Positions 1 through 64,000 of a DNA stretch of 64,000 nt are shown in pieces; position 1 is the first letter of the stretch; the number at the start of each line of letters is the position of its first letter. The notes under the pieces were generated by a model. The model ran no database searches, had not been told where the DNA came from, and was given only the letters and a program-made list of their open reading frames with translations. Position numbers and translations under genes: made by a program. Origin of the DNA: an uncultured Eubacteriales bacterium (GTDB lineage: Bacteria; Acidobacteriota; Aminicenantia; Aminicenantales; UBA4085); the NCBI GenBank assembly GCA_964556755.1, contig CAZKXI010000005.1, positions 94,762-158,761 on the forward strand, in the 5' to 3' direction.

Positions 1-491
1 CGGACCAGATGAACGCCATCATCGACCAGATCGACAGCCGGATCCAGAGGTACCTGGCCATCAAGACGGTCATCAGCTTCGCCTCGGGCCTGCTGACGAC
101 GGTCTTCCTGCTGATCTTCGGCGTGGATTTCGCGATCGCCTTCGGCTTCCTGACCTTCCTGCTCAACTACATCCCCAACATCGGCTCCTTCATCTCCAAG
201 CTGGCCCCCTTCCTCATCGCCGCCATCCAGTTCGGCAGCTTCTGGAAGGCGGTCTGGGTCCTGGGCATCCTGACCATCCTGGACGCCATCACTTCGATGA
301 TCCTCGAGCCGCGGCTCATGGGCCAGGGCCTGGGGCTGAGCACCCTGGGCATCCTGCTGGCCCTCTTCTTCATGGGCTGGCTGTGGGGCATCCCGGGCAT
401 GATTTTGGCCGTGCCGATCATGGCCGTGCTCAAGATCGTCTGCGGCGCCTTCCCCTCGCTGCGCTTCTTCGAAGCGCTCTTGAGCAAATAG
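1..491 (+). CDS. AI-2E family transporter (PerM/YdiK-like), C-terminal part; 5' end lies outside the window
   Basis: ORF 9..491 is the polytopic C-terminal half typical of AI-2E permeases (FLLNYIPNIGS...LGILTILD). Too short to be a full gene, so it probably continues upstream. Confidence 0.7.
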   Translation, partial: DQMNAIIDQIDSRIQRYLAIKTVISFASGLLTTVFLLIFGVDFAIAFGFLTFLLNYIPNIGSFISKLAPFLIAAIQFGSFWKAVWVLGILTILDAITSMILEPRLMGQGLGLSTLGILLALFFMGWLWGIPGMILAVPIMAVLKIVCGAFPSLRFFEALLSK

Positions 492-515
492 CCGGACGAA
501 AGCCGGGCCACGATG

Positions 516-550
516 CCCCGAACCGCGCTTCCCGGAATGGGGCGAAGAAC
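516..550. repeat. Solo terminal-inverted-repeat fragment of the MITE-like family (CCCCGAACCGCGCTTCCCGGAATGGGGCGAAGAAC)
   Basis: Matches the right TIR of the full copies at 10471-10909, 25753-26097 and 44156-44464. Lies between the convergent AI-2E and rnc 3' ends. Confidence 0.6.
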
Positions 551-555
551 TAAGA

Positions 556-1608
556 TTATTTCTCGACGATGAAGGTCTCGGGCGTCAGCGACTTGATCTT
601 GCGTCCCAGGAAGCTCTTCATGGCCGCCTCCGCCGCCCTCTGCTCGGCGGCCTTGCGCGAAGGCCCCTTGGCCCGGGCCAGGGCCGTCCGCCCGGACAGG
701 ACTTCGACGGTGAAGACCCGGTCGTGGTCGGGGCCGGTGCAGGAGACGACCTTGTAGCTGGGCGAGGCCAGGTCCTCTTTCTGGAGATATTCCTGAAGGG
801 CGGACTTGTAGTTGTCGACGGTGTAGCCGGTCGTCTGGACCTTCTGGAACGTCGACTCGACGAGGGGCAGGAAGAAGAAGCGGGCGGCCTCGAAGCCGCC
901 GTCCAGGTAGATGGCTCCGACCACCGCCTCGAAGACGTCGGCCAGGATGTTCGACTTGTGGCGCCCGCCGCTGCGCTCCTCGCCCCGGCCCAGCCGGATG
1001 TGCTTGTCCAGGTGGATCTGCTTGGCGAACTCGGACAGGGCCACGGTCGAGGAAGCGGAGGACTTGAGCTTGGACAGCTCGCCTTCCGTCGTGTCGCGGT
1101 ACGTGGTGTAGAAATAGTCGGCGGTGATCAGGCCGATGACGGAATCGCCCAGGAACTCGAGCAGCTCGTTGTCCCGGCCCCGGCCCTGGTTCTCGTAGGC
1201 GAAGGAGCTGTGGGTCAGGGCCTGCTCGCGGAGGTCCTTGTTGCGGAAGATGTAGCGGATCTGCTCTTCGAAGGGGGTGATCCGGCCGGCTTGCGGGGCG
1301 CGGGAGGGCTTGGGGCCCTGGGGCTTGGGCTGGGTCGCCGGCCCGGACGGCGGCTGGGATCCGCCCCGGCCTTGGGCCGGCTTGCCCTGCTTGGATTGCC
1401 TCGCTTGGGCTCCGCGCCGGCCCCGCGGCTGTTGATGGCGGCGTCCGGGCTGGCCCTCTCGCGGGGAGCTCCCGGCGGGAGCGCCGGCCGGCGGATTCTC
1501 CGGAAAAGGACGCGGATCCGGCAGGGCGGGCGGGGCCGGCGGCGGCTCCGGGGAAGTCGGCGACGGGGCGGAGGCGGGTTTGGTTCGGGGCTTGCGGAAG
1601 ATGCTCAT
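556..1608 (-). CDS. rnc: Ribonuclease III with ~120-aa Pro/Gln/Arg-rich N-terminal extension
   Basis: C-terminal 230 aa carry the RNase III signature (ERLEFLGDSV) and a dsRBD. ATG at 1608 overlaps the pyrC stop (ATGA), supporting this start over the longer track ORF. Confidence 0.85.
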   Translation of the reverse strand: MSIFRKPRTKPASAPSPTSPEPPPAPPALPDPRPFPENPPAGAPAGSSPREGQPGRRHQQPRGRRGAQARQSKQGKPAQGRGGSQPPSGPATQPKPQGPKPSRAPQAGRITPFEEQIRYIFRNKDLREQALTHSSFAYENQGRGRDNELLEFLGDSVIGLITADYFYTTYRDTTEGELSKLKSSASSTVALSEFAKQIHLDKHIRLGRGEERSGGRHKSNILADVFEAVVGAIYLDGGFEAARFFFLPLVESTFQKVQTTGYTVDNYKSALQEYLQKEDLASPSYKVVSCTGPDHDRVFTVEVLSGRTALARAKGPSRKAAEQRAAEAAMKSFLGRKIKSLTPETFIVEK

Positions 1609-2891
1609 GGCTGTTCCTCGGGAAAGACGATTCGGCCGCCCACGATCGTCCGCACGGCCCGGCCTCGCAGAGACCAGCCGTCGTAAGGGGTGGATCGGCC
1701 TTGCGATCGGAACGAGCCGGAGTCGATGACGATCGGGCGATCCAGGTCGAGGATCGTCAGGTCGGCGTCGGCGCCGGCGGACAGGCGGCCCTTGCCCTTC
1801 AGGCCGAAGATCGAGGCCGGGCGGGCGGAGAAGAGGGCGACGAAGCGGGCCAGGCCGAGGCGGCCGGGCCGGACAAGGCGGTCGAGGAGGACGGGCACGG
1901 CCGTCTCCAGACCGACGATGCCGAAGGGCGCGGCGGCCAGACCGGCCGCCTTCTCGGCCGCGGCGTGGGGGGCATGGTCCGTGGCCAGGGCGTCGATCGT
2001 GCCGTCGGCCAGGGCCTCGATCAGGGCCTCGACGTCCTCCTCCGCCCGCAGCGGCGGATTCATCTTGAAGCGGGGGTCTCCGCCTTCCACGTCGGCGTCG
2101 GTCAGGGTCAAATGATGGGGCGTCGCTTCCGCGGTGATGGGGACGCCGCGCCGCTTGGCCTCGCGGACGATCCGGGCCGAGCCGGCCGTGCTGAGGTGGG
2201 CGATGTGGACGGGCGCGCCCGTGGCTTCGGCCAGGATGGCGTCTCGGGCGACCATGATCTCCTCGGCGGCCGAGGGGATTCCGGGCCATCCCAGGCGGGC
2301 CGCCCGGGGCCCCTCGTGGACGATGCCCCCGGCGGCCAGGGACGCGTCCTCGCAGTGGTCGCTGATCACCCGGCCGGCCGCCCGGGCCGCCCGCATGGCC
2401 TGCCGCATCAGGGCCGCGCTCTGGATGCAGCGGCCGTCGTCGGAGAAGGCGACCGCGCCCGCCTCGGCCAGGGCGGCCAGGTCGGCCAGCTCGCCGCCGC
2501 GCTGGCCGACGGTCAGGGCGGCCACCGGAAAGACGTTGACCGCGGCCTCGGCCGCCGCTCTCTCCAGGATCATCCGGGTGATCTCCGGCCGGTCGTTGAC
2601 CGGGCTGGTGTTGGGCATGGCGCAGACCGAGGTGAAGCCCCCGGCGGCGGCGGCCCTGGTCCCGGCGGCGATGGTCTCCTTGTGCTCCTGGCCGGGCTGG
2701 CGCAGGTGGACGTGGAGATCGATGAATCCCGGCGCCACCACCAGCCCCGCGGCTTCGATGACCCGCGCCTCTCCCGCCTCGATCCGGGGGGCGACCGCGG
2801 CGATGCGGCGGCCCTCGATCAGGACGTCGCCGGCCTGGTCGAGGCCGGAGGCGGGATCGATGATCCGGCCGCCGCGGATGAGGAGCCTCAA
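1605..2891 (-). CDS. pyrC: Dihydroorotase
   Basis: Amidohydrolase metal-ligand motifs (DLHVHLR...; DHAPH) with full-length similarity to the PyrC family. TTG start overlaps the pyrR stop. Confidence 0.88.
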   Translation of the reverse strand: MRLLIRGGRIIDPASGLDQAGDVLIEGRRIAAVAPRIEAGEARVIEAAGLVVAPGFIDLHVHLRQPGQEHKETIAAGTRAAAAGGFTSVCAMPNTSPVNDRPEITRMILERAAAEAAVNVFPVAALTVGQRGGELADLAALAEAGAVAFSDDGRCIQSAALMRQAMRAARAAGRVISDHCEDASLAAGGIVHEGPRAARLGWPGIPSAAEEIMVARDAILAEATGAPVHIAHLSTAGSARIVREAKRRGVPITAEATPHHLTLTDADVEGGDPRFKMNPPLRAEEDVEALIEALADGTIDALATDHAPHAAAEKAAGLAAAPFGIVGLETAVPVLLDRLVRPGRLGLARFVALFSARPASIFGLKGKGRLSAGADADLTILDLDRPIVIDSGSFRSQGRSTPYDGWSLRGRAVRTIVGGRIVFPEEQP

Positions 2892-3481
2892 GACCGCGGC
2901 ATCCTTGTTCCCGTCCGGGACGCCTTGCGGCCGAGCCCGGCCGGCTCGGCGATCAGGACCTCATCGACCTTGTCCGCCTCGCGCAGGCGCACCTGGACGA
3001 CTTCGCGGCGGGACGTGGGCAAGACCTTGCCGACATAGTCGGCCCGGATGGGCAGCTCCCGGTGGCCGCGGTCGATGAGGACCAGCAGCTGGACGGTGGC
3101 GGCGCGGCCGAAGTCGAAGAGCGAATCCATGGCCGCCCGGATGGTCCGGCCGGTGAACAGGACGTCATCCACCAGGATGACGTCCTTCTTGGCGATGGGG
3201 AAGGGCAGGGGAGCGGCCCCGGCCGGCGCTCCGGCCCGGCTCGCGGCCCGGTCGTCGCGGTAGAGAGAGATGTCCAAGGCCGCCACCGGGATGTCGACGC
3301 CCTCCATGTCCCGGATCAGGCCGGCGATGCGGCGGGCCAGGGGCAGGCCCCGGGTGGGGATGCCGACGATGACCAGGCTGCGCAGGTCGCGGTTGCGCTC
3401 CAGAATCTCGGTGGCCAGCCTCAGCAGGACCCGCCGGATCTTGGCCGAGTCCATGATGGCGGCTTTGATCTTCTCTTTCAC
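2888..3481 (-). CDS. pyrR: Bifunctional pyrimidine operon regulator / uracil phosphoribosyltransferase PyrR
   Basis: PRTase fold with the PRPP-binding motif VILVDDVLFTGRT, ~180 aa. GTG start preceded by GGAGG. Confidence 0.85.
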   Translation of the reverse strand: MKEKIKAAIMDSAKIRRVLLRLATEILERNRDLRSLVIVGIPTRGLPLARRIAGLIRDMEGVDIPVAALDISLYRDDRAASRAGAPAGAAPLPFPIAKKDVILVDDVLFTGRTIRAAMDSLFDFGRAATVQLLVLIDRGHRELPIRADYVGKVLPTSRREVVQVRLREADKVDEVLIAEPAGLGRKASRTGTRMPRS

Positions 3482-3524
3482 GTCGGCCTCCAGGCTCTCT
3501 TATACCATCGAAGGGGGGGCGGCC

Positions 3525-4463
3525 TCAAATGCCGTGGCCCAGCTCGCGGCGCCGGAAGTAGGCCCGGGCCGCCGCGGCGTCGCGGCCGATCTGGGCCCGG
3601 AGCGCGGCGGCGTCGTCGAAGCGGGCCTCGTCGCGCAGCTTGCTCAGGAAGGCCAGCCGGGCGCCGGCTCCGTAGAGGTCGCCGCAGTAGTCCAGGACGT
3701 GGGTCTCGACGGTCCATTCGTGGCTGTGGAAGGTCGGACGGACTCCGACGCTGGTCACCGACGGCAGGACCCTCTCCTCGACCGCCAGCAGGGTCACGTA
3801 GACGCCCCGCGGGACGAGCTCGTTGGGGGTGATCAGGTTGGCCGTGGGGAAGCCGATGCGCCGCCCGCGGCTGGCCCCGGCCACGACGTCGCCCTCCACG
3901 GCGTAGGGCCGGCCGAGCAGGGCGTTGGCGGTCTCGATGCGCCCGCTGAGGAGAAGGTCGCGGATGCGGCTGGAGCGGACGATGCGGCCGGCCCGCTTGA
4001 CGTGGGGGATCGTCCGCACGGCCAGCCCGCCCCGCCGTCCCCAGCGGCGCAGCTCCTCGACTCCCGCGCCCCGCTCGGCCCCGAAGCGGAAGTCGGCGCC
4101 CACGACGACGACCCGGGCGGCGAGGCCGGCCAGGAGGACGTCGCGGACGAAGGCCTCGCCGGGCAAGCGGGCGAATTCCAGGCTGAAGGGCAGGACGACG
4201 ACCGCGTCCAGGCCCATCTCCGAGAGGCCTTCCAAACGCTGCTCGACCGTCTGGAGCATGCACAGCCGGTGGGGGCCGAAGACCTTCTCGGGGTGGGGCG
4301 CGAACGTCACCGCCGCGGCCGGCAGACCGCGCCGGGCGGCCTCGGCTTTGAGCCGGGCGAGGATGCGGCGGTGCCCCAGGTGGAGGCCGTCGAAGTTGCC
4401 GATGGCCACGGCCAGGGGGGGCTTGGAGAGAGGGAGGCCGGCTAGGGAGCGGAAGATCTGCAT
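3525..4463 (-). CDS. ribF: Bifunctional riboflavin kinase / FMN adenylyltransferase
   Basis: N-terminal FAD synthetase motifs (GNFDGLHLGH) and a C-terminal riboflavin kinase domain. Confidence 0.88.
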   Translation of the reverse strand: MQIFRSLAGLPLSKPPLAVAIGNFDGLHLGHRRILARLKAEAARRGLPAAAVTFAPHPEKVFGPHRLCMLQTVEQRLEGLSEMGLDAVVVLPFSLEFARLPGEAFVRDVLLAGLAARVVVVGADFRFGAERGAGVEELRRWGRRGGLAVRTIPHVKRAGRIVRSSRIRDLLLSGRIETANALLGRPYAVEGDVVAGASRGRRIGFPTANLITPNELVPRGVYVTLLAVEERVLPSVTSVGVRPTFHSHEWTVETHVLDYCGDLYGAGARLAFLSKLRDEARFDDAAALRAQIGRDAAAARAYFRRRELGHGI

Positions 4464-4475
4464 GGCGGCCGCCGG

Positions 4476-4805
4476 TCAGACCTTGAGGATCTCCGCCTTC
4501 TGCATATAGCGCATCTTCAGCTCGCTCAGGCCGGCGTCGAGGAAGTCGTACTCCGGCGGCTTGAGGCGGCCTTGGGTCCGGTCCTTGAGCAGGTCCAGCA
4601 GGTCGATCAGCCGCTTGGCGAACTCGAGGCTCTCGGCCGGCCCGCCCTTGATCGGATCCTCCAGGACGCCCAGCTTGACCAGGGCCTGGCTGTAGAACGG
4701 GAAGACCAGCGAGCTGAAGTCCAAGGGGGGAAGAAACTCCTGCGGCTCTCCGCCGGCGGGCTTGCCCTCCCCGCCGGCCGCCTTCTCGTCGCGATCCTCG
4801 TCCAT
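4476..4805 (-). CDS. DUF1844 domain protein
   Basis: The 109-aa C-terminal part of the track ORF (MDEDRDEK...) carries the conserved DUF1844 pattern (FSSLV.PFY..AL..LG....P..G....LE.AK..IDLLD.L..KT.G.L). ATG at 4805; the upstream extension of the ORF is low-complexity. Confidence 0.65.
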   Translation of the reverse strand: MDEDRDEKAAGGEGKPAGGEPQEFLPPLDFSSLVFPFYSQALVKLGVLEDPIKGGPAESLEFAKRLIDLLDLLKDRTQGRLKPPEYDFLDAGLSELKMRYMQKAEILKV

Positions 4806-4904
4806 GGCGGCGGTCTCCTTTTCCTCAGGCCAGGGACAGGATACACGAAGCGGATCGGCGCGTCCAGACTTGGCCGGGCCGATGAGCCGTGCTATAAGGG
4901 GGCC

Positions 4905-5720
4905 ATGGACGCCAACGACCGCGAGACCGCGGGAGCGAAATTCCAGCGCCTGGTCGACATCCTCGGCGCGCTGCGGGGCCCCGGCGGGTGCCCCTGGGAC
5001 CGGGAGCAGGACGCCCGCTCCATCGCCGGCTATTTCCTGGAGGAGGTCTACGAGGCGGTCGACGCCCTGTCGCGCGGCGACGACAAGGCGCTGGCCGAGG
5101 AGCTGGGCGATGTCCTGATGGAGGTCGTCTTCCTGGCCCGCATCTTCGAGGAGAGGGGGGCCTTCGACGCGGCCGCGGCCCTGGACGGCATCAACGCCAA
5201 GATGATCCGCCGCCATCCCCACGTCTTCGGCGGGGAGAGGATCGAGAGCGCGGCCCGGGTCCTGGACGAGTGGGCCCGGAGGAAGAAGGAGGAGAAGAGG
5301 CGCACGTCGCCTTTCGAGGGGCTGCCGGAGTCGGCCCCGGCGCTCTTGGGCGCCTTCCTCATGGGCCAGCGGGCCGCCCAGGACGCCTTCGATTGGCCGG
5401 CGGCGGCCGCCGCCCTGGCCAAGGTCCGCGAGGAGCTGACCGAGATCGAAGCCGCCCTGGCCGGCGGCGATCCGTCCCGGATCGAAGAGGAGATCGGCGA
5501 CGCTCTCTTCGCCCTGGCCCAGGCGGCCCGGCTGGCCCGGACCCATCCGGAGATCGCCCTGCGCCGGGCCAACGCCAAGTTCGCCGTCCGCTACGAGGCG
5601 CTGAAGGCGGACTTCGCGTCCCGCGGCTTGGAGCTGAAGGACGCCTCCCCGGCCGAGATGGACGCGGCTTGGGAGAGGATCAAGCGCCGGGATTGCGGCG
5701 GAGGAACAGGGCCGACTTGA
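4905..5720 (+). CDS. mazG: Nucleoside triphosphate pyrophosphohydrolase MazG
   Basis: Two tandem MazG/EEEVxE-type motifs (EEVYEAVDAL; EEIGDALFAL). ATG at 4905. Its 3' end overlaps prfB convergently by ~41 nt. Confidence 0.85.
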   Translation: MDANDRETAGAKFQRLVDILGALRGPGGCPWDREQDARSIAGYFLEEVYEAVDALSRGDDKALAEELGDVLMEVVFLARIFEERGAFDAAAALDGINAKMIRRHPHVFGGERIESAARVLDEWARRKKEEKRRTSPFEGLPESAPALLGAFLMGQRAAQDAFDWPAAAAALAKVREELTEIEAALAGGDPSRIEEEIGDALFALAQAARLARTHPEIALRRANAKFAVRYEALKADFASRGLELKDASPAEMDAAWERIKRRDCGGGTGPT

Positions 5721-6810
5721 CGAACTCGTCCAGGCCGCCGTCCAGGACGCGCTCCGTATCCCCGGTCTCGAGACGGGTCCGCAGATCCTTGATCATGCGG
5801 TAGGGGTGGAGGACGTAGGACCGGATCTGGTTGCCCCAGGCGATCTCGGTCTTGGCGTCCTCGAGCTTGTCGATCTTCTCCCGCTTCTTGCGCTGCTCCA
5901 GCTCGTAGAGGCGGGCCTTGAGGACCTTCATGGCCGCGGCCTTGTTCTTGTGCTGGGAGCGCTCGTTCTGGCATTGGACGACGATGCCGGTCGGCAGGTG
6001 GGTGATGCGGACGGCCGAGTCCGTGGTGTTGACGTGCTGGCCGCCCTTGCCGCCGGACCGGTAGGTGTCGATCTTGAGGTCCTCGGGGTTGACGGCCACC
6101 TCGACGTCGTCGTCGATCTCGGGGTAGACGAAGACCGCGGCGAAGGACGTGTGGCGCCGCTTGGCCGCGTCGTAGGGGGAGATGCGGACCAGCCGGTGGA
6201 CGCCGTTCTCCTGGCTCAGGCGGCCGAAGGCATAGTCGCCCTCGATGCGGATCGTGGCGCTCTTGATGCCCGCCTCCTCGCCCGGCGTCACGTCCAGCGA
6301 CTCGGTCTTCCAGCCCATCAGCTCGGCGTAGCGCAGGTACATCCGCAGCAGCATCGAGGCCCAGTCCTGCGACTCCGTGCCGCCGGCGCCCGGGTGGATG
6401 GTCAGGATGGCGTTGCGGGGATCGTCCACTTCCGTGAACAGGGCCTGCAGCTCGGCCTCGTCCAGGCTCTTGGCGAAGTCGCCCAGGGCCAGCTCGACGT
6501 CCTTGGCCACCGGCTCGCCCTCGCGGGCCAGCTCCAGGAGGGTGTCGAGGTCGTCCTTCTTGCCGTAGAGGCGATCCAGGAAGGCGATCTCGCGCTCCAG
6601 CCGCTTCTTGCCTTGCTGCAGGGTCATGGACCGCTTCTGGTCCTGCCAGACCGCCGGGTCCGAGAGCTCCTTGGTCAAGGCGTCCATCTCGGCCCGCCGG
6701 GCCGTCAGGTCGAGAAAGCCGCGCAGCTCCTCGAACTTGGCGAACAGGCCGCGGGCCTTGGCTTCCAGGTCGGTGAATTGTCCGGTCGTCGTCTCGTTTT
6801 GGGGGCTCAT
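5680..6810 (-). CDS. prfB: Peptide chain release factor 2, single continuous ORF with no programmed frameshift
   Basis: GGQ and SPF motifs present. The start MSPQNETT reads through LRGFLDL without the CUU-UGA-C shifty site. ATG at 6810 overlaps the lnt stop. Confidence 0.88.
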
Positions 6811-8348
6811 GGGCGTCTCTTCATCAGGGCCAGGATGAGGAAGGCGGCGGCCAGGGCGGCCGACGCCGCCGCGAACAGGTCGCCGAAGCGGGCGTAGAAG
6901 GTCAGGGCGCCGGAAGGCGTCACGTCGCCGGCGATAAGGGTGGCCTCCTCCAGCCGGCTCTGCCGGACGATCCGGCCGTAGGGGTCGATGAGGCCGCTGA
7001 TCCCGGTCGTGGCGGCCCTCAGGACGAAGCGGCGGTTCTCCACCGCCCGCAGGACGGCCTGGGCGAAGTGCTGATGGGGAGCGGCGGACGTCCCGTACCA
7101 GCCATCGTTGGTGATCGTGACCAGGAAGCGGGCGCCCCTCTTGACGAAGCGGCGGACCTCGTCCGGGAAGATGATCTCGTAGCAGATGGGCGAGGCATAG
7201 GGGATGTTCTGGAAGGAATGAAGGGTGCGCCCGCGGCCCGGGACGAGGCTCCCGACGGCCGGGACCATCCTCTCGACGAAGCCCAGCACGGACCGGTAGG
7301 GGATGTACTCGCCGAAGGGGACCAAGTGCATCTTGGCGTAGCGCGAGACGGCTCCGTCGGGGGAGATCTGGAGGGCCGTGTTGCGGTAGCCCGGCCGGGT
7401 CCCGTCCGGGGAGGTCTCGATGGTTCCCAGGAGCAAGCTGGCGCCCGACTCCCAGGCCAATCCGGCCAGGGCGTTCTCGAACCGCCGGCTGGCTTCGTCC
7501 CCGCAGCTGAAGCACATCGGGACGCTCAGCTCCGGCCAGGCGATCAGCCGGGCGCCTTGGCCGAGGGCCTGGCGGGTCAGGCTCACATGCCGGTCGAAGA
7601 CGGCTTGGGCCTTGTCCGCGCCGGCCCGGCTCCAGTCGATGTCCGGATCGACGTTGCCCTGGATCGCGGCCGCCTTGAAGGTCTCCGGACCGGGGACGAC
7701 CTTGTGCAGGGCCAGGAAGCCCGAGATGTGGATGGCGGCCAGGGCGATCGTGCCGATGGCGAAGGGCAGCCTCTTCATGTGGGTGACCGAGCCGGCAAAC
7801 AGCGACTGGAAGAGGACCAGAAGGAAGGAGATGCCGTAGACGCCGGTCACGGCCGCCACTTGGATGAAGGCGGTGTTCTTGAACTGGCTCAGGCCGAGAA
7901 GGCCCCAGGGGAAGCCGGTCAGGGCGTGGGTCAGGCCATATTCCAAGGCCACCCAGAGGAAGGGCGCGACGTAAAAAGCCGCCTCGCCCATCTTGCGCCG
8001 CAGGATGGCAAAGCCGAGTCCGAAGAGGGCCCAGCTGAGCCCCAGGACGAGGATGAACAGCAGGTAGATGAGGAGGCTCCCGACGAGCGGCAAGCCTCCG
8101 TAGTGGCGGGGCACATTGGGGATCCAGGCCAGCAGGATGCCGTAGAAGACGAGGCCGGCCGTCCAGCCCAGAAGGAAGCCCTGCCGCGGCCTGGCCCGGA
8201 CCAGCAGGAAGAGCAGCGGCAGGAGGGAGATCCAGGCGAAGAACATCAGATTCAGCTTGGGGAAGGCGATGGCCGTCAAGGCGCCGGAGAAGGCCGCCCC
8301 GAGCAGGTCGAGCCCCGTCAGCCGTCTGGAAGTGGCATCATGCGACAT
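6807..8348 (-). CDS. lnt: Apolipoprotein N-acyltransferase
   Basis: N-terminal multi-TM region plus a C-terminal CN-hydrolase domain containing the PICYE motif. Confidence 0.85.
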   Translation of the reverse strand: MSHDATSRRLTGLDLLGAAFSGALTAIAFPKLNLMFFAWISLLPLLFLLVRARPRQGFLLGWTAGLVFYGILLAWIPNVPRHYGGLPLVGSLLIYLLFILVLGLSWALFGLGFAILRRKMGEAAFYVAPFLWVALEYGLTHALTGFPWGLLGLSQFKNTAFIQVAAVTGVYGISFLLVLFQSLFAGSVTHMKRLPFAIGTIALAAIHISGFLALHKVVPGPETFKAAAIQGNVDPDIDWSRAGADKAQAVFDRHVSLTRQALGQGARLIAWPELSVPMCFSCGDEASRRFENALAGLAWESGASLLLGTIETSPDGTRPGYRNTALQISPDGAVSRYAKMHLVPFGEYIPYRSVLGFVERMVPAVGSLVPGRGRTLHSFQNIPYASPICYEIIFPDEVRRFVKRGARFLVTITNDGWYGTSAAPHQHFAQAVLRAVENRRFVLRAATTGISGLIDPYGRIVRQSRLEEATLIAGDVTPSGALTFYARFGDLFAAASAALAAAFLILALMKRRP

Positions 8349-8381
8349 GGGAGATTCCTCTCGGGAGCGGGGGATGGGCGG

Positions 8382-9050
8382 TCAGCCCTTGACCAGGAAG
8401 TAATCGACGGTCTTCTTCTTGGCCGCCGCGGCCAGCCTGGCCTTGGCTTCCTCGGCCAGGGCCTTGCTCTCGTAGGGGCCGACGCGGACCCGATAGACGG
8501 CCTTCTTGTCCCTGGTCAGGGGATCCATGACCAGGACCGGGTACCCGTCCTTCTCCAGTCTGCCGGCCAGCGTCTCGGCATCCGGCTTCTTGTCGCTGGC
8601 CGCGACCTGGACGTACCACCCGGCGGCCGACGCGGACGGCTTGGCCTTGGTCTCCGGCTTGTCCGCCGGGGCTTTGACGGCCGGCTTATCAGAGGGCTTG
8701 GCGGCGGGCTTGTCGGCCGGTCTTTCCGTCGGCTTGGCCACGGTGGGCGCCGCGGCTTGGCTCTCGCGCTGAGCGGCGGGCTTTTCCGTCGGCTTCGCCT
8801 TGGCCGGGACCGGCTCGGCCGGCCGAGCTCCCGCCGCGTCGAGGGCCCCGGTGTCCGCCCCCGCCCGGGCGGATCCGGCCGGCGTCTCGATCCGGACCGC
8901 CTTCTCGCCGGCCTTGGCCGCCAAGGCCGTCTTCTTGCTGCCCATGGAGATGCCCAGCAGGAAGACGAAGACGCACAGGCCGATCAGGCCCAGAAAGACG
9001 ACCACGAGCTGGTGCGTGGCGACCTGGAGCTCACGCTCGCCTTTGGCCAT
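8382..9050 (-). CDS. SPOR domain cell-division protein (DedD/FtsN-like)
   Basis: N-terminal TM helix, a Pro/Ala/Lys-rich linker, and a C-terminal SPOR domain (WYVQVAA...RVRVGPY). Confidence 0.75.
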   Translation of the reverse strand: MAKGERELQVATHQLVVVFLGLIGLCVFVFLLGISMGSKKTALAAKAGEKAVRIETPAGSARAGADTGALDAAGARPAEPVPAKAKPTEKPAAQRESQAAAPTVAKPTERPADKPAAKPSDKPAVKAPADKPETKAKPSASAAGWYVQVAASDKKPDAETLAGRLEKDGYPVLVMDPLTRDKKAVYRVRVGPYESKALAEEAKARLAAAAKKKTVDYFLVKG

Positions 9051-9133
9051 GTCCTCGCTCTCGTCGGGAATTCTTCATACTGATTCCATTATAGAAAGGG
9101 CTCTCGGGGAAGTCAACCGAAGACCGGGCCGGC

Positions 9134-9162
9134 TTGACTTTTGGGGGGCGAAAAACTAAAGT
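9134..9162 (+). promoter_or_regulatory. Sigma-70-like promoter TTGACT-17-TAAAGT upstream of the HU gene
   Basis: -35 at 9134-9139 and -10 at 9157-9162 with a 17-nt spacer, inside a 137-bp divergent intergenic region. Confidence 0.45.
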
Positions 9163-9187
9163 AAGCCTTTCCTCGCAGGAGACTTTC

Positions 9188-9463
9188 ATGATCAAGAACG
9201 ATATCGCCTTGGCCATCGAGAAGAAGTCGACCTTCAACGCGGCCAAATCCCTGCTGATCGTGGAAGCCGTCCTCGACGCCCTCAAGGACGCCCTGGCCAA
9301 GAAGGAAAAAGTGGAGATCCGCGGCTTCGGCAGCTTCAAGGTCATGGCCAAGAAGACCGGCTACGGCCGCGACATCCGCCGCAAGAAGCAGATCCACATC
9401 ACCGAAGGCAAGCGGATCAAGTTCCGCAGCGGCCAGGAGCTGAAGAACATCCCGTCGGAATGA
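9188..9463 (+). CDS. HU/IHF family DNA-binding protein
   Basis: 91 aa starting MIKNDIALAIEKK, with the arm motif (RGFGSF...GR..RRK..I....RI.F..GQ.LK). ATG at 9188; the longer track ORF begins upstream. Confidence 0.8.
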   Translation: MIKNDIALAIEKKSTFNAAKSLLIVEAVLDALKDALAKKEKVEIRGFGSFKVMAKKTGYGRDIRRKKQIHITEGKRIKFRSGQELKNIPSE

Positions 9464-9515
9464 CCGGGGACCGCCCCGGGCCGACGACGGCCGCCATCCG
9501 CCGCAGGAGCGTTCC

Positions 9516-10466
9516 ATGTCCCGAACCGCCCGGCCTCTGACCCCCGACGGCCTGCCCACCTATCCCCTCCGCTCCCGCCCCAGCAAGGTCGGCTTGGCGG
9601 GCTTCGCCAAGCCGCTGGCGCCCGGAGCCTCGATCGCGGAGCTCCTCGACTCGCTGCCCGGCTTCCTGGCCGCGGCCGACCTGCGCTCCTTCGTCGCCCT
9701 CTGCCGGGCCGCCCGCGACCGCGGCAAGCCTCTCGTCTGGGGCCTGGGGGCCCATGTCATCAAGGTCGGGCTGAGCCCGATCCTCATCGATCTGATGCGC
9801 GAGGGCTGGATCGGCGGGCTGGCCTTCAACGGGGCCGGCATCATCCACGACTTCGAGATCGCCTTCGCCGGCCGGACTTCCGAAGACGTCGAAGCCCAGA
9901 TCCAGGAAGGCCGGTTCGGCCTGGCCCGGGAGACGGGCGAGTTGTTGAACCGAGCCATCACCCAAGGCGCCGCCGAAGGGATGGGGCTGGGCGAGTCGGT
10001 GGGGCGGATGATCGCCGGCTCGAAGCTCCCCCATCGCGATCTCAGCCTGCTGGGGACCGCGGCCCGCCTGAGAATCCCGGCCTCCGTCCATGTCGCCGTG
10101 GGCACCGACATCATCCACGTCCACCCCCAGGCCAGCGGTGAGGCGATCGGCCAAGCCTCTCTGCGCGACTTCTTCCGCTTGGCCGGACTGGTCCGGGAGA
10201 TGAACGGCGGCGGCGTCTATCTCAATGTCGGCTCGGCCGTGCTGCTGCCCGAGGTCTTCCTGAAGGCCGTGGCTCTCGTCCGGGCCAAGGGCCACCGTCT
10301 GGACGGATTCTCGACCGCCGTCTTCGACTTCATGCGGCACTACCGGCCGTCCGAGAACGTGACCAAGAGACCGCTGGGCCGGAAGGGGCGCGGGTTCTAC
10401 TTCGTCGGGCCGCACGAGATCCTCATCCCGCTTCTCGCCGCCGCCCTCAAAGAGTCGAAGTCGTAA
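9516..10466 (+). CDS. Conserved hypothetical protein, possibly Rossmann-like; function unknown
   Basis: 316-aa ORF with codon-biased composition and no motifs I recognise. Confidence 0.5.
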   Translation: MSRTARPLTPDGLPTYPLRSRPSKVGLAGFAKPLAPGASIAELLDSLPGFLAAADLRSFVALCRAARDRGKPLVWGLGAHVIKVGLSPILIDLMREGWIGGLAFNGAGIIHDFEIAFAGRTSEDVEAQIQEGRFGLARETGELLNRAITQGAAEGMGLGESVGRMIAGSKLPHRDLSLLGTAARLRIPASVHVAVGTDIIHVHPQASGEAIGQASLRDFFRLAGLVREMNGGGVYLNVGSAVLLPEVFLKAVALVRAKGHRLDGFSTAVFDFMRHYRPSENVTKRPLGRKGRGFYFVGPHEILIPLLAAALKESKS

Positions 10467-10470
10467 CTTT

Positions 10471-10909
10471 TTCTCCCATCTCCGGGATCAAGGGCGGTTC
10501 GGGGTATCGGCCAACGGCGATATCGCCCTGGCGGGGACAGTTGCGGCAACGTCCCAACTAGGGCTGCGCAAGCTTCGCGAGGACGCAGCCTTTTTCCACG
10601 GCACTCTGAGGGCACCCAGCCCTGGCGGGGACTATCGCAGCGACGTCCCGGCTAGGGCTACGCAAGCTCCGCGGGCGCCGAGGGATGTTTGAGCACGCGA
10701 TAATCCTACGGTACCGTGATGGAGTGGGTGGTCATCATGCTCGGTAGATCTTGAATGCGGAGTTCCGCCCTTGCGGTGACGATCGAAGCGACGTCCCGAC
10801 GAGGACTGCGAAGCGCTTGCAGGCGCCGAAGGGAGCGGTGGGAAAAGGCGGGGTTGCGTCCGAAGCCGCCGGGACGATACCCTGAACCGACCTTCCGGAG
10901 AGGGGAGAA
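10471..10909. mobile_element. MITE-like repeat copy B (~439 bp) with ~32-bp terminal inverted repeats
   Basis: Left TIR TTCTCCCATCTCCGGGATCAAGGGCGGTTCGG; right TIR CCCTGAACCGACCTTCCGGAGAGGGGAGAA. The interior has three tandem ~55-bp hairpin sub-repeats (GGGAC-N10-GTCCC followed by GGCTGCGCAAGCTYCGC). No ORF. Confidence 0.7.
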
Positions 10910-10912
10910 GAC

Positions 10913-11521
10913 TTAGGATCGGTACGACTCCTCGAGAAGGAGCGCGTAGACCGCGGCGGCGCGGGCCAGGGTCTCTTCCAGGTCGCCCGACGCGTCGATG
11001 ACGTAGTCGGCCCGGCGGGCCTTCTCGGCCGGGTCCATCTGGGCCGCCAGCCGGCGCTCGGCGTCCTCCCGGCCCAAGCCATCCCGCTTCATCAGCCTTT
11101 CGATCTGCCGGTCCCGCCCGCAGGCGACCACCACGACGCGGTCGAACCAGTCCGCCAGGCCCGTCTCGTAGATCAGGGCGGCTTCGGAGACGAAGACGGC
11201 GACGCCGTCCGCCTCGGCTTGCCGGGCCGCCGCTTTCAGGCCGGCCAGGACCAGCGGGTGGGTGACGGCCTCGAGATCCCGCCGGGCCCCCTCATCGGCG
11301 AAGACGATCCGGGCCAGCGCCGGGCGGTCGATCCTCCCGTCGGGGCGCACGATCCCGCCGCCGAAGCGTTCGACGACGGCGGCATAGGCCGGCCCGCCCG
11401 GATCCATCAGCCGGCGGGCCTCCTCGTCGGCCCGGTGCAGGCGCGCCCCCCGGGAGGCGAAGACGGAGGCGACAACGCTCTTGCCGCAGGCGATGCCGCC
11501 GGTCAGGCCGACGCGCAGCAT
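10913..11521 (-). CDS. coaE: Dephospho-CoA kinase
   Basis: P-loop (GLTGGIACGKS) with CoaE-family length and layout. Confidence 0.85.
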   Translation of the reverse strand: MLRVGLTGGIACGKSVVASVFASRGARLHRADEEARRLMDPGGPAYAAVVERFGGGIVRPDGRIDRPALARIVFADEGARRDLEAVTHPLVLAGLKAAARQAEADGVAVFVSEAALIYETGLADWFDRVVVVACGRDRQIERLMKRDGLGREDAERRLAAQMDPAEKARRADYVIDASGDLEETLARAAAVYALLLEESYRS

Positions 11522-11531
11522 GGGGGGGCCG

Positions 11532-11948
11532 TCAGGGCTTGGTGACGAACTCGAAGTCCTTGTCGAACCGGACGGCCACGCCCTGCTTCTTTTTCTTCTT
11601 ATCGGGCTTCTCCAGGCGGATGGTCAGGCCGCCGATGCGCAGCTTGACCTTCTCGCCGTCGGTGGCCTGGGGCGGGATCTCGATGACCAGGTGCAGCTTG
11701 GAGCCGACGATGAGGCCGGAGTCGAGGCAGAAGTAGGCTCCCGTGGAGCTGATGTTCTGGAGAGTGGCTTCCTCCCGGAACTTCTTGCCCTGCGGCAGGC
11801 GGCCCTCGACGACGGCCCGCAGGGGCAGCTCGAAGCGCCACTCGCGGCGGCGGTTCAGCTCCTCGGCGGTGGCGGCGGAGGCGGCGGCCTTGCGGGGTCG
11901 GGTTCGTGGCTTGGCGGCGGCTGGGGTCATGGCGGATTCCCTTGACAT
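11532..11948 (-). CDS. PilZ domain protein (canonical c-di-GMP-binding motifs)
   Basis: RxxxR (RREWR) and N-x-S-x-x-G (NISSTG) motifs. Confidence 0.75.
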   Translation of the reverse strand: MSRESAMTPAAAKPRTRPRKAAASAATAEELNRRREWRFELPLRAVVEGRLPQGKKFREEATLQNISSTGAYFCLDSGLIVGSKLHLVIEIPPQATDGEKVKLRIGGLTIRLEKPDKKKKKQGVAVRFDKDFEFVTKP

Positions 11949-11952
11949 GGGA

Positions 11953-12645
11953 TTAGAACAGGGCCGAGTTGATGGCGTAGAGGGCCAGCTGGAGCCGGCT
12001 GTGGGTGTCCAGCTTGGCGTAGATGCTCTTGATATGGGAGCGGACCGTGTTCTTGCTGATGAACAGGGTGGCGGCGATCTCGTCGTTGCTGCGGCCCTGG
12101 CCGATGAGCTTGAGGACCTGGAACTCGGTCGGGGTCAGCTGGTCGAGCGTCTTCTCCTTCATGTCCCGCCCGACCACGGCGATGATGCGGTCCATGATGC
12201 TGCTCATCTTGTCGCGGGGCAGCCAGATCTCGCCCTTGGCGATGACCCGGATGGCCTCCGGCAGCTGATGGGACTGGTCGTTGAGGTCGAAGTAGCCGCG
12301 GGCCCCGACGTTGATCAGGCCGACGATCTCCTCGTGCGAGGGGATGTTGCCCATGATCAGCATCTGGGTCTTGATGGGGTCCTGGCTGATCTCCCGGATG
12401 GCCTTGCAGATCTCCCGCATGTTGGGCAGCGCTTCGATGCTGGCGAAGAGGATGACCGAAGGCTTGACTTGGCGGAGGGCCTGCATGAACGACTCGATGG
12501 TCGTCTTCTCGATGGCCGCGACCGCGATCTCGCGGTCGGCCTCGACGGCCTTGAGGATGCCGGCCAGGATCAGGTCGGAGGGGCAATAGACCAGGACCTT
12601 GATGGTCGGGGCCGGGGCGGCCGTCTCGGGCTTCTTCTTGTTCAT
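11953..12645 (-). CDS. LuxR/FixJ-family transcriptional regulator with a degenerate, probably non-phosphorylatable, receiver domain
   Basis: C-terminal LuxR-type HTH (LTPTEFQVLKLIGQGRSNDEIA...). The N-terminal receiver-like fold lacks the acidic pocket (VLVYCPS where DD is expected) and the phospho-acceptor Asp. Confidence 0.75.
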   Translation of the reverse strand: MNKKKPETAAPAPTIKVLVYCPSDLILAGILKAVEADREIAVAAIEKTTIESFMQALRQVKPSVILFASIEALPNMREICKAIREISQDPIKTQMLIMGNIPSHEEIVGLINVGARGYFDLNDQSHQLPEAIRVIAKGEIWLPRDKMSSIMDRIIAVVGRDMKEKTLDQLTPTEFQVLKLIGQGRSNDEIAATLFISKNTVRSHIKSIYAKLDTHSRLQLALYAINSALF

Positions 12646-12683
12646 GCGGGACCCTTCCAGCGAGCGCGATCTTCTCGGTCCGT

Positions 12684-12712
12684 ATCGTAATCAAACCCTC
12701 CGGGCGTGTCAA
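12684..12712 (-). promoter_or_regulatory. Sigma-70-like promoter TTGACA-17-TACGAT for the LuxR-type regulator
   Basis: Minus-strand -35 TTGACA (12712..12707) and -10 TACGAT (12689..12684), 17-nt spacer, ~40 nt upstream of the ATG at 12645. Confidence 0.5.
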
Positions 12713-12770
12713 TGGAACGGGCCGGGCGGCGGAGGCGGGAGGACGCGGACGGAGGCCGGGCTTGCCGCGG

Positions 12771-13097
12771 TCAGAGGGCTTCGGGCGAGACGCGGAAGCC
12801 CGGGTCGAGGCGCAGGCTGACCAAGCGGCCGGGGCGGCCCGGCGCCGGCGAGGGCTGGACGTCCAGCACGGTCCCCGACAGGGCCAGGCGGAAGGGCGAG
12901 CCCAGCAGGACCGTTCGCGGCACGTTGAGGGAGAAGCGGAGCCTGGCCCCCGGCCGGACCGCGGCCTTGAGCCACAGGCAGGCCTGCTCGCTGCTGACCG
13001 AGGACAGCCGGGCCGGCTCGACGAACTCGGCCGCCCGGGCGTCGCAGCCGCGGACCATGGCCGGCAGATCGAGGTCGAAGGCCCGTTCGCGGCTCAT
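12771..13097 (-). CDS. Small PilZ-like (degenerate) protein; paralog of 13105..13464
   Basis: Shares a D-A-R-[AG]-A-E-F..E.A core with the neighbouring gene but lacks RxxxR. Confidence 0.5.
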   Translation of the reverse strand: MSRERAFDLDLPAMVRGCDARAAEFVEPARLSSVSSEQACLWLKAAVRPGARLRFSLNVPRTVLLGSPFRLALSGTVLDVQPSPAPGRPGRLVSLRLDPGFRVSPEAL

Positions 13098-13104
13098 CCT
13101 CTCC

Positions 13105-13464
13105 TCACGCCTCCGGCTTGATGATGTAGCGGCTGTCGAAGTGGACCGTGACCTTCTGGCCGGCGGCGGGCTGGCGCTTCATCTCGATCATGACCACCCG
13201 GCCCTTGATGGCCATCTTGAGGGACTTGTCCACGGACAGCTTCTCCGGCAGATCGATGATCAGCTTCAGGCGGGCGCCGATGGCCACCGGGCTCTTCAGG
13301 TTGAAGGTCGAGCCCTGGTGGTTGATGAAGGTCAGGACGGTGGCTTCGCTGAATTCGGCCCCTCGGGCGTCGACGCCCTGAACCTGGGTCGGCAGGGGGA
13401 AATGGAATCCCCGTCCGCCTCCGGTCAGAGCCGAAGTCTCGTCGACAAGACCGTTCTTCATCAT
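13105..13464 (-). CDS. Small PilZ-like (degenerate) protein
   Basis: 119 aa with a GVDARGAEF...FINHQGSTF pattern reminiscent of the PilZ beta-barrel. Non-canonical motifs. Confidence 0.5.
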   Translation of the reverse strand: MMKNGLVDETSALTGGGRGFHFPLPTQVQGVDARGAEFSEATVLTFINHQGSTFNLKSPVAIGARLKLIIDLPEKLSVDKSLKMAIKGRVVMIEMKRQPAAGQKVTVHFDSRYIIKPEA

Positions 13465-13608
13465 ATCATCGTCCTCGCGATCCTCGGTCGGATCTTTTCA
13501 TTCTGGCAGGGTCTAGGATGCCATGGCCCCCCGGGGGGGTCAATCACCCCCAAGGGTGATGAAAAGGGTGAAAAACCCCTTCCGGCCGATCCCCCCTCGC
13601 CGGCTCGG

Positions 13609-13637
13609 TTGACTTCCCGGCCCCCGGGGGCTAGAAT
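13609..13637 (+). promoter_or_regulatory. Sigma-70-like promoter TTGACT-17-TAGAAT upstream of proS
   Basis: Near-consensus hexamers with a 17-nt spacer. GGAG RBS precedes the ATG at 13666. Confidence 0.55.
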
Positions 13638-13665
13638 GACCGGGCATTTCCGCCTGGAGTCCCCC

Positions 13666-15120
13666 ATGAGCCAAGATGATCGTCTGGTCCGCCAGATCAC
13701 TCCCAAATCGGAGGATTTCTCCCGCTGGTACATCGAGATCGTCCAGAAGGCCGAGCTGGCCGACTACACCCCGATGAAGGGGATGATGGTCATCCGGCCC
13801 TACGGCTACGCGATCTGGGAGGCCGTCCAGAGCGGGCTCGACCGGCGGATCAAGGACGCCGGGCACGTCAACGCCTACTTCCCCCTCTTCATCCCGGAGG
13901 GCTTCCTGAAGAAGGAGGCCGAGCACGTCCAAGGCTTCTCGCCCGAGGTGGCCTGGGTCACCATCGGCGGCCAGGAGGAGCTGGAGGAGAGGCTGGCCGT
14001 CCGCCCGACCTCGGAGGCCATCATCGGCCACATGTATTCCAAGTGGGTCAAGTCCTGGCGCGACCTGCCCGTGCTGATCAACCAGTGGGCCAACATCGTC
14101 CGCTGGGAGAAGGTCACCCGGCCCTTCCTGCGGACGACCGAGTTCCTCTGGCAGGAAGGCCACACCTGCCACGAGACGGCCGAGGAGGGCGAGGCCGAGA
14201 CGCTCCGGATCCTGGCCCTCTACAAGGAGTTCTGCGAGACGGAGCTGGCCATCCCGGTCATCGCCGGGCGCAAGACCCTGCGGGAGAAGTTCGCCGGGGC
14301 CCAGATGACCTACGCCATCGAGGCTCTGATGTCCGACGGCAAGGCCCTCCAGATGGGCACCTCCCACAACCTCGGCCAGCACTTCTCCAAGGCCTTCGAC
14401 ATCAAGTTCGAAGACCGCAGCCAGACCCTGCAGTACGTCTGGCAGACCTCTTGGGGCATGACCACCCGGACCATCGGGGCCCTGATCATGTCCCACGGCG
14501 ACGACTCCGGCCTGCGGCTGCCGCCCCGGATCGCGCCCCAGCAGGCGGTCATCGTCACCATTCCGGCGGCCGGCTGGAGGGAGACCGTCCTGCCCGTGGC
14601 CGAGAAGGTCCGGGCGACGCTGCGGGCGGCCGGGATCCGGGTGGACCTGGACGCCCGGGAGGAATTCACTCCGGGCTGGAAGTACGCCGAGTACGAGATG
14701 CGGGGCGTCCCGGTCCGGATCGAGATCGGCCCCCGCGACGTCAAGAGCGGCCAGGCGGTCCTGGTCCGGCGCGACCTGAAGAGCAAGGAGACGGTGTCGC
14801 TGGAAGCCCTCCCCGGCCGGCTGGCGGCCCTGCTGGATGAGATCCAGGCCAGCCTCCTGGCCCAGGCCCGGGCCTTCCTGGCCGCCAACACCCGGCCGGC
14901 CTCGACCTATGACGAGTTCAAGAGCATCTTGGAAGGCCCGCGCGGCTTCGTCCAGGCTCCCTGGTGCGGAGGCGAAGCCTGCGAGGACAGGATCAAGGCG
15001 GAGACGATGGCCACCATCCGGGTTCTCCCCATGGACCTGGACGGCACGCCGGTCGGCGGCGGCTGCGTCTGCTGCGGGGAGCCCGGGAAGGCTACGGCGC
15101 TCTTCGCCCGGTCCTATTGA
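13666..15120 (+). CDS. proS: Proline--tRNA ligase, archaeal/eukaryotic-type with C-terminal Zn-binding domain
   Basis: Class II aaRS motifs plus a C-terminal CGGEAC...CVCCGEPG zinc motif. 484 aa from the ATG at 13666; the track ORF extends spuriously upstream. Confidence 0.88.
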   Translation: MSQDDRLVRQITPKSEDFSRWYIEIVQKAELADYTPMKGMMVIRPYGYAIWEAVQSGLDRRIKDAGHVNAYFPLFIPEGFLKKEAEHVQGFSPEVAWVTIGGQEELEERLAVRPTSEAIIGHMYSKWVKSWRDLPVLINQWANIVRWEKVTRPFLRTTEFLWQEGHTCHETAEEGEAETLRILALYKEFCETELAIPVIAGRKTLREKFAGAQMTYAIEALMSDGKALQMGTSHNLGQHFSKAFDIKFEDRSQTLQYVWQTSWGMTTRTIGALIMSHGDDSGLRLPPRIAPQQAVIVTIPAAGWRETVLPVAEKVRATLRAAGIRVDLDAREEFTPGWKYAEYEMRGVPVRIEIGPRDVKSGQAVLVRRDLKSKETVSLEALPGRLAALLDEIQASLLAQARAFLAANTRPASTYDEFKSILEGPRGFVQAPWCGGEACEDRIKAETMATIRVLPMDLDGTPVGGGCVCCGEPGKATALFARSY

Positions 15121-15148
15121 TCGGGCCCATCACCCAAGGAGAGTGATC

Positions 15149-16198
15149 ATGGCTCAAGAGCCGATTTTCCTCGACCGCAACGAGAACAACTACGGTCCGG
15201 CCCCGGCCTGCTACGAGGTCCTCCGCAACGCCAGCCTCGACCAGATGAGCTGGTACTCCAAGGACTTCTCGCGGGGTGTCAAGAGCGCCCTGTCGGAGCG
15301 GCTGGCCAAGGACTATGGCGTGCCCGAGTCCATCGTCCTGCTCGGCTACGGCGGCGAGGATATCCTGAAGCAGACCGTCCACTGCTACCTGGCCAAGGGC
15401 GACACGATCATGATCCCGACCCACTCCTGGTGGTACTACAAGGCCATCGCGGCCGAGAAGGGCGGGTTCACGGTCGAGTACCCCATGCTGCCCGGCCCCG
15501 ACGCCTTCGTCTACGACGTCGAGGGGCTGCTCCGGCTGGCCCGCCAGCATGGTCCCCGGGTGGTCCTCATCAGCTCGCCCAACAACCCGACCGGCAACAC
15601 CCTGGAGCCGGACGCCCTGCGCCGCGTCCTGCACGAGCTGGTCGGCAGCGTCGTGGTTTTGGACGAGGCCTACTGGGGCTTCGGCGGCGCCCGCGTCGAC
15701 GTCAAGGGGCTGATCAACGACTTCCCCAACCTGATCATCATCCGGACCTTCTCCAAGTACTTCGCCATGGCCGGCGTCCGGATCGGCTACGCCTTCATCG
15801 GGCGCGGCCTGACCCAGCTGTCGCAGTTCAGCGCCCGCTACCTGGGCTACAGCCGGCTGAACGAGCGGACGGCCCTGGCCGCCCTCGACGCGCCCGACTA
15901 CTACGCCGGCATCGCGTCCCGGATGATGGAGGATAAGGAGATGCTCTACGGGGAGATCAACCGCATCCCCGGCTTCAAGGCCTACCGTTCCGACGCCAAC
16001 TTCATCCTGGCCGACATCCCCCCGGACCACAAGGACGCCCTCAAGGACTTCCTGACCCGGCGCGGCCTGATCATCAAGTTCTTCAAGAACGAGCCCTTCC
16101 TGGACTACTGCGTCCGGATCACCATCGGCACCCGGGAGCAGAACCAAGCCCTGGCGGCGGCCCTGGCCGCCTTCGCCCAGGAGAAAGGGATCCGGTGA
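15149..16198 (+). CDS. PLP-dependent class I/II aminotransferase-fold enzyme, HisC/CobD-like (aminotransferase or phospho-amino-acid decarboxylase)
   Basis: 350 aa from an ATG preceded by AAGGAGAG. Contains an SFSKYFAMAGVRIGY Lys motif and an NPTGN motif, typical of the HisC/CobD family. Confidence 0.75.
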   Translation: MAQEPIFLDRNENNYGPAPACYEVLRNASLDQMSWYSKDFSRGVKSALSERLAKDYGVPESIVLLGYGGEDILKQTVHCYLAKGDTIMIPTHSWWYYKAIAAEKGGFTVEYPMLPGPDAFVYDVEGLLRLARQHGPRVVLISSPNNPTGNTLEPDALRRVLHELVGSVVVLDEAYWGFGGARVDVKGLINDFPNLIIIRTFSKYFAMAGVRIGYAFIGRGLTQLSQFSARYLGYSRLNERTALAALDAPDYYAGIASRMMEDKEMLYGEINRIPGFKAYRSDANFILADIPPDHKDALKDFLTRRGLIIKFFKNEPFLDYCVRITIGTREQNQALAAALAAFAQEKGIR

Positions 16199-17079
16199 GC
16201 CTCGCCGCCGAGTTCAAGCGGTCGCTGAAGCTGGTCGAGGTCGAGGAGCTCTTCGACCTCTTCCTCTTCCGCCCCCTGGCCTTCCTCCTGGTCAAGGCCA
16301 TCTACCGGACCCGCATCACGCCCAACCAGATCACCTTCTACTCCATCTCGGTGGGCGTGGGGGCCGGCATCTGCTTCGGAGTCGGCGGCCCCCGGGTGGT
16401 CACGATCGGCGTCGCCCTCTACCTCCTGTCCATCGTCCTGGACTGCGCCGACGGGCAGCTGGCCCGGCTGAAGAAGAACGGCACCCGGATGGGCCGCCTC
16501 CTCGACGGGCTGGTCGATTACATCACCGAAGCCTCCGTCATGCTCGGCCTGGCCCTGGGCCTGCGGCCCGAGGGCTGGCGGGACGACCGCTGGTGGATCG
16601 TGATCGCGGCCATGGTGGCCAGCACCATCTTCCACGCCATGCTCCTGGACTACTACCGGAACCGCTTCCTGAACGTCGTCAACGGCTTTCCGGCCTACGA
16701 GGACGAGGACTACCATACCTTCAAGCTGGAGCGGGATGAGCTGAAGGCCTCCGGCCGGCACCCCGTCCGCCGCCGCTTCATCGCCGCCTACCTCTTCTAC
16801 CTGGAGCTGCAGCGCCGATTGACCCTGCGCCGTCAGATGAGCCACACCATGCGCCAGATCGACCCGCAGGAGTACCGCCGGGCCAACCGGGTCCTCATGC
16901 GCTTCTGGACGCTCCTGGGCACCTCCACCCAGATCGTCCTGCTGAGCCTCTGCATCCTGTTCCGGCGCCTGGATATCTTCTTCTGGATGGAGATCGTCGT
17001 CCTCAACGTCCTGACGGCGGTCCTGTTCTTCATCCAGACGCGCATCGACATCCGCCTGGAGGGGAGCGTCATCGAGTGA
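16195..17079 (+). CDS. CDP-alcohol phosphatidyltransferase family protein
   Basis: Perfect D-x2-DG-x2-AR-x8-G-x3-D-x3-D motif (DCADGQLARLKKNGTRMGRLLDGLVD) and multiple TM helices. GTG start overlaps the upstream stop. Confidence 0.82.
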   Translation: MSLAAEFKRSLKLVEVEELFDLFLFRPLAFLLVKAIYRTRITPNQITFYSISVGVGAGICFGVGGPRVVTIGVALYLLSIVLDCADGQLARLKKNGTRMGRLLDGLVDYITEASVMLGLALGLRPEGWRDDRWWIVIAAMVASTIFHAMLLDYYRNRFLNVVNGFPAYEDEDYHTFKLERDELKASGRHPVRRRFIAAYLFYLELQRRLTLRRQMSHTMRQIDPQEYRRANRVLMRFWTLLGTSTQIVLLSLCILFRRLDIFFWMEIVVLNVLTAVLFFIQTRIDIRLEGSVIE

Positions 17080-17819
17080 AGGGCGTCATCCTGGCCGCCG
17101 GCCTGGCCTCGCGGCTGCGGCCCCTGACCGACTCCACGCCCAAATGCCTTCTGCCTCTGGGCGGCGGCACCCTGCTGGGCCGGACCCTCGACAATCTGGC
17201 TTCGGCCGGCCTGCGCGAGGTGGTCCTGGTCACCGGCTACCGGGAAGACCAGATCCGCGCCTACGTCGGCGGCCGCGGGACGGAGATGCGGGTGGAATTC
17301 ATCACCAATCCCGTCTACGCCTCGACCAACAACATCTATTCCCTGTGGCTGGCCCGCGACGCGGTCCGGGAGTCGGGCCTGGTGCTGCTGGACAGCGACA
17401 TCCTCTTCGACCCCGCCGTCCTGCCGAAGGTTCTCGGCGCGGGCGCTCCGGCCGCGCTGGCGGTCAAGGCCGGCTGCGAGCTGGGCGAGGAAGAGATCAA
17501 GGTCGAGGCGGACGGAGCCGGCCGGGTGCGGGCGATCGGCAAGCACGTCCCGCCGGACCGGGCCATGGGCGAATCGATCGGCATCGAGGCCTTCGCCCCG
17601 GCCGCCATGCCGGCGCTCCTGGCGGCCCTGGAAGGCAAGGTCATGGCCGAGGGGCGCCGGGATGTCTTCTACGAGGCCGCCTTCCAGGACATGATCGACC
17701 GCGGCGGCGACATCCTGGCCGTCGACATCGGCGGGTCGCTGGCCGTGGAGATCGACACCGTCGAGGACTTTCGCCGGGCCGAGCGCGACGTCCTGCCGCT
17801 GCTCCCCGAATCCCGCTGA
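17076..17819 (+). CDS. Nucleotidyltransferase (LicC/CobY/GlmU N-terminal-like; predicted CTP:phospho-alcohol cytidylyltransferase)
   Basis: Signature G-x-G-x-R (ILAAGLASRLRPLT) and an NTP_transferase fold. Start overlaps the upstream stop. Confidence 0.8.
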   Translation: MKGVILAAGLASRLRPLTDSTPKCLLPLGGGTLLGRTLDNLASAGLREVVLVTGYREDQIRAYVGGRGTEMRVEFITNPVYASTNNIYSLWLARDAVRESGLVLLDSDILFDPAVLPKVLGAGAPAALAVKAGCELGEEEIKVEADGAGRVRAIGKHVPPDRAMGESIGIEAFAPAAMPALLAALEGKVMAEGRRDVFYEAAFQDMIDRGGDILAVDIGGSLAVEIDTVEDFRRAERDVLPLLPESR

Positions 17820-17823
17820 CCGG

Positions 17824-18026
17824 CTCTCTTTCCCCTCCCGGGAAGAGCGGTCCAGAGGGTCAGCCCGGCTGCTTGGTCGAGCCTTCACCCGTGTTCGACC
17901 CGCTCCCGCAGACCGCGGCGGTATGACGATAGCGGCTCGGGCCTCGTCGGTGGCTTCACGGGCTCGCCCTGCGCTTCTCCGCCGGGCTGGCCCTCCGAAC
18001 CGCTTCTCTTCCCGGTCGGAGAGCGG
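17824..18026. mobile_element. MITE-like repeat copy D (short variant, ~203 bp)
   Basis: Degenerate left end CTCTCTTTCCCCTCCCGGGAAGAGCGGTCC and right TIR CCGAACCGCTTCTCTTCCCGGTCGGAGAGCGG. Interior GGCTGCTTGGTCGAGCC is shared with copy E. Fills the gap between the NTP-transferase stop and the lpxB stop. Confidence 0.6.
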
Positions 18027-18029
18027 GGA

Positions 18030-19187
18030 TCAGGATTTTTCGCCCTCGGAGCGGCTGCCGATGAGGGCGGCCAGCTCGCGGGCGGCGTTGAGGGAGGCCG
18101 GCTCCTCGCCCAGCCCGGCCCGGATCTCGGCGAATCGCCGCCTCATCCTGTCCCTCTCCCCGGTCGACTCAAGAAGGCGCAGGGCTTCCGCCGTCAGGCG
18201 CTCGGCCGTGAAGTCCTTCTGGATAAGCTCTGGGATGACGGGCTCTCCGGCCAGGACGTTGACGATGCTGAAGCTGCGAACGCGGACGAGATGCGAGCCG
18301 AGGGCGTAGGTCAGCGGCGAGATGCGGTAGAAGGCCGCCAGCGGGACGCCGAGAAGAGCGGCCTCGAGATTGGCCGTGCCGCAGGCGGAAAGAGCCAAGT
18401 CCGAGGCGGCCAAGGCATCGAAAGGATCCCGGTCGACGACGGTCAGGCCGTCCAGATCGGCCGGGATGAAATCCTTCAAGACATCCTCCGCCAGATTGTC
18501 CGACTTGATCAGGACGAAGCGGGCGCCCACGGCGGCCTGGATGCGGCGGGCCGATTCTATCAGCACCGGCATATGCCGGGCCACCTCGCCCGCCCGGCTG
18601 CCGGGCAGGAGGGCGATCAGCGGCTGGGATGGGGCCAGGCCCAAGCCCCGCCTGACCTCGTCGCGGCCGGCCCTGGCCCGGACGCGCTCTAAGAGCGGCT
18701 GGCCGATGTAGCGGGCCGGGATGCCCGCTTCGGCGTAGATTCTCTCCTCGAAGGGGAAGATGAGCAGCATCTTGTCGACCCGGCGGCGGATCGAGCGCAG
18801 CCGCCCCGGCCGCCAGGCCCAGACGGTCGGGCTGACGTAGAAGAGGACCGGCACGCCCAGCCTCCTGATCCGCGCCGCCAGGCGCAGGTTGAAGTCGGGC
18901 GCGTCGACCAGGACGGCCGCGTCGGGACGGCGACGGCGGACCTCCGCGGTCAACGACCGCCTCAGGCGGAGCAGGCGCGGCAGGTGGCTGACGACTTCGG
19001 CCAGGCCCATCAGGGCCAGGTCTTCCATCGGCCGCAGGCGCTCCATCCCGGCGGCCTCCAGGGCCGGCCCGCCGACGCCGAAGACGGCGGCATCCGGGTG
19101 ATCCTGACGGAAGGCCCGCCATAAGGCGGCCCCGAGGTTGTCGCCGGACTTCTCGCCGGCCACCATGAAGACGAGCGGCCCGCTCAC
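18030..19187 (-). CDS. lpxB: Lipid-A-disaccharide synthase
   Basis: N-terminal MVAGEKSGDNLGA plus GT-B fold motifs. Start is the GTG at 19187 (4-nt overlap with the upstream stop) or the ATG at 19166. Confidence 0.85.
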   Translation of the reverse strand: MSGPLVFMVAGEKSGDNLGAALWRAFRQDHPDAAVFGVGGPALEAAGMERLRPMEDLALMGLAEVVSHLPRLLRLRRSLTAEVRRRRPDAAVLVDAPDFNLRLAARIRRLGVPVLFYVSPTVWAWRPGRLRSIRRRVDKMLLIFPFEERIYAEAGIPARYIGQPLLERVRARAGRDEVRRGLGLAPSQPLIALLPGSRAGEVARHMPVLIESARRIQAAVGARFVLIKSDNLAEDVLKDFIPADLDGLTVVDRDPFDALAASDLALSACGTANLEAALLGVPLAAFYRISPLTYALGSHLVRVRSFSIVNVLAGEPVIPELIQKDFTAERLTAEALRLLESTGERDRMRRRFAEIRAGLGEEPASLNAARELAALIGSRSEGEKS

Positions 19188-19753
19188 TTGTCGGCCCTGT
19201 CGAAGCGGATGATCTCGGGGTTGGCGTCGCCGCTCTGGCCGTAGAAGAACAGCCAGGCGTCGTAGGTGTCCTGGCCGCGATAGAGCCGGAGCGAGGAGCG
19301 GGGCGAGCGGCTGACGACGCCGAGCAGGCGGGGGTTGTCGACCGAGCTCAGGGAGCCCTGGGGAACGACGAAGACGCGGGTCACGGAGACGGCCTGGGCT
19401 CCCGCCCCGGAGCGAGACGCCGCGGCCGGGCGGGCCGGCCCCCCCGTCGCGCCGCCGTCGGCGGCCAGGACGAGATCCCATTCGCCGTCCTTGGTCATGG
19501 GGTCGGGGAAGGGCCGGCGCAGGCAGCGGGCTTCCACCAGATCGTCGACCGTGGCGGGGAAGCGCCCGGGGTTCTTGCGGTTGAAAAGGCGGACCGCCTC
19601 GACGTACTGCCGGCCGCGGAAGATGAGCTCGTCTTCGGCCTCCCTCCGGATCTGGGTCTGCCAGACGGGCACGGCGGCCAGCAGCCCGATGGCCAGGATC
19701 GCGATCATGGCCATCAGGATGATGAACGTGTAGCCGTCTTGGCGCTTCATCAC
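19184..19753 (-). CDS. Prepilin-type N-terminal domain protein (minor pseudopilin-like, no Glu+5)
   Basis: Class III signal-like N-terminus DGYTFIILMAMIAILAIGL without the conserved E5. Confidence 0.6.
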   Translation of the reverse strand: MMKRQDGYTFIILMAMIAILAIGLLAAVPVWQTQIRREAEDELIFRGRQYVEAVRLFNRKNPGRFPATVDDLVEARCLRRPFPDPMTKDGEWDLVLAADGGATGGPARPAAASRSGAGAQAVSVTRVFVVPQGSLSSVDNPRLLGVVSRSPRSSLRLYRGQDTYDAWLFFYGQSGDANPEIIRFDRADK

Positions 19754-20142
19754 CAGGTGCCGTAGGGCGTGCCGTCCAAGCCGGTCCGGTCCGAGCCCGA
19801 GCGGACGTCGGTGATGCCGGGGACGTAGCCCGGCTCGATGTCGTCGGCTTGGGGCTCCTCGCGGACCTCGACCCAGGTGTCGGCGCTGCCGGTCATGGGG
19901 TCCTCGGGCTTCTTGCGCAGGTAGCCCTCGTCGACGAGGGCCTGCAGCGACAGGGGGTACTTGGACTTGTCGGTGTAGTACTGGTCGATGAGCTTGCGGA
20001 TGGTGAAGAGGCTCTCCTTGAGCGTCGACTCGCGGGCCTTGACGGCCGCGTTCTTGAATTGGGGCAAGGCCAGGCCGACCAGGATGCCGATCATGGTGAA
20101 GACGATGATCATCTCGATCAGGGTGAAGCCGCGCTCGCGCAT
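19750..20142 (-). CDS. Type II secretion/type IV pilus major pseudopilin, GspG-like
   Basis: Canonical RGFTLIEMIIV prepilin cleavage/methylation motif and a GspG-like globular domain. Confidence 0.8.
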   Translation of the reverse strand: MRERGFTLIEMIIVFTMIGILVGLALPQFKNAAVKARESTLKESLFTIRKLIDQYYTDKSKYPLSLQALVDEGYLRKKPEDPMTGSADTWVEVREEPQADDIEPGYVPGITDVRSGSDRTGLDGTPYGTW

Positions 20143-20152
20143 GGGCCCTCCG

Positions 20153-20698
20153 TCACCAGTCCCGGTATTTCGTGCCGTCGATGGCCGTGCCCCGGCTGCG
20201 GGTGTACACGTCGAAGACGTCCTCCTCGCCCCAGGAGGAGGCGTCGGGCGGGTCCTGGGACGAGAGCAGGCCCCACTCTCGGGTCCCCGTCATGGGATCG
20301 CGGGGGATGCGCCGGAGAAGCTTGATGATCCGCCCTTCGCCCCCGCCGCGGGCCGAGGAGGCCCGCTCCGGGGCCCGTCCGGACGCGCCGGCGGCGGCGG
20401 TCAGGCCGGCCGCGCCGCCGGCTTTCAGCTGGACGCCCTCGACCAGGACCTCCAAGCTCGGCGGATAGCCGCTCTCGGTGTCGTCGGCCTCGATCTTGTT
20501 CTCGTCGGCCAGCTGCTTGTAGGCGTCGATGGCCTCGCGGACCAGGCGCAGGCCGCGCCGCAGCTCGATCTCCTTCTCCCGCTTGACGGCCGTCTTGGCC
20601 AACGGCAGGGCGGCCCCGGCCAGGATGGCCAGGATGGCCGCCGCCACCGTCATCTCGGCGAGGGTGAAGCCCGCCCGCCGGCGGAAGAAGCTGCGCAT
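20153..20698 (-). CDS. GspG-like pseudopilin paralog
   Basis: AGFTLAEMTV N-terminal motif. Confidence 0.75.
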   Translation of the reverse strand: MRSFFRRRAGFTLAEMTVAAAILAILAGAALPLAKTAVKREKEIELRRGLRLVREAIDAYKQLADENKIEADDTESGYPPSLEVLVEGVQLKAGGAAGLTAAAGASGRAPERASSARGGGEGRIIKLLRRIPRDPMTGTREWGLLSSQDPPDASSWGEEDVFDVYTRSRGTAIDGTKYRDW

Positions 20699-20725
20699 GG
20701 CGCGCCCCTCCTTGGAGCGCCGAGG

Positions 20726-22915
20726 TCAGTAGCGGCTGCGGCGCCCGCCGCGATCGCCGCCGCGGTCCGAGCGGCCGCGATAGCCGCCGCCCTCGGGCCG
20801 GCCGCCCTCGGAGCGTCCGGCCTCGGGGACGAAGCCCTCGGGCGGCTCGGTCAGGGCCTTCATGCTCAGGCGGATGCGGTTGTCCTCGACGCTGAGGACC
20901 TTGACCTCGATGGTCTGGCCCAGCTGGAGGACGTCGCCGACGCTGCGGACGCGCTGGTGGCTGATCTCCGAGACGTGCATCAGCCCGACCAGGTTGGGCA
21001 TGATCTCGACGAAGGCGCCGTACTCCTCGATCCGCACCACACGGCCGGTATAGGTCTTGCCCACTTCGGCCTCGGCCGTGATGTCGCTGATCATCTGCTT
21101 GGCCCGCTCGGCCGCCTCGACGTCGTTGCTGGCGATGACGATCCGCCCGGACTCCTCGATGTCGATCTTGGCCTTGGTTGCGGCCACGATCCGCTTGATG
21201 ACCTTGCCGGCCGGTCCGATGATCTCGCCGACCTTCTCGGGGTTGACGTAGAGGAAGAAGATGCGCGGGGCGTAGGCGGAGATCTCCGGCCGCGGCGCGG
21301 GCAGGGCCTGCTTCATGGTGGCCAGGACCCGGAGCCGGGCGTCGCGGGCCTTGGCCAGCGTCTCGCGGCAGATGTCCAGGGAGATGGCCTCGATCTTCAG
21401 GTCGACCTGGATGGCGGTGATGCCCTTCTCCGTGCCGGCGACCTTGAAGTCCATGTCGCCGAAGTGGTCCTCGCCGCCGGCGATGTCGGTCAGGACGGCG
21501 TGGCGGTCGCCCTCCTTGACCAGGCCCATGGCCATGCCGGCCGGGATCATGGTCAGGGGGACGCCGGCGTCCATCAGGGCCAGGACGCCGCCGCAGACGG
21601 TGGCCATCGAGGAGGAGCCGTTGCTCTCCAGGATGTCCGAGACGATCCGGACGGTGTAGGGGAAGGTGTCGTCGCCGGGGATGCCCGGCAGGATGGCCTT
21701 CTCGGCCAGGGCGCCGTGGCCGATCTCGCGCCGGCCGGGCCCGCGCAGGAAGCCGACCTCGCCGACCGAGTAGGGCGGGAAGTTGTAGTGCAGCATGAAC
21801 CGCTTCTGGGTCTCTTCGCCCAGGCCGTCGATGCGCTGGGCGTCCTCGGTCGTGCCCAGGGTGACCGTGGCCATGGCCTGGGTCTCGCCCCGGGTGAAGA
21901 GGGCCGAGCCGTGGGTCCGGGGCAGGAAGCCGGTCTCGATGGTGATCGGCCGGATCTCGTCGAAGGCCCGGCCGTCGGCCCGGACGCCCTCGTCGATGAT
22001 CATCCGGCGGGTGATCTTCTCCTGCAGCCGCTCGAACAGGTCCTTGGCCGCCTTGCGCTCGTCCTCGTTCTCCTCGGGGATTCGGGCGAGCATGTCGTCC
22101 TTGACCTTGTCCACGGCCGCTTCCGCGTTCAGCTTGCCCTTGACCTGGATGGCGGCCTTGAGGGCCGGGCCGAAGGCGGCCTCGATCTCGGCCAGCTTGG
22201 CCTCGTCGACGGGCTTGGGCGCGAAGGGGCGCTTGACGATGGCCAGCCGGGCCATGGCGTCCTTCTGCAAGGCGATGATCTGGCGGATCGGCCCCATGGC
22301 CGCCTCGAGGGCGCCCATGACCGTGTCCTCGTCGACCTCGCGGCCCGCGGCTTCGATCATGGTGACGCCGCTCTCGGTTCCGACCACGAGCAGGTTGAGG
22401 GGGCTGCCCTCGAGCTCCTTGGCCGTGGGGTTGATGACATAGCGGCCCTCGACCCAGCCGACCTTGACGGCCCCGATGGGGGTCGTGAAGGGGATCTCGG
22501 ACAGGCACAGGGCGGAGGAGGCCCCGATCAGGGCCAGGGTGTCGGGCTCGTTCTCCAGATCGGCCGACAGCAGCATGGCCACGATCTGGGTCTCGTTGTG
22601 GTAGCCCTCGGGGAAGAGGGAGCGGACGGGGCGGTCGATGAGGCGCGAGACGAGGATCTCGCGCTCCGTGGGACGGCCCTCGCGCTTGAAGAAGCCGCCG
22701 GGGATCTTGCCGGCGGAGTAGGTGTTCTCGCGGTAGTCGACGACCAGGGGCAGGAAGGGCTTGTCCTCGCGGGGCTCCTTCTTGGAGGTGGCGGCCACGA
22801 AGACGACGGTGTCGCCGTAGCGGACGAAGGCCGAGCCGTCGGCCTGCCGGCCCATCTTGCCGAGCTCGATGGACAGGATCCGGCTTCCGATTTCCAGACT
22901 GAGAGTGTGAGACAT
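20726..22915 (-). CDS. pnp: Polyribonucleotide nucleotidyltransferase (PNPase) with a Gly/Arg-rich C-terminal tail
   Basis: Two RNase PH domains, KH and S1 domains. ATG (MSHTLSL) is 7 codons inside the track ORF. Confidence 0.9.
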   Translation of the reverse strand: MSHTLSLEIGSRILSIELGKMGRQADGSAFVRYGDTVVFVAATSKKEPREDKPFLPLVVDYRENTYSAGKIPGGFFKREGRPTEREILVSRLIDRPVRSLFPEGYHNETQIVAMLLSADLENEPDTLALIGASSALCLSEIPFTTPIGAVKVGWVEGRYVINPTAKELEGSPLNLLVVGTESGVTMIEAAGREVDEDTVMGALEAAMGPIRQIIALQKDAMARLAIVKRPFAPKPVDEAKLAEIEAAFGPALKAAIQVKGKLNAEAAVDKVKDDMLARIPEENEDERKAAKDLFERLQEKITRRMIIDEGVRADGRAFDEIRPITIETGFLPRTHGSALFTRGETQAMATVTLGTTEDAQRIDGLGEETQKRFMLHYNFPPYSVGEVGFLRGPGRREIGHGALAEKAILPGIPGDDTFPYTVRIVSDILESNGSSSMATVCGGVLALMDAGVPLTMIPAGMAMGLVKEGDRHAVLTDIAGGEDHFGDMDFKVAGTEKGITAIQVDLKIEAISLDICRETLAKARDARLRVLATMKQALPAPRPEISAYAPRIFFLYVNPEKVGEIIGPAGKVIKRIVAATKAKIDIEESGRIVIASNDVEAAERAKQMISDITAEAEVGKTYTGRVVRIEEYGAFVEIMPNLVGLMHVSEISHQRVRSVGDVLQLGQTIEVKVLSVEDNRIRLSMKALTEPPEGFVPEAGRSEGGRPEGGGYRGRSDRGGDRGGRRSRY

Positions 22916-22932
22916 GGAATTTCCGCCGTCCG

Positions 22933-23199
22933 TCACTTGCGCAGGCCGAGCTTGCGGATGAGCTGCTCGTAGCGCTGGACGTCCTCTCTCTTGAGGTACC
23001 CGAGCAGCCTCTTGCGCTGGCCGACCAGCCTCATCAGGCCGTTGCGGGAGCTGTGGTCCTTCTTGAAGGAGCCCAGGTGGCGCGTCAGCTGGCTGATGCG
23101 GTCGGACAGGAGGGCGATCTGGACTTCGGTGGACCCCGTGTCTTGCGGGTGGCGCTTGTGGGCGCCGACGATGGTGCTTTTCTTTTCTTTGGTTAGCAC
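22933..23199 (-). CDS. rpsO: 30S ribosomal protein S15
   Basis: 88-aa product from an internal GTG preceded by AAAGGAG (M-LTKEKKSTIVGAHKRHPQDTGSTEVQIALL...), aligning with S15. The track ORF extends further upstream. Confidence 0.85.
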   Translation of the reverse strand: MLTKEKKSTIVGAHKRHPQDTGSTEVQIALLSDRISQLTRHLGSFKKDHSSRNGLMRLVGQRKRLLGYLKREDVQRYEQLIRKLGLRK

Positions 23200-23297
23200 G
23201 GTATTCTCCTTTAAATCGTTGATAATCCTAGCAGACAAAGGAGTCCGTATCAAGATACCGACTCCTCGACGGGAAGGTTAAGGGGGGCAAAGAAGGC

Positions 23298-23459
23298 TTA
23301 TTGGCCCAGCGTTTTCTTGCGCTGGACCAGGGTCTGGGCGTACTTGGACTTCAGCCCGCCCTGGGCCGATTTCAGCTCGGCCAGCTTGGTCTCGATGTCG
23401 GCCGCCTTCATCTTGTTGATCTTCTTGTTCTTGGCGGCCTTCGGTTTCTCATCAGCCAT
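23298..23459 (-). CDS. Possible small Lys-rich protein (~53 aa), absent from the ORF track
   Basis: Minus-strand ATG...TAA ORF encoding MADEKPKAAKNKKINKMKAADIETKLAELKSAQGGLKSKYAQTLVQRKKTLGQ, directly upstream of rpsO. Coordinates +/-2 nt. Confidence 0.3.
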   Translation of the reverse strand: MADEKPKAAKNKKINKMKAADIETKLAELKSAQGGLKSKYAQTLVQRKKTLGQ

Positions 23460-23593
23460 TTCGGTCTTTCCTTTGTTTGGAGTCTTGTCGATGTTTTATT
23501 CCGATATATTCTAGCAGACTTTCCCGCCGACCGCAAACGATTTAAGCCGGGAGTTTTGTCTTGCCGGGCCGGGCGGGATTCGGTTATAGTCGG

Positions 23594-24883
23594 GTGGCCG
23601 TGTACGCCCTCTACTCGCTCCTCCTGCTGTTGGCCCTGGCCGTCATATTCCCCGCCTACGCCATCAAGCTCCGGCTGAAGCGGGGTGAGCCGCTCCGCTT
23701 CGCCGAAAGGCTTGGCCATCGGCTGCCCAAGCCCGAGCCGGGCCGGCCCTTCCTCTGGATCCATGCCGTCTCGGTCGGGGAAGTGCTCTCCCTGCAGGGG
23801 CTGACGGCGGCTATCAAAGCCCGCCATCCCGAATGGACCCTGGGCGTCTCCGTGCTGACCGAATCGGGCTATCGGATGGCTTTGGACAAGCTTGGAGCCG
23901 ACCAGGTCTTCTTCGTCCCCCTGGACTTCCGCTTCAGCCTCCGCCGGGTCCTCCGCCGCCTGGATCCATCCTGCCTGGTTCTGGCCGAGTCCGAGTTCTG
24001 GCCCCGCCTGCTGCGCGAGACGCGACGATGGGGCGTGCCCATCCTGCTCATCAACGGGCGCGTCTCGACCCGGACGGCGACCCGGATGAGGAAGATCCGC
24101 CCCCTGGTCCGCCGGGTCGTCGGGAACATCGGCCGCTTCCTCGTCCAAACCGAGAGAGACAAGGCCCGGCTGGTCGAGGCGGGTTTGGAGGCCGAGCGGA
24201 TCGAGGTGGCCGGGAACCTGAAGTGCGAGGTCCGGCTGCCGACAGTGACGGTGGAGCAAGCCGCGGCGGCCCGGGCCGAGCTCGGCGTCTCGGAGGAGGA
24301 ATCTGTCGTCGTGGCCGGATCGATCCATCCCGGAGAGGAGGGGGCGCTGCTCGATGCTCTTCTGGCGGCTCGCCGCGCGGGGCATCCCGCCCGCATGATC
24401 CTAGCCCCCCGCCATCCGGACAAGTTCGCGACTCTGGAGAAGGACCGGCCGGGGGACGGGCTCGTCTTTCAGCGGAAGTCCTCCTTCCGCCCCGGGGAGC
24501 CTTGGAACGTCCTCATCCTCGACACCATCGGCGAGCTGGCCCGCTCCTACGCCTTGGCCGACTCCGCGTTTATCGGCGGAAGCCTGATCCCTCGCGGGGG
24601 CCAGAACCTGCTCGAGCCGGCGTTCTATGGAAAGCCCGTCTTCTTCGGTCCCCACATGGACAATTTCGCCGCTCTGGCCGAGGCCTTTCTCCTTGATGGG
24701 GGAGCCCACACCGTGCGCACGGCGGAGGATCTGGAGGCGATGTTCGCCTCGGCCGGGTCCGCCTCGGGCCGGGAGGCCGGCCGCAAGGCCCGGGCCACGC
24801 TCGAATCGCTGTCGGGGGCGACGGAGCGGACGCTCTTCGCCATCGAAGAGGAGATGGCCCATGGGCGCGGCGCGGCCGCCTAG
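23594..24883 (+). CDS. waaA: 3-deoxy-D-manno-octulosonic acid (Kdo) transferase
   Basis: N-terminal signal-anchor, GT-B fold and WaaA/KdtA-family motifs (LILDTIGEL...FIGGSL). GTG start near 23594; the TTG at 23561 is also possible. Confidence 0.82.
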   Translation: MAVYALYSLLLLLALAVIFPAYAIKLRLKRGEPLRFAERLGHRLPKPEPGRPFLWIHAVSVGEVLSLQGLTAAIKARHPEWTLGVSVLTESGYRMALDKLGADQVFFVPLDFRFSLRRVLRRLDPSCLVLAESEFWPRLLRETRRWGVPILLINGRVSTRTATRMRKIRPLVRRVVGNIGRFLVQTERDKARLVEAGLEAERIEVAGNLKCEVRLPTVTVEQAAAARAELGVSEEESVVVAGSIHPGEEGALLDALLAARRAGHPARMILAPRHPDKFATLEKDRPGDGLVFQRKSSFRPGEPWNVLILDTIGELARSYALADSAFIGGSLIPRGGQNLLEPAFYGKPVFFGPHMDNFAALAEAFLLDGGAHTVRTAEDLEAMFASAGSASGREAGRKARATLESLSGATERTLFAIEEEMAHGRGAAA

Positions 24884-25724
24884 AAGATTTCCGCCCCTCC
24901 TGTCCCTCCTGCTCGTCTTAGCCGCGCTCGCGGGGCCTTTCGCTTCCCCCTTGGATGCCGGCCGGGCGGCGGCGTCCCTGAACCCTTCCTCCTATCGCCT
25001 TGATGAGGGACTTCTCCGGCGTTTCACCCTCGATGTCGGCGCCGTCATCAAGGCTCCGGCCGGCTGGAAGGGGAGCGACTGGGCCGGCTTCGGACTGGCT
25101 TCGGCCGCCTCGCTGGCCGTCCTGGTCTGGGACGACGGCCTCTACACCTTTGTCCAGGACCGCAAGACGCCTCTCTCCCGAGATGCCTTTCCCCTCATCA
25201 CCCGGGCCGGTGACGGCGGCTATGTGGCCGCCGCCCTCGGACTCTTGTATCTCGGCGGGGAAGCCTTCAACAGCGCTTCGCTGCGCCGAACCGCTTTCCT
25301 CAGCCTGGAAAGCTTCGCCGCCTCCGGCCTCATCGTCCTGGCCATCAAAACGGTGGTCGGGCGGGCTCGCCCGTACGCCGATGAGGGCCCCTCTTCCTTC
25401 CATCCTTTCAGCTTCACCGGCCGCAACGCCTCGTTCGTCTCGGGCCACTCCGCCTCCGCCTTCGCCGTCGCGGCAGTCATTGCGGAGACCTCGCGGAGCG
25501 TCCTGGTCGACGTCCTGTCCTACGGCTTGGCCGGATTGGTCGCCGTCTCGCGCGTCCACGAGAGCAAGCACTGGCCTTCCGACGTCGTGGCCGGCTCGCT
25601 GCTTGGGCTTTTTGTCGGCTGGAAGATCGCCGACCTGGACGAGAAGCGCGAGGGAGGGGGCGCCCGTTTGGCCTGGACGGCATCCGCCGGCCCCTCCGGC
25701 GTGGGGCTGAGCCTGCGATTCTGA
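24861..25724 (+). CDS. PAP2 family phosphatase (candidate lipid A/Kdo2-lipid A phosphatase, LpxE/LpxF-like)
   Basis: PAP2 motifs KxxxxxxRP (KTVVGRARP), PSGH-like (SFVSGHSAS) and SRxxxxxHxxxD (SRVHESKHWPSDV). ATG at 24861 overlaps the waaA 3' end by 23 nt. Confidence 0.8.
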   Translation: MGAARPPRRFPPLLSLLLVLAALAGPFASPLDAGRAAASLNPSSYRLDEGLLRRFTLDVGAVIKAPAGWKGSDWAGFGLASAASLAVLVWDDGLYTFVQDRKTPLSRDAFPLITRAGDGGYVAAALGLLYLGGEAFNSASLRRTAFLSLESFAASGLIVLAIKTVVGRARPYADEGPSSFHPFSFTGRNASFVSGHSASAFAVAAVIAETSRSVLVDVLSYGLAGLVAVSRVHESKHWPSDVVAGSLLGLFVGWKIADLDEKREGGGARLAWTASAGPSGVGLSLRF

Positions 25725-25752
25725 TTCCGGATTCCGGGCGACTTTTTACAGG

Positions 25753-26097
25753 GTTCTTCGCCAATTTCCGGGAAGTATAAGCGGTTCGGGGTACACCGTC
25801 GGGGGCGACGGAGCCATAGGCCGTGATCGGATCGTAATGGATCAACTGCCTCGGGGGGATAAAAACGGCCTATGGTCGGCCAACGGCGGAGAAGCGCCGG
25901 TTGAGCCCTGTCGGTTGCCCCTCGATGGAGAGCTCCTAACACGATCGAGCCGGGACTGAATGGCCCCATCTATACGCCGGCGAAGGCTCAACCAAGCCGT
26001 CCTCGCGGAGACAGATGAAGCATCCGTCTCGACGAGGGCTGCGCAAGCTCCGCCGGGCCGACACCCCGAACCGCTCTTCCCGGAATGGGGCGATGAG
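25753..26097. mobile_element. MITE-like repeat copy C (~345 bp)
   Basis: Left TIR GTTCTTCGCCAATTTCCGGGAAGTATAAGCGGTTCGGGG; right TIR CCCCGAACCGCTCTTCCCGGAATGGGGCGATGAG. Interior carries GAGAC-N-GTCTC and GGCTGCGCAAGCTCCGCC hairpin units and a TCGGCCAACGGCGGAGAAGCGCCGGTTGAGCCC block. Confidence 0.7.
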
Positions 26098-26166
26098 TCT
26101 TTTATTGAGGCCCCGCCTGGCCTCTGCTATCATGGCCGGGAAACCGGATTCGCCAAGGAGGCGCCC

Positions 26167-27870
26167 ATGTCCCGCCCCATCAGCCGCCGTCAATTCCTCA
26201 GCCGCACCGGAACCGCCGCGGCCGCCGCCACCCTGGCCGGCGCCGGCCCGCTTCTGCAAGGCTGCGCGGCCGGAAAGAAGTACGATCTCGTCATCGCCGG
26301 AGGGCTGGTCTACGACGGCTTGGGCGGCGCTCCGGTTACGGCCGACATCGGCATCGTGGGCCGGGCCATCAAGGACATCGGCCGCATCCCCGCCTCCCGC
26401 GGCCGGTCGGCGGTCGAGGCGCGCGGGCTGGCCGTCTGTCCCGGCTTCATCGATGTCCACGACCACTCCGACTACGGCCTCCTGGCCGATCCCAAGGCCG
26501 ACAGCGCGGTCCGCCAGGGCGTGACGACCCTGATCAGCGGGCAATGCGGCTCGGCGCCCTTCCCCTTGGCCGAGGCGGTCTTGGAGGAGGTCAGGTCCAA
26601 CGCCAAATCGCAGCTGGGCGTCGACGTCGACTGGCGCGATCTGAAAGGCTTTCTAGCCCGGCTGGAGAGCGGCGGCATGGCCGTCAACTACGCCACCCTG
26701 TCGGGCCACGGCTCGCTGCGCGGCGCGGCCATGGGCTTCAACGAAGGGGCCCCGACGCCGGAGCAGATGGAGAAGATGAAGGCGCTCCTGGCCGAGGAGA
26801 TGGAAGCCGGATCGCTGGGGCTTTCGACCGGATTGGAATACACTCCCAGCGGCTTCGCCGCCGCCGAGGAGATCGCCGCGCTGGCCCGGGTCGTGGCCCC
26901 CAAGGGCGGCATCTACGCCACCCATATGCGGGACGAGGGCGACAAGGTCATCGAAGCGATCGAGGAAGCCTTGGCCGCGGCCCGCGCGTCCGGAGCCGCG
27001 CTTCAGATCTCCCACTTGAAGGTCGCCTTCCCGCGCAACTGGGGCAAGCTGGACGAGGCCCTGGCCCGCATCGAAGCGGCTCGGGCCGAAGGGCTGGACG
27101 TGACGGCCGACCGCTACCCCTACATCGCCGGATCGACCGGCCTGGACATCAACTTCCCGGCCTGGGCCCGCCAGGGGACCACGGACGAGTTCCTGGCCCG
27201 GTTGAAGGACCCGGCCCAGGACAAGGCCCTGCGAGCCTATGTCGCCGAGCGCGAGGCCAAGCTCGGCTCGTGGGACAAGGTCGTCATCTCCGGCGTCTTC
27301 GAGGAGAAGAACAAGGGCTATGAGGGCCTGGACGTGCTGGAGGCCTCGCGCCGGGCCGGCAAGCCGGCCTACGAGTTCATGCGCGACCTGATCGTCGAGG
27401 AGCGCGACAACGTCGACACCGTCATCTTCATGATGACCGAGGACAACCTCCGCCGCATCCTGGCCAAGCCCTATGTCATGATCGGGGCCGACAGCTCCGT
27501 CCGTTCGACGGAGGGCCCGCTTTCCAAGGGCAAGCCGCATCCGCGCTGCTTCGGCAGCTTCGTCCGCGTCCTGGGCAAGTATGTCCGGGACGATAAGGTC
27601 CTGACCTTGGAGGAGGCCATCCGCAAGATGACCTCGGCGCCCGCGGCCAAGCTCAAGCTCGCGGGCCGCGGCGTGATCCAGGCGGGCGCTCAGGCCGACC
27701 TGGTCGTCTTCGATCCCGCGACCGTGGCGGATCGGGCGACTTGGAAGGAGCCGCACCGGTATCCCGCTGGTGTCCCCCATGTCCTGGTCAATGGCCAGCC
27801 GGTGATTACGAGAGGCGAGCACACCGGCGCCAAGCCGGGGCGCGTCCTGCGGAAAGGCTCGGCGGCGTGA
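26167..27870 (+). CDS. N-acyl-D-amino-acid deacylase (D-aminoacylase) family amidohydrolase with Tat signal
   Basis: Twin-arginine signal (SRRQFLSRTGTAAAAA), metal-binding HDHSD, and D-aminoacylase-family length. ATG after AAGGAGG. Confidence 0.82.
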   Translation: MSRPISRRQFLSRTGTAAAAATLAGAGPLLQGCAAGKKYDLVIAGGLVYDGLGGAPVTADIGIVGRAIKDIGRIPASRGRSAVEARGLAVCPGFIDVHDHSDYGLLADPKADSAVRQGVTTLISGQCGSAPFPLAEAVLEEVRSNAKSQLGVDVDWRDLKGFLARLESGGMAVNYATLSGHGSLRGAAMGFNEGAPTPEQMEKMKALLAEEMEAGSLGLSTGLEYTPSGFAAAEEIAALARVVAPKGGIYATHMRDEGDKVIEAIEEALAAARASGAALQISHLKVAFPRNWGKLDEALARIEAARAEGLDVTADRYPYIAGSTGLDINFPAWARQGTTDEFLARLKDPAQDKALRAYVAEREAKLGSWDKVVISGVFEEKNKGYEGLDVLEASRRAGKPAYEFMRDLIVEERDNVDTVIFMMTEDNLRRILAKPYVMIGADSSVRSTEGPLSKGKPHPRCFGSFVRVLGKYVRDDKVLTLEEAIRKMTSAPAAKLKLAGRGVIQAGAQADLVVFDPATVADRATWKEPHRYPAGVPHVLVNGQPVITRGEHTGAKPGRVLRKGSAA

Positions 27871-28862
27871 GGAGCGGGCTCGCAAGCCGGTGCGTGAGCT
27901 GGCGGCTAGCCGCGGCTGCCGCGGCCTGGTCGGCCGTGATTCTCCTGTCCGCGGCCCCGGTTCTGCCGGGGCAGGGGACAACGAGGCAGATAGCGGCGGC
28001 CAAGAGCGCCGAAGCCGCATCGGCATCATCCGGCCTCGTCCTCCTCGAGCCGGCCGGCGCGCCCTTCATCCTGGCCCTTCGGGCCCTGGATCCCGGCGAG
28101 GCCATTCTGGTCCGCTTGAAGAACGACTCGCCCTTCCGGCGGGTTGCCGTCAGCCTCGGCTCCTCGACCCGCGTCCTGGAAGCGGCGGAGGGCGATTCGG
28201 CGGGCTCGCCGGCGACCCTGTTGGGCATCGATCTGGGAGTCCAGCCGGGGGATCTGCCGCTAAAGGCCAAGGGCTGGCGTCCCGATGGATCGGAGTCGTC
28301 CTTCGAATGGCCCCTGACCATCGGGCGCAAGGAATTCCCTCAGACCCGGCTCCAGGTGGCTCCGGCCATGACCCATCCGCCGGCCGCGCTGCTGGAGACC
28401 ATCCGCCGCGAATCGGCGCTGGTGGCCGAGATCCTGGGCCGCGTCTCCGCCGAGTGGCTGGCCGAGGGGGCTTTCCAGTCGCCCCTTCCGGACTTCAAGC
28501 CCTTTCCCAACTTCGGCCAGCAGCGGATCTATAACAAGGCCGTTGCCTCGGTCCACTCCGGGGTCGACATCGCCGCCCCGCGGGGGACGAAGGCGACGGC
28601 GCCGAATGCGGGGCGGATCGTCCTGGCCAACAAGCTCTACTACTCCGGTTGGACGGTTATCATCGACCACGGGCAGGGCGTGTTCACCTACTGTTGCCAT
28701 TTCGACAAGGTGCTGGTTAAGCGGAACGACACGGTCAAGAAAGGCCAGGTCATCGCCGAAGTGGGCAGCACCGGGCGCTCGACCGGGCCTCACCTGCACT
28801 GGAGCGCCCGGATCCTCGCGGCCCGCGTCGATCCCTTCTCGCTCGCGGCCCTGCCGCTCTAA
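27867..28862 (+). CDS. M23 family peptidoglycan metalloendopeptidase
   Basis: HxxxD (HSGVDIAAP) and HLH (PHLHWSA) zinc motifs plus an N-terminal signal-like segment. GTG overlaps the upstream stop. Confidence 0.78.
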   Translation: MRSGLASRCVSWRLAAAAAAWSAVILLSAAPVLPGQGTTRQIAAAKSAEAASASSGLVLLEPAGAPFILALRALDPGEAILVRLKNDSPFRRVAVSLGSSTRVLEAAEGDSAGSPATLLGIDLGVQPGDLPLKAKGWRPDGSESSFEWPLTIGRKEFPQTRLQVAPAMTHPPAALLETIRRESALVAEILGRVSAEWLAEGAFQSPLPDFKPFPNFGQQRIYNKAVASVHSGVDIAAPRGTKATAPNAGRIVLANKLYYSGWTVIIDHGQGVFTYCCHFDKVLVKRNDTVKKGQVIAEVGSTGRSTGPHLHWSARILAARVDPFSLAALPL

Positions 28863-29614
28863 TCCAGCTCGATCCCGACCGGGCAGTGGTCCGAGCCGGG
28901 GATTTCGGCCCGAATGAAGGCCGCCTTCAGGCGCGGCCGCAGGGCCTTGGAGATCAGGACGTAGTCGATGCGCCAGCCCACGTTCCGGGCCCGGACCCCG
29001 CGCATCGGGCTCCACCAGGTGTAGTGGCCGCCGCCCGGCTCAAACTCGCGGAAGGTGTCCAGGAATCCCTTGCCGAGGAAGGCCTCGAAGCCGGCCCTCT
29101 CCTCGACCGTGAAGCCGTGCGTCCCCTCGTTGGCCTTGGGGTGGGCCAGGTCGATCTCCCGGTGGGCCACGTTGAAGTCGCCGCAGAAGACGACCGGCTT
29201 GCGCCGCTCCAGCTTCTTGAGAAACCGCAGGAAGACCTCGTCCCAGCGCTGCCGGAACGGCAGACGGGTCAGCTCGCGCTGGGAGTTGGGGACGTAGGCG
29301 TTGACCAGGAAGAAGTCGGCGTACTCGGCCGTCAGGACGCGGCCTTCGGCGTCGAACTCCTCCGCCCCGAGCCCGTGACGGATGCCGAGAGGGGCCGGCT
29401 TCGTGAGGATGACCGTCCCGGCATAGCCCTTCCGGAGGGCCGGGTTCCAGTGGGCCGCGTAAGAGCCCGCCCAGGCCTCGTCGACGTCGTGCGGCTCGGC
29501 CCGGGTTTCCTGGAGGCAGAGGATGTCGGGATCATCCGCGGCCAGGTAAGCCCGCAAGTCCCCGCGCCGCAGGACGGCCCGCAGGCCGTTGACGTTCCAG
29601 GAGGCGATCTTCAC
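28859..29614 (-). CDS. xth: Exodeoxyribonuclease III
   Basis: N-terminus VKIASWNVNGLR and the EEP-family catalytic residues of ExoIII. GTG start; the track ORF extends further upstream. Stop overlaps the M23 gene stop convergently. Confidence 0.85.
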   Translation of the reverse strand: MKIASWNVNGLRAVLRRGDLRAYLAADDPDILCLQETRAEPHDVDEAWAGSYAAHWNPALRKGYAGTVILTKPAPLGIRHGLGAEEFDAEGRVLTAEYADFFLVNAYVPNSQRELTRLPFRQRWDEVFLRFLKKLERRKPVVFCGDFNVAHREIDLAHPKANEGTHGFTVEERAGFEAFLGKGFLDTFREFEPGGGHYTWWSPMRGVRARNVGWRIDYVLISKALRPRLKAAFIRAEIPGSDHCPVGIELD

Positions 29615-29625
29615 GGGCCGGCCCG

Positions 29626-30903
29626 CTAGCGCTGGCGGGTCATCCTTTCCTCGACGATGGCCTTGTACTTGTCGCGCAAGCGGGTCTGGGCGCTTTCCAA
29701 GGGTATCTCCCGGCCGGCGATGAAGACCCGCTTGATCTTCGACGAGGCCTGGATGATCGGCTTGGTGCAGATGACGATGTCGGCCGACTTGCCCGGCTCG
29801 AGGGAGCCGATCCGGTCGTCGAGGCCGAAGATCTTGGCCGGGTGGAGGGTGATGGCCTTGACGGCCTCCTCCTCCGGCAGGCCGTAGGCGACCGACAGCG
29901 AGGCCGGCACCGGCAGCCTCCGGACATTGCTGCCTCCCTGGCCGGCGGATTCGCTCAAGGCGAGCAGTATCTTCTTCTCGGCCAGCACGGCCGCCGTGTG
30001 GTAGTTGAGGTCGGCCGGCTGCCAGCGGTCGGGCAGGGCGTTGGTCCCGGCCCAGATGACCGGAATCCCGCGGGCGGCGATCTCGTCGGCGTACTTGAGA
30101 ACCTCGTTGGAGGCCGTGAACAGGATGCCCTTGATCTTGAAGTCGGCCATGAGCCGCAGGGCGATGCGGATCGGGACGCCGCCCTGGGCCACGAAGACGA
30201 CCGGCCGGCCGCCGTCCAGGACGGCGGCCAAAGCCTCCATCTCGGGGTCGCGGGCGGAATCGCCGGACTTCTTCTTGGCCGCGAAGGCGCGCGCTTTCTC
30301 CAGCTTGTCGGTGAAGAAGCGGCTGACGCCTTCCAGAGTCGAGGGGTAGGCGTTGGACTGACGGGCCGAGGTGTTGAAGACCAGGGCCACATCGCGCCGC
30401 AGGACCATCTCCTCGGGCAGGTTGCCGTCGAGATGGAGGGCCATGACCCGGCCGTTGATCAGGCGGGCGGTTCCCGCCGCCGTCAGGACCGAAGTCACGC
30501 CGTCCACGCGCGCCACCGGGATCGTCTCGTCCTCCGGGTTGAGGGCTTCGAACGGATCCAGGTAGGGAGTGGACAGCCCGATCTCGTTCGTGTCGCTGCC
30601 TGCTCCGGGGTAGCCGGTCAAGCCGAGGGCCGTCAGCGGGGCGACCATCCCGGGGTAGACGAAGAGGCCGGAGGCGTCGACGACTCGGGCCCGGGCCGGG
30701 ACGGAGACCCTCGTCCCGAGCGCGGTGATCTTGCCTTTCTCGATGACCAGGCTGCCGCCGGGGATGGAAGGTCCCGAGACGGGGACGATCGTCCCGCCCT
30801 TGATGACTACGGCCTCCTGGGCCGCGGCGGGGGAGACGGAGGCGGCGAGAAGGGCGATAGCCCAGACGGCAAGGAGGGAGATACGGAAAGCAGGGCGATT
30901 CAT
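29626..30903 (-). CDS. Secreted amidohydrolase family protein (metal-dependent hydrolase)
   Basis: Signal peptide (MNRPAFRISLLAVWAIALLAASVSPAAAQE) and an amidohydrolase fold. Confidence 0.75.
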   Translation of the reverse strand: MNRPAFRISLLAVWAIALLAASVSPAAAQEAVVIKGGTIVPVSGPSIPGGSLVIEKGKITALGTRVSVPARARVVDASGLFVYPGMVAPLTALGLTGYPGAGSDTNEIGLSTPYLDPFEALNPEDETIPVARVDGVTSVLTAAGTARLINGRVMALHLDGNLPEEMVLRRDVALVFNTSARQSNAYPSTLEGVSRFFTDKLEKARAFAAKKKSGDSARDPEMEALAAVLDGGRPVVFVAQGGVPIRIALRLMADFKIKGILFTASNEVLKYADEIAARGIPVIWAGTNALPDRWQPADLNYHTAAVLAEKKILLALSESAGQGGSNVRRLPVPASLSVAYGLPEEEAVKAITLHPAKIFGLDDRIGSLEPGKSADIVICTKPIIQASSKIKRVFIAGREIPLESAQTRLRDKYKAIVEERMTRQR

Positions 30904-32165
30904 CGGGCGCCTCCCGCAACCGGGGTCACGCCCTGACGGGCGAGATCGAAGAAGACCTCGCCTTCGATGATCGTCAGCAGGCACTTGGCGGTGCTGTCCA
31001 GGGGGTACTTGTCGAAGACGGCCACGTCGCCGTCCTTGCCGGCCTCCAGGCTGCCGATGCGGCTCTCCATCTCCAGGGCCTTGGCCGCGTTGATGGTGAA
31101 CATACGCAGGACGACATCGTCGGGCAGGTCGTTGTACTTCTGGACCTTGGCCGCGTTGAGGTAGAGATAGCGGCCCTCGTCGGGGCTGTCGGAGTTGATG
31201 ACCACGTTGACCCCGGCCCGGTGGAGGATCTCGAAGCCGTAGGGGCAGCCGTCGTAGGCCTCCTCCTTGAATCCCCACCAGTCCGTCCAGCCGCCGGCGG
31301 TGGCGCCGCTGCGGGCGATGACGTCGGCCACCTTATACCCATCGACGCAATGGCTGATCTGGGAGCAGACGACGCCGAACTCCCGGCACAGGCCGAGGAA
31401 CCAGACGATCTCGTCGGACCGGTAGATGTGGCAGTCGACGGTCATCTTGCCTTCCAGGACCTGCTTGAGGGTTTCCAGCTTGTCGTCCCGGTCCGGGGGC
31501 TTGGCCTCGGCCCGGCCCGAGGCGACGGCCTTGTCGTAGGCCTCCCATTTGGCCTTGTACTCCCGGGCGTCCGTGAAGCCCTTGCGGACGACATAGGCCG
31601 TGCCCAGCCGGGTCGAGGGCGTCTTGTTCTGCCCGCCGTAGAAGCGCTTGGGGTTCTCGCCCAGGGCCATCTTCAGCTGCGGCCGGATGCCCCGGACCAG
31701 GAGATCCTCCAGGGGCCGGGCGTACTTGAGCTTGAGGACGGCGTTGACCGCGCCGAAGACGTTGGCGCTGCCGTGCATCGCCTTGACCGTGGTCACGCCG
31801 CCGGAAAGCGTGGTCAGGATCGAGGGATGGTCGGGGACGAGAACATCCTGCATCCAAAGGTGCGGGGTGGACGGATCGGTCGCCTCGTTGACGTCGCTGC
31901 CGTCCATGGCGATATGGGTATGGGTGTCGATCAGGCCGGGCAAGATGAAGCGGCCCGTCGTATCGACGACCTTGACGCCGGCCGGAACGGCCACGTCGCG
32001 GCCGACGGCGGTGATCTTGCCTCTTTGGATCAGGACGGTCCCGTTCTCGATGACGCCGCGGGTGACCGTCAGGACGGTGCCCCCGCGCAGGGCCAGGTCC
32101 TGGGCCGGCAGCGCCGGAGCCAGGAGGAGCAGGGCGAGGAATGCGGATCCGAGCCGATGATGCAT
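30900..32165 (-). CDS. Secreted amidohydrolase family protein (paralog, HxH metal site)
   Basis: Signal peptide then LIDTHTHIAMD; full-length amidohydrolase. ATG at 32165, inside the track ORF. Confidence 0.78.
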   Translation of the reverse strand: MHHRLGSAFLALLLLAPALPAQDLALRGGTVLTVTRGVIENGTVLIQRGKITAVGRDVAVPAGVKVVDTTGRFILPGLIDTHTHIAMDGSDVNEATDPSTPHLWMQDVLVPDHPSILTTLSGGVTTVKAMHGSANVFGAVNAVLKLKYARPLEDLLVRGIRPQLKMALGENPKRFYGGQNKTPSTRLGTAYVVRKGFTDAREYKAKWEAYDKAVASGRAEAKPPDRDDKLETLKQVLEGKMTVDCHIYRSDEIVWFLGLCREFGVVCSQISHCVDGYKVADVIARSGATAGGWTDWWGFKEEAYDGCPYGFEILHRAGVNVVINSDSPDEGRYLYLNAAKVQKYNDLPDDVVLRMFTINAAKALEMESRIGSLEAGKDGDVAVFDKYPLDSTAKCLLTIIEGEVFFDLARQGVTPVAGGAR

Positions 32166-32281
32166 ACGGGCCTCCGGAAGCGATCGGATTCCGGAATTAT
32201 CCCGAGCCGAGGCTCCCGCGTCAATCGCTTTCGGCGCTTGCCAAAGCCGCCCCGAACATGACACATTAGGGGCCGGATCCC

Positions 32282-32869
32282 ATGAGCGGCTTTCTCGTCT
32301 TCGACTGCGAGACCACGGGGCTGCCCGTCCGCCGCAATATCTCCTACCGGGACGTCGATGGCTGGCCGCGCCTGGTCCAGCTGGCTTGGGCGGTCTTCGA
32401 TCCTTGGGGCCGGCTTGAGGGCGCGCGGAGCCGCATCGTCCGGCCGCAGGGCTTCGTCATCCCCGAGGCTTCGGCCCTTATTCACGGCATCAGCCAGGAG
32501 CGGGCCCTCGCGGAAGGGGAGCCGGCGTCCGATGTCTTGGCGGCTTTCGTCCGCGACTTGGACGAGCCGCTCGACGCGATCATCGCCCACAATCTGGATT
32601 ACGATCGGAGCGTCACCGGAGCCGAGCTTCTGCGAGCCGGCCTGGAGAGCCGCCTCTTCGACCGGCCGGGCTACTGCACCATGAAGGGGACGACCGACTT
32701 GGTCCGCCTGCCCGGGCCTTACGGCTTCAAATGGCCGAAGCTGGACGAGCTGCACGCCTTTCTCTTCGGCGCCTCCTACGAGGGCGCCCACGACGCGGCC
32801 CGCGATGTGGAGGCCTGCGCCCGCTGCTTCTTCGAGCTCCGCCGGCGGGGGCACATCCCCTGCCCCTGA
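32282..32869 (+). CDS. DEDDh 3'-5' exonuclease (DnaQ/epsilon-like)
   Basis: Exo I motif (FDCETTGL) and exo III motif (YEGAHDAARD). Confidence 0.78.
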   Translation: MSGFLVFDCETTGLPVRRNISYRDVDGWPRLVQLAWAVFDPWGRLEGARSRIVRPQGFVIPEASALIHGISQERALAEGEPASDVLAAFVRDLDEPLDAIIAHNLDYDRSVTGAELLRAGLESRLFDRPGYCTMKGTTDLVRLPGPYGFKWPKLDELHAFLFGASYEGAHDAARDVEACARCFFELRRRGHIPCP

Positions 32870-32878
32870 TCCTCTCCC

Positions 32879-34348
32879 TTAGTCCACGACCGTGAAGTCG
32901 GTCCACTTGCCGGCCAGGAGCCGGTTGTTGGGGCCCCGGACTTCGACCGTGATCTGGAAAGATCCGGTCCGGGGCATCTTCACGTCGATGACCGGGAAGG
33001 TGTAGCTGCCTTGATCCCGCAGAGCGATGGAATCCGCCCGGCCGAGGGCGTTCGTCGTGCCTCGCTCCAGGACGACGGCCTTGAAGACGGCGCCCGGGGC
33101 GGCGATCTTCTCGTAGCGGATCGTGACGAAGATGGGGGCGATCTCGTTGAGCTTCAAGGAGCCGGACGGCTTCCGGATCTCCGTGATCTCGGCCGTCATG
33201 TCCGACGGCTTCCAGGCCGGCGCGGCGGGTCCAGAAGCGACCTGAAGGGAGAGGCGCTTGGTATAGTATGTGTTGTATTCTCCCGGGACGTCGATTCGGG
33301 GCAGCCGGATCGCGACGTCCAGGTCCCAGGTCCCGGGCCCCGGCGCGGACAGGGTGACGGGCCCGAAGTCGTAGGTGCCGTTGCCTCTGAGCGGATGCGA
33401 TTCCAGCCAGGCATTGGGGATATCCTTCCCGGTGGCCGCGTCGATGAAGAGGACCGTGGCCGTGGTGCCCGCGGGGAAGCTCTTGTAGTCGAAAGAGACG
33501 TCGAAGCGGACCTTCTCGCCCGGGCCGACCGTCTCCGGGGGCTTGGGGTAGCCGACCCGGACCGGGCCCAGCACGCGCGTCGGCGCGTCGACGACCTCGA
33601 CCTCGAAATCGAGCGGCTCGGCGACGAAGCCTTCGGTCTTGGCCTTGGCCTGCAGCTTCCAGCGCCCGGGCTGGTCGAAGACGATCTTCTGCGGCTCCGA
33701 GACGTAGCGGCTCGATCCGGACATCTGGGGCGACCGCCAGGACCAGTAGCCCGTCCCGCCCTCGACGGCCTGGATCGAGCAGAACAGGTCCGTCTGCGGG
33801 AGCATGCTGACGCATTGGACGGTCATGCGGATCGGGATCTGCTCTCCGACCTGGACGGTCTCCGGCGGCTTGGGCGCGTCGACGGACAGGACCTCCAGCC
33901 TGGTCCGGGGGATCATCTTGATCTTGAGCGTCGCGTCGGCCATGAAGTGCTGGGACTTGCGGTCCCGGGTCCTCGAGTATCCGTCGACGATGATCTGGTT
34001 CTCGGGGAAGATCTCCGTCCCGAAGGCGACCGTGAACGTCGTGTCGAGCCGGCCGGTGCATTTCTTATGTCCCGGCGTCCGGCAGGGGTCCTGCTCGCTC
34101 ACGCTGTTGTTGATGGAGACATTCCTATCCTCGAAGGGCGCGGTCAGCCGGATGCCGACGATCTTGTCGGAGTCCACGTCGGTGTAGCTGAAGATCACCC
34201 GAACTTCGAAGGAATTGCCGGCGATCGCGGTGTTCTCGGTCAGGCTTGTGGTGACGGACAAGCTGCCCCTCTCTTGGGCGATAGATGCGGCCGCGAGTCC
34301 GAGAAGTCCCACGATGAGCGCCAGCGGGCTTGCGAGGCGTCGGCTCAT
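32879..34348 (-). CDS. Secreted protein with repeated beta-sandwich (Ig/CARDB-like) domains
   Basis: Signal peptide at internal MSRRLASPLALIVGLLGLAAASIAQE, repeated PKPPETV...VG segments, and a Thr/Ser-rich beta-strand composition. Confidence 0.6.
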   Translation of the reverse strand: MSRRLASPLALIVGLLGLAAASIAQERGSLSVTTSLTENTAIAGNSFEVRVIFSYTDVDSDKIVGIRLTAPFEDRNVSINNSVSEQDPCRTPGHKKCTGRLDTTFTVAFGTEIFPENQIIVDGYSRTRDRKSQHFMADATLKIKMIPRTRLEVLSVDAPKPPETVQVGEQIPIRMTVQCVSMLPQTDLFCSIQAVEGGTGYWSWRSPQMSGSSRYVSEPQKIVFDQPGRWKLQAKAKTEGFVAEPLDFEVEVVDAPTRVLGPVRVGYPKPPETVGPGEKVRFDVSFDYKSFPAGTTATVLFIDAATGKDIPNAWLESHPLRGNGTYDFGPVTLSAPGPGTWDLDVAIRLPRIDVPGEYNTYYTKRLSLQVASGPAAPAWKPSDMTAEITEIRKPSGSLKLNEIAPIFVTIRYEKIAAPGAVFKAVVLERGTTNALGRADSIALRDQGSYTFPVIDVKMPRTGSFQITVEVRGPNNRLLAGKWTDFTVVD

Positions 34349-34493
34349 GATCCCTCCCATCGAAACCCTTCGGATGGGCCAAGCATAGAGGGATGTTCGG
34401 CGCCTTGTCAAGGCGGCGACCGGCGGCAACGGCTTGACAGGGTGGCCAAAAGAGTCTAACTTTTCCGCATCTTTTTTCGGTCCGGAGGGATTC

Positions 34494-37229
34494 ATGAGAA
34501 GAGTCGTTTGCGCCGCCGCTTTGATCCTCGCGCTGGCCGGGGGCATCCCCGCCCTGGCCCAAGTTCGGGGCGACGTCACCGGGGCCGTCAAGAACGAAGC
34601 CGGCGCTCCGCTTTCGGGCGTCGAGGTCAAGATCAGCGGAGAGTTCCTGCCCGGCGGGCGGACGTTCACCACGACCGCCGACGGGGCCTTCCGCTTCCTC
34701 AGCCTGATCCCGGGCCGCTACGTCATCGAGGCCACGGCCCCCGGCATGATCTCGCTGCAGGACAAGTACGAGTTCACCGTGGCCCTGGGCAAGGCCGTCC
34801 AGGTGCCGATCGTCCTGGTGGCGGTCGGCAAGGAGACCCGCGAGATTACCGTCCGGGCCCCTTCCCCCGAGATCGACTTGAAGTCCACCCAGGTCGCCTC
34901 CAACTGGGAGAAGGAGACCGTGGAGAAGCTGCCCCTGGGCCGATCCTACTCCTCGCTCTTCCAGCTGGCCCCCGGTGTCGCCGACAACCGCGACTTCGCT
35001 CCCAACGCCGGCGGCAACAAGCAGGACAACGTCTTCCTGTTCGACGGCTCGAACATCACCAATCCGTTCTTCGGCACCCTGGGCGCCAACTTCTCCGAGA
35101 TGGACATCGCCGAGTTCAGCATCACCCGGGGAGCCATCAGCGCCGAGTTCGGCCGGGCCGCCGGCATGGTCACCAACGCCATCACCAAGTCCGGCACCAA
35201 CACGTTCAGCGGCTCGCTCCGCTTCGTGGCCGAGCCGGCCTCCTTCACCGCGCCCAGCAATGATCCGACCCTGGTCACCAAGTACAACCGCTATAACCCG
35301 GCCGTGTCGCTGAGCGGGCCGATCATCAAGGACAAGCTGTGGTTCTACGTCTCGGCCAACCTGCCGCGCTCGACCACGACGGGACGCATCAACAACCTGG
35401 GCCCTGTGCCCGACGCCCAGTCCGTCAACAACGAGCTGTTCTTCAAGCTCAGCGCCAACCCCCATCCCAACCACTTGATCGTCGCCAGCATCCGCAACGA
35501 CGACTATAAGGACGAGAACGCCGGCGTCGGCGTCAACGACCATCCCAACGTCTCGACCACGGGCGAGGGCCTCAACCGCATCCTCTTCCTGAGCTGGTCC
35601 TGGACGATCTCGCGCAACACCTTCTTCGAGGCCAAGTACGACCACGTCATCAACGACTACTCCAGCGTGCCGAACATTGACCTGGGCTACCAGCCGACGT
35701 TCGACCCGAACAACCTGGATAGGATGGGCTACTTCCAGACGGGCGGCTCCTACATCCTGGGCGGCGCCACCACGACCGGCCAGTACGTCGGAGCGGCCTC
35801 CGAGTACAATACCCAGAACTTCTTCCGCGACGAGCTGAAGCTGGTCCTGACCCAGTACGCCAGCTTCCTCGGCACCCAGCACATGTTCAAGGCCGGCTTC
35901 GGCTTCGATGACGGCGGCGAGTACCTCGAGCGCAAGGCTAATGGCTGGGGCTCGATCATCTACTACTCGGCCCTGTCCTCTTCCGTCGATCCGCTCAAGC
36001 GGCCGGGCTTCCGGGCCCGATACTACCCCGAGCAGGCGCCCCAGGATTCGCGGGGCCGGACCTATTCGATCTTCGCCCAGGACCAGATCAGCGTCGGCGA
36101 CCGGCTGACCTTCACCCTGGGCGTGTTGGCCAACCGCGACGAGTTCAGCGTCCAGACGGCCGGCGAGAAGCTGACCTTCCTGAAGCTCGATTTCGACAAG
36201 GAGATCCAGCCGCGCCTGGGGGTGGTCTTCATCCCCAGCCTCAAGCTGGGCGACAAGATCTACGCCAACTACGGCCGCTACAACAACATGGACAACCGCA
36301 GCCTGGCCCGGGCGGCGGCGCCGCTGCGGGTCTACCGGTCGGACGCCTTCTTCCTGACCGACGGGACGCTGCTGTCCGACACGCCGCAGGCCTCGGAGAC
36401 GGGCAAGGTCATCCTGCCGGACCTCGATCCGACCTCGACCGACGAGTTCGTCCTGGGCTACAGCCGGCCGCTGTTCAAGCACTGGACGATGGAAGTCTGG
36501 GGCCAGTACCGCAACGTGTCGCACGTCATCGAGGACTACCCGACCACCAATGTCCTGACCTCGCCCGGCAAGTATGTCTACGGCAACCTGGACGGGGACC
36601 TCTATGACGTCGACGGCAACGTCGTCTTCGAGGGCGTGGTGGCCAAGCGCCAGTACACCGCCCTCAGCTTCGAGCTGAAGAAGGAGTGGTCCGACCGCTG
36701 GTCCCTGACCGCGATGTACACCTGGAGCAAGCTCTACGGCAACTGGGATCTGGACTACTCGTCCGGCGTGTCGCTGTTCTACGCCTCATCCTACATCCAG
36801 GACGCGCCCGGGCTCTATATCCAGGATCCCAACCGGACCGGCTACATGTCCGGCGACCGGACCCACGTCTTCAAGATGTTCGGGACCTGGGAGTTTCTGC
36901 CCCGGCTGACCGCGGGCGCCTACCTGCGGCTCCAGAGCGGCCGGCCTTGGGAGGCCCGGGGTCGCGACTACTACGGCAACTACTACATGTATCTCGAGCC
37001 CGCGGGCGCCAACCGGCTGAAGACGTGGACCAACCTCGACTTCCAGCTGACCTACACCATCCCGCTGGGCGGCCGGTTCCAGGGCATCCTGGAGGCCCGG
37101 GTCATGAACGTCTTCGACACCCAGACGGTCATGTCCATCGACGTGCGGCAGGACCAGCCGACCTTCATGGACGCCACGTCCTACGCCGCGCCCCGCAAGT
37201 TCGCCCTGACCTTCTACGTGAACTTCTAA
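34494..37229 (+). CDS. TonB-dependent receptor-like outer-membrane protein with N-terminal carboxypeptidase-regulatory-like domain
   Basis: Signal peptide, CarbopepD_reg-like N-terminal domain (GVEVKISGEF...TTADGAFRF), plug/barrel-type Gly-Tyr-Asn-rich sequence, and a C-terminal aromatic residue (...FYVNF). Confidence 0.78.
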   Translation: MRRVVCAAALILALAGGIPALAQVRGDVTGAVKNEAGAPLSGVEVKISGEFLPGGRTFTTTADGAFRFLSLIPGRYVIEATAPGMISLQDKYEFTVALGKAVQVPIVLVAVGKETREITVRAPSPEIDLKSTQVASNWEKETVEKLPLGRSYSSLFQLAPGVADNRDFAPNAGGNKQDNVFLFDGSNITNPFFGTLGANFSEMDIAEFSITRGAISAEFGRAAGMVTNAITKSGTNTFSGSLRFVAEPASFTAPSNDPTLVTKYNRYNPAVSLSGPIIKDKLWFYVSANLPRSTTTGRINNLGPVPDAQSVNNELFFKLSANPHPNHLIVASIRNDDYKDENAGVGVNDHPNVSTTGEGLNRILFLSWSWTISRNTFFEAKYDHVINDYSSVPNIDLGYQPTFDPNNLDRMGYFQTGGSYILGGATTTGQYVGAASEYNTQNFFRDELKLVLTQYASFLGTQHMFKAGFGFDDGGEYLERKANGWGSIIYYSALSSSVDPLKRPGFRARYYPEQAPQDSRGRTYSIFAQDQISVGDRLTFTLGVLANRDEFSVQTAGEKLTFLKLDFDKEIQPRLGVVFIPSLKLGDKIYANYGRYNNMDNRSLARAAAPLRVYRSDAFFLTDGTLLSDTPQASETGKVILPDLDPTSTDEFVLGYSRPLFKHWTMEVWGQYRNVSHVIEDYPTTNVLTSPGKYVYGNLDGDLYDVDGNVVFEGVVAKRQYTALSFELKKEWSDRWSLTAMYTWSKLYGNWDLDYSSGVSLFYASSYIQDAPGLYIQDPNRTGYMSGDRTHVFKMFGTWEFLPRLTAGAYLRLQSGRPWEARGRDYYGNYYMYLEPAGANRLKTWTNLDFQLTYTIPLGGRFQGILEARVMNVFDTQTVMSIDVRQDQPTFMDATSYAAPRKFALTFYVNF

Positions 37230-37251
37230 GCGGGAGTTCGTTCGTCTATCC

Positions 37252-37295
37252 GGGGCGGGCGGGCCCCTCTTGAGGGGGGCTGCCCGCCCCTTTTT
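37252..37295. terminator. Rho-independent terminator between convergent genes (GC-rich hairpin + T5)
   Basis: GGGGCGGGCGGGCCCCTC-TTGA-GGGGGGCTGCCCGCCCC followed by TTTTT. Confidence 0.6.
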
Positions 37296-37431
37296 CGTTT
37301 CTGCGGCGATATCCGGGACGGACGGCTCGGGGGATGCTCTCGGGGCGAGGGCCCAGGGCCCGCGTTCAGTCCGTGGCAGCTGATTCCCAGGCTCGTCTAT
37401 CGGCGGGCTCGAGTCGCTCCCCCGGGGCCGG

Positions 37432-39468
37432 TCACTTCAGCCAGGCGGCCAGCCAGTCCAGCTTGGTCTTCCACCACAGCTCGGCGTTCTGGGGCTTGCT
37501 GACGAAGTGGTCCTCGTCGGGGAAATAGAGCAGCTTGGACGGCACCTTCATCCGCTGCAGGGAGGAGAAGAGCTGCAAGCCCTGCTCCAAGGGCACTCTC
37601 AGGTCGTTCTGGCTGTGGATGACCAGGGTCGGGGTCCGGAAATTCTTGATGTAGTAGCTGGGCGACCACTTGGTGTACTGCTCGGGGTTGGTCCAGGGCG
37701 TGCCCTGCTGCTCCCACTCCGGGAACCACAGCTCCTCGGTCGATCCCCACATCGAGCGCAGGTCGAAGACGCCGTCGTGCGAGATGAGGCCCTTGAAGGC
37801 GTCGGTCTGGCCCAGGATCCAGTTGATGAGGTAGCCGCCGTAGGAGGCCCCGGCGGCGCCGGCCACGGTCTTGGAGATGAAGGGATAGGTCGCCCGCAGG
37901 TAGGCCAGGCCCTTCATGATGTCCTGGTAGGGCTTGCCGCCCCAGTCGCCGACGATGGCGTCGGAGAAAGCCTGGCCGTAGCCGGCCGAGGCATGGAAGT
38001 TGATCTCGGCCACGACCCAGCCGCGGGCCGCGTACATCTGGGTGTTCCAGCGGTAGTGGAACTCGTCCTTCCAGGGGCCGTGCGGGCCGCCGTGGATGAG
38101 CATGACCAGGGGGTAGACCTTCTTGGCGTCGAAGGCCGGCGGCTTGAGCAGCCAGCCATGGACCTTGTCCTTGCCGGCGCCCTCGAACCAGAACTCCTCG
38201 GCCGGATTCATCTCCAGCCCGGCCAGAAGCTCCTTGTTGGTCTCGGTGATCCGGCGCCAGGCGGCCGCGGCCGCGTCGAAGGCCCAGACGTCCGCCGGCC
38301 GGTCCATGGCCTGCTCGAGCATGACGAAGGTCTTGCCGTCGGGCAGGAGGCTGAGGGCCGAGAACGTCCGGCCGCCCATGATCCGCTCGACCTTGCCCCC
38401 GGGAATGGCGACCTTGTAGAGGGCGTTGCGGCCCTTCTCGTCGGCGGTGAAGTAGACGGCCGTGGAGTCGGAGGACCAGACCGTCTCGTCCACCGACACG
38501 TCCACGGCCTTGGTCAGGTTGACGGCGGTCTTGGCCGACCGGTCGTAGAGCACGAGGTCCAGCTTGTCGGACTCGTAGCCCGGGCGGGCCATGGCCTTGT
38601 AGGCCAGGTACTTGCCGTCGGGGGAGTAGCTGGGCTGGTTGTCGTTGGCCTTGTTCGCGGTGATGGCGACGGCCGGGCCGCCCGAGGCGGGAGCGACAAA
38701 GACGTCGTTGTTGGTCCCGATGCCCATCTTGAGCTCGGGATCGACGTTGCGGACGAAGGCGACTTCCTTGCCGTCGGGCGAGAGGGCGTAGTCGAGGTGG
38801 CCGCCCAGATCGAGCGGGGGGGCGTCGTAGTCGCCGGTCGTGACGTCCACGGCCTGGCCGCCCGTGGCGGGGGCCACGAAGACGTGGCTGCGGGTGCCGT
38901 CGCTCCAGGCGTTCCAATAGCGGTGGAAGAGGGTCTCGTAGATGCGGCCCTTGACCTTGCTCTTCTCCGCCGCTTCCATCATCTTCTTGTTGGACTCGTC
39001 GTCGGCCGCCCCGGGAAAGACCGAGGAGGCGAAGGCGATGCTTTGGCCGTCGGCGGACCAGACGACGCCGGTGGCGCCGCCCGAGAGGCTGGTGGCCTGC
39101 CAGGGCTCGCCGCCGTCCAGGCTGATCATCCAAACCTGGGGCGAGCCGGCGCGGGTGGAGATGAAGGCCAGCTTCCGGCCGTCGGGAGACCAGCGGGGCG
39201 TGTTGTCCCCGCCGGGAGCCGTGGTCAGGCGTCTCGGCTCGCCGCCGGTCGCGGGGACCAGCCAGATGTCGCTGTTGCTGCGGTTGGCCTCCTTGTCCAT
39301 GACCGTGACGACGTAGGCGATCCACTTGCCGTCGGGTGACGGCTGGGGATCGGTCACCCGCTGGATCCTGATGAAGTCGTCGAAGGTCAGGGGCTTACCG
39401 GCCTGGGCCAGGGCCAAGGACGCGGCCAGCGCCAAGCCTAGGATAACGAGTGGGATGCGCTTTCTCAT
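37432..39468 (-). CDS. S9 family serine peptidase (prolyl oligopeptidase/acylaminoacyl-peptidase-like) with N-terminal beta-propeller
   Basis: Signal peptide, a TolB/WD40-like propeller, and a C-terminal alpha/beta hydrolase with GxSxGG (GASYGGY) and catalytic Asp/His. Confidence 0.85.
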   Translation of the reverse strand: MRKRIPLVILGLALAASLALAQAGKPLTFDDFIRIQRVTDPQPSPDGKWIAYVVTVMDKEANRSNSDIWLVPATGGEPRRLTTAPGGDNTPRWSPDGRKLAFISTRAGSPQVWMISLDGGEPWQATSLSGGATGVVWSADGQSIAFASSVFPGAADDESNKKMMEAAEKSKVKGRIYETLFHRYWNAWSDGTRSHVFVAPATGGQAVDVTTGDYDAPPLDLGGHLDYALSPDGKEVAFVRNVDPELKMGIGTNNDVFVAPASGGPAVAITANKANDNQPSYSPDGKYLAYKAMARPGYESDKLDLVLYDRSAKTAVNLTKAVDVSVDETVWSSDSTAVYFTADEKGRNALYKVAIPGGKVERIMGGRTFSALSLLPDGKTFVMLEQAMDRPADVWAFDAAAAAWRRITETNKELLAGLEMNPAEEFWFEGAGKDKVHGWLLKPPAFDAKKVYPLVMLIHGGPHGPWKDEFHYRWNTQMYAARGWVVAEINFHASAGYGQAFSDAIVGDWGGKPYQDIMKGLAYLRATYPFISKTVAGAAGASYGGYLINWILGQTDAFKGLISHDGVFDLRSMWGSTEELWFPEWEQQGTPWTNPEQYTKWSPSYYIKNFRTPTLVIHSQNDLRVPLEQGLQLFSSLQRMKVPSKLLYFPDEDHFVSKPQNAELWWKTKLDWLAAWLK

Positions 39469-39658
39469 GGGGCTCCTCCGTGATGGGGCTGTCAGAGGCC
39501 CGATTATAGTCCAGACGGAAATAGGGGTACAGTATACGTAATTCCCGATTTCCTCTTCTGTGCCTTCGCGGCTCTTGACACGTCACGGCCCTAATTTTCT
39601 GTAGGGATTGGAAGCGTAAACAAAAAGTTCGGGAATTATGTATGGTGTCCCCCAATTA

Positions 39659-39688
39659 TTGAACTCTGGGGGCGGAAAATCGTAGATT
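39659..39688 (+). promoter_or_regulatory. Sigma-70-like promoter TTGAAC-18-TAGATT in an AT-rich divergent intergenic region
   Basis: The 246-bp region is ~45% GC. The hexamers lie 27 nt upstream of the ABC ATPase GTG, with a GAGGA RBS. Confidence 0.4.
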
Positions 39689-39714
39689 AGGGTGAACATC
39701 GAGGACTTACGCGC

Positions 39715-40644
39715 GTGACAGAGCCGACCGAGACCAACATCGAGCTCAAGGGGCTTCGCTTCCGCTACGGGGCGGTCCAGGCCCTGGACGGGGTCGATCT
39801 GACCATCGGCGGCGGCGCCTGCGGCCTGCTGGGCCCCAACGGCGCCGGCAAGAGCACCCTCCTGCGCATCCTCCTGGGCTTCCTCGTCCCCGACGCGGGC
39901 GAGGGCCGCGTCCTCGGCCGCGACATCCGCCGCGACCCCTTCGCCATCCGCCGCCTGGTCGGGTACATGCCGGAGGACGACTGCTTCCTGCCCGGCCTGG
40001 ACGCCGTCTCCTTCACAGCCTACTTTGGCGAGCTGTCGGGCATGCCCCGCCGCGAGGCGATGAAGCGGGCCCATGACGTCCTCTTCTACGTCGGCTTGGG
40101 CGAGGCTCGCTACCGCCAGCTGGAGACCTACTCGGCCGGGATGCGCCAGCGGATCAAGCTGGCCCAGGCCCTGGTCCACGACCCTCAGCTCCTCTTCCTG
40201 GACGAGCCGACCGCCAACCTCGATCCCCGCGGCCGGGCCGAGGTCCTGGACTTGATCAAGGAGATATCCTCCCGCAAGGATATCAACGTCCTGATCTCCT
40301 CGCATGTCCTCTCCGACATCGAGGCGACCTGCACCGACGTCGTCATCCTCAACAAGGGCCGGGTGGCCGCCCAGGGAAAGCTGGAGGCGCTCAAGCAGGT
40401 CGACTTCAGCCTCTTCGAGCTGAAGGTCAAAGGCGAGGCCGATCCCTTCCTGGCCGCCTTGCGCCGGGTCCGCTGCCGGATCGAGGAGACCGAGGACGGG
40501 CTATACAAGCTCTACGTGCCGCCCGAGGTGGGCCGGGGCGGAGTCTTCCGGGCGGCCGCGGCCTCCGGGGTTCAGATCCGCCACTTCGTCCAGAGCCAGA
40601 CCTCCCTGGAGGACCTCTTCGCCCGCACGGTGGGGGTGGACTGA
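39715..40644 (+). CDS. ABC transporter ATP-binding protein (ABC-2 type) with C-terminal accessory domain
   Basis: Walker A (GPNGAGKST), signature (YSAGMRQR) and Walker B (LLFLDEP) motifs. Confidence 0.85.
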   Translation: MTEPTETNIELKGLRFRYGAVQALDGVDLTIGGGACGLLGPNGAGKSTLLRILLGFLVPDAGEGRVLGRDIRRDPFAIRRLVGYMPEDDCFLPGLDAVSFTAYFGELSGMPRREAMKRAHDVLFYVGLGEARYRQLETYSAGMRQRIKLAQALVHDPQLLFLDEPTANLDPRGRAEVLDLIKEISSRKDINVLISSHVLSDIEATCTDVVILNKGRVAAQGKLEALKQVDFSLFELKVKGEADPFLAALRRVRCRIEETEDGLYKLYVPPEVGRGGVFRAAAASGVQIRHFVQSQTSLEDLFARTVGVD

Positions 40645-41509
40645 TGCCGATCGCCGAGCAGGGCTATCTCCACTGGCAAGGGCGTCCGGCCGCGACCCAG
40701 AAGCCCTGGCGGGCCATCAGCCGCCTCGGCATCCGCCTGGCTTTCCGCCGCAAGTTCTTCAAGCTGACGCTGGGCCTGGCCCTGCTCCCGGCCCTGGTCT
40801 TCTCCGTCGGCATCTACCTGGCGGAGACGATCGAGAACTTCCAGATCTCCATGGGCGGCCGCCGGCAGATTCTGAGCGTCGATCCGAAGTTCTTCCAGAC
40901 CTACTTCACCTCGGACTTCCTCTACTTCATGATCATGATGATGATGATCCTGGCCGGCTCGGGCCTCATCGCCGACGATCTCAAGTCGGGCAGCCTGCAG
41001 CTCTACTTCGCCCGGCCGCTGCGCAAGCGCGATTACCTGCTCGGCAAGCTGGGCGTGACGGGCTTCTTCGCCCTCCTGGTGACGCTCGTGCCCGGGATCG
41101 TCTTCATCCTCCTCAAGGCCATCTTCGCCGGCGGCTTGCAGCTACTGGCAGCCCATCCCTGGCTGCCCCTGTCCGTCATCCTCTACTCGCTCTTCCTGGC
41201 CGTCCTCTTCTCCCTGGCCACTCTCTTCTTCTCGGCCCTCAGCAAGAACCGCCGCTTCGCCGGCATCATGCTGTTTCTGGTCTACTTCGGCTCCCAGGTG
41301 GCCTACGCCGTCTTCGACGAGATCTTCCGCGTCCCGGAGCTCGGCTGGCTCTCCATCCAGGTCAATCTCCAGCAGGTCGGGGCGGCCCTCTTCGGCGGGA
41401 GCCCGCCGGTGAACGCCCCCTGGCCCGTCTCCGCCCTCATCCTGGCCGGGCTGGCCGGAGTGGCGATCTTCTTCCTCTTCAAGCGCATCCGCAGCGTCGA
41501 GGTGATCCG

Positions 41510-41513
<4 letters not shown>
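40644..41513 (+). CDS. ABC-2 family transporter permease
   Basis: Six predicted TM helices, downstream of the ATPase. Confidence 0.7.
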
Positions 41514-42429
<916 letters not shown>

Positions 42430-42433
<4 letters not shown>

Positions 42434-43224
42434 GCTCTTGGAGCGCGTTCCGCACCGTCTTCGGCTTCTTCTGGTTCGCCGTCCGCCGCTCCCGCCGGAC
42501 CCGGCTGATGGCCCTGGCCGGGATCCTCCCGGTCCTGGCCGCCCTGGCCATCCAGGCCGAGCGCTGGTTCCGGGGCTCGGGCGGGCCGAGCGGGCTGGCC
42601 CTCTTCTCCAACATGATCCTGGCTTTCTACCTCCAATTCCTGGTCATCATCCTGGCGGTCTTCTACGGCACCTCGGTCCTGTCCGAGGAGGTCGAGGGCA
42701 AGACCCTGGCTTACCTGACCACCCGGCCGGTGCCCAAGGCGGCCATCATCCTGGGCAAGTATGCCGCCTATGCGAGCTGGACCGGCATCCTGATCGCCGC
42801 CGGCGCGCTTCTCTCCTTCCTCGTCCTCAATGCCGACAGCCTGGCCGATCCGATGGCTTGGGCCCTGCTGGCCCGGACGGCGGCCGTCCTCGTCCTCGGC
42901 CTGTGGGCTTACTTGGCCCTCTTCACCTTGGCCGGGGCGGCCCTGAAGAAATCCATGCTCGTCGGGCTTGTCTTCGGCTTCGGCTGGGAGACGATCGTCC
43001 AGTACCTGCCGGGCTCGACCCAGAAGCTCACGGTCGTGCACTACCTCAAGTCCATCCTCCGCCCCGACACCCCCAGCCCGCAGGGCTTCAAGTCGTTCCT
43101 CTTCGTCCGGCTCGAGCCCAGCCCGCCCCTCCTGTCGATCCTCATCCTCCTCCTGATCACGGCCGCGGCCCTGGCCTTGGCCGTCCGCGTCTTCCGCCGC
43201 CGCGAGTACCAGTCCGAGGACTGA
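42430..43224 (+). CDS. ABC-2 family transporter permease
   Basis: ATG at 42430 overlaps the ATPase stop. Multi-TM hydrophobic profile. Confidence 0.7.
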
Positions 43225-43301
43225 TTCCCGCCTTGACACTCCGAAGCCGGGAAGGCTACCATCCCGGCCGAGTCCACGAGCTCTTTCGAAGGGAGATCGC
43301 C

Positions 43302-44108
43302 ATGAATCTCGGCCGCAAGCTTCTGGTCGTCGCCTGTCTCCCGCTTTTGGCCGCTCCGGCTCCGGCCGCGTCCGGGGGCCAGTACACCAGCTCGCACGGC
43401 TATAGCTTCAATAATCCCGTCTCGGCCTTCTGCAACGACCTGACTTGGAACGCCATGAACGCGCGATTGGCCTATAAGGCCATGCTCAAGCGGAAGGGCT
43501 ACTCCGATTCCCAGATCGAGGCCATGTCGACGAAGCGGATGGTCGAGATTCTGGGCGCCGAGACCGAATCCGGCCCCGTCCCGTCGCCGGCCGTCGCGGC
43601 GGCCAGCCGATTCAAGCCGTCCGGGACGAGGCTGTATCTGCCGGACCTGGCTCGAAGCCTGGCCTCCGACGCCGAAGGCCGCCGGGCCCTGCTTCAGGTC
43701 TTCGAAGCCGGTCTGAAAGCCTACGAGGAGGGCGCGGCGGAAGCGGGCTTCGTCAATGACCTGGCCGGGGCCATGGCCTACTTCATCGGGGTCTCTTATT
43801 ATCTCATCCGGGGCGAAGAGCCGGACGAGAAGGGCTTGGACGAAGTCGGCCTGGCCCTGCGCCGGTCCATGGACACGCCGCGGGTGAAAGCCATCTCCGA
43901 CTCCGAGAAGCAGAGGTTCTACGAGCTGATGATAGGCTTGGGAACGTACTTGGCGGCCGTCTACGGCCAAGCGGCGCGGGACGGGGACGAGAAGGCGGCG
44001 GAGGCGGTCCGCAAGGCCGCGGGGGAGAGCTTGAAGGGATTCCTCGGTCTCGAGCCGGCTTCGATCCGGATCACCCGCGCCGGCCTGGAGATAGCCGGCG
44101 CTCGCTGA
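43302..44108 (+). CDS. Secreted hypothetical protein
   Basis: Signal peptide (MNLGRKLLVVACLPLLAAPAPAAS), 268 aa. Possible TTGACA-18-TACCAT promoter at 43233-43262. Confidence 0.55.
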   Translation: MNLGRKLLVVACLPLLAAPAPAASGGQYTSSHGYSFNNPVSAFCNDLTWNAMNARLAYKAMLKRKGYSDSQIEAMSTKRMVEILGAETESGPVPSPAVAAASRFKPSGTRLYLPDLARSLASDAEGRRALLQVFEAGLKAYEEGAAEAGFVNDLAGAMAYFIGVSYYLIRGEEPDEKGLDEVGLALRRSMDTPRVKAISDSEKQRFYELMIGLGTYLAAVYGQAARDGDEKAAEAVRKAAGESLKGFLGLEPASIRITRAGLEIAGAR

Positions 44109-44155
44109 CGGCCGGGCTCATCACGCCGCTAAGCGGGATGAGTAGGGGAAAAAAG

Positions 44156-44464
44156 GTTCTTCTCCCATCTGCGGGAGAGAAGACGGTTCGATGTGTCGGC
44201 CAACGGCGAAATCGCGAGGGCGCAGCCTTATTCCACAGATCTCTGAGGGCACCCAGCGGGCGCCGAGGGATGTTTGAGCACGCATTAGTCCCACGGTATC
44301 GCGATGGAGTGGGGGGTCTCGAAGGACCTGATCATCAGGCATGCGGAGTTCCGTCCTCGTGGTGACACGCGAAGTGCTGTCACCGCGAGGATGGAAAAGG
44401 GCGAGTTGCGCCCGAAGCCGCCGGGACGATGCATCGAACCGTCTCCCGCGAATGGGAGAAGAAC
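44156..44464. mobile_element. MITE-like repeat copy F (~309 bp) with near-perfect 33-bp TIRs
   Basis: Left GTTCTTCTCCCATCTGCGGGAGAGAAGACGGTTCGATG; right CATCGAACCGTCTCCCGCGAATGGGAGAAGAAC. The interior shares ~150 bp with copy B (GGGCGCCGAGGGATGTTTGAGCACGC...GATGGAGTGGG...GCGGAGTTCCG...AAGCCGCCGGGACGAT). Confidence 0.75.
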
Positions 44465-44520
44465 CCAAAAAAAAGCCCCGCCCCGGATCCGGGCGGCCGG
44501 ACGCGGGACGGGGCGGAGAG
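44465..44520 (-). terminator. Rho-independent terminator for the lipoprotein gene (GC stem + U8 on minus strand)
   Basis: Minus-strand CCGCCCCG...CGGGGCGG stem followed by TTTTTTTT, abutting the MITE. Confidence 0.55.
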
Positions 44521-44540
44521 TCGGAGCCGGTCGCGCCGGG

Positions 44541-45722
44541 CTACTGCTTGATCTCTTCGGTAGCCGGAGCGGGGGTCTCCGTCGTCGGCGTCTCGTCGAT
44601 CTTCAGCTCGCCGCCGATCTTGTCCTTGACCTCGGACTCGACGATCTTGCTCAGCTTGACCAAGAGCTCCTCGGGCAGAAGGGCCTTGATGGTGACGTTG
44701 TCGGCCCCGGAGCTGATCTCGATCTTGCCCAGCAGCTCGCCGATCTCGGGCTTCTCGCCGGCGGCCAGGGCGCCCATGGACTTGAAGCCGGTCAGCATGT
44801 CGGCCAGCTCCTTGTTCTTGCCGGCGTCGGCCGTGACCGCCTTGAAGGCCAGGTCCAGCGTCTTGTTGGCATAGTCCATGTGCATGACCATGGCCTTCAG
44901 CGAGGACAGCGAGCTCAGCATGGGCGTCGACTCGACCATCTTCTTGACGTCTTCGGGCTTGAAGGGGATAACGCCCCAGATCATAGCCGTCTTCTTGGCC
45001 GTCTTCAGCAGGGCGGCCAGCTCGGGGTTGTCCTTGGCGCTGCCGGCCTTCTTCTTGACCACGTCGCAGACGGCCTTGACGTCGTCGACCGGACCGATGG
45101 CGATGTTGGAGGCGTCCAGGAAGGCGCCCATCATCGGTTTCTCGGGGGTCTCGGGGACGGACAGCTCCACTTGAGGCTCCGCCTCGGGGGCGACGTCGGT
45201 CCCTTCCACGGGGGGGGTCTGCTCGGCGGGCTTGTCCTCGCCGACCGCGGGCTCCTCGGGCTTGACTTCCTCGGCCTTCTCGATGATCTCGATGGTCGCG
45301 ATACCCTCGTACTCGCCCTCGATGAACTTGGCCTGGTTCTCCTTCATCTTGGCCAGGAGAGCCGCCTTGTCATACTTGAGGTTGATGATGCCGAAGCCGG
45401 AGGGGGAGCTTCCTTCGCCGCCCGTCAGCTTGCCGGTCATTCCCAGGGCCAGGTAGGAGATGTCCTTGCGGGGATCGAGGCCCGTCTTGGTGATGAACTC
45501 CTGCAGGCCTTCCGCGTTCTTGGGCTCGGCCAGGGCCTTGGCCACGAACTCGATGGCCATGGCCTTGTTGACGTCGATGAAGACCACGCCCGCGACGTCC
45601 TTGGGCATCAGATTCAGGATGTCCTGCACCTTGGCGGCGCCGGGTCCGCCGCCTTTCTGGCAGGCGCCCAAGCTCAGCAATCCCAAGGCCAGGACAAGCG
45701 TCCAAACAGCGGCTTTTTTCAT
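44541..45722 (-). CDS. Hypothetical lipoprotein, Glu/Lys-rich
   Basis: Lipobox LSLGAC after the signal peptide (MKKAAVWTLVLALGLLSLGAC), 393 aa. Confidence 0.6.
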   Translation of the reverse strand: MKKAAVWTLVLALGLLSLGACQKGGGPGAAKVQDILNLMPKDVAGVVFIDVNKAMAIEFVAKALAEPKNAEGLQEFITKTGLDPRKDISYLALGMTGKLTGGEGSSPSGFGIINLKYDKAALLAKMKENQAKFIEGEYEGIATIEIIEKAEEVKPEEPAVGEDKPAEQTPPVEGTDVAPEAEPQVELSVPETPEKPMMGAFLDASNIAIGPVDDVKAVCDVVKKKAGSAKDNPELAALLKTAKKTAMIWGVIPFKPEDVKKMVESTPMLSSLSSLKAMVMHMDYANKTLDLAFKAVTADAGKNKELADMLTGFKSMGALAAGEKPEIGELLGKIEISSGADNVTIKALLPEELLVKLSKIVESEVKDKIGGELKIDETPTTETPAPATEEIKQ

Positions 45723-46003
45723 GATGAATCCTCCTCTCCCTATCATACGAAATCAACCCTCTCGGGGTTCTCCCCGGAGCATAGCACAGGGCCGCCGGGG
45801 GATACAATGGCGGCGCATGCGGCCCCGGGTCCCAGCCATGGCCGCGCGAAGGCCATTTCCCTCATCCGTGGGATGGGGCCGAGGGAGCCCATCCGCGGAG
45901 AATGGCACGGGGAAGGAGAGATGGCCTTCGGGGCGGGATTGGTATATATAACCTCCGCGCCTCCGGACAGGGCTCGGCTTTGTCGGGAGGCCGGGAGGAT
46001 TCC

Positions 46004-46564
46004 ATGCCCGAGCTTTCGCCGCTGCAAGGCCTGATGGAGAGCCGCCGCAGCATCCGCCGCTACTTGGACCGGCCGATCGAGAGGGAGAAGATATTGTCGT
46101 GCCTGGAAGCGGCCCGGATCGCCCCTTCCGCCGAGAACGCCCAGACCTGGCGCTTCCTGGTCATCGACGATCCCGGGATCAAAGAGCGCTTCTCTCATGC
46201 CGCCTTCTCGGGCCTCTACCGCATGACCCGCTTCGCCGCGCAAGCCCCCGTCCTGGTCCTGATGATGTCCCGGCTCGATATCCTGGCCAACCGGCTCGGC
46301 CGCGGTGTCCAGGGCATCCCCTACCACCTGCTCGACATGGGCATCGCCGGCGAGCACTTCGTCCTGCGGGCCGAAGAGCTGGGGCTGGGGACCTGCTGGA
46401 TCGGCTGGTTCTCCGTGCGGGCCGCCCGGCGATTCTTCCGCATCCCCCGATCCTACAAGATCCTGTCCCTCATGGCCGTCGGATACCCCGCTTCGCGGCC
46501 GCCCGGCGCCCGCGTCCGCAAGGCCCTCGACGAGATCGCCCGCTTTAACGGCTTCCGGGAATAG
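46004..46564 (+). CDS. Nitroreductase family protein
   Basis: RRSIRRY FMN-binding N-terminal motif and a nitroreductase fold, 186 aa. Confidence 0.78.
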   Translation: MPELSPLQGLMESRRSIRRYLDRPIEREKILSCLEAARIAPSAENAQTWRFLVIDDPGIKERFSHAAFSGLYRMTRFAAQAPVLVLMMSRLDILANRLGRGVQGIPYHLLDMGIAGEHFVLRAEELGLGTCWIGWFSVRAARRFFRIPRSYKILSLMAVGYPASRPPGARVRKALDEIARFNGFRE

Positions 46565-46568
46565 AGCG

Positions 46569-46779
46569 GTTCTCCGCCCAATCCCGGGAAGGGCGTTTCA
46601 GGGCCCAGGCCACGGCTGCTTGGTTGAGCCTGCACCCCGGTTCGGGTCGGGCCGTGGAGTCCTGGCTCGATCATGCTCGCGGCTCTCCATCTCGCGGCGG
46701 CCGACACGGGCTCAACCGGCGCTTTTCCGCCGTTGGCCTGGACCCCGAACCGCTTGCCTTCCCGGAAATCAGGGAAGAA
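46569..46779. mobile_element. MITE-like repeat copy E (short variant, ~211 bp; partly inverted interior)
   Basis: Left TIR GTTCTCCGCCCAATCCCGGGAAGGGCG; right TIR CCCCGAACCGCTTGCCTTCCCGGAAATCAGGGAAGAA. The interior block GGGCTCAACCGGCGCTTTTCCGCCGTTGGCC is the reverse complement of the block in copy C. Confidence 0.65.
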
Positions 46780-46847
46780 AAAAGCCCCCACTTCCGGGCC
46801 GGAGGCGGCGCGGGAATGGGGGCTGAGGGGGCGGCGCCGAGGCGCCG

Positions 46848-47873
46848 TTACTTCTTCTTGTAGTCGGCCGGAACCTGAAGCGACTCGGGCGCGACCGCAG
46901 CCGCCTCGATCGACAGGACCTCCGTCCGGAAGGACAGGGCCGGGGCCTTCTCCTCCTCGGGATTGGGCTTCTTCTTCAGGAGATCCTTGCCCAGCTGGCC
47001 GAGCCGGCCGCGGATGCCGCCGGCCGCCTCCTCCTGGGCCTCGGCCGGCTTGGCCTTGGGGGCGGGGGCGTAGCGGCCGTCGATCAGGACGGGATAGCCC
47101 TTGATCTTGGCCATCTCGCGGGCCATCACCGCGGCATCGGGCTTCATCTTGGAGCCGCCGCTGACGGGATCGAGTCCGGCCAGGATGGCGATCCACTCCG
47201 TGCCGAGCACGTCGCGCTGCATCTTGTCCATGTCCAGGCCCATGGCCTTGAGGTAGGCCCGCCCGAAGGCCATCTCCTCGGCCTGGGCGCTCTTGAGGGC
47301 CGCCGTCTCCGCGGTCGTCCAGACGTCGGACTCGAGGCGGTCGGTGCCCTTGTCGCCGGTCTTGATGTTCTCCCAGTCCACGGTCCAGCGGACCTGGTGC
47401 TCGCGGCAGTCGAAGCCGTTGATGGTCTGGGACTGGCCGGTCGCGGTGACCTTGAGCTCGCTGCGGACGATGCGGATGTCCGACTCGGCCGGGGCTCCCT
47501 CGGCCGGCTTCTGGCCGGCCTCGGACAAGGCGGCGTCGCGCTCTTTGACGAACTCCTCGATCGAGCTGACGGTGTAGGTCTTGCGCTTATGGTCGATCTG
47601 CGTGATGGTCAGGGCGGGCAGATCGACCAGCTCGCCGGTCCTGCCGGAGCGGAAGATGGTCTTGCCGGCCAGGCCGCCCAGCAGGCCCTTGCCCTTGAAC
47701 TCGCTGTCCGTCTCGGTCAGCTTGCGGTCCGAGGTCAGTCTCTCGGTGGTCTGCGTGGTGAACGTGCCCAGGGTCTTGAAGGACAGGCTGGACTTGGAGG
47801 ACTTGACGACCCCGGCGAAGGCCGGAGCCAGCAGGACGAGGGCCGCCAGGGCGGCGATGGCGATGCGCTTCAT
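46848..47873 (-). CDS. Secreted hypothetical protein
   Basis: Signal peptide (MKRIAIAALAALVLLAPAFA), 341 aa. A putative intrinsic terminator lies just downstream on the minus strand (46780-46835). Confidence 0.55.
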   Translation of the reverse strand: MKRIAIAALAALVLLAPAFAGVVKSSKSSLSFKTLGTFTTQTTERLTSDRKLTETDSEFKGKGLLGGLAGKTIFRSGRTGELVDLPALTITQIDHKRKTYTVSSIEEFVKERDAALSEAGQKPAEGAPAESDIRIVRSELKVTATGQSQTINGFDCREHQVRWTVDWENIKTGDKGTDRLESDVWTTAETAALKSAQAEEMAFGRAYLKAMGLDMDKMQRDVLGTEWIAILAGLDPVSGGSKMKPDAAVMAREMAKIKGYPVLIDGRYAPAPKAKPAEAQEEAAGGIRGRLGQLGKDLLKKKPNPEEEKAPALSFRTEVLSIEAAAVAPESLQVPADYKKK

Positions 47874-48154
47874 GTTGTCTACTCCTTTCCTATAGAAACA
47901 GTATGATATAAGATCCTCCCCCCTGTCAACCCCGCGGGGACAGGGGGCCGCCGGCGCGACTCGAATCCGGAAGCCCGAGGGACGCCGGGCCGGGACGGAA
48001 GGGAATAGTGTAGTCGAGTCGGCCGGCCGGCGCAACGATCCGGGCCGCGCGCCGTTTTATGCTAAAATAGCCGTCCTTCGACCACGGAGATCGATCCATT
48101 TTCGAGCCGAGTCCGCAACCCGATCGAGCCGGCCTCCGCCGCCGGGCCGGGCTT

Positions 48155-49018
48155 TTGGCCCTCTCGGCCGTCCTCCATGGCGTGCTGATCTTCGCCGCCT
48201 TCCGGGTCAAGGGGACCTATAAGATCTTCGACTTGAGGGCCTCGGCCCGGGACGCCATCTTGGTCCCCCGTGACGCCGCCCGCTTCCCCGTCGCCGTCCG
48301 GCCGTCGCCCGATGCGGGGAGCCGTGCGGCCGGAGGGGCTCCCCCCGCCGAAAAGACGAATCCGTCGGACGCCTTGCCGGGCCGCCAAGCCTCCGCGGCA
48401 CCCGTGGACGCGGGCGCCGGGCGGCCCGTGACCTCCGGAGACGCCGCCCCGGATTCGGCCGCCGACGGAGCGGCCGGCGGCCGGGGCGTCGCCGGAAGCC
48501 TCGGATTCAAGCTGACCTATTCCGCGGCGGACGCCAAGATCAGCCTGTCCAAGCCGGCTTCCGCGATCGAGGACGTCCTCGTCCCGTCCGGGCTGTACCG
48601 GGACTATTCCGGGCTGAACCTGTCGGTGGATGGCCCCCGGGCCGGCGGCGGGGGAGCGCGCAGCGTCCGTCAAGCCGTACCGCGGGCCAAGGGTTCGGCC
48701 GGCGGGGCCGCGGTGGCCATCAAGCTTCCGAGCCTCGACTTCAAGCCCTGGGCGGGCCAGGTCCTGGAGAAGATCCAGAAGAGCTGGTCCCTGCCGGGCG
48801 GTTCGGGATCCGGATGGAAGGGAGAGGTCGGCATCCGGTTGATGGTGGCCAGGGACGGCCAGGTCCTGGGCGCCGATCTGGACGCGCCCTCCAAGATCGA
48901 CCTCCTCGACCAGGCCGCTCTCAAGGCCGTCGCCGCCGCATCGCCTTTCCCGGCCCTGCCGGACGCCTTCACCCCCACCAGCCTCGAGGTCTACCTTGTC
49001 TTCCGATACGGCGATTAA
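48155..49018 (+). CDS. Energy transducer TonB family protein
   Basis: N-terminal TM helix, a Pro/Ala/Gly-rich linker, and a C-terminal TonB_C-like fold (GEVGIRLMVARDGQV...LDQAALKAVAAASPFPALP). TTG start. Confidence 0.65.
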   Translation: MALSAVLHGVLIFAAFRVKGTYKIFDLRASARDAILVPRDAARFPVAVRPSPDAGSRAAGGAPPAEKTNPSDALPGRQASAAPVDAGAGRPVTSGDAAPDSAADGAAGGRGVAGSLGFKLTYSAADAKISLSKPASAIEDVLVPSGLYRDYSGLNLSVDGPRAGGGGARSVRQAVPRAKGSAGGAAVAIKLPSLDFKPWAGQVLEKIQKSWSLPGGSGSGWKGEVGIRLMVARDGQVLGADLDAPSKIDLLDQAALKAVAAASPFPALPDAFTPTSLEVYLVFRYGD

Positions 49019-50096
49019 GCGGCTCGTCCGGATCGCGGCCGCCCTGGCCCTGCTGGCGCCGGCTCTCGCGGCCCAGTGGAAAGGCGAGGCGGCGCGCCTG
49101 ATCGGGGTCGAGAAGAAGTACGCGGAGGCCTCGCGGATGCTGGAGGCCGGCCTGCCCGGCTATCCGGCCGCGGACAAGGCCGATGCGGCCGCCCTGCTGG
49201 CCTACTGCCACAGCCGGCTCGCGGACGAAGCCGGCGAGACGCGCTGGATGGTCGAGTTCATGGACGCCTACGGCGGCGGCGACTCGGGCTTCGTCTATAT
49301 GGGCCTCCTGCCCCAGGCGGACGTCCTCGGCTTCTTGACCCGCTGGAGGGCGCGCTACCCCCGCATCGTCGGCATCTCCCTCGTCAAGGGAGTCGGCGAG
49401 GACGTCATCATGCCCGAAGGCATCCTGCCGCTGGCCGTCGAGATGGCCGCCCCGGCCTTCTACAAGTTCTCGGGCGGCGGGGAGGCGGACAAGGCCGGGC
49501 AGCTCCTGGCCGGCTTCAACGTCATCGCCCTGGACGCCAACCGGCTGTTCCTGGCTTCCGGCCGCCATACCTACCGCCTGGAAGTCATGTCGGGCCGCCT
49601 CGTCCTCAGCCGGACGATCGACCTGGCCGTCGAGGTCGCCTCCTCGCTGCCCCAGTCCGAGGCGGCGGCACCGGGGCAGTCCGCGCGTCCCCTGGAATAC
49701 TCCTTGACCCTCTACATCGGCGGCGAGCCGGTGATGGAGAGCCGCAAGACGATCCGAACCGTGCCGATGGACCTGGGGATCATGCCGAACCAGAACCCCT
49801 TCGGCTTCAAGCCGGACTACGCCGTCCGCAAGGATGATCCGTCCCGCATCGGCGGCGTCAGCGTGCTGAATGCCATCGGCTACGTCTACGGCCTGCTGAA
49901 GGACCTGTTCGCCAAACGGGGCAAGAAGGGCGTCCCGCCGCCGAAGGTCGAGACGGTCCAGGACCTGAGCCTGACCTTCGCCTCCAAGGACGCCGACGGG
50001 ATCGACTACGAGACAAAGATCGGCCTGAAGCTCTCCTCCCGGGCCCTGCCCTACGCCCTCCGGGCGCCGAATCCCGGCTCCGTCCCGTCGCGCTGA
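48996..50096 (+). CDS. Secreted hypothetical protein
   Basis: Signal peptide (MSSDTAIKRLVRIAAALALLAPALAAQ), 366 aa. Start uncertain (TTG). Confidence 0.5.
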   Translation: MSSDTAIKRLVRIAAALALLAPALAAQWKGEAARLIGVEKKYAEASRMLEAGLPGYPAADKADAAALLAYCHSRLADEAGETRWMVEFMDAYGGGDSGFVYMGLLPQADVLGFLTRWRARYPRIVGISLVKGVGEDVIMPEGILPLAVEMAAPAFYKFSGGGEADKAGQLLAGFNVIALDANRLFLASGRHTYRLEVMSGRLVLSRTIDLAVEVASSLPQSEAAAPGQSARPLEYSLTLYIGGEPVMESRKTIRTVPMDLGIMPNQNPFGFKPDYAVRKDDPSRIGGVSVLNAIGYVYGLLKDLFAKRGKKGVPPPKVETVQDLSLTFASKDADGIDYETKIGLKLSSRALPYALRAPNPGSVPSR

Positions 50097-50140
50097 ACCG
50101 CGGGGCCCGCCCTGCGTACGTCTCAAGGGGCCGCCCGGGC

Positions 50141-50169
50141 TTGTCCGAAAGCCCCCCATCGGCCATAAT
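50141..50169 (+). promoter_or_regulatory. Sigma-70-like promoter TTGTCC-17-CATAAT upstream of the first ABC-2 permease
   Basis: Hexamers with a 17-nt spacer, 28 nt upstream of the ATG at 50197; GGGAGGG RBS. Confidence 0.4.
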
Positions 50170-50196
50170 AGAGAAGCTCGACATGGGAGGGACATC

Positions 50197-51609
50197 ATGC
50201 TGCGAGACATCATCAAGAAGGAGATCGTGGAGACGATCACCAGCCCCAAGTTCGTCTTCACCTTCCTGCTCTGCACCGTCCTGATCCTGTTGTCCGTCTA
50301 CACCGGGATCACCAACTACCAGGCGGAGAAGAAGGAGTACGACGCGGCCGTCGCCCTGAACAAGAAGAACCTGGAGAGCCAGTCCAGCTACCAGAACCTG
50401 GCCGGCCTGGGGACCAAGATCAACCGTCCGCCCCAGGTCCTCAGCACCGTCGCTTCGGGCGTCAGCGAGGCGGTCGGCCGGGTGGCCACGGTCAACGTGG
50501 CCTACGATCCCAGCCTGGTGGACAGCAAGTACGAGAGCAACCCGGTCTTCTCCATCTTCGGGGCCCTGGATCTCTCGTTCATCGTCAAGATCGTCCTCAG
50601 CCTGTTCGCCCTCCTCTTTACCTACGACGCCATCGTCGGCGAGAAGGAGCGGGGGACGCTGAAGCTGACCCTGTCCAACCGGGTGCCGCGCGACCGGCTG
50701 ATCATGGGCAAGGTCATCGGCGGCTACATCAGCCTGCTCATCCCCCTCATCATCCCGCTCATCCTCAGCCTGCTCATCATGCTCGTCTACCCCAACATCT
50801 CCCTGGCCGGGCAGGACTGGGCCCGGCTGCTGTTGATGTTCGCCCTGTTCTTCCTCTACCTCTCGGTCTTCTTCACCCTGGGCATCTTCGTCTCGGCCCG
50901 GACGAGCAAGAGCTCGACCAGCTTCCTGGTCCTGCTCTTCATCTGGGTCGTCTTCGTCACGGTCATCCCCAAGGTTGCCGTCCTGGCCGCCTCCCAGATC
51001 AAGCCCATCCCCTCGGTCCACGAGATCACGGCCAAAAAGGACGCCTTCCTGCAGCAGATCCAGGTCAGCACGCAGAAGGAGGCCATGGACTGGATCAAGG
51101 AGAACCAGCCCAAGACGCCCGGCGAGGACCCCAAGATCTTCCAGGAGAAGATCCGCAAGTACATCGAGAATCTGCAGAGCGAGGCGACCTCCAAGATCGA
51201 CGCCAACAACGCCGCCCTGGAGCGCGACTACCAGATGAGGCGGCGGGCCCAGGAGCGGCTGGCCGTCAACCTGTCGCGCGTCTCGCCCGCCTCGGCCCTG
51301 ATGTTCTCCTCGATGAGCCTGGCCCGGACCGGGCTGGAGGAGAATGACCGCTTCGCGGCCTCGATCCGAGCCTATAAGCCGATCTTCACCCAATGGGTCA
51401 ACCCCAGGATGATGCAGGCCATCGACTTCCAGAACGGCGGGACGACCGGCAAGGTCTCCCTGGCCGACATGCCCCAGCACAGGTTCGAGCCCGAATCTCT
51501 GAGCAGGTCGCTGGCCCGGGCCCTGCCGGACTTCCTGGTCATGGCCGGCTTCATCCTGGTCTTCTTTGTCGGAGCCTACGTCTCCTTCCTCAAGTACGAC
51601 GTCCGCTGA
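50197..51609 (+). CDS. ABC-2-like transporter permease paralog 1 (large periplasmic loop; C-terminal YDVR motif)
   Basis: Conserved N-terminus (M..IIKKEI...SPKF) and C-terminal ...FLKYDVR shared with four paralogs. ~6 TM helices with a ~150-aa soluble loop. Confidence 0.7.
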   Translation: MLRDIIKKEIVETITSPKFVFTFLLCTVLILLSVYTGITNYQAEKKEYDAAVALNKKNLESQSSYQNLAGLGTKINRPPQVLSTVASGVSEAVGRVATVNVAYDPSLVDSKYESNPVFSIFGALDLSFIVKIVLSLFALLFTYDAIVGEKERGTLKLTLSNRVPRDRLIMGKVIGGYISLLIPLIIPLILSLLIMLVYPNISLAGQDWARLLLMFALFFLYLSVFFTLGIFVSARTSKSSTSFLVLLFIWVVFVTVIPKVAVLAASQIKPIPSVHEITAKKDAFLQQIQVSTQKEAMDWIKENQPKTPGEDPKIFQEKIRKYIENLQSEATSKIDANNAALERDYQMRRRAQERLAVNLSRVSPASALMFSSMSLARTGLEENDRFAASIRAYKPIFTQWVNPRMMQAIDFQNGGTTGKVSLADMPQHRFEPESLSRSLARALPDFLVMAGFILVFFVGAYVSFLKYDVR

Positions 51610-51618
51610 GAGGCTGCT

Positions 51619-52335
51619 ATGCTGGAAACCATTCATCTGACCAAGCGCTACGAGGACGGCTTCCTGGCCGTGGACGACCTGAGCCTGAAGGTCGAGCCGG
51701 GCGAGATCTTCTGCATGTTCGGGGCCAACGGGGCCGGCAAGACGACGACCATCAACATGCTTTTGGGCTTCCTAACCCCGAGCTCCGGGATGGCCCTGGT
51801 CGAGGGTCTCGACGTGGCCAAGGAGCCGCTCCGGTCCAAGGACCACCTGTCCTTCGTCTCCGAGAACGTCATGCTCTACGGCAGCTTCACCGCCTTCCAG
51901 AACCTGGACTACTTCTGCAAGCTGGCCGGCAAGCGGAGCCTGACTCGGGCCGACTACGCCCGGGCCCTGGAGAGCGTCGGCCTGCAGAAGGAGGCCTTCG
52001 CCCAGCGGAGCAAGAACTACTCCAAGGGCATGCGCCAGAAGCTGGGCCTGGCCATCGCCCTGCTCAAGGACGCCCCCAATATCCTCCTCGACGAGCCGAC
52101 CTCCGGCCTCGACCCCAAGTCGGGTCAGGAGTTCCTGGAGCTCCTCGTCCGGATGCGCGACCAGGGCAAGTCGATCTTCATGTCCACCCACGACATCTTC
52201 CGGGCCAAGCTGATCGCGGACCGGGTCGGCTTCATGAAGAGAGGCCGGCTGGTCATGCTGAAGACCCGCCGCGAGCTTGAGGGCGAGGATCTGACGGAGC
52301 TCTACATCCAGTACATGGACGAGCGGGAATCCTGA
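51619..52335 (+). CDS. ABC transporter ATP-binding protein
   Basis: Walker A (GANGAGKTTT), signature (YSKGMRQK) and Walker B (ILLDEPTSGLD) motifs. Confidence 0.85.
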   Translation: MLETIHLTKRYEDGFLAVDDLSLKVEPGEIFCMFGANGAGKTTTINMLLGFLTPSSGMALVEGLDVAKEPLRSKDHLSFVSENVMLYGSFTAFQNLDYFCKLAGKRSLTRADYARALESVGLQKEAFAQRSKNYSKGMRQKLGLAIALLKDAPNILLDEPTSGLDPKSGQEFLELLVRMRDQGKSIFMSTHDIFRAKLIADRVGFMKRGRLVMLKTRRELEGEDLTELYIQYMDERES

Positions 52336-52363
52336 TCCCGGCGGGGCGAAGCGCTTCGCGGCC

Positions 52364-53797
52364 TCAGCGAGGGTCGGTGCGCAGGAACGAGGCGTAGGCG
52401 GCGGCGAAGACGGCCAGGGCCAGCCCGGTCAAGACCAGAAACGGGATCCAGACCGCCTGCCAGCGCTCCGCGGCCGTCTGCGGCCTGAAGACGAAGCGGG
52501 GCATGTCGCTGACGTCGACGGGGGTGTTCCAGGCGTCCCGGGTCGGTTCGTCTCTCTGGATCGCCTCGATCTTCTTGCCGGCGTAGTCCCTGTACTGACT
52601 CCACCAGGCCGAGGCCAGCTCCTGGAAGTGAGCTTGGCCCTTCAGCCCCGTGCCCGAGGCGTCGGCGGAGTAGTAGGTGAAGGCGGCCATGGGTGAGACC
52701 GTCGAGAGGGCTACCGCGAGATTGGTCTGGGCTTCTTCCTTGAGCCGAAGGTCGTCCTCCAGGGCGGCGGCCTTGGCGCCCTGGATCCGATTGGCCTCAT
52801 CCCAGCCGGACTGCCCGGCCTTGCGCCACAGACCGTATGCCCGGGCGAAGCCCGCGTCGCGGCCCAGGGCGGCTTCGATCTCGGCCTTGGACATCTTCTC
52901 CAGGCCGGCCAAGACCGGGTTATCCCTCAGGACGACGGCCCTCTTCTCGCCGGCCAGGCGATTCCCCAGCGCGTCCCGGTCCACGTCGGTCAGCCGTCTG
53001 ACCTCGCGGCCGACCTTGATGGCCGAAGGCGCCGGCCGAAGGAGCGATGCGGCGTAGGGGCTGAGATTGGGCAGGACGAGGACGGCCAGAACCCAGACGA
53101 ACAGGGCTGTCATGATGGAGGAGCCGCTGGCCTGGTGTCGGGCCGAGATCCAGAGACCCAGTCCGTAGAAGAGGGTCAGGTAGACGATCGATCCGGCGGC
53201 GATGAGGCCGAGGGCCGTCCAATCCGGCCCGGCCCAGCCGAGCCCCGGGCGGGCCAGAAGGAGAATCAGGCTGAGGACCAGGGAGACAAGAAAGGGGATG
53301 AGCAGGGTCGCCACCCCGCCGGCCATCTTGGCCAGGATGACGGTGGACCGCGGCATGGCGTTGGCCAGGATGAGCTTTAAGGTCCCGTCCTCACGCTCGC
53401 CGCAGACGGCGTCATAGGACAGGATCAGAGCCGCCAGGCTCATCAAGACGGCGACGATGAAAGTCAGATCGAGGAAGGGAAACATGACCGGCAGGGGATC
53501 GTTGTCGAACGATTCCAGCTGGACGTCGTCCGAGAGGCCCCGGACCAGGGCCTGGATCGGGAGCGGCGGCCGGGCCGGCGCGACGACGCCCTGCAGGCGG
53601 TTGAAGTGGGCGTAGCTGGCCAGGTAGCGCTCCACGGCGGCCCTCCGCTCGGAGAACTCGGCCTGGCGTCGGGCCGCGTCGCTGGATAAAACGAGGACGG
53701 CGGCCGGCAGCAGGGCCAGCAGCAGGACAAAGACGGCCTGGAAACGGAACGAAAGGAAGTGGTTGCGGATCTCTTTCCGGACCATCGCTCCAAACAT
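52364..53797 (-). CDS. ABC-2-like transporter permease paralog 2
   Basis: Start MFGAMVRKEIRNHFLSFRF and end ...FLRTDPR match the paralog consensus. Confidence 0.68.
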   Translation of the reverse strand: MFGAMVRKEIRNHFLSFRFQAVFVLLLALLPAAVLVLSSDAARRQAEFSERRAAVERYLASYAHFNRLQGVVAPARPPLPIQALVRGLSDDVQLESFDNDPLPVMFPFLDLTFIVAVLMSLAALILSYDAVCGEREDGTLKLILANAMPRSTVILAKMAGGVATLLIPFLVSLVLSLILLLARPGLGWAGPDWTALGLIAAGSIVYLTLFYGLGLWISARHQASGSSIMTALFVWVLAVLVLPNLSPYAASLLRPAPSAIKVGREVRRLTDVDRDALGNRLAGEKRAVVLRDNPVLAGLEKMSKAEIEAALGRDAGFARAYGLWRKAGQSGWDEANRIQGAKAAALEDDLRLKEEAQTNLAVALSTVSPMAAFTYYSADASGTGLKGQAHFQELASAWWSQYRDYAGKKIEAIQRDEPTRDAWNTPVDVSDMPRFVFRPQTAAERWQAVWIPFLVLTGLALAVFAAAYASFLRTDPR

Positions 53798-53808
53798 GCC
53801 CTCTCTCC

Positions 53809-55041
53809 TCATCGCACGTCCGCCTTGGCCACGGCCGCGTAGGCCGCGGCGAAGAGGAGCACGGTGACGGCCAGCAGCCAGGCCGTATCGACGAGACCCC
53901 CTTCGGCCAGGACTCGGCCCAGGGATCTGTACCGGTAGTCGAAAGCGGGGATGTCGGTCGAACCGGCCTCCAGGAGGGGCAGAACCCGGTTCTTGTAGCC
54001 GATGATCTCCCTCTTCAGCCGGCTCTCCTCGTCGATGCCCGTCCCGGCCGCCTCGGTCGCGGTGGAGGCGAAACCGGCCGCCGGGGAGAGGCGGTTGATC
54101 GTCTTGGCCAGCCGGACCAGGCGGCCGAAGCGGACCCTGTAGTCTTCCTCCATGCGGTCAAGCTCGTCGTTGATCGCCGCCAGGTGCGGAGCCCGCCCCT
54201 CCGGGTCCGTGTAGGAAAGGAGGATCTCGCGCGACCAGACTTGGTCCCGCTTTTCGGCCAGCGCTTTGACCGAGGGCACGTCGACGAGCTGGCGGGCGGC
54301 CAGGGTGCCCAGGTTGGGCAGAACGAAGACGAGCAGGGCCCAGGCCACGAGCAGGATGACGAGAGAGGACGAGGAGCGCCGGGTCAGGGCCGAGACGAAC
54401 AAGCCGAGGCTGAGAAAGAGGGCGATATAAGCCAGGCTGAGGCCGAGCAGAAAGGCCAGCCGAACGGCCTGGCCGCCGCTCAGTCGGAAGGACGGGGACA
54501 GGCCGAGCAAGGCGATCCCGATCATCGTGACCAGGAGGAAAGGGACGGCCAGGCTGGCCAGGCTGCCCAGCCACTTGCCGGCCATCAGCGTCGAGCGGGG
54601 CAGAGCGTTGGCCAGCTGGAGCTTTAGGGTCCCGTTCTCCCGCTCCCGGCTGACGAGATCGAAGCCGAAGAGCAGGGCCACGAGCGAGAGGACGATCTTG
54701 ACCACGTAGACGAAGTCGGGGGCCGGAAAGAAGGCGAAGACGGGATTGCCGCCGCCGCGGCCGGTCCGGGCCTCGATTCCGGTGAGCCCGACCTCGAAGG
54801 ATCGGGTCATGGCCTCGTCCAGGCCCTTGGCGAAGACCGACAGCGGATTGGGCGGCAGGACCGCGATCGGCTGGCCGGGATCGGGCCGGATCAGCTGGTA
54901 GTCGGCCTGCCGGGCCCGGAAGTCGCGGCCCATCACGAAGAGCGAGGTGAAGATCAGGACCGAGGCCAGCAGGATGACGATGAAGAACTTGTAGCTGAGG
55001 AGATTCGCGGCGATCTCTTTCCTGACGATGGTCCCGATCAT
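53809..55041 (-). CDS. ABC-2-like transporter permease paralog 3
   Basis: MIGTIVRKEIAANLLSYKF ... AKADVR. Confidence 0.7.
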   Translation of the reverse strand: MIGTIVRKEIAANLLSYKFFIVILLASVLIFTSLFVMGRDFRARQADYQLIRPDPGQPIAVLPPNPLSVFAKGLDEAMTRSFEVGLTGIEARTGRGGGNPVFAFFPAPDFVYVVKIVLSLVALLFGFDLVSRERENGTLKLQLANALPRSTLMAGKWLGSLASLAVPFLLVTMIGIALLGLSPSFRLSGGQAVRLAFLLGLSLAYIALFLSLGLFVSALTRRSSSSLVILLVAWALLVFVLPNLGTLAARQLVDVPSVKALAEKRDQVWSREILLSYTDPEGRAPHLAAINDELDRMEEDYRVRFGRLVRLAKTINRLSPAAGFASTATEAAGTGIDEESRLKREIIGYKNRVLPLLEAGSTDIPAFDYRYRSLGRVLAEGGLVDTAWLLAVTVLLFAAAYAAVAKADVR

Positions 55042-55050
55042 GGCCGCGGC

Positions 55051-55791
55051 TCAGGCCGGCAGGGGCTCGGACTTCATGTAGTCGATATAGATCTTGACCA
55101 GATCTTCGACCTGGAGCTCCTCGCGGGTCCGCTCCATGACCAGCCGGCCCTCCTTCATGATCCCGACCCGGTCGCCGATCTCCTTGGCCCGGAAGATGTC
55201 GTGGGTCGACATGAGGATGGCCTTGCCCTCGGCCTTGAGCTCGCGGAGGATGTCCTGGAACTCCTCGGCCGCCTTGGGATCGAGGCCGGAGGTCGGCTCG
55301 TCGAGCAGGATCGCCGCGGCATCCTTGATGATGGCGATGGCGATGCCCAGCTTCTGGCGCATGCCCTTGGAGAAGGTCTTGACCCGCTGCTCGAAGGCCT
55401 TCTCCTGCAGCGACACCCGGCGCATGACCTGGTAGTACTGCTCCCGGGCCAGGTGGGGCTTGCCGCCCAGCTTGGCGAAGAAGTCCAGGTTCTGGCGGGC
55501 CGTGAAGTTGCCGTAGAGCATGACGTTCTCGGAGACGAAGGCGACGTGCCTCTTGGCCTCCAGCGGGTCGCGGGCCACATCGATGCCGTTGATGAGGCAG
55601 CGTCCGGTCGTCGGCGGGATGAAGCCCAGGAAGAGGTTGATGGTCGTCGTCTTGCCGGCCCCGTTGGCGCCCAGCAGACAATAGACCTCGCCCGCCCGGA
55701 CGGTCAGGTGGAGATGGTCCAGGGCCAGGACGCCGTCCTCGTAGCGCATGGACAGGTCGTCGGCCTTGAGAATGACGGATCGTTCGGTCAT
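55051..55791 (-). CDS. ABC transporter ATP-binding protein (paralog of 51619..52335)
   Basis: ATG at 55791 (MTERSVILKADDLSMRYEDG). Walker A (GANGAGKTTT), signature (FSKGMRQK) and Walker B motifs. The upstream track extension is spurious. Confidence 0.85.
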   Translation of the reverse strand: MTERSVILKADDLSMRYEDGVLALDHLHLTVRAGEVYCLLGANGAGKTTTINLFLGFIPPTTGRCLINGIDVARDPLEAKRHVAFVSENVMLYGNFTARQNLDFFAKLGGKPHLAREQYYQVMRRVSLQEKAFEQRVKTFSKGMRQKLGIAIAIIKDAAAILLDEPTSGLDPKAAEEFQDILRELKAEGKAILMSTHDIFRAKEIGDRVGIMKEGRLVMERTREELQVEDLVKIYIDYMKSEPLPA

Positions 55792-55823
55792 GGGATGCTC
55801 CTCAGGGCGCGCGCCGGGCGGCC

Positions 55824-57305
55824 TCAGCGGCGGGTCAGCTTGATGCCGAAGACCACGACCCCGACCAGGAGGCCGACCAGGAGCAGGGCCAGCAGGACGA
55901 CGCCCAGGACGTTGGTCTTGGAGGCCACGTGGACCCGCACGATCTTGTCCTCGGACTCGACCTTGCGGTTGTCGGCGCTGCATTCGGTCTTGATCTTGGG
56001 CTCGTAGTCGCCCACGGCCACGTCGGCCGGGGGCAGGAACTGGATGCGGACGACCTCCTCCTTGCCCTGCTCCAGCGCGGCGATCAGGTCGGGGGAGATC
56101 TCGGATCGCCAGTTGAGCGGCAGGTCGGCGGCGATGTGAATGTTGTTCAGCGGCCGGGTGCCGGCGTTCTTGACCCTGACCTCCATGTCGACGCTCTGGC
56201 CGACCCGGATCTCGTGATAGAGATTGACCGCCTGGACCTCGATCTTGCCCACGCCGCGGGGGATGAGCTCCAGCTTGACGTGGCCCGCCTTGAGGGCGGC
56301 GATGTCGGCCGGCTTGACCTCGCCGCGCTCCCGGACGGCCTGCAGGCCCGCGGCTTGCTCGTTGTCCAGGGCCAGGGCGTAGAAGGCCAGGGGCTTGTCG
56401 ATGACCACTTGGGCGTCGGCGTTCTTGGGCAGATAGAGCTTCAGCTGCAGCTTCATCGAGGTGACGCCCTCGGTGAACTTGATCTGGGACAGGCGGGCCT
56501 GGGTGGTCGGGTCGGAGAACTCGTAGTTGACCGGCCGGGGCAGGTTGGCCAGCTCCAGTTTGAAGACGTTGGCCTCGCCGGAGAACTTCTCCAGCGACAG
56601 GTCGTAGGTAGCGGTGCTCTCCAGGTCGGCCTCCTGCGAGAACTGGGCCGAGTTGACGGTCACGATGTTGGCGCTGACTCCCTTCTGCAGGTAGACCGAG
56701 GTCGTCTCGGACTTGCCGGAGTAGAAGACGCTGACGTCCAGGTTCTCGACGTCCTTGAGCAGCTGGAAGGTCACGTCCCGCTCCGTCTCGAGCGGCATGG
56801 AGGAGATCGTCTTCTCGTAGGGATCAGAGATGATCTTGGCCTCCGACTTGAGCGAGACCGAGACGTCCTTGATCTCCTTCATGAAGTCGACCGGGAAGAG
56901 GTCCTCGGCCTTGATGGCCAGGTTGTCCAGCTGCTTGAGCTCCTTGGAGGAGTAGCGCAGGGTGACCCGGACGAACTTCTTGCCGCCGGCGTCCTGGAAC
57001 TTGACGGCGCTGGCCACGTTGATGCGGGCCTCGCTGCCCATGAAGGCGATCAGGGCCTGCTGGAAGTCGACCTGGGCCTGCAGGTAGGCCGTCTGGACCA
57101 GGGCGAACTCCTGCTCGGAGGTCAGGCCCTGCTCCTTGAGCTTCAGGGAGCGGTCGAAGTCGCCCTTGGTCTTCTCCTTCTGGAGCTGGGCCTTCTTCAG
57201 GGTCAGGAGCTTCATCGTCTGCGACGGCGCTTCCTGGGCGGGCAGGGCGGCGGCCGCCCCGAACAAGAGGAATCCGGCCATGATGGCCGCGGCGAGCTTT
57301 CTCAT
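55824..57305 (-). CDS. Membrane-fusion-protein-like periplasmic adaptor with inverted topology (signal peptide, HlyD-like coiled coil, beta domains, C-terminal TM anchor)
   Basis: N-terminal signal peptide, a coiled-coil heptad region (QLQKEKTKGDFDRSLKLKEQGLTSEQEFALVQTAYLQAQVDFQQA), ~350 aa of beta-rich sequence, and a C-terminal hydrophobic helix VLGVVLLALLLVGLLVGVVVFGIKLTRR. Start overlaps the TolC-like stop. Confidence 0.6.
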   Translation of the reverse strand: MRKLAAAIMAGFLLFGAAAALPAQEAPSQTMKLLTLKKAQLQKEKTKGDFDRSLKLKEQGLTSEQEFALVQTAYLQAQVDFQQALIAFMGSEARINVASAVKFQDAGGKKFVRVTLRYSSKELKQLDNLAIKAEDLFPVDFMKEIKDVSVSLKSEAKIISDPYEKTISSMPLETERDVTFQLLKDVENLDVSVFYSGKSETTSVYLQKGVSANIVTVNSAQFSQEADLESTATYDLSLEKFSGEANVFKLELANLPRPVNYEFSDPTTQARLSQIKFTEGVTSMKLQLKLYLPKNADAQVVIDKPLAFYALALDNEQAAGLQAVRERGEVKPADIAALKAGHVKLELIPRGVGKIEVQAVNLYHEIRVGQSVDMEVRVKNAGTRPLNNIHIAADLPLNWRSEISPDLIAALEQGKEEVVRIQFLPPADVAVGDYEPKIKTECSADNRKVESEDKIVRVHVASKTNVLGVVLLALLLVGLLVGVVVFGIKLTRR

Positions 57306-58921
57306 TGGTGGGCCTCCCCGGCGTCGGTGATCTTGATGGCGCGCTTGTCCAGGCTGGTGCCCGTAGCCTTGTCCAGCAGGCCGCGGGCCAGGGTATAGTC
57401 GACGAGGGCCCGCAGCTCCGCCGTCTTGGCGGCGGCCAGGTCCCTCTGGTAGGTCAGGACGTAGAAGTTGCTGCTGAGGCCGACCTTGAGCTTGGCCTCC
57501 TCGGCCTGCAGCTTCTCCTCGGCCAGCTCGCGGGCCGAGCGGCGGGCCAGGACCCGCTCGTAGTTGGTCTCGACGGCCCGCACGGCGGCCCGGATCTCGA
57601 TGACCGCGGCCTGCTGGCGCTGCTTCAGGACGGCCGTCTGCTGGTCCAGCCCGGCCTGGGCCTGGGCCCGGGCGGCCCGGGTGAAGACCGTCGACAGCGG
57701 GATGTCCAGCGACACGGCCACGGACCAGTTGTCGTACTTGAATCGGAGGGCGTCTTGGACGGCCTGTCCGGAGCCGCTGGAGACACGGCCGATGATGATG
57801 CCGGTCAGGGGATTGTCGTCCTGGAAGAGGATCCGGTCGCCGGACAATCCCGGGCTCCAGTAGCGGGTGGTCAGGTTCAGCGCCGGCAGGGTCTGGTTCT
57901 TGGCGTAGGCCAGGCTGATCTGCTTGTTGCGGATGCCGAGCGTGGCGGACTGCAGGTCGGGCCGGTTGAGGAGGGCCACGGCCAGGGCTTCCTCCAGGCC
58001 GATCTCGGCCGGGACGAGGCGGGGCGTGTCGGAGGGGACGAGATCGGCCGCATCCCGGCTGAAATCGAGGTTCAGCAGGCCGCGCAGGGTGTCGGAGGAG
58101 TCCCGGACCAGCATCTCGGCCTGCAGGATGTCGGCCTTGCGGCTGGCCACCTCGGCCTGGGCGCTGATGACCTCCTTGGGAGCCAGGGTGCCGATGGCGG
58201 CCTCCTTGCGGCTCTTGTCGAGAAGGTCCTCGGCCAGGGCCAGGGACTGGCGTTGCACGGCCAGCGACTCGATCCGGTAGACCAGCTCCCAGTAGTTGGT
58301 CTCGACGGCATAGACCGTCTCCAGCAGGGCCGCCTTGAGGTCGTTGCCGGCGATGTCCCGGTTGTTGCGGGCGATGAGGATCTCCTGGCGGCTGGTCGCC
58401 CAGCCGAAATCCTTGAGCAGGGGCTGGGTGTAGGCGAAGGAGAGGCGCCCGCTGTAATAGGGATTGATGGTCTGGAAGGCCGAGTTCGAGTTGTAGCGCT
58501 GGGTGGCCATGGACAGGGACAGCGAGCCTCCCAGCGGGGCGTTCTGGCTGATCGTGCCGGTGTAGGAACGGGACTGGTTGGCTACGACCTCGGCCGCGTC
58601 GATCCAGGAGTAGGAGGCCGAGTTCTGGCTGTCGTTGTAGTAGTCGAACGACAGCGTGGGCAGGAATTTCTCGCCGGCCTGGACCAGGCCGTGATCGGCC
58701 TGACGGAAAGTCAGGACTTGGACCGTGACGCCGAGGTTGCGCCGGACCGCTTGCGCGATGCAGTCCTCCAGGGACATGGCCTGGGTGGCTCGGGCGGACG
58801 CGGCCGGCTTGTCCTGGGGGGCCAGGAGCGCCGGCGGTCCGGCCGGCAGGAGGGCCGGCAGCAAGAGCAGGATCGCCGGCAGAGCCGGGCCGAGGCCGTG
58901 GGGCCAGCGGAATTTTTTCAT
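57302..58921 (-). CDS. TolC family outer-membrane efflux protein
   Basis: Signal peptide and two repeats of the OEP alpha-helical/beta-barrel pattern (LSLEDCIAQAVRRN...; LGLEEALAVALLNRPDLQ). Confidence 0.8.
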   Translation of the reverse strand: MKKFRWPHGLGPALPAILLLLPALLPAGPPALLAPQDKPAASARATQAMSLEDCIAQAVRRNLGVTVQVLTFRQADHGLVQAGEKFLPTLSFDYYNDSQNSASYSWIDAAEVVANQSRSYTGTISQNAPLGGSLSLSMATQRYNSNSAFQTINPYYSGRLSFAYTQPLLKDFGWATSRQEILIARNNRDIAGNDLKAALLETVYAVETNYWELVYRIESLAVQRQSLALAEDLLDKSRKEAAIGTLAPKEVISAQAEVASRKADILQAEMLVRDSSDTLRGLLNLDFSRDAADLVPSDTPRLVPAEIGLEEALAVALLNRPDLQSATLGIRNKQISLAYAKNQTLPALNLTTRYWSPGLSGDRILFQDDNPLTGIIIGRVSSGSGQAVQDALRFKYDNWSVAVSLDIPLSTVFTRAARAQAQAGLDQQTAVLKQRQQAAVIEIRAAVRAVETNYERVLARRSARELAEEKLQAEEAKLKVGLSSNFYVLTYQRDLAAAKTAELRALVDYTLARGLLDKATGTSLDKRAIKITDAGEAHQ

Positions 58922-58963
58922 GGGCGTGTCTCCGGGCTCGAGTGCTTCATCGAGCCGAACAAT

Positions 58964-58979
58964 TGCACGAATCGTGCCA
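58964..58979 (-). promoter_or_regulatory. Sigma-54 (-24/-12) promoter TGGCAC-N5-GTGCA for the TolC-MFP-ATPase-permease operon
   Basis: Minus-strand TGGCACGATTCGTGCA gives a GG-N10-GC match, ~40 nt upstream of the TolC ATG at 58921. Confidence 0.55.
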
Positions 58980-59074
58980 AGGATTCATACGGCGGGACTC
59001 GGGGGAAGTTTCCCTTCCGCCGGGAATCGCATTACCCGCCCCGGGCACACTCTTACCCGAATGACCTGAATTAG

Positions 59075-59120
59075 CAGACACAAACCGAATTCAGTTTCCA
59101 GACACATACCGAATTCGCAG
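59075..59120. repeat. Tandem 24-bp direct repeats CAGACACA(A/T)ACCGAATTC (candidate enhancer-binding-protein sites) between divergent sigma-54 promoters
   Basis: CAGACACAAACCGAATTCAG at 59075 and CAGACACATACCGAATTCGCAG at 59099, with a partial third unit (CAGACTGACAC) at 59118, in a locally AT-richer segment. Confidence 0.5.
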
Positions 59121-59200
59121 ACTGACACTTGCCCGCGTCAAGGCCCATACTCGGTCTGAAGCCGTCGCCTATTGTCTTGCTTGCCCTCGGCTCTTCCGGA

Positions 59201-59216
59201 TGGCATGTTCCTTGCA
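59201..59216 (+). promoter_or_regulatory. Sigma-54 (-24/-12) promoter TGGCAT-N5-TTGCA upstream of the permease 4/5-HK-RR operon
   Basis: TGGCATGTTCCTTGCA, ~58 nt upstream of the ATG at 59274; AAGGAG RBS. Confidence 0.6.
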
Positions 59217-59273
59217 ATTCCACTTCAAGAGGCGAAGTCGTTTGCCGCGCGCTGTTGCGCCAAGGAGCGGGTC

Positions 59274-60881
59274 ATGGTCTTTCATATCGCCAGGAAAGAG
59301 TGCCTTAACAACCTGCTTTCGGTGCGCTTCTTGATTGGCCTTCTCCTCTGTGTCGTCCTTATCCCCTTCAGCATCCTGATCAACGTGGACGACTACCGGG
59401 ACCAACTGGGACAATACAAGGTTGATAAAGACGCGGCTGACAAATCGCTGGCGGAAATTCGAACCTATTCCTATCTCAAGCCCATCGTCGTCTTTCCCCC
59501 CGAGCCGCTGGGCATCTTCGGCAAGGGCCTGAGCGCGCAGGTCGGCAACCAGGTTAAAATTCGGCTCGGGGAAGCACCCTTGCTCGCGGAGGGCAAGACC
59601 GCGGCCCGGGATAATCCGTTCCTGGCCTCGTTCTTTTCCGTCGACTTCGTCGATATCGTGGCCATCATCTTCTCGCTTCTGGCCCTGCTCTTCAGCTACG
59701 ACGCGCTGACCCGGGAGAAGGAGGACGGCACGCTCCGCCTCCAGATGGCCAACTCGCTGGGCCGCTCGAAGCTGTTGGCCGGGAAGGTGGTCGGGATTCT
59801 GCTGACGCTTCTTCCGGTCATCGTTTTCTGTTTTCTGATCGGGGGCGTCATCATCCTAGTCTCGGGCGAGCTGGCTTTTTCAGCCGGGGAATGGGGCCGC
59901 TTGGCCGTGCTGGCCCTGCTCAGCCTGGTTTATCTCGTGGTTTTCGTCTTTTTGGGGCTCCTGGTTTCTTCGCGGACCAGGGATTCGATCACCAGCCTGG
60001 TCATCTGCCTGTTTCTTTGGGTCATCCTCGTCTTTCTCGTCCCCAACCTCGCCTCGACCTTCGCCGACAGCTTCGTCCCCATCCAATCCCGCGACAACCT
60101 GACGGCCGTCATGCGGGATATGGACAAGTCCCTGCAGGAGAGGTTGGACGTCGAACGCAAGAAGCTGCCCGCGCCCGATTGGTGGATGAGCTGGTACATG
60201 AACGGCGGCGATGACGGCGCCCAGGAGCAGTACGGCTGCTCGGCCTCTTATTTCGAGCATACCCGGCAACGGATGACCATCAGCGAGCCGATGCGGATCG
60301 ACAACGCCGGCCGGAAATGGGGGCCGCAGAAGGCCTACTTGGACAGCCTGGTCTACCAGGCCAGGGCCGCGGACAACCTGGCCCTGTTGTCCCCGGCGGG
60401 CATCTTCAGGATGGTCGCCACGGCGGTCTGCGGGACCGACCACCAGGCGCAAAGGAAGCGCCTGGACGACGTCCGCCGTTACCGGGAGGACTTTATCGCT
60501 TACTTTAAAAGCAAGAAGATCTTCGAGAAGTTCGAGTACATCACCCCGGTCCCGCCAGCTTCGTTCCGCAGCGCCGACCAGCTCGTGGAGGCCCGCACCG
60601 GCGGCAAGTTCAAGTCGCTCGCGGAGTATGACGCCTGGGGGGCCACCCAGACGGATGTGAGGGCCAGATTCCAAATTCTACGGACGGTCAACGTGCGTGG
60701 AGAGCAGCCCGATGATTTTCCCTTTCTCAAGGTCACCGACATGCCCCGATTCCCCGAGCGCCCGGTTTCGGTGGCGGGGCTGCTTGAAGGCTCGGTTCTG
60801 CGGCTCGGGCTGCTGCTCTTTGAATGCCTGCTTCTCTTCGCTCTGGCCTATGTGGCCTTCATCCGCTACGACGTGAGGTGA
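59274..60881 (+). CDS. ABC-2-like transporter permease paralog 4
   Basis: MVFHIARKECLNNLLSVRF ... FIRYDVR; the largest paralog (535 aa). ATG at 59274, inside the track ORF. Confidence 0.7.
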   Translation: MVFHIARKECLNNLLSVRFLIGLLLCVVLIPFSILINVDDYRDQLGQYKVDKDAADKSLAEIRTYSYLKPIVVFPPEPLGIFGKGLSAQVGNQVKIRLGEAPLLAEGKTAARDNPFLASFFSVDFVDIVAIIFSLLALLFSYDALTREKEDGTLRLQMANSLGRSKLLAGKVVGILLTLLPVIVFCFLIGGVIILVSGELAFSAGEWGRLAVLALLSLVYLVVFVFLGLLVSSRTRDSITSLVICLFLWVILVFLVPNLASTFADSFVPIQSRDNLTAVMRDMDKSLQERLDVERKKLPAPDWWMSWYMNGGDDGAQEQYGCSASYFEHTRQRMTISEPMRIDNAGRKWGPQKAYLDSLVYQARAADNLALLSPAGIFRMVATAVCGTDHQAQRKRLDDVRRYREDFIAYFKSKKIFEKFEYITPVPPASFRSADQLVEARTGGKFKSLAEYDAWGATQTDVRARFQILRTVNVRGEQPDDFPFLKVTDMPRFPERPVSVAGLLEGSVLRLGLLLFECLLLFALAYVAFIRYDVR

Positions 60882-60884
60882 GCC

Positions 60885-62279
60885 GTGTGGAAAGCCGTCC
60901 TCAAGCGCGAAATCCAGCATAACCTCTATAGCTTCCGCTTTCTCCTGGCGCTCGTCCTGATCTTGTGCGTCTTCATCGCCGGGTCGCTGTCCTTCATCCG
61001 CTCCCACGCCGGCGCCCTGGCCAAGGACCGTGAAGCCCGCGGCATCGCGACCCGAGTCCTCGAGGAAGACGCCGCCAACGCCACCCGCCTGGCCGTGCGC
61101 CATCGTAGCTACGACTTCCGTCCCCGCGACAATGCCTTCCTGGCCGACGCCAAGGAAAAATACCTCCCCAATTCGATCGAATACAGCGCCTGGAACGTCT
61201 TCGGCTTCCAGAACAAGAGCGGCAGCGCTAATCCCTTCCTGGCCCGCTATGATGAGCTGAGCTGGGTCTTTGCCGCCGCCCTTCTGGTCAGCTTCATTTC
61301 CCTTCTCTTCACCTTCGATGCCGTCTCGGGCGAGAAAGAGACGAAAACCCTGTCCCTGGCCTTGGCCAATCCCGTGTCGCGCGGTACGCTCCTCTTCGGC
61401 AAGTACGCCAGCGCGGTCCTGTCGGTGATGGCGGCTGTTCTGCCGGGCGTCCTGGTCAGCCTGCTTATCCTGATCATCTCGGGCATCATCGGCTGGAGCT
61501 GGACCCTGGGCGCGGAGGTTGCGGCCTTCCTGCTGGCCGCGGGGCTGCTGGCCGCGTCGATGGCCGCCTTCGGTCTGCTCTGCTCGGTCCTGGCCCGCAA
61601 TTCCAACGTCAGCCTGCTGCTGGGCCTCTCGGTCTGGCTTCTCTTTGCCGTGGTCATCCCCAACTCGAGCGGATTTCTGGCCAAGAAGCTCTATCCGATC
61701 GCCAAGGCCGAAGCGGTCGGGGAGAGAGTCAACAGGGTCTACGACGACTTGACCAAGGCTGCCCCCCCGGGAAGCTGGATGTCGGATTCGTCCAACCCGT
61801 TCCTTCCTCAGCACGAATTGCGGGCCAATCTGCAGCGCAAACGGCTGCAGGCGCTCAAGTCCATCCGGGATGATTATTTCCGGACCATGTTCCGGCAGTA
61901 CGAGCGGACGAGACGGTTGACGGCGCTGTCTCCGGTGGCCGCTTTCGAATACCTGGCTGAATCCATCTCCGGCGGCGGCTACCCCCGTTTCCGGCGGGCC
62001 TGGGAAGATATCCACGTCTTCCAAGGGCAGTTCCAGGCTTTCTTCACCTCCTTCGACGCGGCGGACCCCAAAAGCCCGCATTGGTACAATCCCAACGAGG
62101 ATGTCTCTACGACCCGGCAGAAGGTCTCGGTCGACATCGTGCCCCGATTCTCCGAGCGGCCGATGGCGTTGGCCGACCGGCTCGCTCCGGCGCTGCCGCA
62201 TCTGGGCGTCCTGGCTGCGTCGGCGGGCCTGATTTTTCTGCTCAGCTTCTTTCTCTTCGTCCGCTACGACGTCCGTTGA
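60885..62279 (+). CDS. ABC-2-like transporter permease paralog 5
   Basis: MWKAVLKREIQHNLYSFRF ... FVRYDVR. Confidence 0.7.
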   Translation: MWKAVLKREIQHNLYSFRFLLALVLILCVFIAGSLSFIRSHAGALAKDREARGIATRVLEEDAANATRLAVRHRSYDFRPRDNAFLADAKEKYLPNSIEYSAWNVFGFQNKSGSANPFLARYDELSWVFAAALLVSFISLLFTFDAVSGEKETKTLSLALANPVSRGTLLFGKYASAVLSVMAAVLPGVLVSLLILIISGIIGWSWTLGAEVAAFLLAAGLLAASMAAFGLLCSVLARNSNVSLLLGLSVWLLFAVVIPNSSGFLAKKLYPIAKAEAVGERVNRVYDDLTKAAPPGSWMSDSSNPFLPQHELRANLQRKRLQALKSIRDDYFRTMFRQYERTRRLTALSPVAAFEYLAESISGGGYPRFRRAWEDIHVFQGQFQAFFTSFDAADPKSPHWYNPNEDVSTTRQKVSVDIVPRFSERPMALADRLAPALPHLGVLAASAGLIFLLSFFLFVRYDVR

Positions 62280-62318
62280 GCCAGCGTCCGCCGACGTCTA
62301 CGGAATTCCGATCCCTGT

Positions 62319-62327
62319 TGATATAAT
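62319..62327 (+). promoter_or_regulatory. Extended -10 promoter element TGaTATAAT upstream of the histidine kinase gene
   Basis: Perfect TATAAT with an upstream TG, 16 nt before the ATG at 62343; weak -35. Confidence 0.35.
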
Positions 62328-62342
62328 GGCCCTGGGCCCATC

Positions 62343-63578
62343 ATGAAGCTCTTCCACGCCCGCCGCCGCGACGAGAAGCTGCCCCTCCTCGTCTTTCGCG
62401 AGTTCGAAGCGGGCGTCAACCTGATCGAAGACTACGACCAGATCGCCCGCAACTTCCTGGGCAAGATTCGGGAGGTCTGTCCCGCCCCCAAGCTCCTCCT
62501 GCTCGTCCACGACTCCATCAGCGGGCGCTTCCAGCCGGCCGCCTCCGTGGACGTGGGCGAGGCCGAGGCCCGGGCCGCCGTCATCCCGCGCGACTCGCGG
62601 CTGGCCAAGTGGCTCAAGCTCAACGAGACCCACCTGGAGCTCAAGCGGAGTCCCGGCCTGGACGGCTATCTGAGGCCCAAGGAAGCCGGCCTCCTGGCCT
62701 CCTTGGGCATCGAGACCGCCTTCCCCCTGATCTCGATGAACCGCCTGATCGGCATCCTCCTGGTCGGCGGCAAGCCCGGCGGCGCCCCCCTGTCCCGGAC
62801 GGAGATGGCCTTCATCCGGGCCCTTCTGCCCCAGGCCGGCATCGCCCTGGAGAACGCCCTGCTCTTCAAGGAGCAGCGGGAGCGCTTCCGGCGCATGTCG
62901 CGGGCCGACCGTCTGGCCACGGTCGGCGAGCTGGCCGCGGGCGCCGCCCACGAGATCCGCAATCCCCTGACCGCCATCCGATCCACCCTTCAATACCTCG
63001 AATCCAAGGTCGCCGAGGAGGCCTCCCGGCGGCTGATCGCCTCGGCCCTGCAGGAGACCGGCCGCATCAACGACATCGTCTCGGCCCTGCTGGCCTTCTC
63101 CCGCCCGGCCGAGATCGTCCGCGAGCGCCACGATCTGCGCCAGACCCTGGCCGAGAGCTTGGAGCTGGTGGCTTTCCAGGCCCGCTCCAAGGGGGTGACG
63201 GCCCACAGCGAGCCGACGGCCGAACCGCTCCCGGTCCTGGGCGACCGCTCCCAGCTCAAGCAGCTCTTCCTGAACGTCTTCCTCAACGCCATCCAGGCCA
63301 TGCCCGCCGGAGGCGACCTGCGGATCGAGGCCTCGGCCGGGCCGCCCGGCAAGGCCCTGGTCGCCGTCAGCGACACCGGCGAGGGCATCCCCGAGGAGAA
63401 TCTGGACCGCGTCTTCGACCCCTTCTTCACGACCAAGAAAGGGGGCACGGGCCTGGGCCTGTCCATCTGCTACAACATCGTCAAGTCGCACGGCGGCGAC
63501 ATCGAGGCGCGCCGCCGGCCCGGCTCGGGCACGACGATCCTCATCCATCTGCCGCTCGACGGAAGCGAGGCGCCATGA
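62343..63578 (+). CDS. Cytoplasmic sensor histidine kinase (GAF-like N-terminus, HisKA, HATPase_c)
   Basis: No TM segments. H-box (AAGAAHEIRNPLTAI), N box, and G1/G2 motifs (DTGEGIP; GGTGLGLSI). Confidence 0.82.
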   Translation: MKLFHARRRDEKLPLLVFREFEAGVNLIEDYDQIARNFLGKIREVCPAPKLLLLVHDSISGRFQPAASVDVGEAEARAAVIPRDSRLAKWLKLNETHLELKRSPGLDGYLRPKEAGLLASLGIETAFPLISMNRLIGILLVGGKPGGAPLSRTEMAFIRALLPQAGIALENALLFKEQRERFRRMSRADRLATVGELAAGAAHEIRNPLTAIRSTLQYLESKVAEEASRRLIASALQETGRINDIVSALLAFSRPAEIVRERHDLRQTLAESLELVAFQARSKGVTAHSEPTAEPLPVLGDRSQLKQLFLNVFLNAIQAMPAGGDLRIEASAGPPGKALVAVSDTGEGIPEENLDRVFDPFFTTKKGGTGLGLSICYNIVKSHGGDIEARRRPGSGTTILIHLPLDGSEAP

Positions 63579-64000
63579 AGCTCAAGATCCTGATCGTCGA
63601 CGACGAGCAGGCCATCCGCGACATCTTCTCGCTCCTGCTGGAGGAGAAGGGCTTCGACGTCGCCACGGAGGCCAGCGGCCGCGACGGCCTGGCCCGGGCC
63701 CGCTCCTTCGTCCCGGACGTCCTGCTCCTGGACATGAACCTGCCGGACATGACCGGCCTGGACGTGCTGGCCGGAGTGAAGGACACGCTGCCCGCCTGCC
63801 GGATCATCGTCGTCACCGCCTTCGGCACGATCCGCAACGCGGTCGAGGCCACCAAGCGGGGCGCCTACGCCTATCTGGAGAAGCCGGTCGACAACGAGGA
63901 GCTGCTCCTGCTGATCGAGCGGGCCTTGGAGGTCCGCCGGCTGGAGGCCGAAGTGGCCGGCCTGAAGGCCGAGCTCAGCGCCCGCTACCGCTTCTCGGAG
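63575..64000 (+). CDS. Sigma-54-dependent (NtrC-family) response regulator, 3'-truncated by the window end
   Basis: ATG overlaps the HK stop (ATGA). Receiver domain (ILIVDDE...LLLDMNLPDM...KRGAYAYLEKP), then the start of the AAA+ sigma-54 activator domain (RYRFSE...). Not in the ORF track. Confidence 0.75.
   Translation, partial: MKLKILIVDDEQAIRDIFSLLLEEKGFDVATEASGRDGLARARSFVPDVLLLDMNLPDMTGLDVLAGVKDTLPACRIIVVTAFGTIRNAVEATKRGAYAYLEKPVDNEELLLLIERALEVRRLEAEVAGLKAELSARYRFSE

Follow-up and report, generated by a model that had tools for sequence, protein, structure and literature searches.

Paired ABC-2 permeases and an adaptor-like protein of inverted anchoring point to an undescribed kind of envelope-spanning pump in an uncultured Aminicenantes bacterium

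The DNA analysed here, referred to as the window, is a 64-kb stretch from an uncultured Aminicenantes bacterium, and the organisms with which it is compared are all uncultured MAGs. Between positions 50197 and 64000, Pfam and NCBIfam models identify five permeases (P1 to P5), two ABC ATPases (A1 and A2), a TolC-family channel (OEP), a protein that we call X, a GAF kinase (HK) and a response regulator (RR), and every gene described in the initial annotation was found in its place. Gene spacing fits the three-operon layout proposed there and gives P1-A1 on the forward strand, OEP-X-A2-P3-P2 on the reverse strand and P4-P5-HK-RR on the forward strand, with within-operon gaps of -4 to 63 nt when ORF-start coordinates are used. 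The OEP and P4 genes diverge from each other and lie 352 nt apart, and the convergent A1 and P2 genes are separated by 28 nt. The host is diderm, with Kdo transferase, Lnt and a TonB-dependent-receptor-like protein encoded in the window.

All five permeases match Pfam ABC2_membrane_2 (E-values of 1e-25 to 1e-36), most of them also match DUF3526, and they are 23-39% identical to one another. As had been claimed they are paralogues, by sequence old members of a single NosY-like ABC-2 family rather than of unrelated families. Each carries the shared termini noted before, M-x3-5-(R/K)KE(I/C) at the N-terminus and (Y/A/T)D(V/P)R at the C-terminus, and a cytoplasmic loop motif, GEKE-GTL, is nearly invariant across all paralogues, so that all of them should be able to couple to an ATPase. 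P1 (50197..51609, +; 470 aa; ABC2_membrane_2 6.7e-36, DUF3526 1.6e-9) has a predicted periplasmic DUF3526 insert and six predicted transmembrane segments. P3 (53809..55041, -; 410 aa; ABC2_membrane_2 3.3e-25) and P2 (52364..53797, -; 477 aa) are the first and second members of a core pair; the second ATG of P2 is its probable start, and an alternative start is at 53812. The pair P4-P5 consists of P4 (59274..60881, +; 535 aa; ABC2_membrane_2 9.1e-34), whose predicted periplasmic insert is the longest among the permeases and whose start was corrected to M35, and P5 (60885..62279, +; 464 aa; Pfam 8.5e-31), which has a GTG start.

The ATPase A1 (51619..52335, +; 238 aa; Pfam ABC_tran 6.5e-26) is of the DrrA/GldA-like subfamily, with an NCBIfam drrA match of 1.4e-53 that lies under the cut-off. 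A2 (55051..55791, -; 246 aa; ABC_tran 2.6e-28) was corrected to start at M65, behind a GAGGAG Shine-Dalgarno sequence, the longest ORF being an overcall here as it is for P4; this leaves 32 nt between X and A2. The two ATPases, previously described as near-identical, are in fact only 61% identical. A2 is the sole ATPase gene of its operon, beside two permease genes, and in related loci one A2-type gene accompanies between two and eight permease genes. The excess of permeases over ATPases that had been remarked upon is therefore unusual indeed, and was understated, as relatives reach eight permeases per ATPase gene.

Both a synteny comparison and a permease phylogeny, which had been proposed as checks, bear on how these permeases are organised. 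Across 78 related loci the permease genes form adjacent pairs, 66 in number and of six types, with gaps mostly of 3-19 nt that suggest translational coupling; the P4-P5 pair occurs in 18 loci with gaps of 3-7 nt. The P3 orthogroup is found in 42 loci, P2 is co-present in all that are sufficiently complete, and both are kept even where another pair has been inserted between them (L050, L063). In the phylogeny, P4 and the orthogroups G13 and G10 form a clade of first members, and P5, G14, G12 and G8 form a separate clade of second members, from which it follows that pairs were duplicated as units. Taken with the presence of one ATPase per two to eight permeases, this co-duplication points to interchangeable heterodimers that would share a single ATPase motor, and the earlier suggestion of heteromeric permeases thereby gains comparative backing. 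Median identity across loci is 86% for A2, the most conserved part, 74% for X and 51-62% for the permeases, as would be expected if A2 and X were shared hub subunits. P1 is the stand-alone paralogue, is paired with its own ATPase, A1, and probably works as a homodimer; a three-gene P1-A1-X unit is present in 11 related loci.

The channel gene (57302..58921, -) encodes a 539-aa TolC-family outer-membrane protein, as had been proposed, matching Pfam OEP in two stretches (4.4e-35) and the NCBIfam TolC family (1.2e-26). It has a signal peptide, lacks a lipobox and carries one glycine-containing motif per repeat, IGT (243-245) and VGL (480-482). Its stop codon overlaps the start of X by 4 nt, and an OEP-family gene is adjacent in 52 of 76 related loci; no OEP gene lies within 10 kb in the other 24, which include all 11 P1-A1-X loci.

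Protein X (55824..57305, -; 493 aa; Pfam NPCBM_assoc 1.2e-12) begins with a cleavable signal peptide, followed by an alpha-hairpin (residues 29-89) with the tip motif R52-x3-L56-x6-S63, three Ig-like beta-sandwich domains (94-205, 215-313 and 341-461, the last being NEW3/NPCBM_assoc) and a C-terminal transmembrane helix (466-492) that ends in KLTRR. An AlphaFold2 model (pLDDT 90.7) reproduces the hairpin, the three sandwiches and the terminal helix. The RxxxLxxxxxxS spacing was defined for MacA, AcrA, MexA and HlyD and is the motif by which classical adaptors dock TolC (PMC3391258; PMC6447562). Among 117 representatives of the X family the three motif positions hold R in only 56%, L in 89% and S or T in 82%. 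The family profile matches seven different adaptor structures, in the hairpin region each time and nowhere else; the matches, which include MexJ, ZneB, MexA, MacA and AcrA, are individually weak (E 0.007-0.2). Residues 35-85 of X also show a weak NCBIfam CzcB match, and a Bacteroidota orthologue has a weak precomputed Pfam HH_CzcB match. X has no lipoyl, beta-barrel or membrane-proximal adaptor domain, and a Foldseek search with the model yielded no adaptor, only tandem Ig-like folds of a generic kind. It should be noted that 7 of 39 X-family members weakly match the OEP model itself, so that the hairpin similarity could be a generic coiled-coil resemblance. Homologues with as little as 27% identity nonetheless retain the hairpin, the C-terminal anchor and the motif's L and S/T. 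X is outside the classical HlyD/AcrA family, with which it shares the hairpin tip motif, and is anchored by the opposite end of the chain; the inverted topology first proposed for it is borne out by an N-terminal signal peptide and hairpin and a C-terminal membrane helix. On the strength of its fold and motif, X appears to be an adaptor built unlike all known ones that connects the pump to the TolC-like channel.

The kinase HK (62343..63578, +; 411 aa; Pfam HATPase_c 5.5e-29, HisKA 3.6e-14) has an AtoS/ZraS-like core by NCBIfam and a GAF-like N-terminal region (GAF_3 6e-5, under the cut-off). No transmembrane or hydrophobic segment is predicted in it, and it is read as the cytoplasmic GAF kinase that had been described; a kinase of this location would be an unexpected sensor of a peptide outside the cytoplasm, which counts against the model given below. 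RR (63575..64000, +) is cut by the end of the window after its REC domain (Response_reg 6.9e-28) and the start of a linker. The AAA+ domain implied by its annotation as an NtrC-type activator lies beyond the window here and was confirmed in an orthologue (L002) that matches the REC part at 84% identity and contains Response_reg, Sigma54_activat (3.8e-68), AAA_lid_14 and HTH_8; by domain content the RR orthologues are NtrC-type sigma-54 activators.

A scan of the whole window for TGGCAC-N5-TTGCA with at most one mismatch found two sites, against 0.47 expected, both in the OEP/P4 intergenic region and both correctly oriented. One putative -24/-12 promoter, TGGCACGATTCGTGCA (58964..58979, -), lies 43-58 nt upstream of the OEP ATG and would serve OEP-X-A2-P3-P2; the element occupies the same position in orthologous loci. 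The other, TGGCATGTTCCTTGCA (59201..59216, +), lies 58 nt upstream of the P4 ATG, would serve P4-P5-HK-RR and is kept on the same side in seven loci (L002, L070, L071, L003, L004, L007 and L075). Sigma-54 sites precede the X operon in 24 of 32 loci with the kinase vs 3 of 41 without it (Fisher p = 2e-9). Between the two promoters is a putative upstream activator site (59021..59058) made up of dyads of the GGGTAA-N5-TTACCC type (59021-59037 and 59043-59058), which are conserved in 10 orthologous intergenic regions while their flanks diverge; both GGGTAA/TTACCC hexamers found in the whole window lie here. Upstream regions contain the hexamer 1.69 times on average in loci with the kinase, 0.18 times in loci lacking it and 0.08 times in the background, an enrichment of about 20-fold over background that is limited to kinase-containing loci, and half-site repeats are also found in loci of the RR<HK<X> type. 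These dyads are the probable binding site of the NtrC-type regulator. A direct repeat, CAGACACA(A/T)ACCGAATTC (59075..59116, +), present in two copies 24 nt apart and confined to the closest relatives, is possibly a second regulator site. Upstream of P1-A1 there is neither a sigma-54 site nor a GGGTAA half-site, and a weak sigma-70-like match, TTGTCC-17-CATAAT, lies at 50141..50169 (+). The sigma-54 two-component control proposed for the cluster is therefore upheld, at the sequence and comparative level, for the OEP and P4 operons, two of the three, and not for P1-A1.

A model for how such a machine might work can be outlined. Each of the NosY-type (type V, ABC-2) permeases would have, between its TM5 and TM6, an extended insert that is entirely helical and is predicted to lie in the periplasm. 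Gene order and phylogeny suggest that permeases would dimerise on dimers of ATPases: P1 would use A1, and P3/P2 and P4/P5, as heterodimers, would take turns on the single ATPase A2. The C-terminal helix of X would fix the protein in the inner membrane, and the three-Ig stalk would raise the N-terminal hairpin so that the hairpin tip could dock the tip of OEP through R-x3-L-x6-S; because the hairpin bears this TolC-docking motif, X would link the permease complexes to the co-transcribed channel. By analogy with MacAB-TolC and with LanFEG immunity pumps, ATP hydrolysis would expel an amphipathic substrate from the membrane or periplasm through the channel, with different permease pairs supplying different specificities. 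The GAF kinase would phosphorylate the regulator, which would bind the dyads between the divergent promoters and activate OEP-X-A2-P3-P2 together with its own operon, P1-A1 being expressed separately.

On balance we favour the reading that these genes together specify a single ABC machine, regulated, spanning the envelope and of an undescribed type, in which X links permeases to OEP. It should be noted that NosDFY, the closest solved relative, is a periplasmic mechanotransducer and not a transmembrane exporter, which counts against an export function here. An unlikely alternative is a machine that, like NosDFY, LolCDE or FtsEX, uses ATP to move the helical inserts and X and so powers some process of the periplasm or outer membrane, for example the extraction, insertion or maturation of lipids, lipoproteins or surface components, with OEP as a conduit or anchor rather than an exit duct for drugs or peptides. 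However, a TolC-family channel transcribed together with the pump genes and a motif of the TolC-docking type on X are the marks of export through a channel. The cluster contains no conserved periplasmic client (NosD, NosZ) or lipoprotein partner, and the number of interchangeable permease pairs is easier to reconcile with diverse substrates than with one maturation task. It is rather improbable that the permeases are independent homodimeric transporters that are merely clustered, their pairing a product of tandem duplication, even though some orthogroups (P1, G2, G7) occur singly and NosY, Wzm and TarG are homodimeric ABC-2 permeases in solved structures. Simple tandem duplication would set sister genes side by side, whereas the pair members come from different deep clades and whole pairs were co-duplicated; the constant company of P3 and P2 in every judgeable locus and the short, apparently coupled gaps argue in the same direction.

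If X were instead a COG1470-like NEW3 membrane protein that serves the ABC-2 transporter at the surface, in an accessory or substrate-binding role, its hairpin resemblance would be coincidental and OEP would be left to work with another partner or directly with the permease inserts. Such a role would agree with an adaptor resemblance that is weak and restricted to about 60 residues, with the Foldseek result and with the P1-A1-X loci that lack an adjacent OEP gene. We consider it very improbable, given the conservation of hairpin, motif positions and anchor at 27% identity, the restriction of all seven structure matches to the hairpin and the 4-nt overlap of the two genes. One locus, L080, cuts both ways: it has OEP-X-X' with no recognizable ABC genes in its flank, and the persistence of OEP-X adjacency without them argues for a partnership between the two proteins. 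Finally, the kinase-regulator pair is absent from the vicinity of 45 of 76 loci and a cytoplasmic GAF kinase hints at no envelope signal, but we give scarcely any credence to the pair being a mere neighbour that controls a different regulon: it shares an operon with P4-P5 behind one sigma-54 promoter, sigma-54 sites and GGGTAA half-sites both track its presence, and a Bacteroidota locus has the same GAF kinase and sigma-54 regulator before the same module.

The module of X, ATPase and permease recurs in Bacteroidota and in other unclassified lineages, and in most cases a channel gene is close by. Distant homologues of X, 27-46% identical, are once more neighbours of an ATPase gene and of DUF3526 permease genes; L079, L082 and L083 have an OEP gene in the vicinity, L081 and L085 none. 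Neither in the window nor in any of the 76 Aminicenantes loci does a peptide or RiPP gene lie close to the cluster. At three distant loci the module adjoins genes for cysteine-rich peptides, in two of them with radical-SAM enzymes: in L062 and L085 a P-P-X-A module lies next to four tandem Cys-rich precursor genes and a radical-SAM enzyme, and in L082 a gene for a Cys-rich peptide with a Sec signal precedes each permease pair. Peptides are thus possibly the substrate class, and cysteine-rich, RiPP-like peptides are the best lead, one that comes from distant relatives only. The region represents a genuine cell-envelope pump of a kind not described before, and most likely a regulated, envelope-spanning pump for expulsion.

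The region between positions 50197 and 64000 of the window contains eleven genes in three transcription units, whose reading frames were chosen by codon-position G+C because the G+C content of the window is approximately 65%. The first unit, on the plus strand, encodes the permease P1 (50197-51609) and the ABC ATPase A1 (51619-52335). The second, on the minus strand, encodes a TolC-family outer membrane channel (OEP, 58921-57302), a 493-aa adaptor-like protein (X, 57305-55824), a second ATPase (A2, 55791-55051) and the permeases P3 (55041-53809) and P2 (53797-52364). The third, again on the plus strand, encodes the permeases P4 (59274-60881) and P5 (60885-62279), followed by a histidine kinase (HK, 62343-63578), which lacks membrane segments and is built of GAF-like, HisKA and HATPase domains, and a response regulator (RR, 63575 to the end of the window). 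Gaps between genes inside the three units range from -4 to 63 nt, and most of the eleven genes are preceded by a Shine-Dalgarno-like sequence. Searches against Pfam and NCBIfam, together with this gene map, bore out all of the components described in the initial annotation with two exceptions, and the interpretation of the cluster as a whole as an efflux-like system is supported. The two ATPases, described there as near-identical, share only 61% identity.

Exact or near-exact copies of X are encoded in metagenome-assembled genomes (MAGs) of Candidatus Aminicenantes/Acidobacteriota. As the window also encodes a Kdo transferase, apolipoprotein N-acyltransferase (Lnt) and a TonB-dependent-receptor-like protein, the organism is diderm, and an outer membrane channel therefore makes sense. 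Many of the related loci carry the titles 'uncultured Eubacteriales' or 'uncultured Clostridia' (L009, L015-L019, L023, L024 and others). X from these MAGs is mostly 70-80% identical to X from named Aminicenantes MAGs (51-56% for the 'Clostridia' loci L062 and L065), so these labels look unreliable.

The flank of the cluster holds several further genes. Some 7 kb upstream, at 39715-43224, lie two tandem pairs of an ATPase and a small ABC-2 permease (309 + 289 aa and 307 + ~300 aa) lacking DUF3526 inserts, which constitute a separate, ordinary-looking ABC-2 system. Two proteins of approximately 400 aa encoded on the minus strand (44541-45746 and 46848-48035) show a coding-like codon bias and match no family significantly, and a homologue of the first (38-40% identical) is found beside the kinase and regulator genes in L009 and L010. 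The gene for a 287-aa protein with a TonB C-terminal domain (48155-49018) overlaps the start of a 366-aa gene (48996-50096) that has no Pfam match and, on the same strand, immediately precedes P1. Both were left out of the cluster because the 366-aa gene is kept beside P1 only in the closest relative, L070.

All five permeases fall into one family, the NosY-like permeases of type V (ABC-2) ABC exporters, with matches to Pfam ABC2_membrane_2 of 89-124 bits against a curated cut-off of 27.2, and most also match DUF3526. They are thus paralogues, as had been proposed, but old ones, only 23-39% identical to one another. In each, a first helix and an extracytoplasmic loop of some 80 residues lead to four further helices, an insert of 130-250 residues and a last helix that directly precedes the conserved C-terminal YDVR. 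The six-helix fold, with both termini cytoplasmic, is superimposable on that of a solved ABC-2 member. As in other ABC-2 systems the ATPases are encoded by separate genes alongside the permeases, which have a conserved cytoplasmic loop, E134-K135-E136-x2-T139-L140, that is nearly invariant among 70 permease paralogues and is predicted to couple them to the ATPase.

A scan of one genome per species recovered 78 loci with relatives of X, apparently one per genome, in which the core order X-A2-P3-P2 is kept and a single A2-type ATPase gene is accompanied by one to about eight permease genes. The 206 full-length permeases from these loci cluster into approximately 14 recurrent orthogroups (named P for those of the window and G for others), most of which occur as fixed adjacent pairs: P3-P2, P4-P5, G6-G8, G10-G12, G13-G14 and G11-G9. 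The genes of a pair are mostly separated by 3-19 nt; P1, G2 and G7 are found singly. In L050 and L063, where the P4-P5 pair separates P3 from P2, the two still occur together. A neighbour-joining tree groups the first members P4, G13 and G10 in one clade and the second members P5, G14, G12 and G8 in another, indicating that the pairs were duplicated as units. Such unit-wise duplication is the pattern expected of obligate heterodimers rather than of simple tandem duplication, and together with the fixed adjacency it favours the earlier suggestion that the permeases are heteromeric. Gene order and phylogeny suggest that A2 dimers would serve the P3/P2 and P4/P5 heterodimers alternately, while a P1 homodimer would work with A1. 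Median identity across loci is 86% for A2 and 74% for X, compared with 51-62% for the permeases and 44% for OEP, and the far better conservation of X and A2 suits subunits that must fit many partners.

X is annotated in databases merely as a 'NEW3 domain-containing' or hypothetical protein. Its family comprises 636 representative clusters at a threshold of E <= 1e-3, falling to 197 at E <= 1e-30. All aligned members, down to 26% identity, share a single architecture, in which a signal peptide ending in A-Q precedes an amphipathic hairpin, three beta-rich regions and, at the C-terminus, a hydrophobic helix with RLxRR after it. In the AlphaFold2 model of X (pLDDT 90.7) the hairpin is formed by helices at residues 29-58 and 64-89. 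Three Ig-like beta-sandwich domains follow at 94-205, 215-313 and 341-461, the last of which is the NEW3 domain. The model and the sequence then place a transmembrane helix at 466-492, ahead of KLTRR. The signal peptide is of the cleavable type (ALPA/QE) and has no cysteine. This signal peptide and the C-terminal helix are kept family-wide. X does not have the N-terminal anchor (transmembrane helix or lipid) of the periplasmic adaptor family. It also lacks the lipoyl, beta-barrel and membrane-proximal domains to which both halves of the chain contribute in that family, and none of 39 X-family members matched a Pfam or NCBIfam model for HlyD, lipoyl or barrel domains.

When the model of X was compared with the PDB using Foldseek, no periplasmic adaptor was found and no specific structural relative emerged; the matches were generic tandem Ig-like folds with TM-scores of 0.2-0.3, from integrin legs, ciliary proteins, macroglobulin domains and S-layer proteins. 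A profile of the X family searched against all PDB sequences matched seven different adaptor proteins, including a putative efflux adaptor (4l8j), MexJ, ZneB, MexA, a MacA chimera and AcrA. All of these matches are weak (E 0.007-0.2), and in every case the aligned stretch is exactly the alpha-hairpin of the adaptor and residues 30-90 of X. The NCBIfam CzcB model likewise matches residues 35-85, and a Bacteroidota orthologue has a weak precomputed Pfam match to HH_CzcB. The hairpin carries the adaptor tip motif RxxxLxxxxxxS(T) as R52-x3-L56-x6-S63, and among 117 family representatives 56% have the R, 89% the L and 82% S or T. Experiments have demonstrated binding of this 'RLS' motif to the TolC tip for MacA, AcrA and MexA, and of RLT for HlyD (PMC3391258; PMC6447562). 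The predicted structure and the motif suggest that X works like an adaptor yet lies outside the adaptor family, being devoid of its three domains and anchored by the opposite end. In the PADLOC library of defence systems, X, the permeases and OEP were unmatched, and A2 gave only generic ATPase matches.

The candidate partner of X, OEP, has an N-terminal hydrophobic segment as its signal peptide and two tandem repeats, seen as two stretches of similarity to Pfam OEP (4.4e-35); it also matches the NCBIfam TolC family (1.2e-26), below the equivalog cut-offs. Each repeat contains one glycine motif, IGT at 243-245 and VGL at 480-482. From their position in the sequence these are putatively located where the channel tips would contact adaptors, a role of tip glycines having been described for OprM (PMC6447562).

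The initial annotation placed the whole cluster under sigma-54 and two-component control, a proposal supported for the OEP-X-A2-P3-P2 and P4-P5-HK-RR operons but not for P1-A1. There is no exact match to the sigma-54 consensus TGGCAC-N5-TTGC in the window. Only two sites lie within one mismatch of TGGCAC-N5-TTGCA (0.47 expected by chance), and both fall 222 nt apart in the 352-nt intergenic region between OEP and P4, each pointing at one operon. These predicted promoters have GG at -24 and GC at -12 with the spacing of TGGCAC-N5-TTGCW and a candidate upstream activator site, and both elements are found at the same positions in orthologous loci. Across 73 loci, a sigma-54 site is present upstream of the X operon in 24 of the 32 that have the kinase and in 3 of the 41 that do not (Fisher p = 2e-9), the three exceptions being incomplete contigs. 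Between the promoters, at 59021-59058 and 42-95 nt upstream of the one on the minus strand, are two dyads of the type GGGTAA-N5-TTACCC, which are kept in ten aligned intergenic regions with diverged flanks. Elsewhere in the 64-kb window the GGGTAA hexamer is absent. Upstream regions contain on average 1.69 copies of it in loci with the kinase and 0.18 in loci that lack the kinase, against 0.08 in background, and it is also repeated in loci with the different arrangement RR<HK<X>. Within the window RR consists of a REC domain (6.9e-28) and linker only, and its orthologue in L002, which shares 84% identity with it in the REC part, is a full NtrC-type activator with REC, sigma-54-interacting AAA+ and Fis-type HTH domains and a GAFTDA loop. 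Upstream of P1-A1 there is no sigma-54 or GGGTAA element, only a weak sigma-70-like match. Thus OEP-X-A2-P3-P2 and the operon of the regulator itself are predicted to form a sigma-54 regulon, and the third operon, P1-A1, appears to be regulated separately.

The same intergenic region contains, at 59075-59116 between the sigma-54 promoters, a direct repeat, CAGACACA(A/T)ACCGAATTC, in two copies 24 nt apart. Each copy ends in an EcoRI-type palindrome and is distinct from the GGGTAA dyads. The repeat is present only in the closest relatives (L002, L070) and may be bound by a second regulator, for instance IHF or a repressor.

Aminicenantes are abundant in anoxic sediments, and the system is a conserved, apparently single-copy feature of the group that is also found in Bacteroidota, Latescibacterota and unclassified metagenomic lineages. 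We examined the neighbourhoods of seven more distant X homologues, 26-54% identical to that of the window. With P and A denoting permease and ATPase genes, L079 has the order X-OEP-P-P-A-P-P-P-P, and in L081, from Bacteroidota, a GAF kinase and a sigma-54 regulator precede P-A-P-P-P-P-X. L082 has A-X-OEP and then two permease pairs (its X homologue is 718 aa long), L083 has X-A with OEP and permease genes nearby, L084 has a GAF kinase followed by X-A-P-P, and L085 has P-P-X-A. L080, from Latescibacterota, has OEP-X-X', and 7 kb downstream of these genes a PAS kinase and a sigma-54 regulator are encoded. A TolC-like channel gene is near most of the seven, and a sigma-54 two-component system near several. 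Recurrence of the same module in such distant loci indicates that X, one ATPase and several DUF3526 permeases together are an ancient, transferable unit. At L080 (687-5067) two X paralogues of 505 and 506 aa lie in tandem after the channel gene and the available flank has no recognizable ABC genes, which suggests that the partnership of OEP and X can exist apart from linked ABC genes.

In three distant loci (L062, L085 and L082) the module adjoins genes for small cysteine-rich peptides. In L062 (89-2380, 3188-10724) an X relative of 55% identity lies inside a RiPP-like cluster. Downstream of four precursor-like genes in tandem, each encoding a C-x2-C-x3-C-x3-C-x2-C core, come genes for a radical-SAM/SPASM enzyme, a permease pair and Lnt, and after these genes for a B12-radical-SAM enzyme, X and an ATPase. 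The second such cluster, in L085 (1887-11816, X 46% identical), encodes a radical-SAM enzyme and four tandem precursors of about 50 aa that share the leader MDWLMEPLNGFK and have a four-cysteine core, then a 308-aa unknown protein, a classical ABC_membrane exporter and P-P-X-A. In L082 (14250-14745, 17690-18460) a segment of ~330 nt is duplicated, with one copy before each of the two permease pairs, and the copies encode peptides with a common Sec-signal-like leader (MAKMRLSDLIRSEDARTGRKNVATVAGMVGASALG...) and different cysteine-rich C-terminal parts. These three are the only loci in which the module sits in or next to a peptide biosynthetic cluster, as LanFEG does; the window and the 76 Aminicenantes loci contain no precursor-like, small cysteine-rich, radical-SAM or lanthipeptide genes. 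One Aminicenantes MAG (L013:3668-4081, minus strand) encodes, near its HK-RR/OEP-X cluster, a 137-aa secreted protein with 18 cysteines in CxC/CxxxC repeats that looks metal-binding.

In lantibiotic clusters the peptide is exported by LanT and the producer is protected by the heterodimeric ABC-2 transporter LanFEG, and the separate ABC_membrane exporter beside P-P-X-A in L085 recalls this division. LanFEG (NisFEG) consists of the ATPase LanF and the permeases LanE and LanG, and expels a cysteine-derived cross-linked peptide from the membrane. A1 and A2 match the lantibiotic-protection ATPase model at 3e-42 to 4e-45, below its cut-off, and the permeases match MutG marginally (E 0.006). LanFEG differs in belonging to monoderm bacteria and in having neither channel, adaptor nor periplasmic insert. 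MacAB-TolC, a tripartite efflux pump of ABC type VII that exports the Sec-delivered cysteine-rich enterotoxin STII, resembles the present system in that an ABC transporter with large periplasmic domains takes its substrates from the periplasm or membrane and an adaptor docks a TolC-family channel through an RLS hairpin tip. The peptide-linked loci resemble lantibiotic clusters in their arrangement and also recall the export of STII. In MacB, however, an FtsX-type fold of four helices is fused to the ATPase, whereas here a six-helix ABC-2 permease is served by a separate ATPase. MacA is built of an N-terminal helix and membrane-proximal, beta-barrel, lipoyl and hairpin domains, of which X has only the hairpin, set on an Ig-like stalk with a C-terminal anchor, and no array of alternative permease pairs is known for MacAB. 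YbhGFSR of E. coli and HP1486-1489 of Helicobacter combine ABC-2 permeases (in the former YbhS and YbhR, two different proteins presumed to form a heterodimer) with a periplasmic HlyD-type adaptor and a TolC-type channel. In these systems, by contrast, the adaptor (YbhG) is a canonical HlyD-family member, the permeases lack the DUF3526 helical insert, each ATPase has one permease pair and no sigma-54 control is known. The DevBCA-HgdD glycolipid exporter, in which multiple paralogous DevBCA sets use one TolC-like channel, has an FtsX-type DevC and a canonical adaptor, DevB. Of the named NCBIfam models GldF comes closest to the permeases, with E values of 1e-5 to 5e-8 that fall far short of the cut-off, and the gliding-motility GldAFG system also has an accessory membrane protein that is not an adaptor, GldG, although as an ABC_transp_aux protein this is unrelated to X. 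Neither GldAFG nor DevBCA-HgdD is known to share one ATPase among several permease pairs. GldAFG itself was rejected because its matches are far below curated cut-offs and gldG is absent.

The reading that we favour, and consider probable, is that the cluster encodes a sigma-54-induced, envelope-spanning expulsion pump with alternative permease heterodimers, a shared ATPase, an Ig-stalk adaptor and a TolC-like channel. According to this model the NosY-type heterodimers, driven by the shared ATPase, would pass substrate through or alongside X into the channel. The main rival explanation, which we regard as unlikely, sees in the cluster a NosDFY-like mechanotransducer acting on a periplasmic or outer membrane target. 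In NosDFY itself, an ABC-2 complex that serves the maturation of nitrous-oxide reductase, NosY is a 270-residue homodimer without the helical insert of ~160 residues, and its partner is the periplasmic beta-helix protein NosD, not an OEP or X-like protein. The nos system proper was rejected, its matches being far below curated cut-offs and all nos genes, among them nosD, nosZ and nosL, being absent. A more specific form of the expulsion pump is a tentative possibility at present. In it the cluster would represent a phylum-spanning, hitherto unrecognized class of diderm envelope machine, in which a non-MFP adaptor with a C-terminally anchored Ig-like stalk and a TolC-docking hairpin is combined with one ATPase dimer time-shared by co-duplicated NosY-type heterodimers. 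With its helical insert, predicted to be periplasmic, each heterodimer would recognise a different cysteine-rich or RiPP peptide, whether produced by the cell itself or by competitors, and would eject it via the TolC-like channel. This would make the system a Gram-negative counterpart, induced through a cytoplasmic GAF kinase and sigma-54, of LanFEG immunity with plug-in specificity.

We regard the expulsion pump as a variant of tripartite ABC pumps. The literature searched contains nothing on this system, on the adaptor architecture of X or on motor-sharing permease arrays, and a 2026 review of adaptor proteins makes no mention of Ig-like, immunoglobulin, C-terminal transmembrane or non-canonical forms. 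To our knowledge a single adaptor family, of four domains and N-terminally anchored, serves all the tripartite pumps that have been studied (RND, MFS, MacB-type and type I secretion). If our reading is correct, X would provide a second, structurally unrelated route to a TolC channel, implying that only the hairpin tip is indispensable, and would offer a natural minimal system for the tip-to-tip docking model. ABC motor sharing is otherwise known mainly in importers and ECF transporters, and one ATPase gene for up to four co-duplicated permease pairs would be a rare instance of it among ABC exporters. It would also amount to a natural experiment on the determinants of specificity in ABC-2 permeases. 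Finally, the occasional place of the module inside radical-SAM peptide clusters is a concrete lead to a role in peptide warfare or signalling among uncultured bacteria.

Follow-up and report, generated by a model that had tools for sequence, protein, structure and literature searches.

A 352-bp segment of intergenic DNA (positions 58922-59273) separates divergently oriented genes for an outer-membrane efflux protein (OEP) and an ABC-2 permease within the 64,000-nucleotide stretch of DNA analyzed here, which we call the window. We consider it likely that this segment serves as a bidirectional sigma-54 control region whose enhancer is a pair of tandem 16-bp dyads, rather than the more eye-catching 24-bp direct repeats found close by. 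An earlier, sequence-only reading of this DNA located the control region correctly but took the wrong element, namely the direct repeats, for the enhancer.

The segment carries two divergent sequences with the -24 and -12 elements of sigma-54 promoters:

58979..58964, minus strand: sigma-54 promoter, TGGCACGATTCGTGCA, with GG at -24 and GC at -12.
59201..59216, plus strand: sigma-54 promoter, TGGCATGTTCCTTGCA, with -24 and -12 elements.

Judged by their motifs and their distribution, these two promoters are real and are conserved in other Candidatus Aminicenantes genomes. The pattern TGGCAY-N6-TGCW has only these two matches in the 64-kb window, compared to 0.24 expected from shuffled sequences, and both promoter assignments of the sequence-only reading are thereby confirmed. 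The promoters begin 58 nt (minus strand, ATG at 58921) and 73 nt (plus strand, ATG at 59274) from the start codons that they precede, and an AAGGAG ribosome-binding site lies ahead of the permease ATG on the plus side. Transcription is estimated to start near position 58953 from the minus-strand promoter and near 59227 from the plus-strand promoter. A sigma-70 scan of the region returned one weak, non-conserved match (59122-59151), which we disregarded. Because a motif search for the RpoN box in the window and in all related loci retrieved gave no match, the presence of sigma-54 in this organism is something that we infer.

The genes on either side of the control region form an envelope and ABC-exporter cluster together with a two-component system:

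57302..58921, minus strand: OEP gene, first in the minus-strand operon (Pfam, synteny).
55824-57305, minus strand: NEW3-domain gene of the same operon (Pfam).
55051-55983, minus strand: ABC ATPase gene of the same operon (Pfam).
53809-55041 and 52364-53812, minus strand: two ABC-2 permease genes of the same operon (Pfam).
59274-60881 and 60885-62279, plus strand: two ABC-2 permease genes under the plus-strand sigma-54 promoter (Pfam).
62343..63578, plus strand: histidine kinase gene with HisKA and HATPase_c domains (Pfam).
63575..64000, plus strand: NtrC-family response regulator gene, incomplete, running off the end of the window.

The regulator gene stops at residue 142 in the window, and a Logan contig (L003) that encodes an identical histidine kinase and reaches beyond the window end extends the protein to 244 amino acids. 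This portion includes a receiver domain, the Walker A motif GESGTGKE, and the loop sequence GAFTDA. An ortholog in locus L004 that is 89% identical over those 244 residues has the domain order REC, Sigma54_activat, AAA_lid, and HTH_8, with PF00072 and PF00158 matched at 2e-67. The Fis-type helix-turn-helix (HTH) domain is represented by HTH_8 in this ortholog (1.8e-11), beyond the point where the L003 sequence ends. The best match of the ortholog among solved structures is Aquifex NtrC1 (4l4u). GAFTDA is retained in nine regulator orthologs, and it is among the GAFTGA variants that are expected to stay active (PMC4641369). From its receiver domain and its AAA+ region with Walker A motif and GAFTGA-type loop, the window protein can be assigned to the NtrC family, and the earlier proposal that an activator of this family ends the plus-side string of genes therefore stands.

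Transcripts from the plus-strand promoter possibly read through to the two downstream genes, those for the kinase and the regulator. In addition, an extended -10 box of the sigma-70 type (TGATATAAT, 62319-62327) precedes the kinase gene itself; it is kept in L004 and L005, and of it the TATAAT hexamer alone is found in L006. This box would give basal expression.

To place the region in a comparative context, we used 21 related genome loci and seven further orthologous contigs (L145-L151), the latter retrieved only after the dyad hypothesis had been formed. All related loci come from Candidatus Aminicenantes / Acidobacteriota metagenome-assembled genomes. The closest relative, L145, shows 77% protein identity, and no relative above this value was present in the protein collection searched. 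The gene module occurs in three arrangements. Arrangement A is the divergent layout seen in the window. In arrangement B, the OEP, regulator, and kinase genes share one strand and the NEW3, ATPase, and permease genes occupy the other. Arrangement C is found without a kinase or regulator gene nearby. A canonical -24/-12 promoter precedes the operon in arrangements A and B and is missing in C.

Both promoters are maintained in orientation and spacing among the orthologs. In L004-L009, L011, L021, and L145-L151, the plus-strand promoter precedes the ortholog of the permease gene. The minus-strand promoter was found in L007, L008, L009, and L145-L149, and also in L004 and L005, where the 58-nt distance to the OEP start codon is kept as well.

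Between the two promoters, and nearer to the minus-strand one, are two dyad-symmetric elements:

59022-59037, no strand assigned: dyad 1, GGGAATCGCATTACCC, proposed half of the enhancer, or upstream activating sequence (UAS).
59043-59058, no strand assigned: dyad 2, GGGCACACTCTTACCC, proposed second enhancer site.

The dyads are 21 bp apart, which corresponds to two helical turns and places them on the same face of the helix. Their centers lie at about -76.5 and -97.5 from the start of minus-strand (OEP) transcription and at about -176 and -197.5 from the plus-strand start. They thus have the geometry of a UAS, being two sites with dyad symmetry located within 70-200 bp upstream of a sigma-54 promoter. 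The consensus derived from 37 sites is GGGaAA-N4-TTACCC. On either strand of the 64-kb window, TTACCC occurs only at the two dyads, and GGGNANNNNNTTACCC is found twice compared to 0.03 expected. Taken by itself, the loose pattern GGGNANNNNNNTNCCC shows no enrichment in the window (3 matches, 2.4 expected). What makes the dyads significant is their TTACCC half-site, together with their arrangement in tandem and their conservation.

Conservation of the dyads is extensive. Among sites that match GGGTAANNNNTTACCC at 10 or more of 12 positions in 454 kb of Aminicenantes DNA, 18 of 21 are located upstream of the sigma-54 promoters of this module. A tandem pair precedes the promoter in every sigma-54 version of the region examined (19/19), and tandem dyads are likewise present in all seven loci retrieved after the hypothesis had been formed. 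The start-to-start distance is 21-22 bp in most loci; the exceptions are L151 (20 bp), L147 (31 bp), L149 (32 bp), and L006, where a degenerate second site lies about 34 bp from the first dyad. The second dyad is also weaker in L011 and in three loci with arrangement B (L015, L019, and L023), which have a clear first dyad and, 22 bp downstream, a weaker GGGTAA half-site. In these three loci the dyads are again found beside kinase and regulator genes and a sigma-54 promoter. Loci with arrangement C, which have no sigma-54 promoter, carry neither tandem dyads nor a kinase/regulator pair.

Measured from the estimated start of the nearer promoter, dyad centers recur at about -76, -97, and -119, which suggests that the sites are subject to face-of-helix constraints. 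The phasing relative to the promoter deviates in L147, L148, and L149. Based on sequence and conservation, the tandem dyads show the signature expected for the sites of a dimeric activator with a Fis-type HTH, and they are a better candidate than the 24-bp repeats and most likely the enhancer. The proposal that one enhancer drives both operons is plausible in this form: a single dyad enhancer probably serves both promoters, and it is the identification of that enhancer with the direct repeats that fails.

We infer from co-localization and conservation that the regulator encoded by the cluster itself binds the dyads. The kinase/regulator pair adjoins the dyad-bearing sigma-54 region in all nine genome loci with enough flanking sequence, and this association spans two gene arrangements. 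One alternative is that the dyads are bound by another regulator, either an enhancer-binding protein encoded elsewhere or a repressor, and that the cluster regulator uses a site that has gone unrecognized. Two loci (L007 and L011) are compatible with such a scheme, as they have dyads and sigma-54 promoters with no kinase or regulator gene within the 10 kb of flanking DNA examined; there, the gene for the regulator might lie at another locus, or some other enhancer-binding protein might act. The consistent pairing in the nine loci speaks against this alternative, as does the alignment of the intergenic regions of the window, L004, and L005, in which no other conserved dyad is visible. We therefore regard it as quite improbable and favor the cluster-encoded regulator as the protein that would occupy the dyads.

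The direct repeats that first drew attention to this region consist of two copies of CAGACACAWACCGAATTC placed 24 bp apart (59075 and 59099), namely CAGACACAAACCGAATTC (59075-59092) and CAGACACATACCGAATTC (59099-59116), followed by a partial third copy. This agrees with the earlier description of repeats at 59075-59125, except that the partial copy, which starts with GCAGAC at 59117, is offset by 19 bp rather than 24. The two copies are the only matches in the window at three or fewer mismatches, with 0.03 expected. Tandem Repeats Finder did not score the 24-bp array, and its sole report was an unrelated 12-bp array at 58823-58861. The segment is also AT-richer, as had been noted before, with a G+C content of 42% in 59060-59125 compared to 67% for the whole window. 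Comparison with related loci allows the repeats to be divided into the following units:

59068..59092, plus strand: REP/REPIN-like unit 1, GAATTAGCAGACACAAACCGAATTC, ortholog of the left arm of an inverted repeat in L004, L005, and L145.
59093..59116, plus strand: REP-like unit 2, AGTTTCCAGACACATACCGAATTC, a 24-bp tandem duplicate that is not in L004 or L005.
59117..59129, plus strand: partial third unit, GCAGACTGACACT, of repeat family D2, GAATTAGCAGAC / GAATTCGCAGAC.

When the window is aligned with L004 and L005, unit 1 matches the left arm of an inverted repeat of 26-27 nt. In the two relatives, the right arm of this repeat lies 68-69 nt downstream of the left arm and just before the -24 box of the plus-strand promoter. 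The inverted form is also present in L145. In the window, the right arm is missing and unit 2 appears as a specific 24-bp insertion. Single-strand folding agrees with this picture: the window copy (59068-59129) has a z score of -1.2 and hence no hairpin potential, and the orthologous elements reach -9 to -13 (L005, -9; L008, -13). From the alignment, the right arm has been lost in the window and the left arm has been duplicated in tandem. This most likely leaves the direct repeats as a decayed, functionally neutral passenger, or at most as a spacer.

The repeats belong, by sequence, to a dispersed family of REP/REPIN-like palindromic elements. With an nhmmer profile of the arm, copies were detected in 17 of the 21 related genome loci. 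Nearly all are intergenic, and many lie directly 3′ of the stop codons of permease or NEW3 genes. The copies usually form inverted pairs that differ in spacer length (4-230 nt) and have unrelated interiors, and they are sometimes nested. The core varies by genome, being GCAGACAC in the window and GGGGACAC or GGTGACAG elsewhere. A second element of the family is present in the window itself, in an unrelated divergent intergenic region:

39520-39657, no strand assigned: second family element, with inverted 29-nt arms and an 80-nt spacer (folding z score, -2.7).

REP/BIME elements and REPINs, the latter being REP doublets that form hairpins, have been defined previously (PMC3116915, PMC3337134). 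The family described here resembles them in having extragenic units of about 25 nt that occur mostly as inverted doublets with variable spacers and long hairpins, in being dispersed and often positioned after stop codons in ABC-transporter operons, and in having genome-specific subtypes whose single or rearranged copies are decayed remnants. There are differences as well. The window unit is rich in A+T, has GAATTC at its ends and GACAC at its core, does not by itself form an imperfect palindrome, and comes from a different phylum. A search of the window and related loci for the HuH...Y..NP motif of a cognate RAYT (an IS200/IS605-like Y1 transposase) gave no match. Rfam at gathering thresholds likewise returned no match anywhere in the window, and therefore the repeat family is not a curated RNA family. 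A classification as a MITE was rejected, given that the interiors differ in length (4-230 nt) and sequence even at orthologous sites and that no consistent target-site duplication was seen. The REP-like family appears to be undescribed for Aminicenantes.

The distribution of this family bears directly on the proposal that the direct repeats (59075-59125) are the UAS for the NtrC-family regulator and drive both promoters. Their location is suitable, as they lie 76-126 bp from each -24 box, a normal distance for an enhancer, and unit 1 occupies the orthologous position in L004, L005, and L145. In addition, L004 and L005 carry the same subtype immediately ahead of the promoter of the kinase gene, which could be read as autoregulation. 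However, family members also occur in arrangement-C loci that have neither sigma-54 promoters nor the regulator (L012, L014, L016, L017, and L024). Conversely, the unit is absent from nine orthologous regions that retain the promoter and the dyads (L006, L007, L009, L011, L021, L147, L148, L150, and L151).

The sequence-only reading had suggested looking for the same repeat upstream of other genes, and the unit is indeed found beside other genes in a manner that does not favor an activator site. The exact subtype AATTCGCAGACACATACCGAATTC, to which the core of unit 2 is identical, occurs in at least 20 metagenome contigs, mostly as tight hairpins. The neighbors are unrelated to the module; one is a tRNA gene, and others are open reading frames with a likeness, judged by translation alone, to malic enzyme, an oligopeptide transporter, and a formyltransferase. 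These contigs have neither ABC-2 genes nor tandem dyads nearby. When metagenomes were scanned for CAGACACATACNNAATTC, most of the matches were single ones that occur by chance in low-GC contigs, and matches were counted only when they had the flanking AATTC...GAATTC context or an inverted partner.

The form of the repeats is a further difficulty for this proposal. Dimers of Fis-type HTH proteins usually need dyad sites. The repeat unit is not a dyad, and its orientation and spacing vary from direct in the window to inverted with spacers of 4-230 nt elsewhere. This free geometry and the lack of dyad symmetry make the repeats a poor fit to a dimeric Fis-type HTH. Taken together, these data make it very improbable that the direct repeats are the activator site, and they leave the conserved dyads as the preferred candidate.

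Another possibility is that the REP-like elements have been co-opted for a role other than that of an activator site. They might be bound by an architectural or nucleoid protein (IHF/HU-like or REP-binding), or form a cruciform in the relatives, and in this way help to bend the approximately 170-200 bp that separate the enhancer from the distal plus-strand promoter. In seven orthologous loci, exactly this spacer holds REP-like elements, which represent at least two to three subtypes and whose arms directly adjoin dyad 2 and the -24 box. The units reach a density of 7.1 per kb in these spacers, compared to 0.4-0.6 per kb in the remaining non-coding DNA of these loci (roughly 12-18-fold), an excess that rests on only about three independent insertion events and that leaves room for a local role. 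The arms are conserved and the interior is not, and across the window, L004, and L005 the conservation of the left arm equals that of the dyads. IHF binding between enhancer and promoter is common at sigma-54 promoters, and some E. coli BIME/REP elements have IHF sites.

Several observations weigh against such a role. The nine orthologous regions listed above have no REP-like element at all. Because the inverted structure has been destroyed in the window, any role that depends on an inverted repeat would be lost there. Inspection of the repeats by eye revealed no match to the IHF consensus. Finally, conservation of arms is expected in REPIN populations even when there is no local function (PMC3116915), so that this feature can be explained without one. 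We consider it unlikely that binding or cruciform formation by these units bends the spacer. There is a similarly small probability that a new REP/REPIN-like family has been repeatedly captured between the enhancer and the distal promoter as an architectural module that, protein-bound or cruciform, shortens or bends the 170-200-bp path much as IHF does in Proteobacteria, with the tandem direct copies in the window as a variant of that module. An architectural, IHF-like role of the spacer elements seems improbable to us.

Based on the dyad-enhancer model, we propose the following course of events for the 352-bp region as a bidirectional control region of the envelope and ABC-exporter gene cluster. 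Sigma-54 RNA polymerase holoenzyme would be positioned at both divergent -24/-12 promoters, as predicted from their sequence and conservation. The adjacent histidine kinase would phosphorylate the cluster-encoded regulator, two dimers of which (REC, AAA+ with GAFTDA, and Fis-type HTH) may then occupy the dyads and nucleate an active AAA+ oligomer or ring. By DNA looping, this oligomer could reach the OEP promoter, which is proximal (sites at about -76 and -97), as well as the permease promoter, which is distal (the same sites, at about -176 and -197). Looping to both promoters would therefore induce the whole exporter and outer-membrane module together, perhaps with co-induction of the two-component genes through read-through. 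The direct repeats would be a decayed REP-like element in a tolerant spacer between the enhancer and the distal promoter.

By analogy with other systems, the architecture of this control region appears to be an ordinary case of a known type, as represented by zraP/zraSR and by DVU2106 and the orp operons. At the enteric glnAp2 promoter, the oligomer is nucleated at two dyad sites for NtrC, an activator with REC, AAA+, and Fis-type HTH domains; these sites lie about 100-140 bp upstream of the sigma-54 promoter. The candidate sites in the window differ from these in sequence and spacing: they are separated by 21 bp, are located at about -76 and -97 relative to the nearer promoter, and could act on two promoters.

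The zraP/zraSR locus of E. coli and Salmonella has two divergent sigma-54 promoters in one short intergenic region, both under the control of ZraR, and one of these promoters transcribes the operon for the kinase and the NtrC-family activator (PMC4987338). This locus (ZraR is also called HydG) shares with the window the divergent sigma-54 layout and a two-component activator encoded at the locus itself. In addition, the central and C-terminal domains of ZraR (1ojl) are a strong sequence match to the L004 regulator ortholog. However, where the zra system targets a periplasmic chaperone, the putative targets in the window are an OEP, a NEW3-domain protein, and an ABC-2 exporter with multiple permeases, and the DNA comes from another phylum, Aminicenantes. 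The dyad sequence GGGaAA-N4-TTACCC does not correspond to a described site for ZraR, and the window kinase gene also has a sigma-70-type -10 box of its own.

A second parallel is DVU2106 of Desulfovibrio vulgaris, a cognate enhancer-binding protein that carries the GAFTDA variant and co-regulates two divergent sigma-54 orp operons (PMC4641369, citing Fievet et al. 2011). The likeness is one of features: both systems combine the same loop with divergent sigma-54 operons. DVU2106 is a one-component activator with unrelated targets, whereas the window protein is a response regulator.

These results provide a candidate cis-regulatory map for a conserved, uncharacterized envelope and exporter module in Candidatus Aminicenantes, a phylum that is uncultured. 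The parts of this map are two sigma-54 promoters, tandem copies of GGGaAA-N4-TTACCC as a candidate activator site, and a cognate two-component system. Among the ten top-ranked results of a literature search on sigma-54, RpoN, or REP in Aminicenantes, no paper mentioned this group. The example also illustrates how direct repeats that catch the eye near promoters can be passengers that stem from a repeat family spread through the genome, and therefore comparative data are needed before such repeats are called an enhancer. For studies of genome evolution and of the boundaries of mRNAs, the REP-like family holds modest interest.

Three gene arrangements of the module comprising OEP, NEW3 and ABC-2 genes are found among related loci. 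In one arrangement (L015, L019 and L023), the OEP gene lies on the same strand as the regulator and kinase genes, and it carries its own sigma-54 promoter directly 3′ of the regulator stop codon (near positions 1854, 485 and 2055, respectively). In another (L012-L014, L017, L022 and L024), there is no nearby kinase or regulator gene, and both the sigma-54 promoters and the tandem dyads are absent. These module versions instead have in common a different conserved upstream sequence. Because the regulatory genes and the DNA elements are missing together and another conserved sequence is present, the sequences imply that the regulatory mode of the module has switched between lineages.

The sequence features of the window considered in this section are as follows.

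37432-39468, minus strand: S9 peptidase gene
39520-39548 and 39629-39657: REP/REPIN-like inverted pair with 29-nt arms and an 80-nt spacer, the second family member in the window
39715-41513, plus strand: ABC ATPase and ABC-2 permease gene pair
58823-58861: 12-bp tandem array, CAGGAGGGCCGG × 3.2, within the stretch of the OEP gene that encodes the N-terminal signal peptide
59001-59016: GGGAA-GT-TTCCC palindrome, GGGGGAAGTTTCCCTT, about 21 bp from dyad 1 toward the minus-strand promoter
62319-62327: extended −10 box, TGATATAAT, 15 nt ahead of the histidine-kinase ATG (62343)

The palindrome has a counterpart in L005, GGGTTTCCCTTCC, and none that is clear in L004. This element may represent a compressed, third site for the activator; alternatively, the resemblance could simply reflect shared ancestry.

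Given that the extended −10 box is only 15 nt from the kinase ATG and that no Shine-Dalgarno sequence is present, the arrangement suggests that the kinase and regulator genes are expressed from a short-leader sigma-70 transcript. The box is kept in L004 and L005, and its TATAAT hexamer is kept in L006. All three loci also carry a REP-like hairpin immediately upstream of this box, 3′ of the permease stop codon. The regulator (window positions 63575-64000, together with 2721-3452 of contig L003) has nine examined orthologs (L004-L009, L015, L019 and L023), every one of which carries GAFTDA rather than the canonical GAFTGA as its sigma-54 contact loop.

The second REP/REPIN-like element of the window occupies the divergent intergenic region between the S9 peptidase gene and the ABC ATPase and permease pair. 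Direct arrangements of this family also occur outside the window, as shown by a mosaic cluster in L027 (4510-4640) that resembles a BIME-type array, wherein several GGGGACAC and GTGTCCCC units are both direct and inverted. In the metagenome contig L081 (7233-7497), REP-like hairpins lie on either side of a tRNA gene, and their subtype is that of the repeat of the window.
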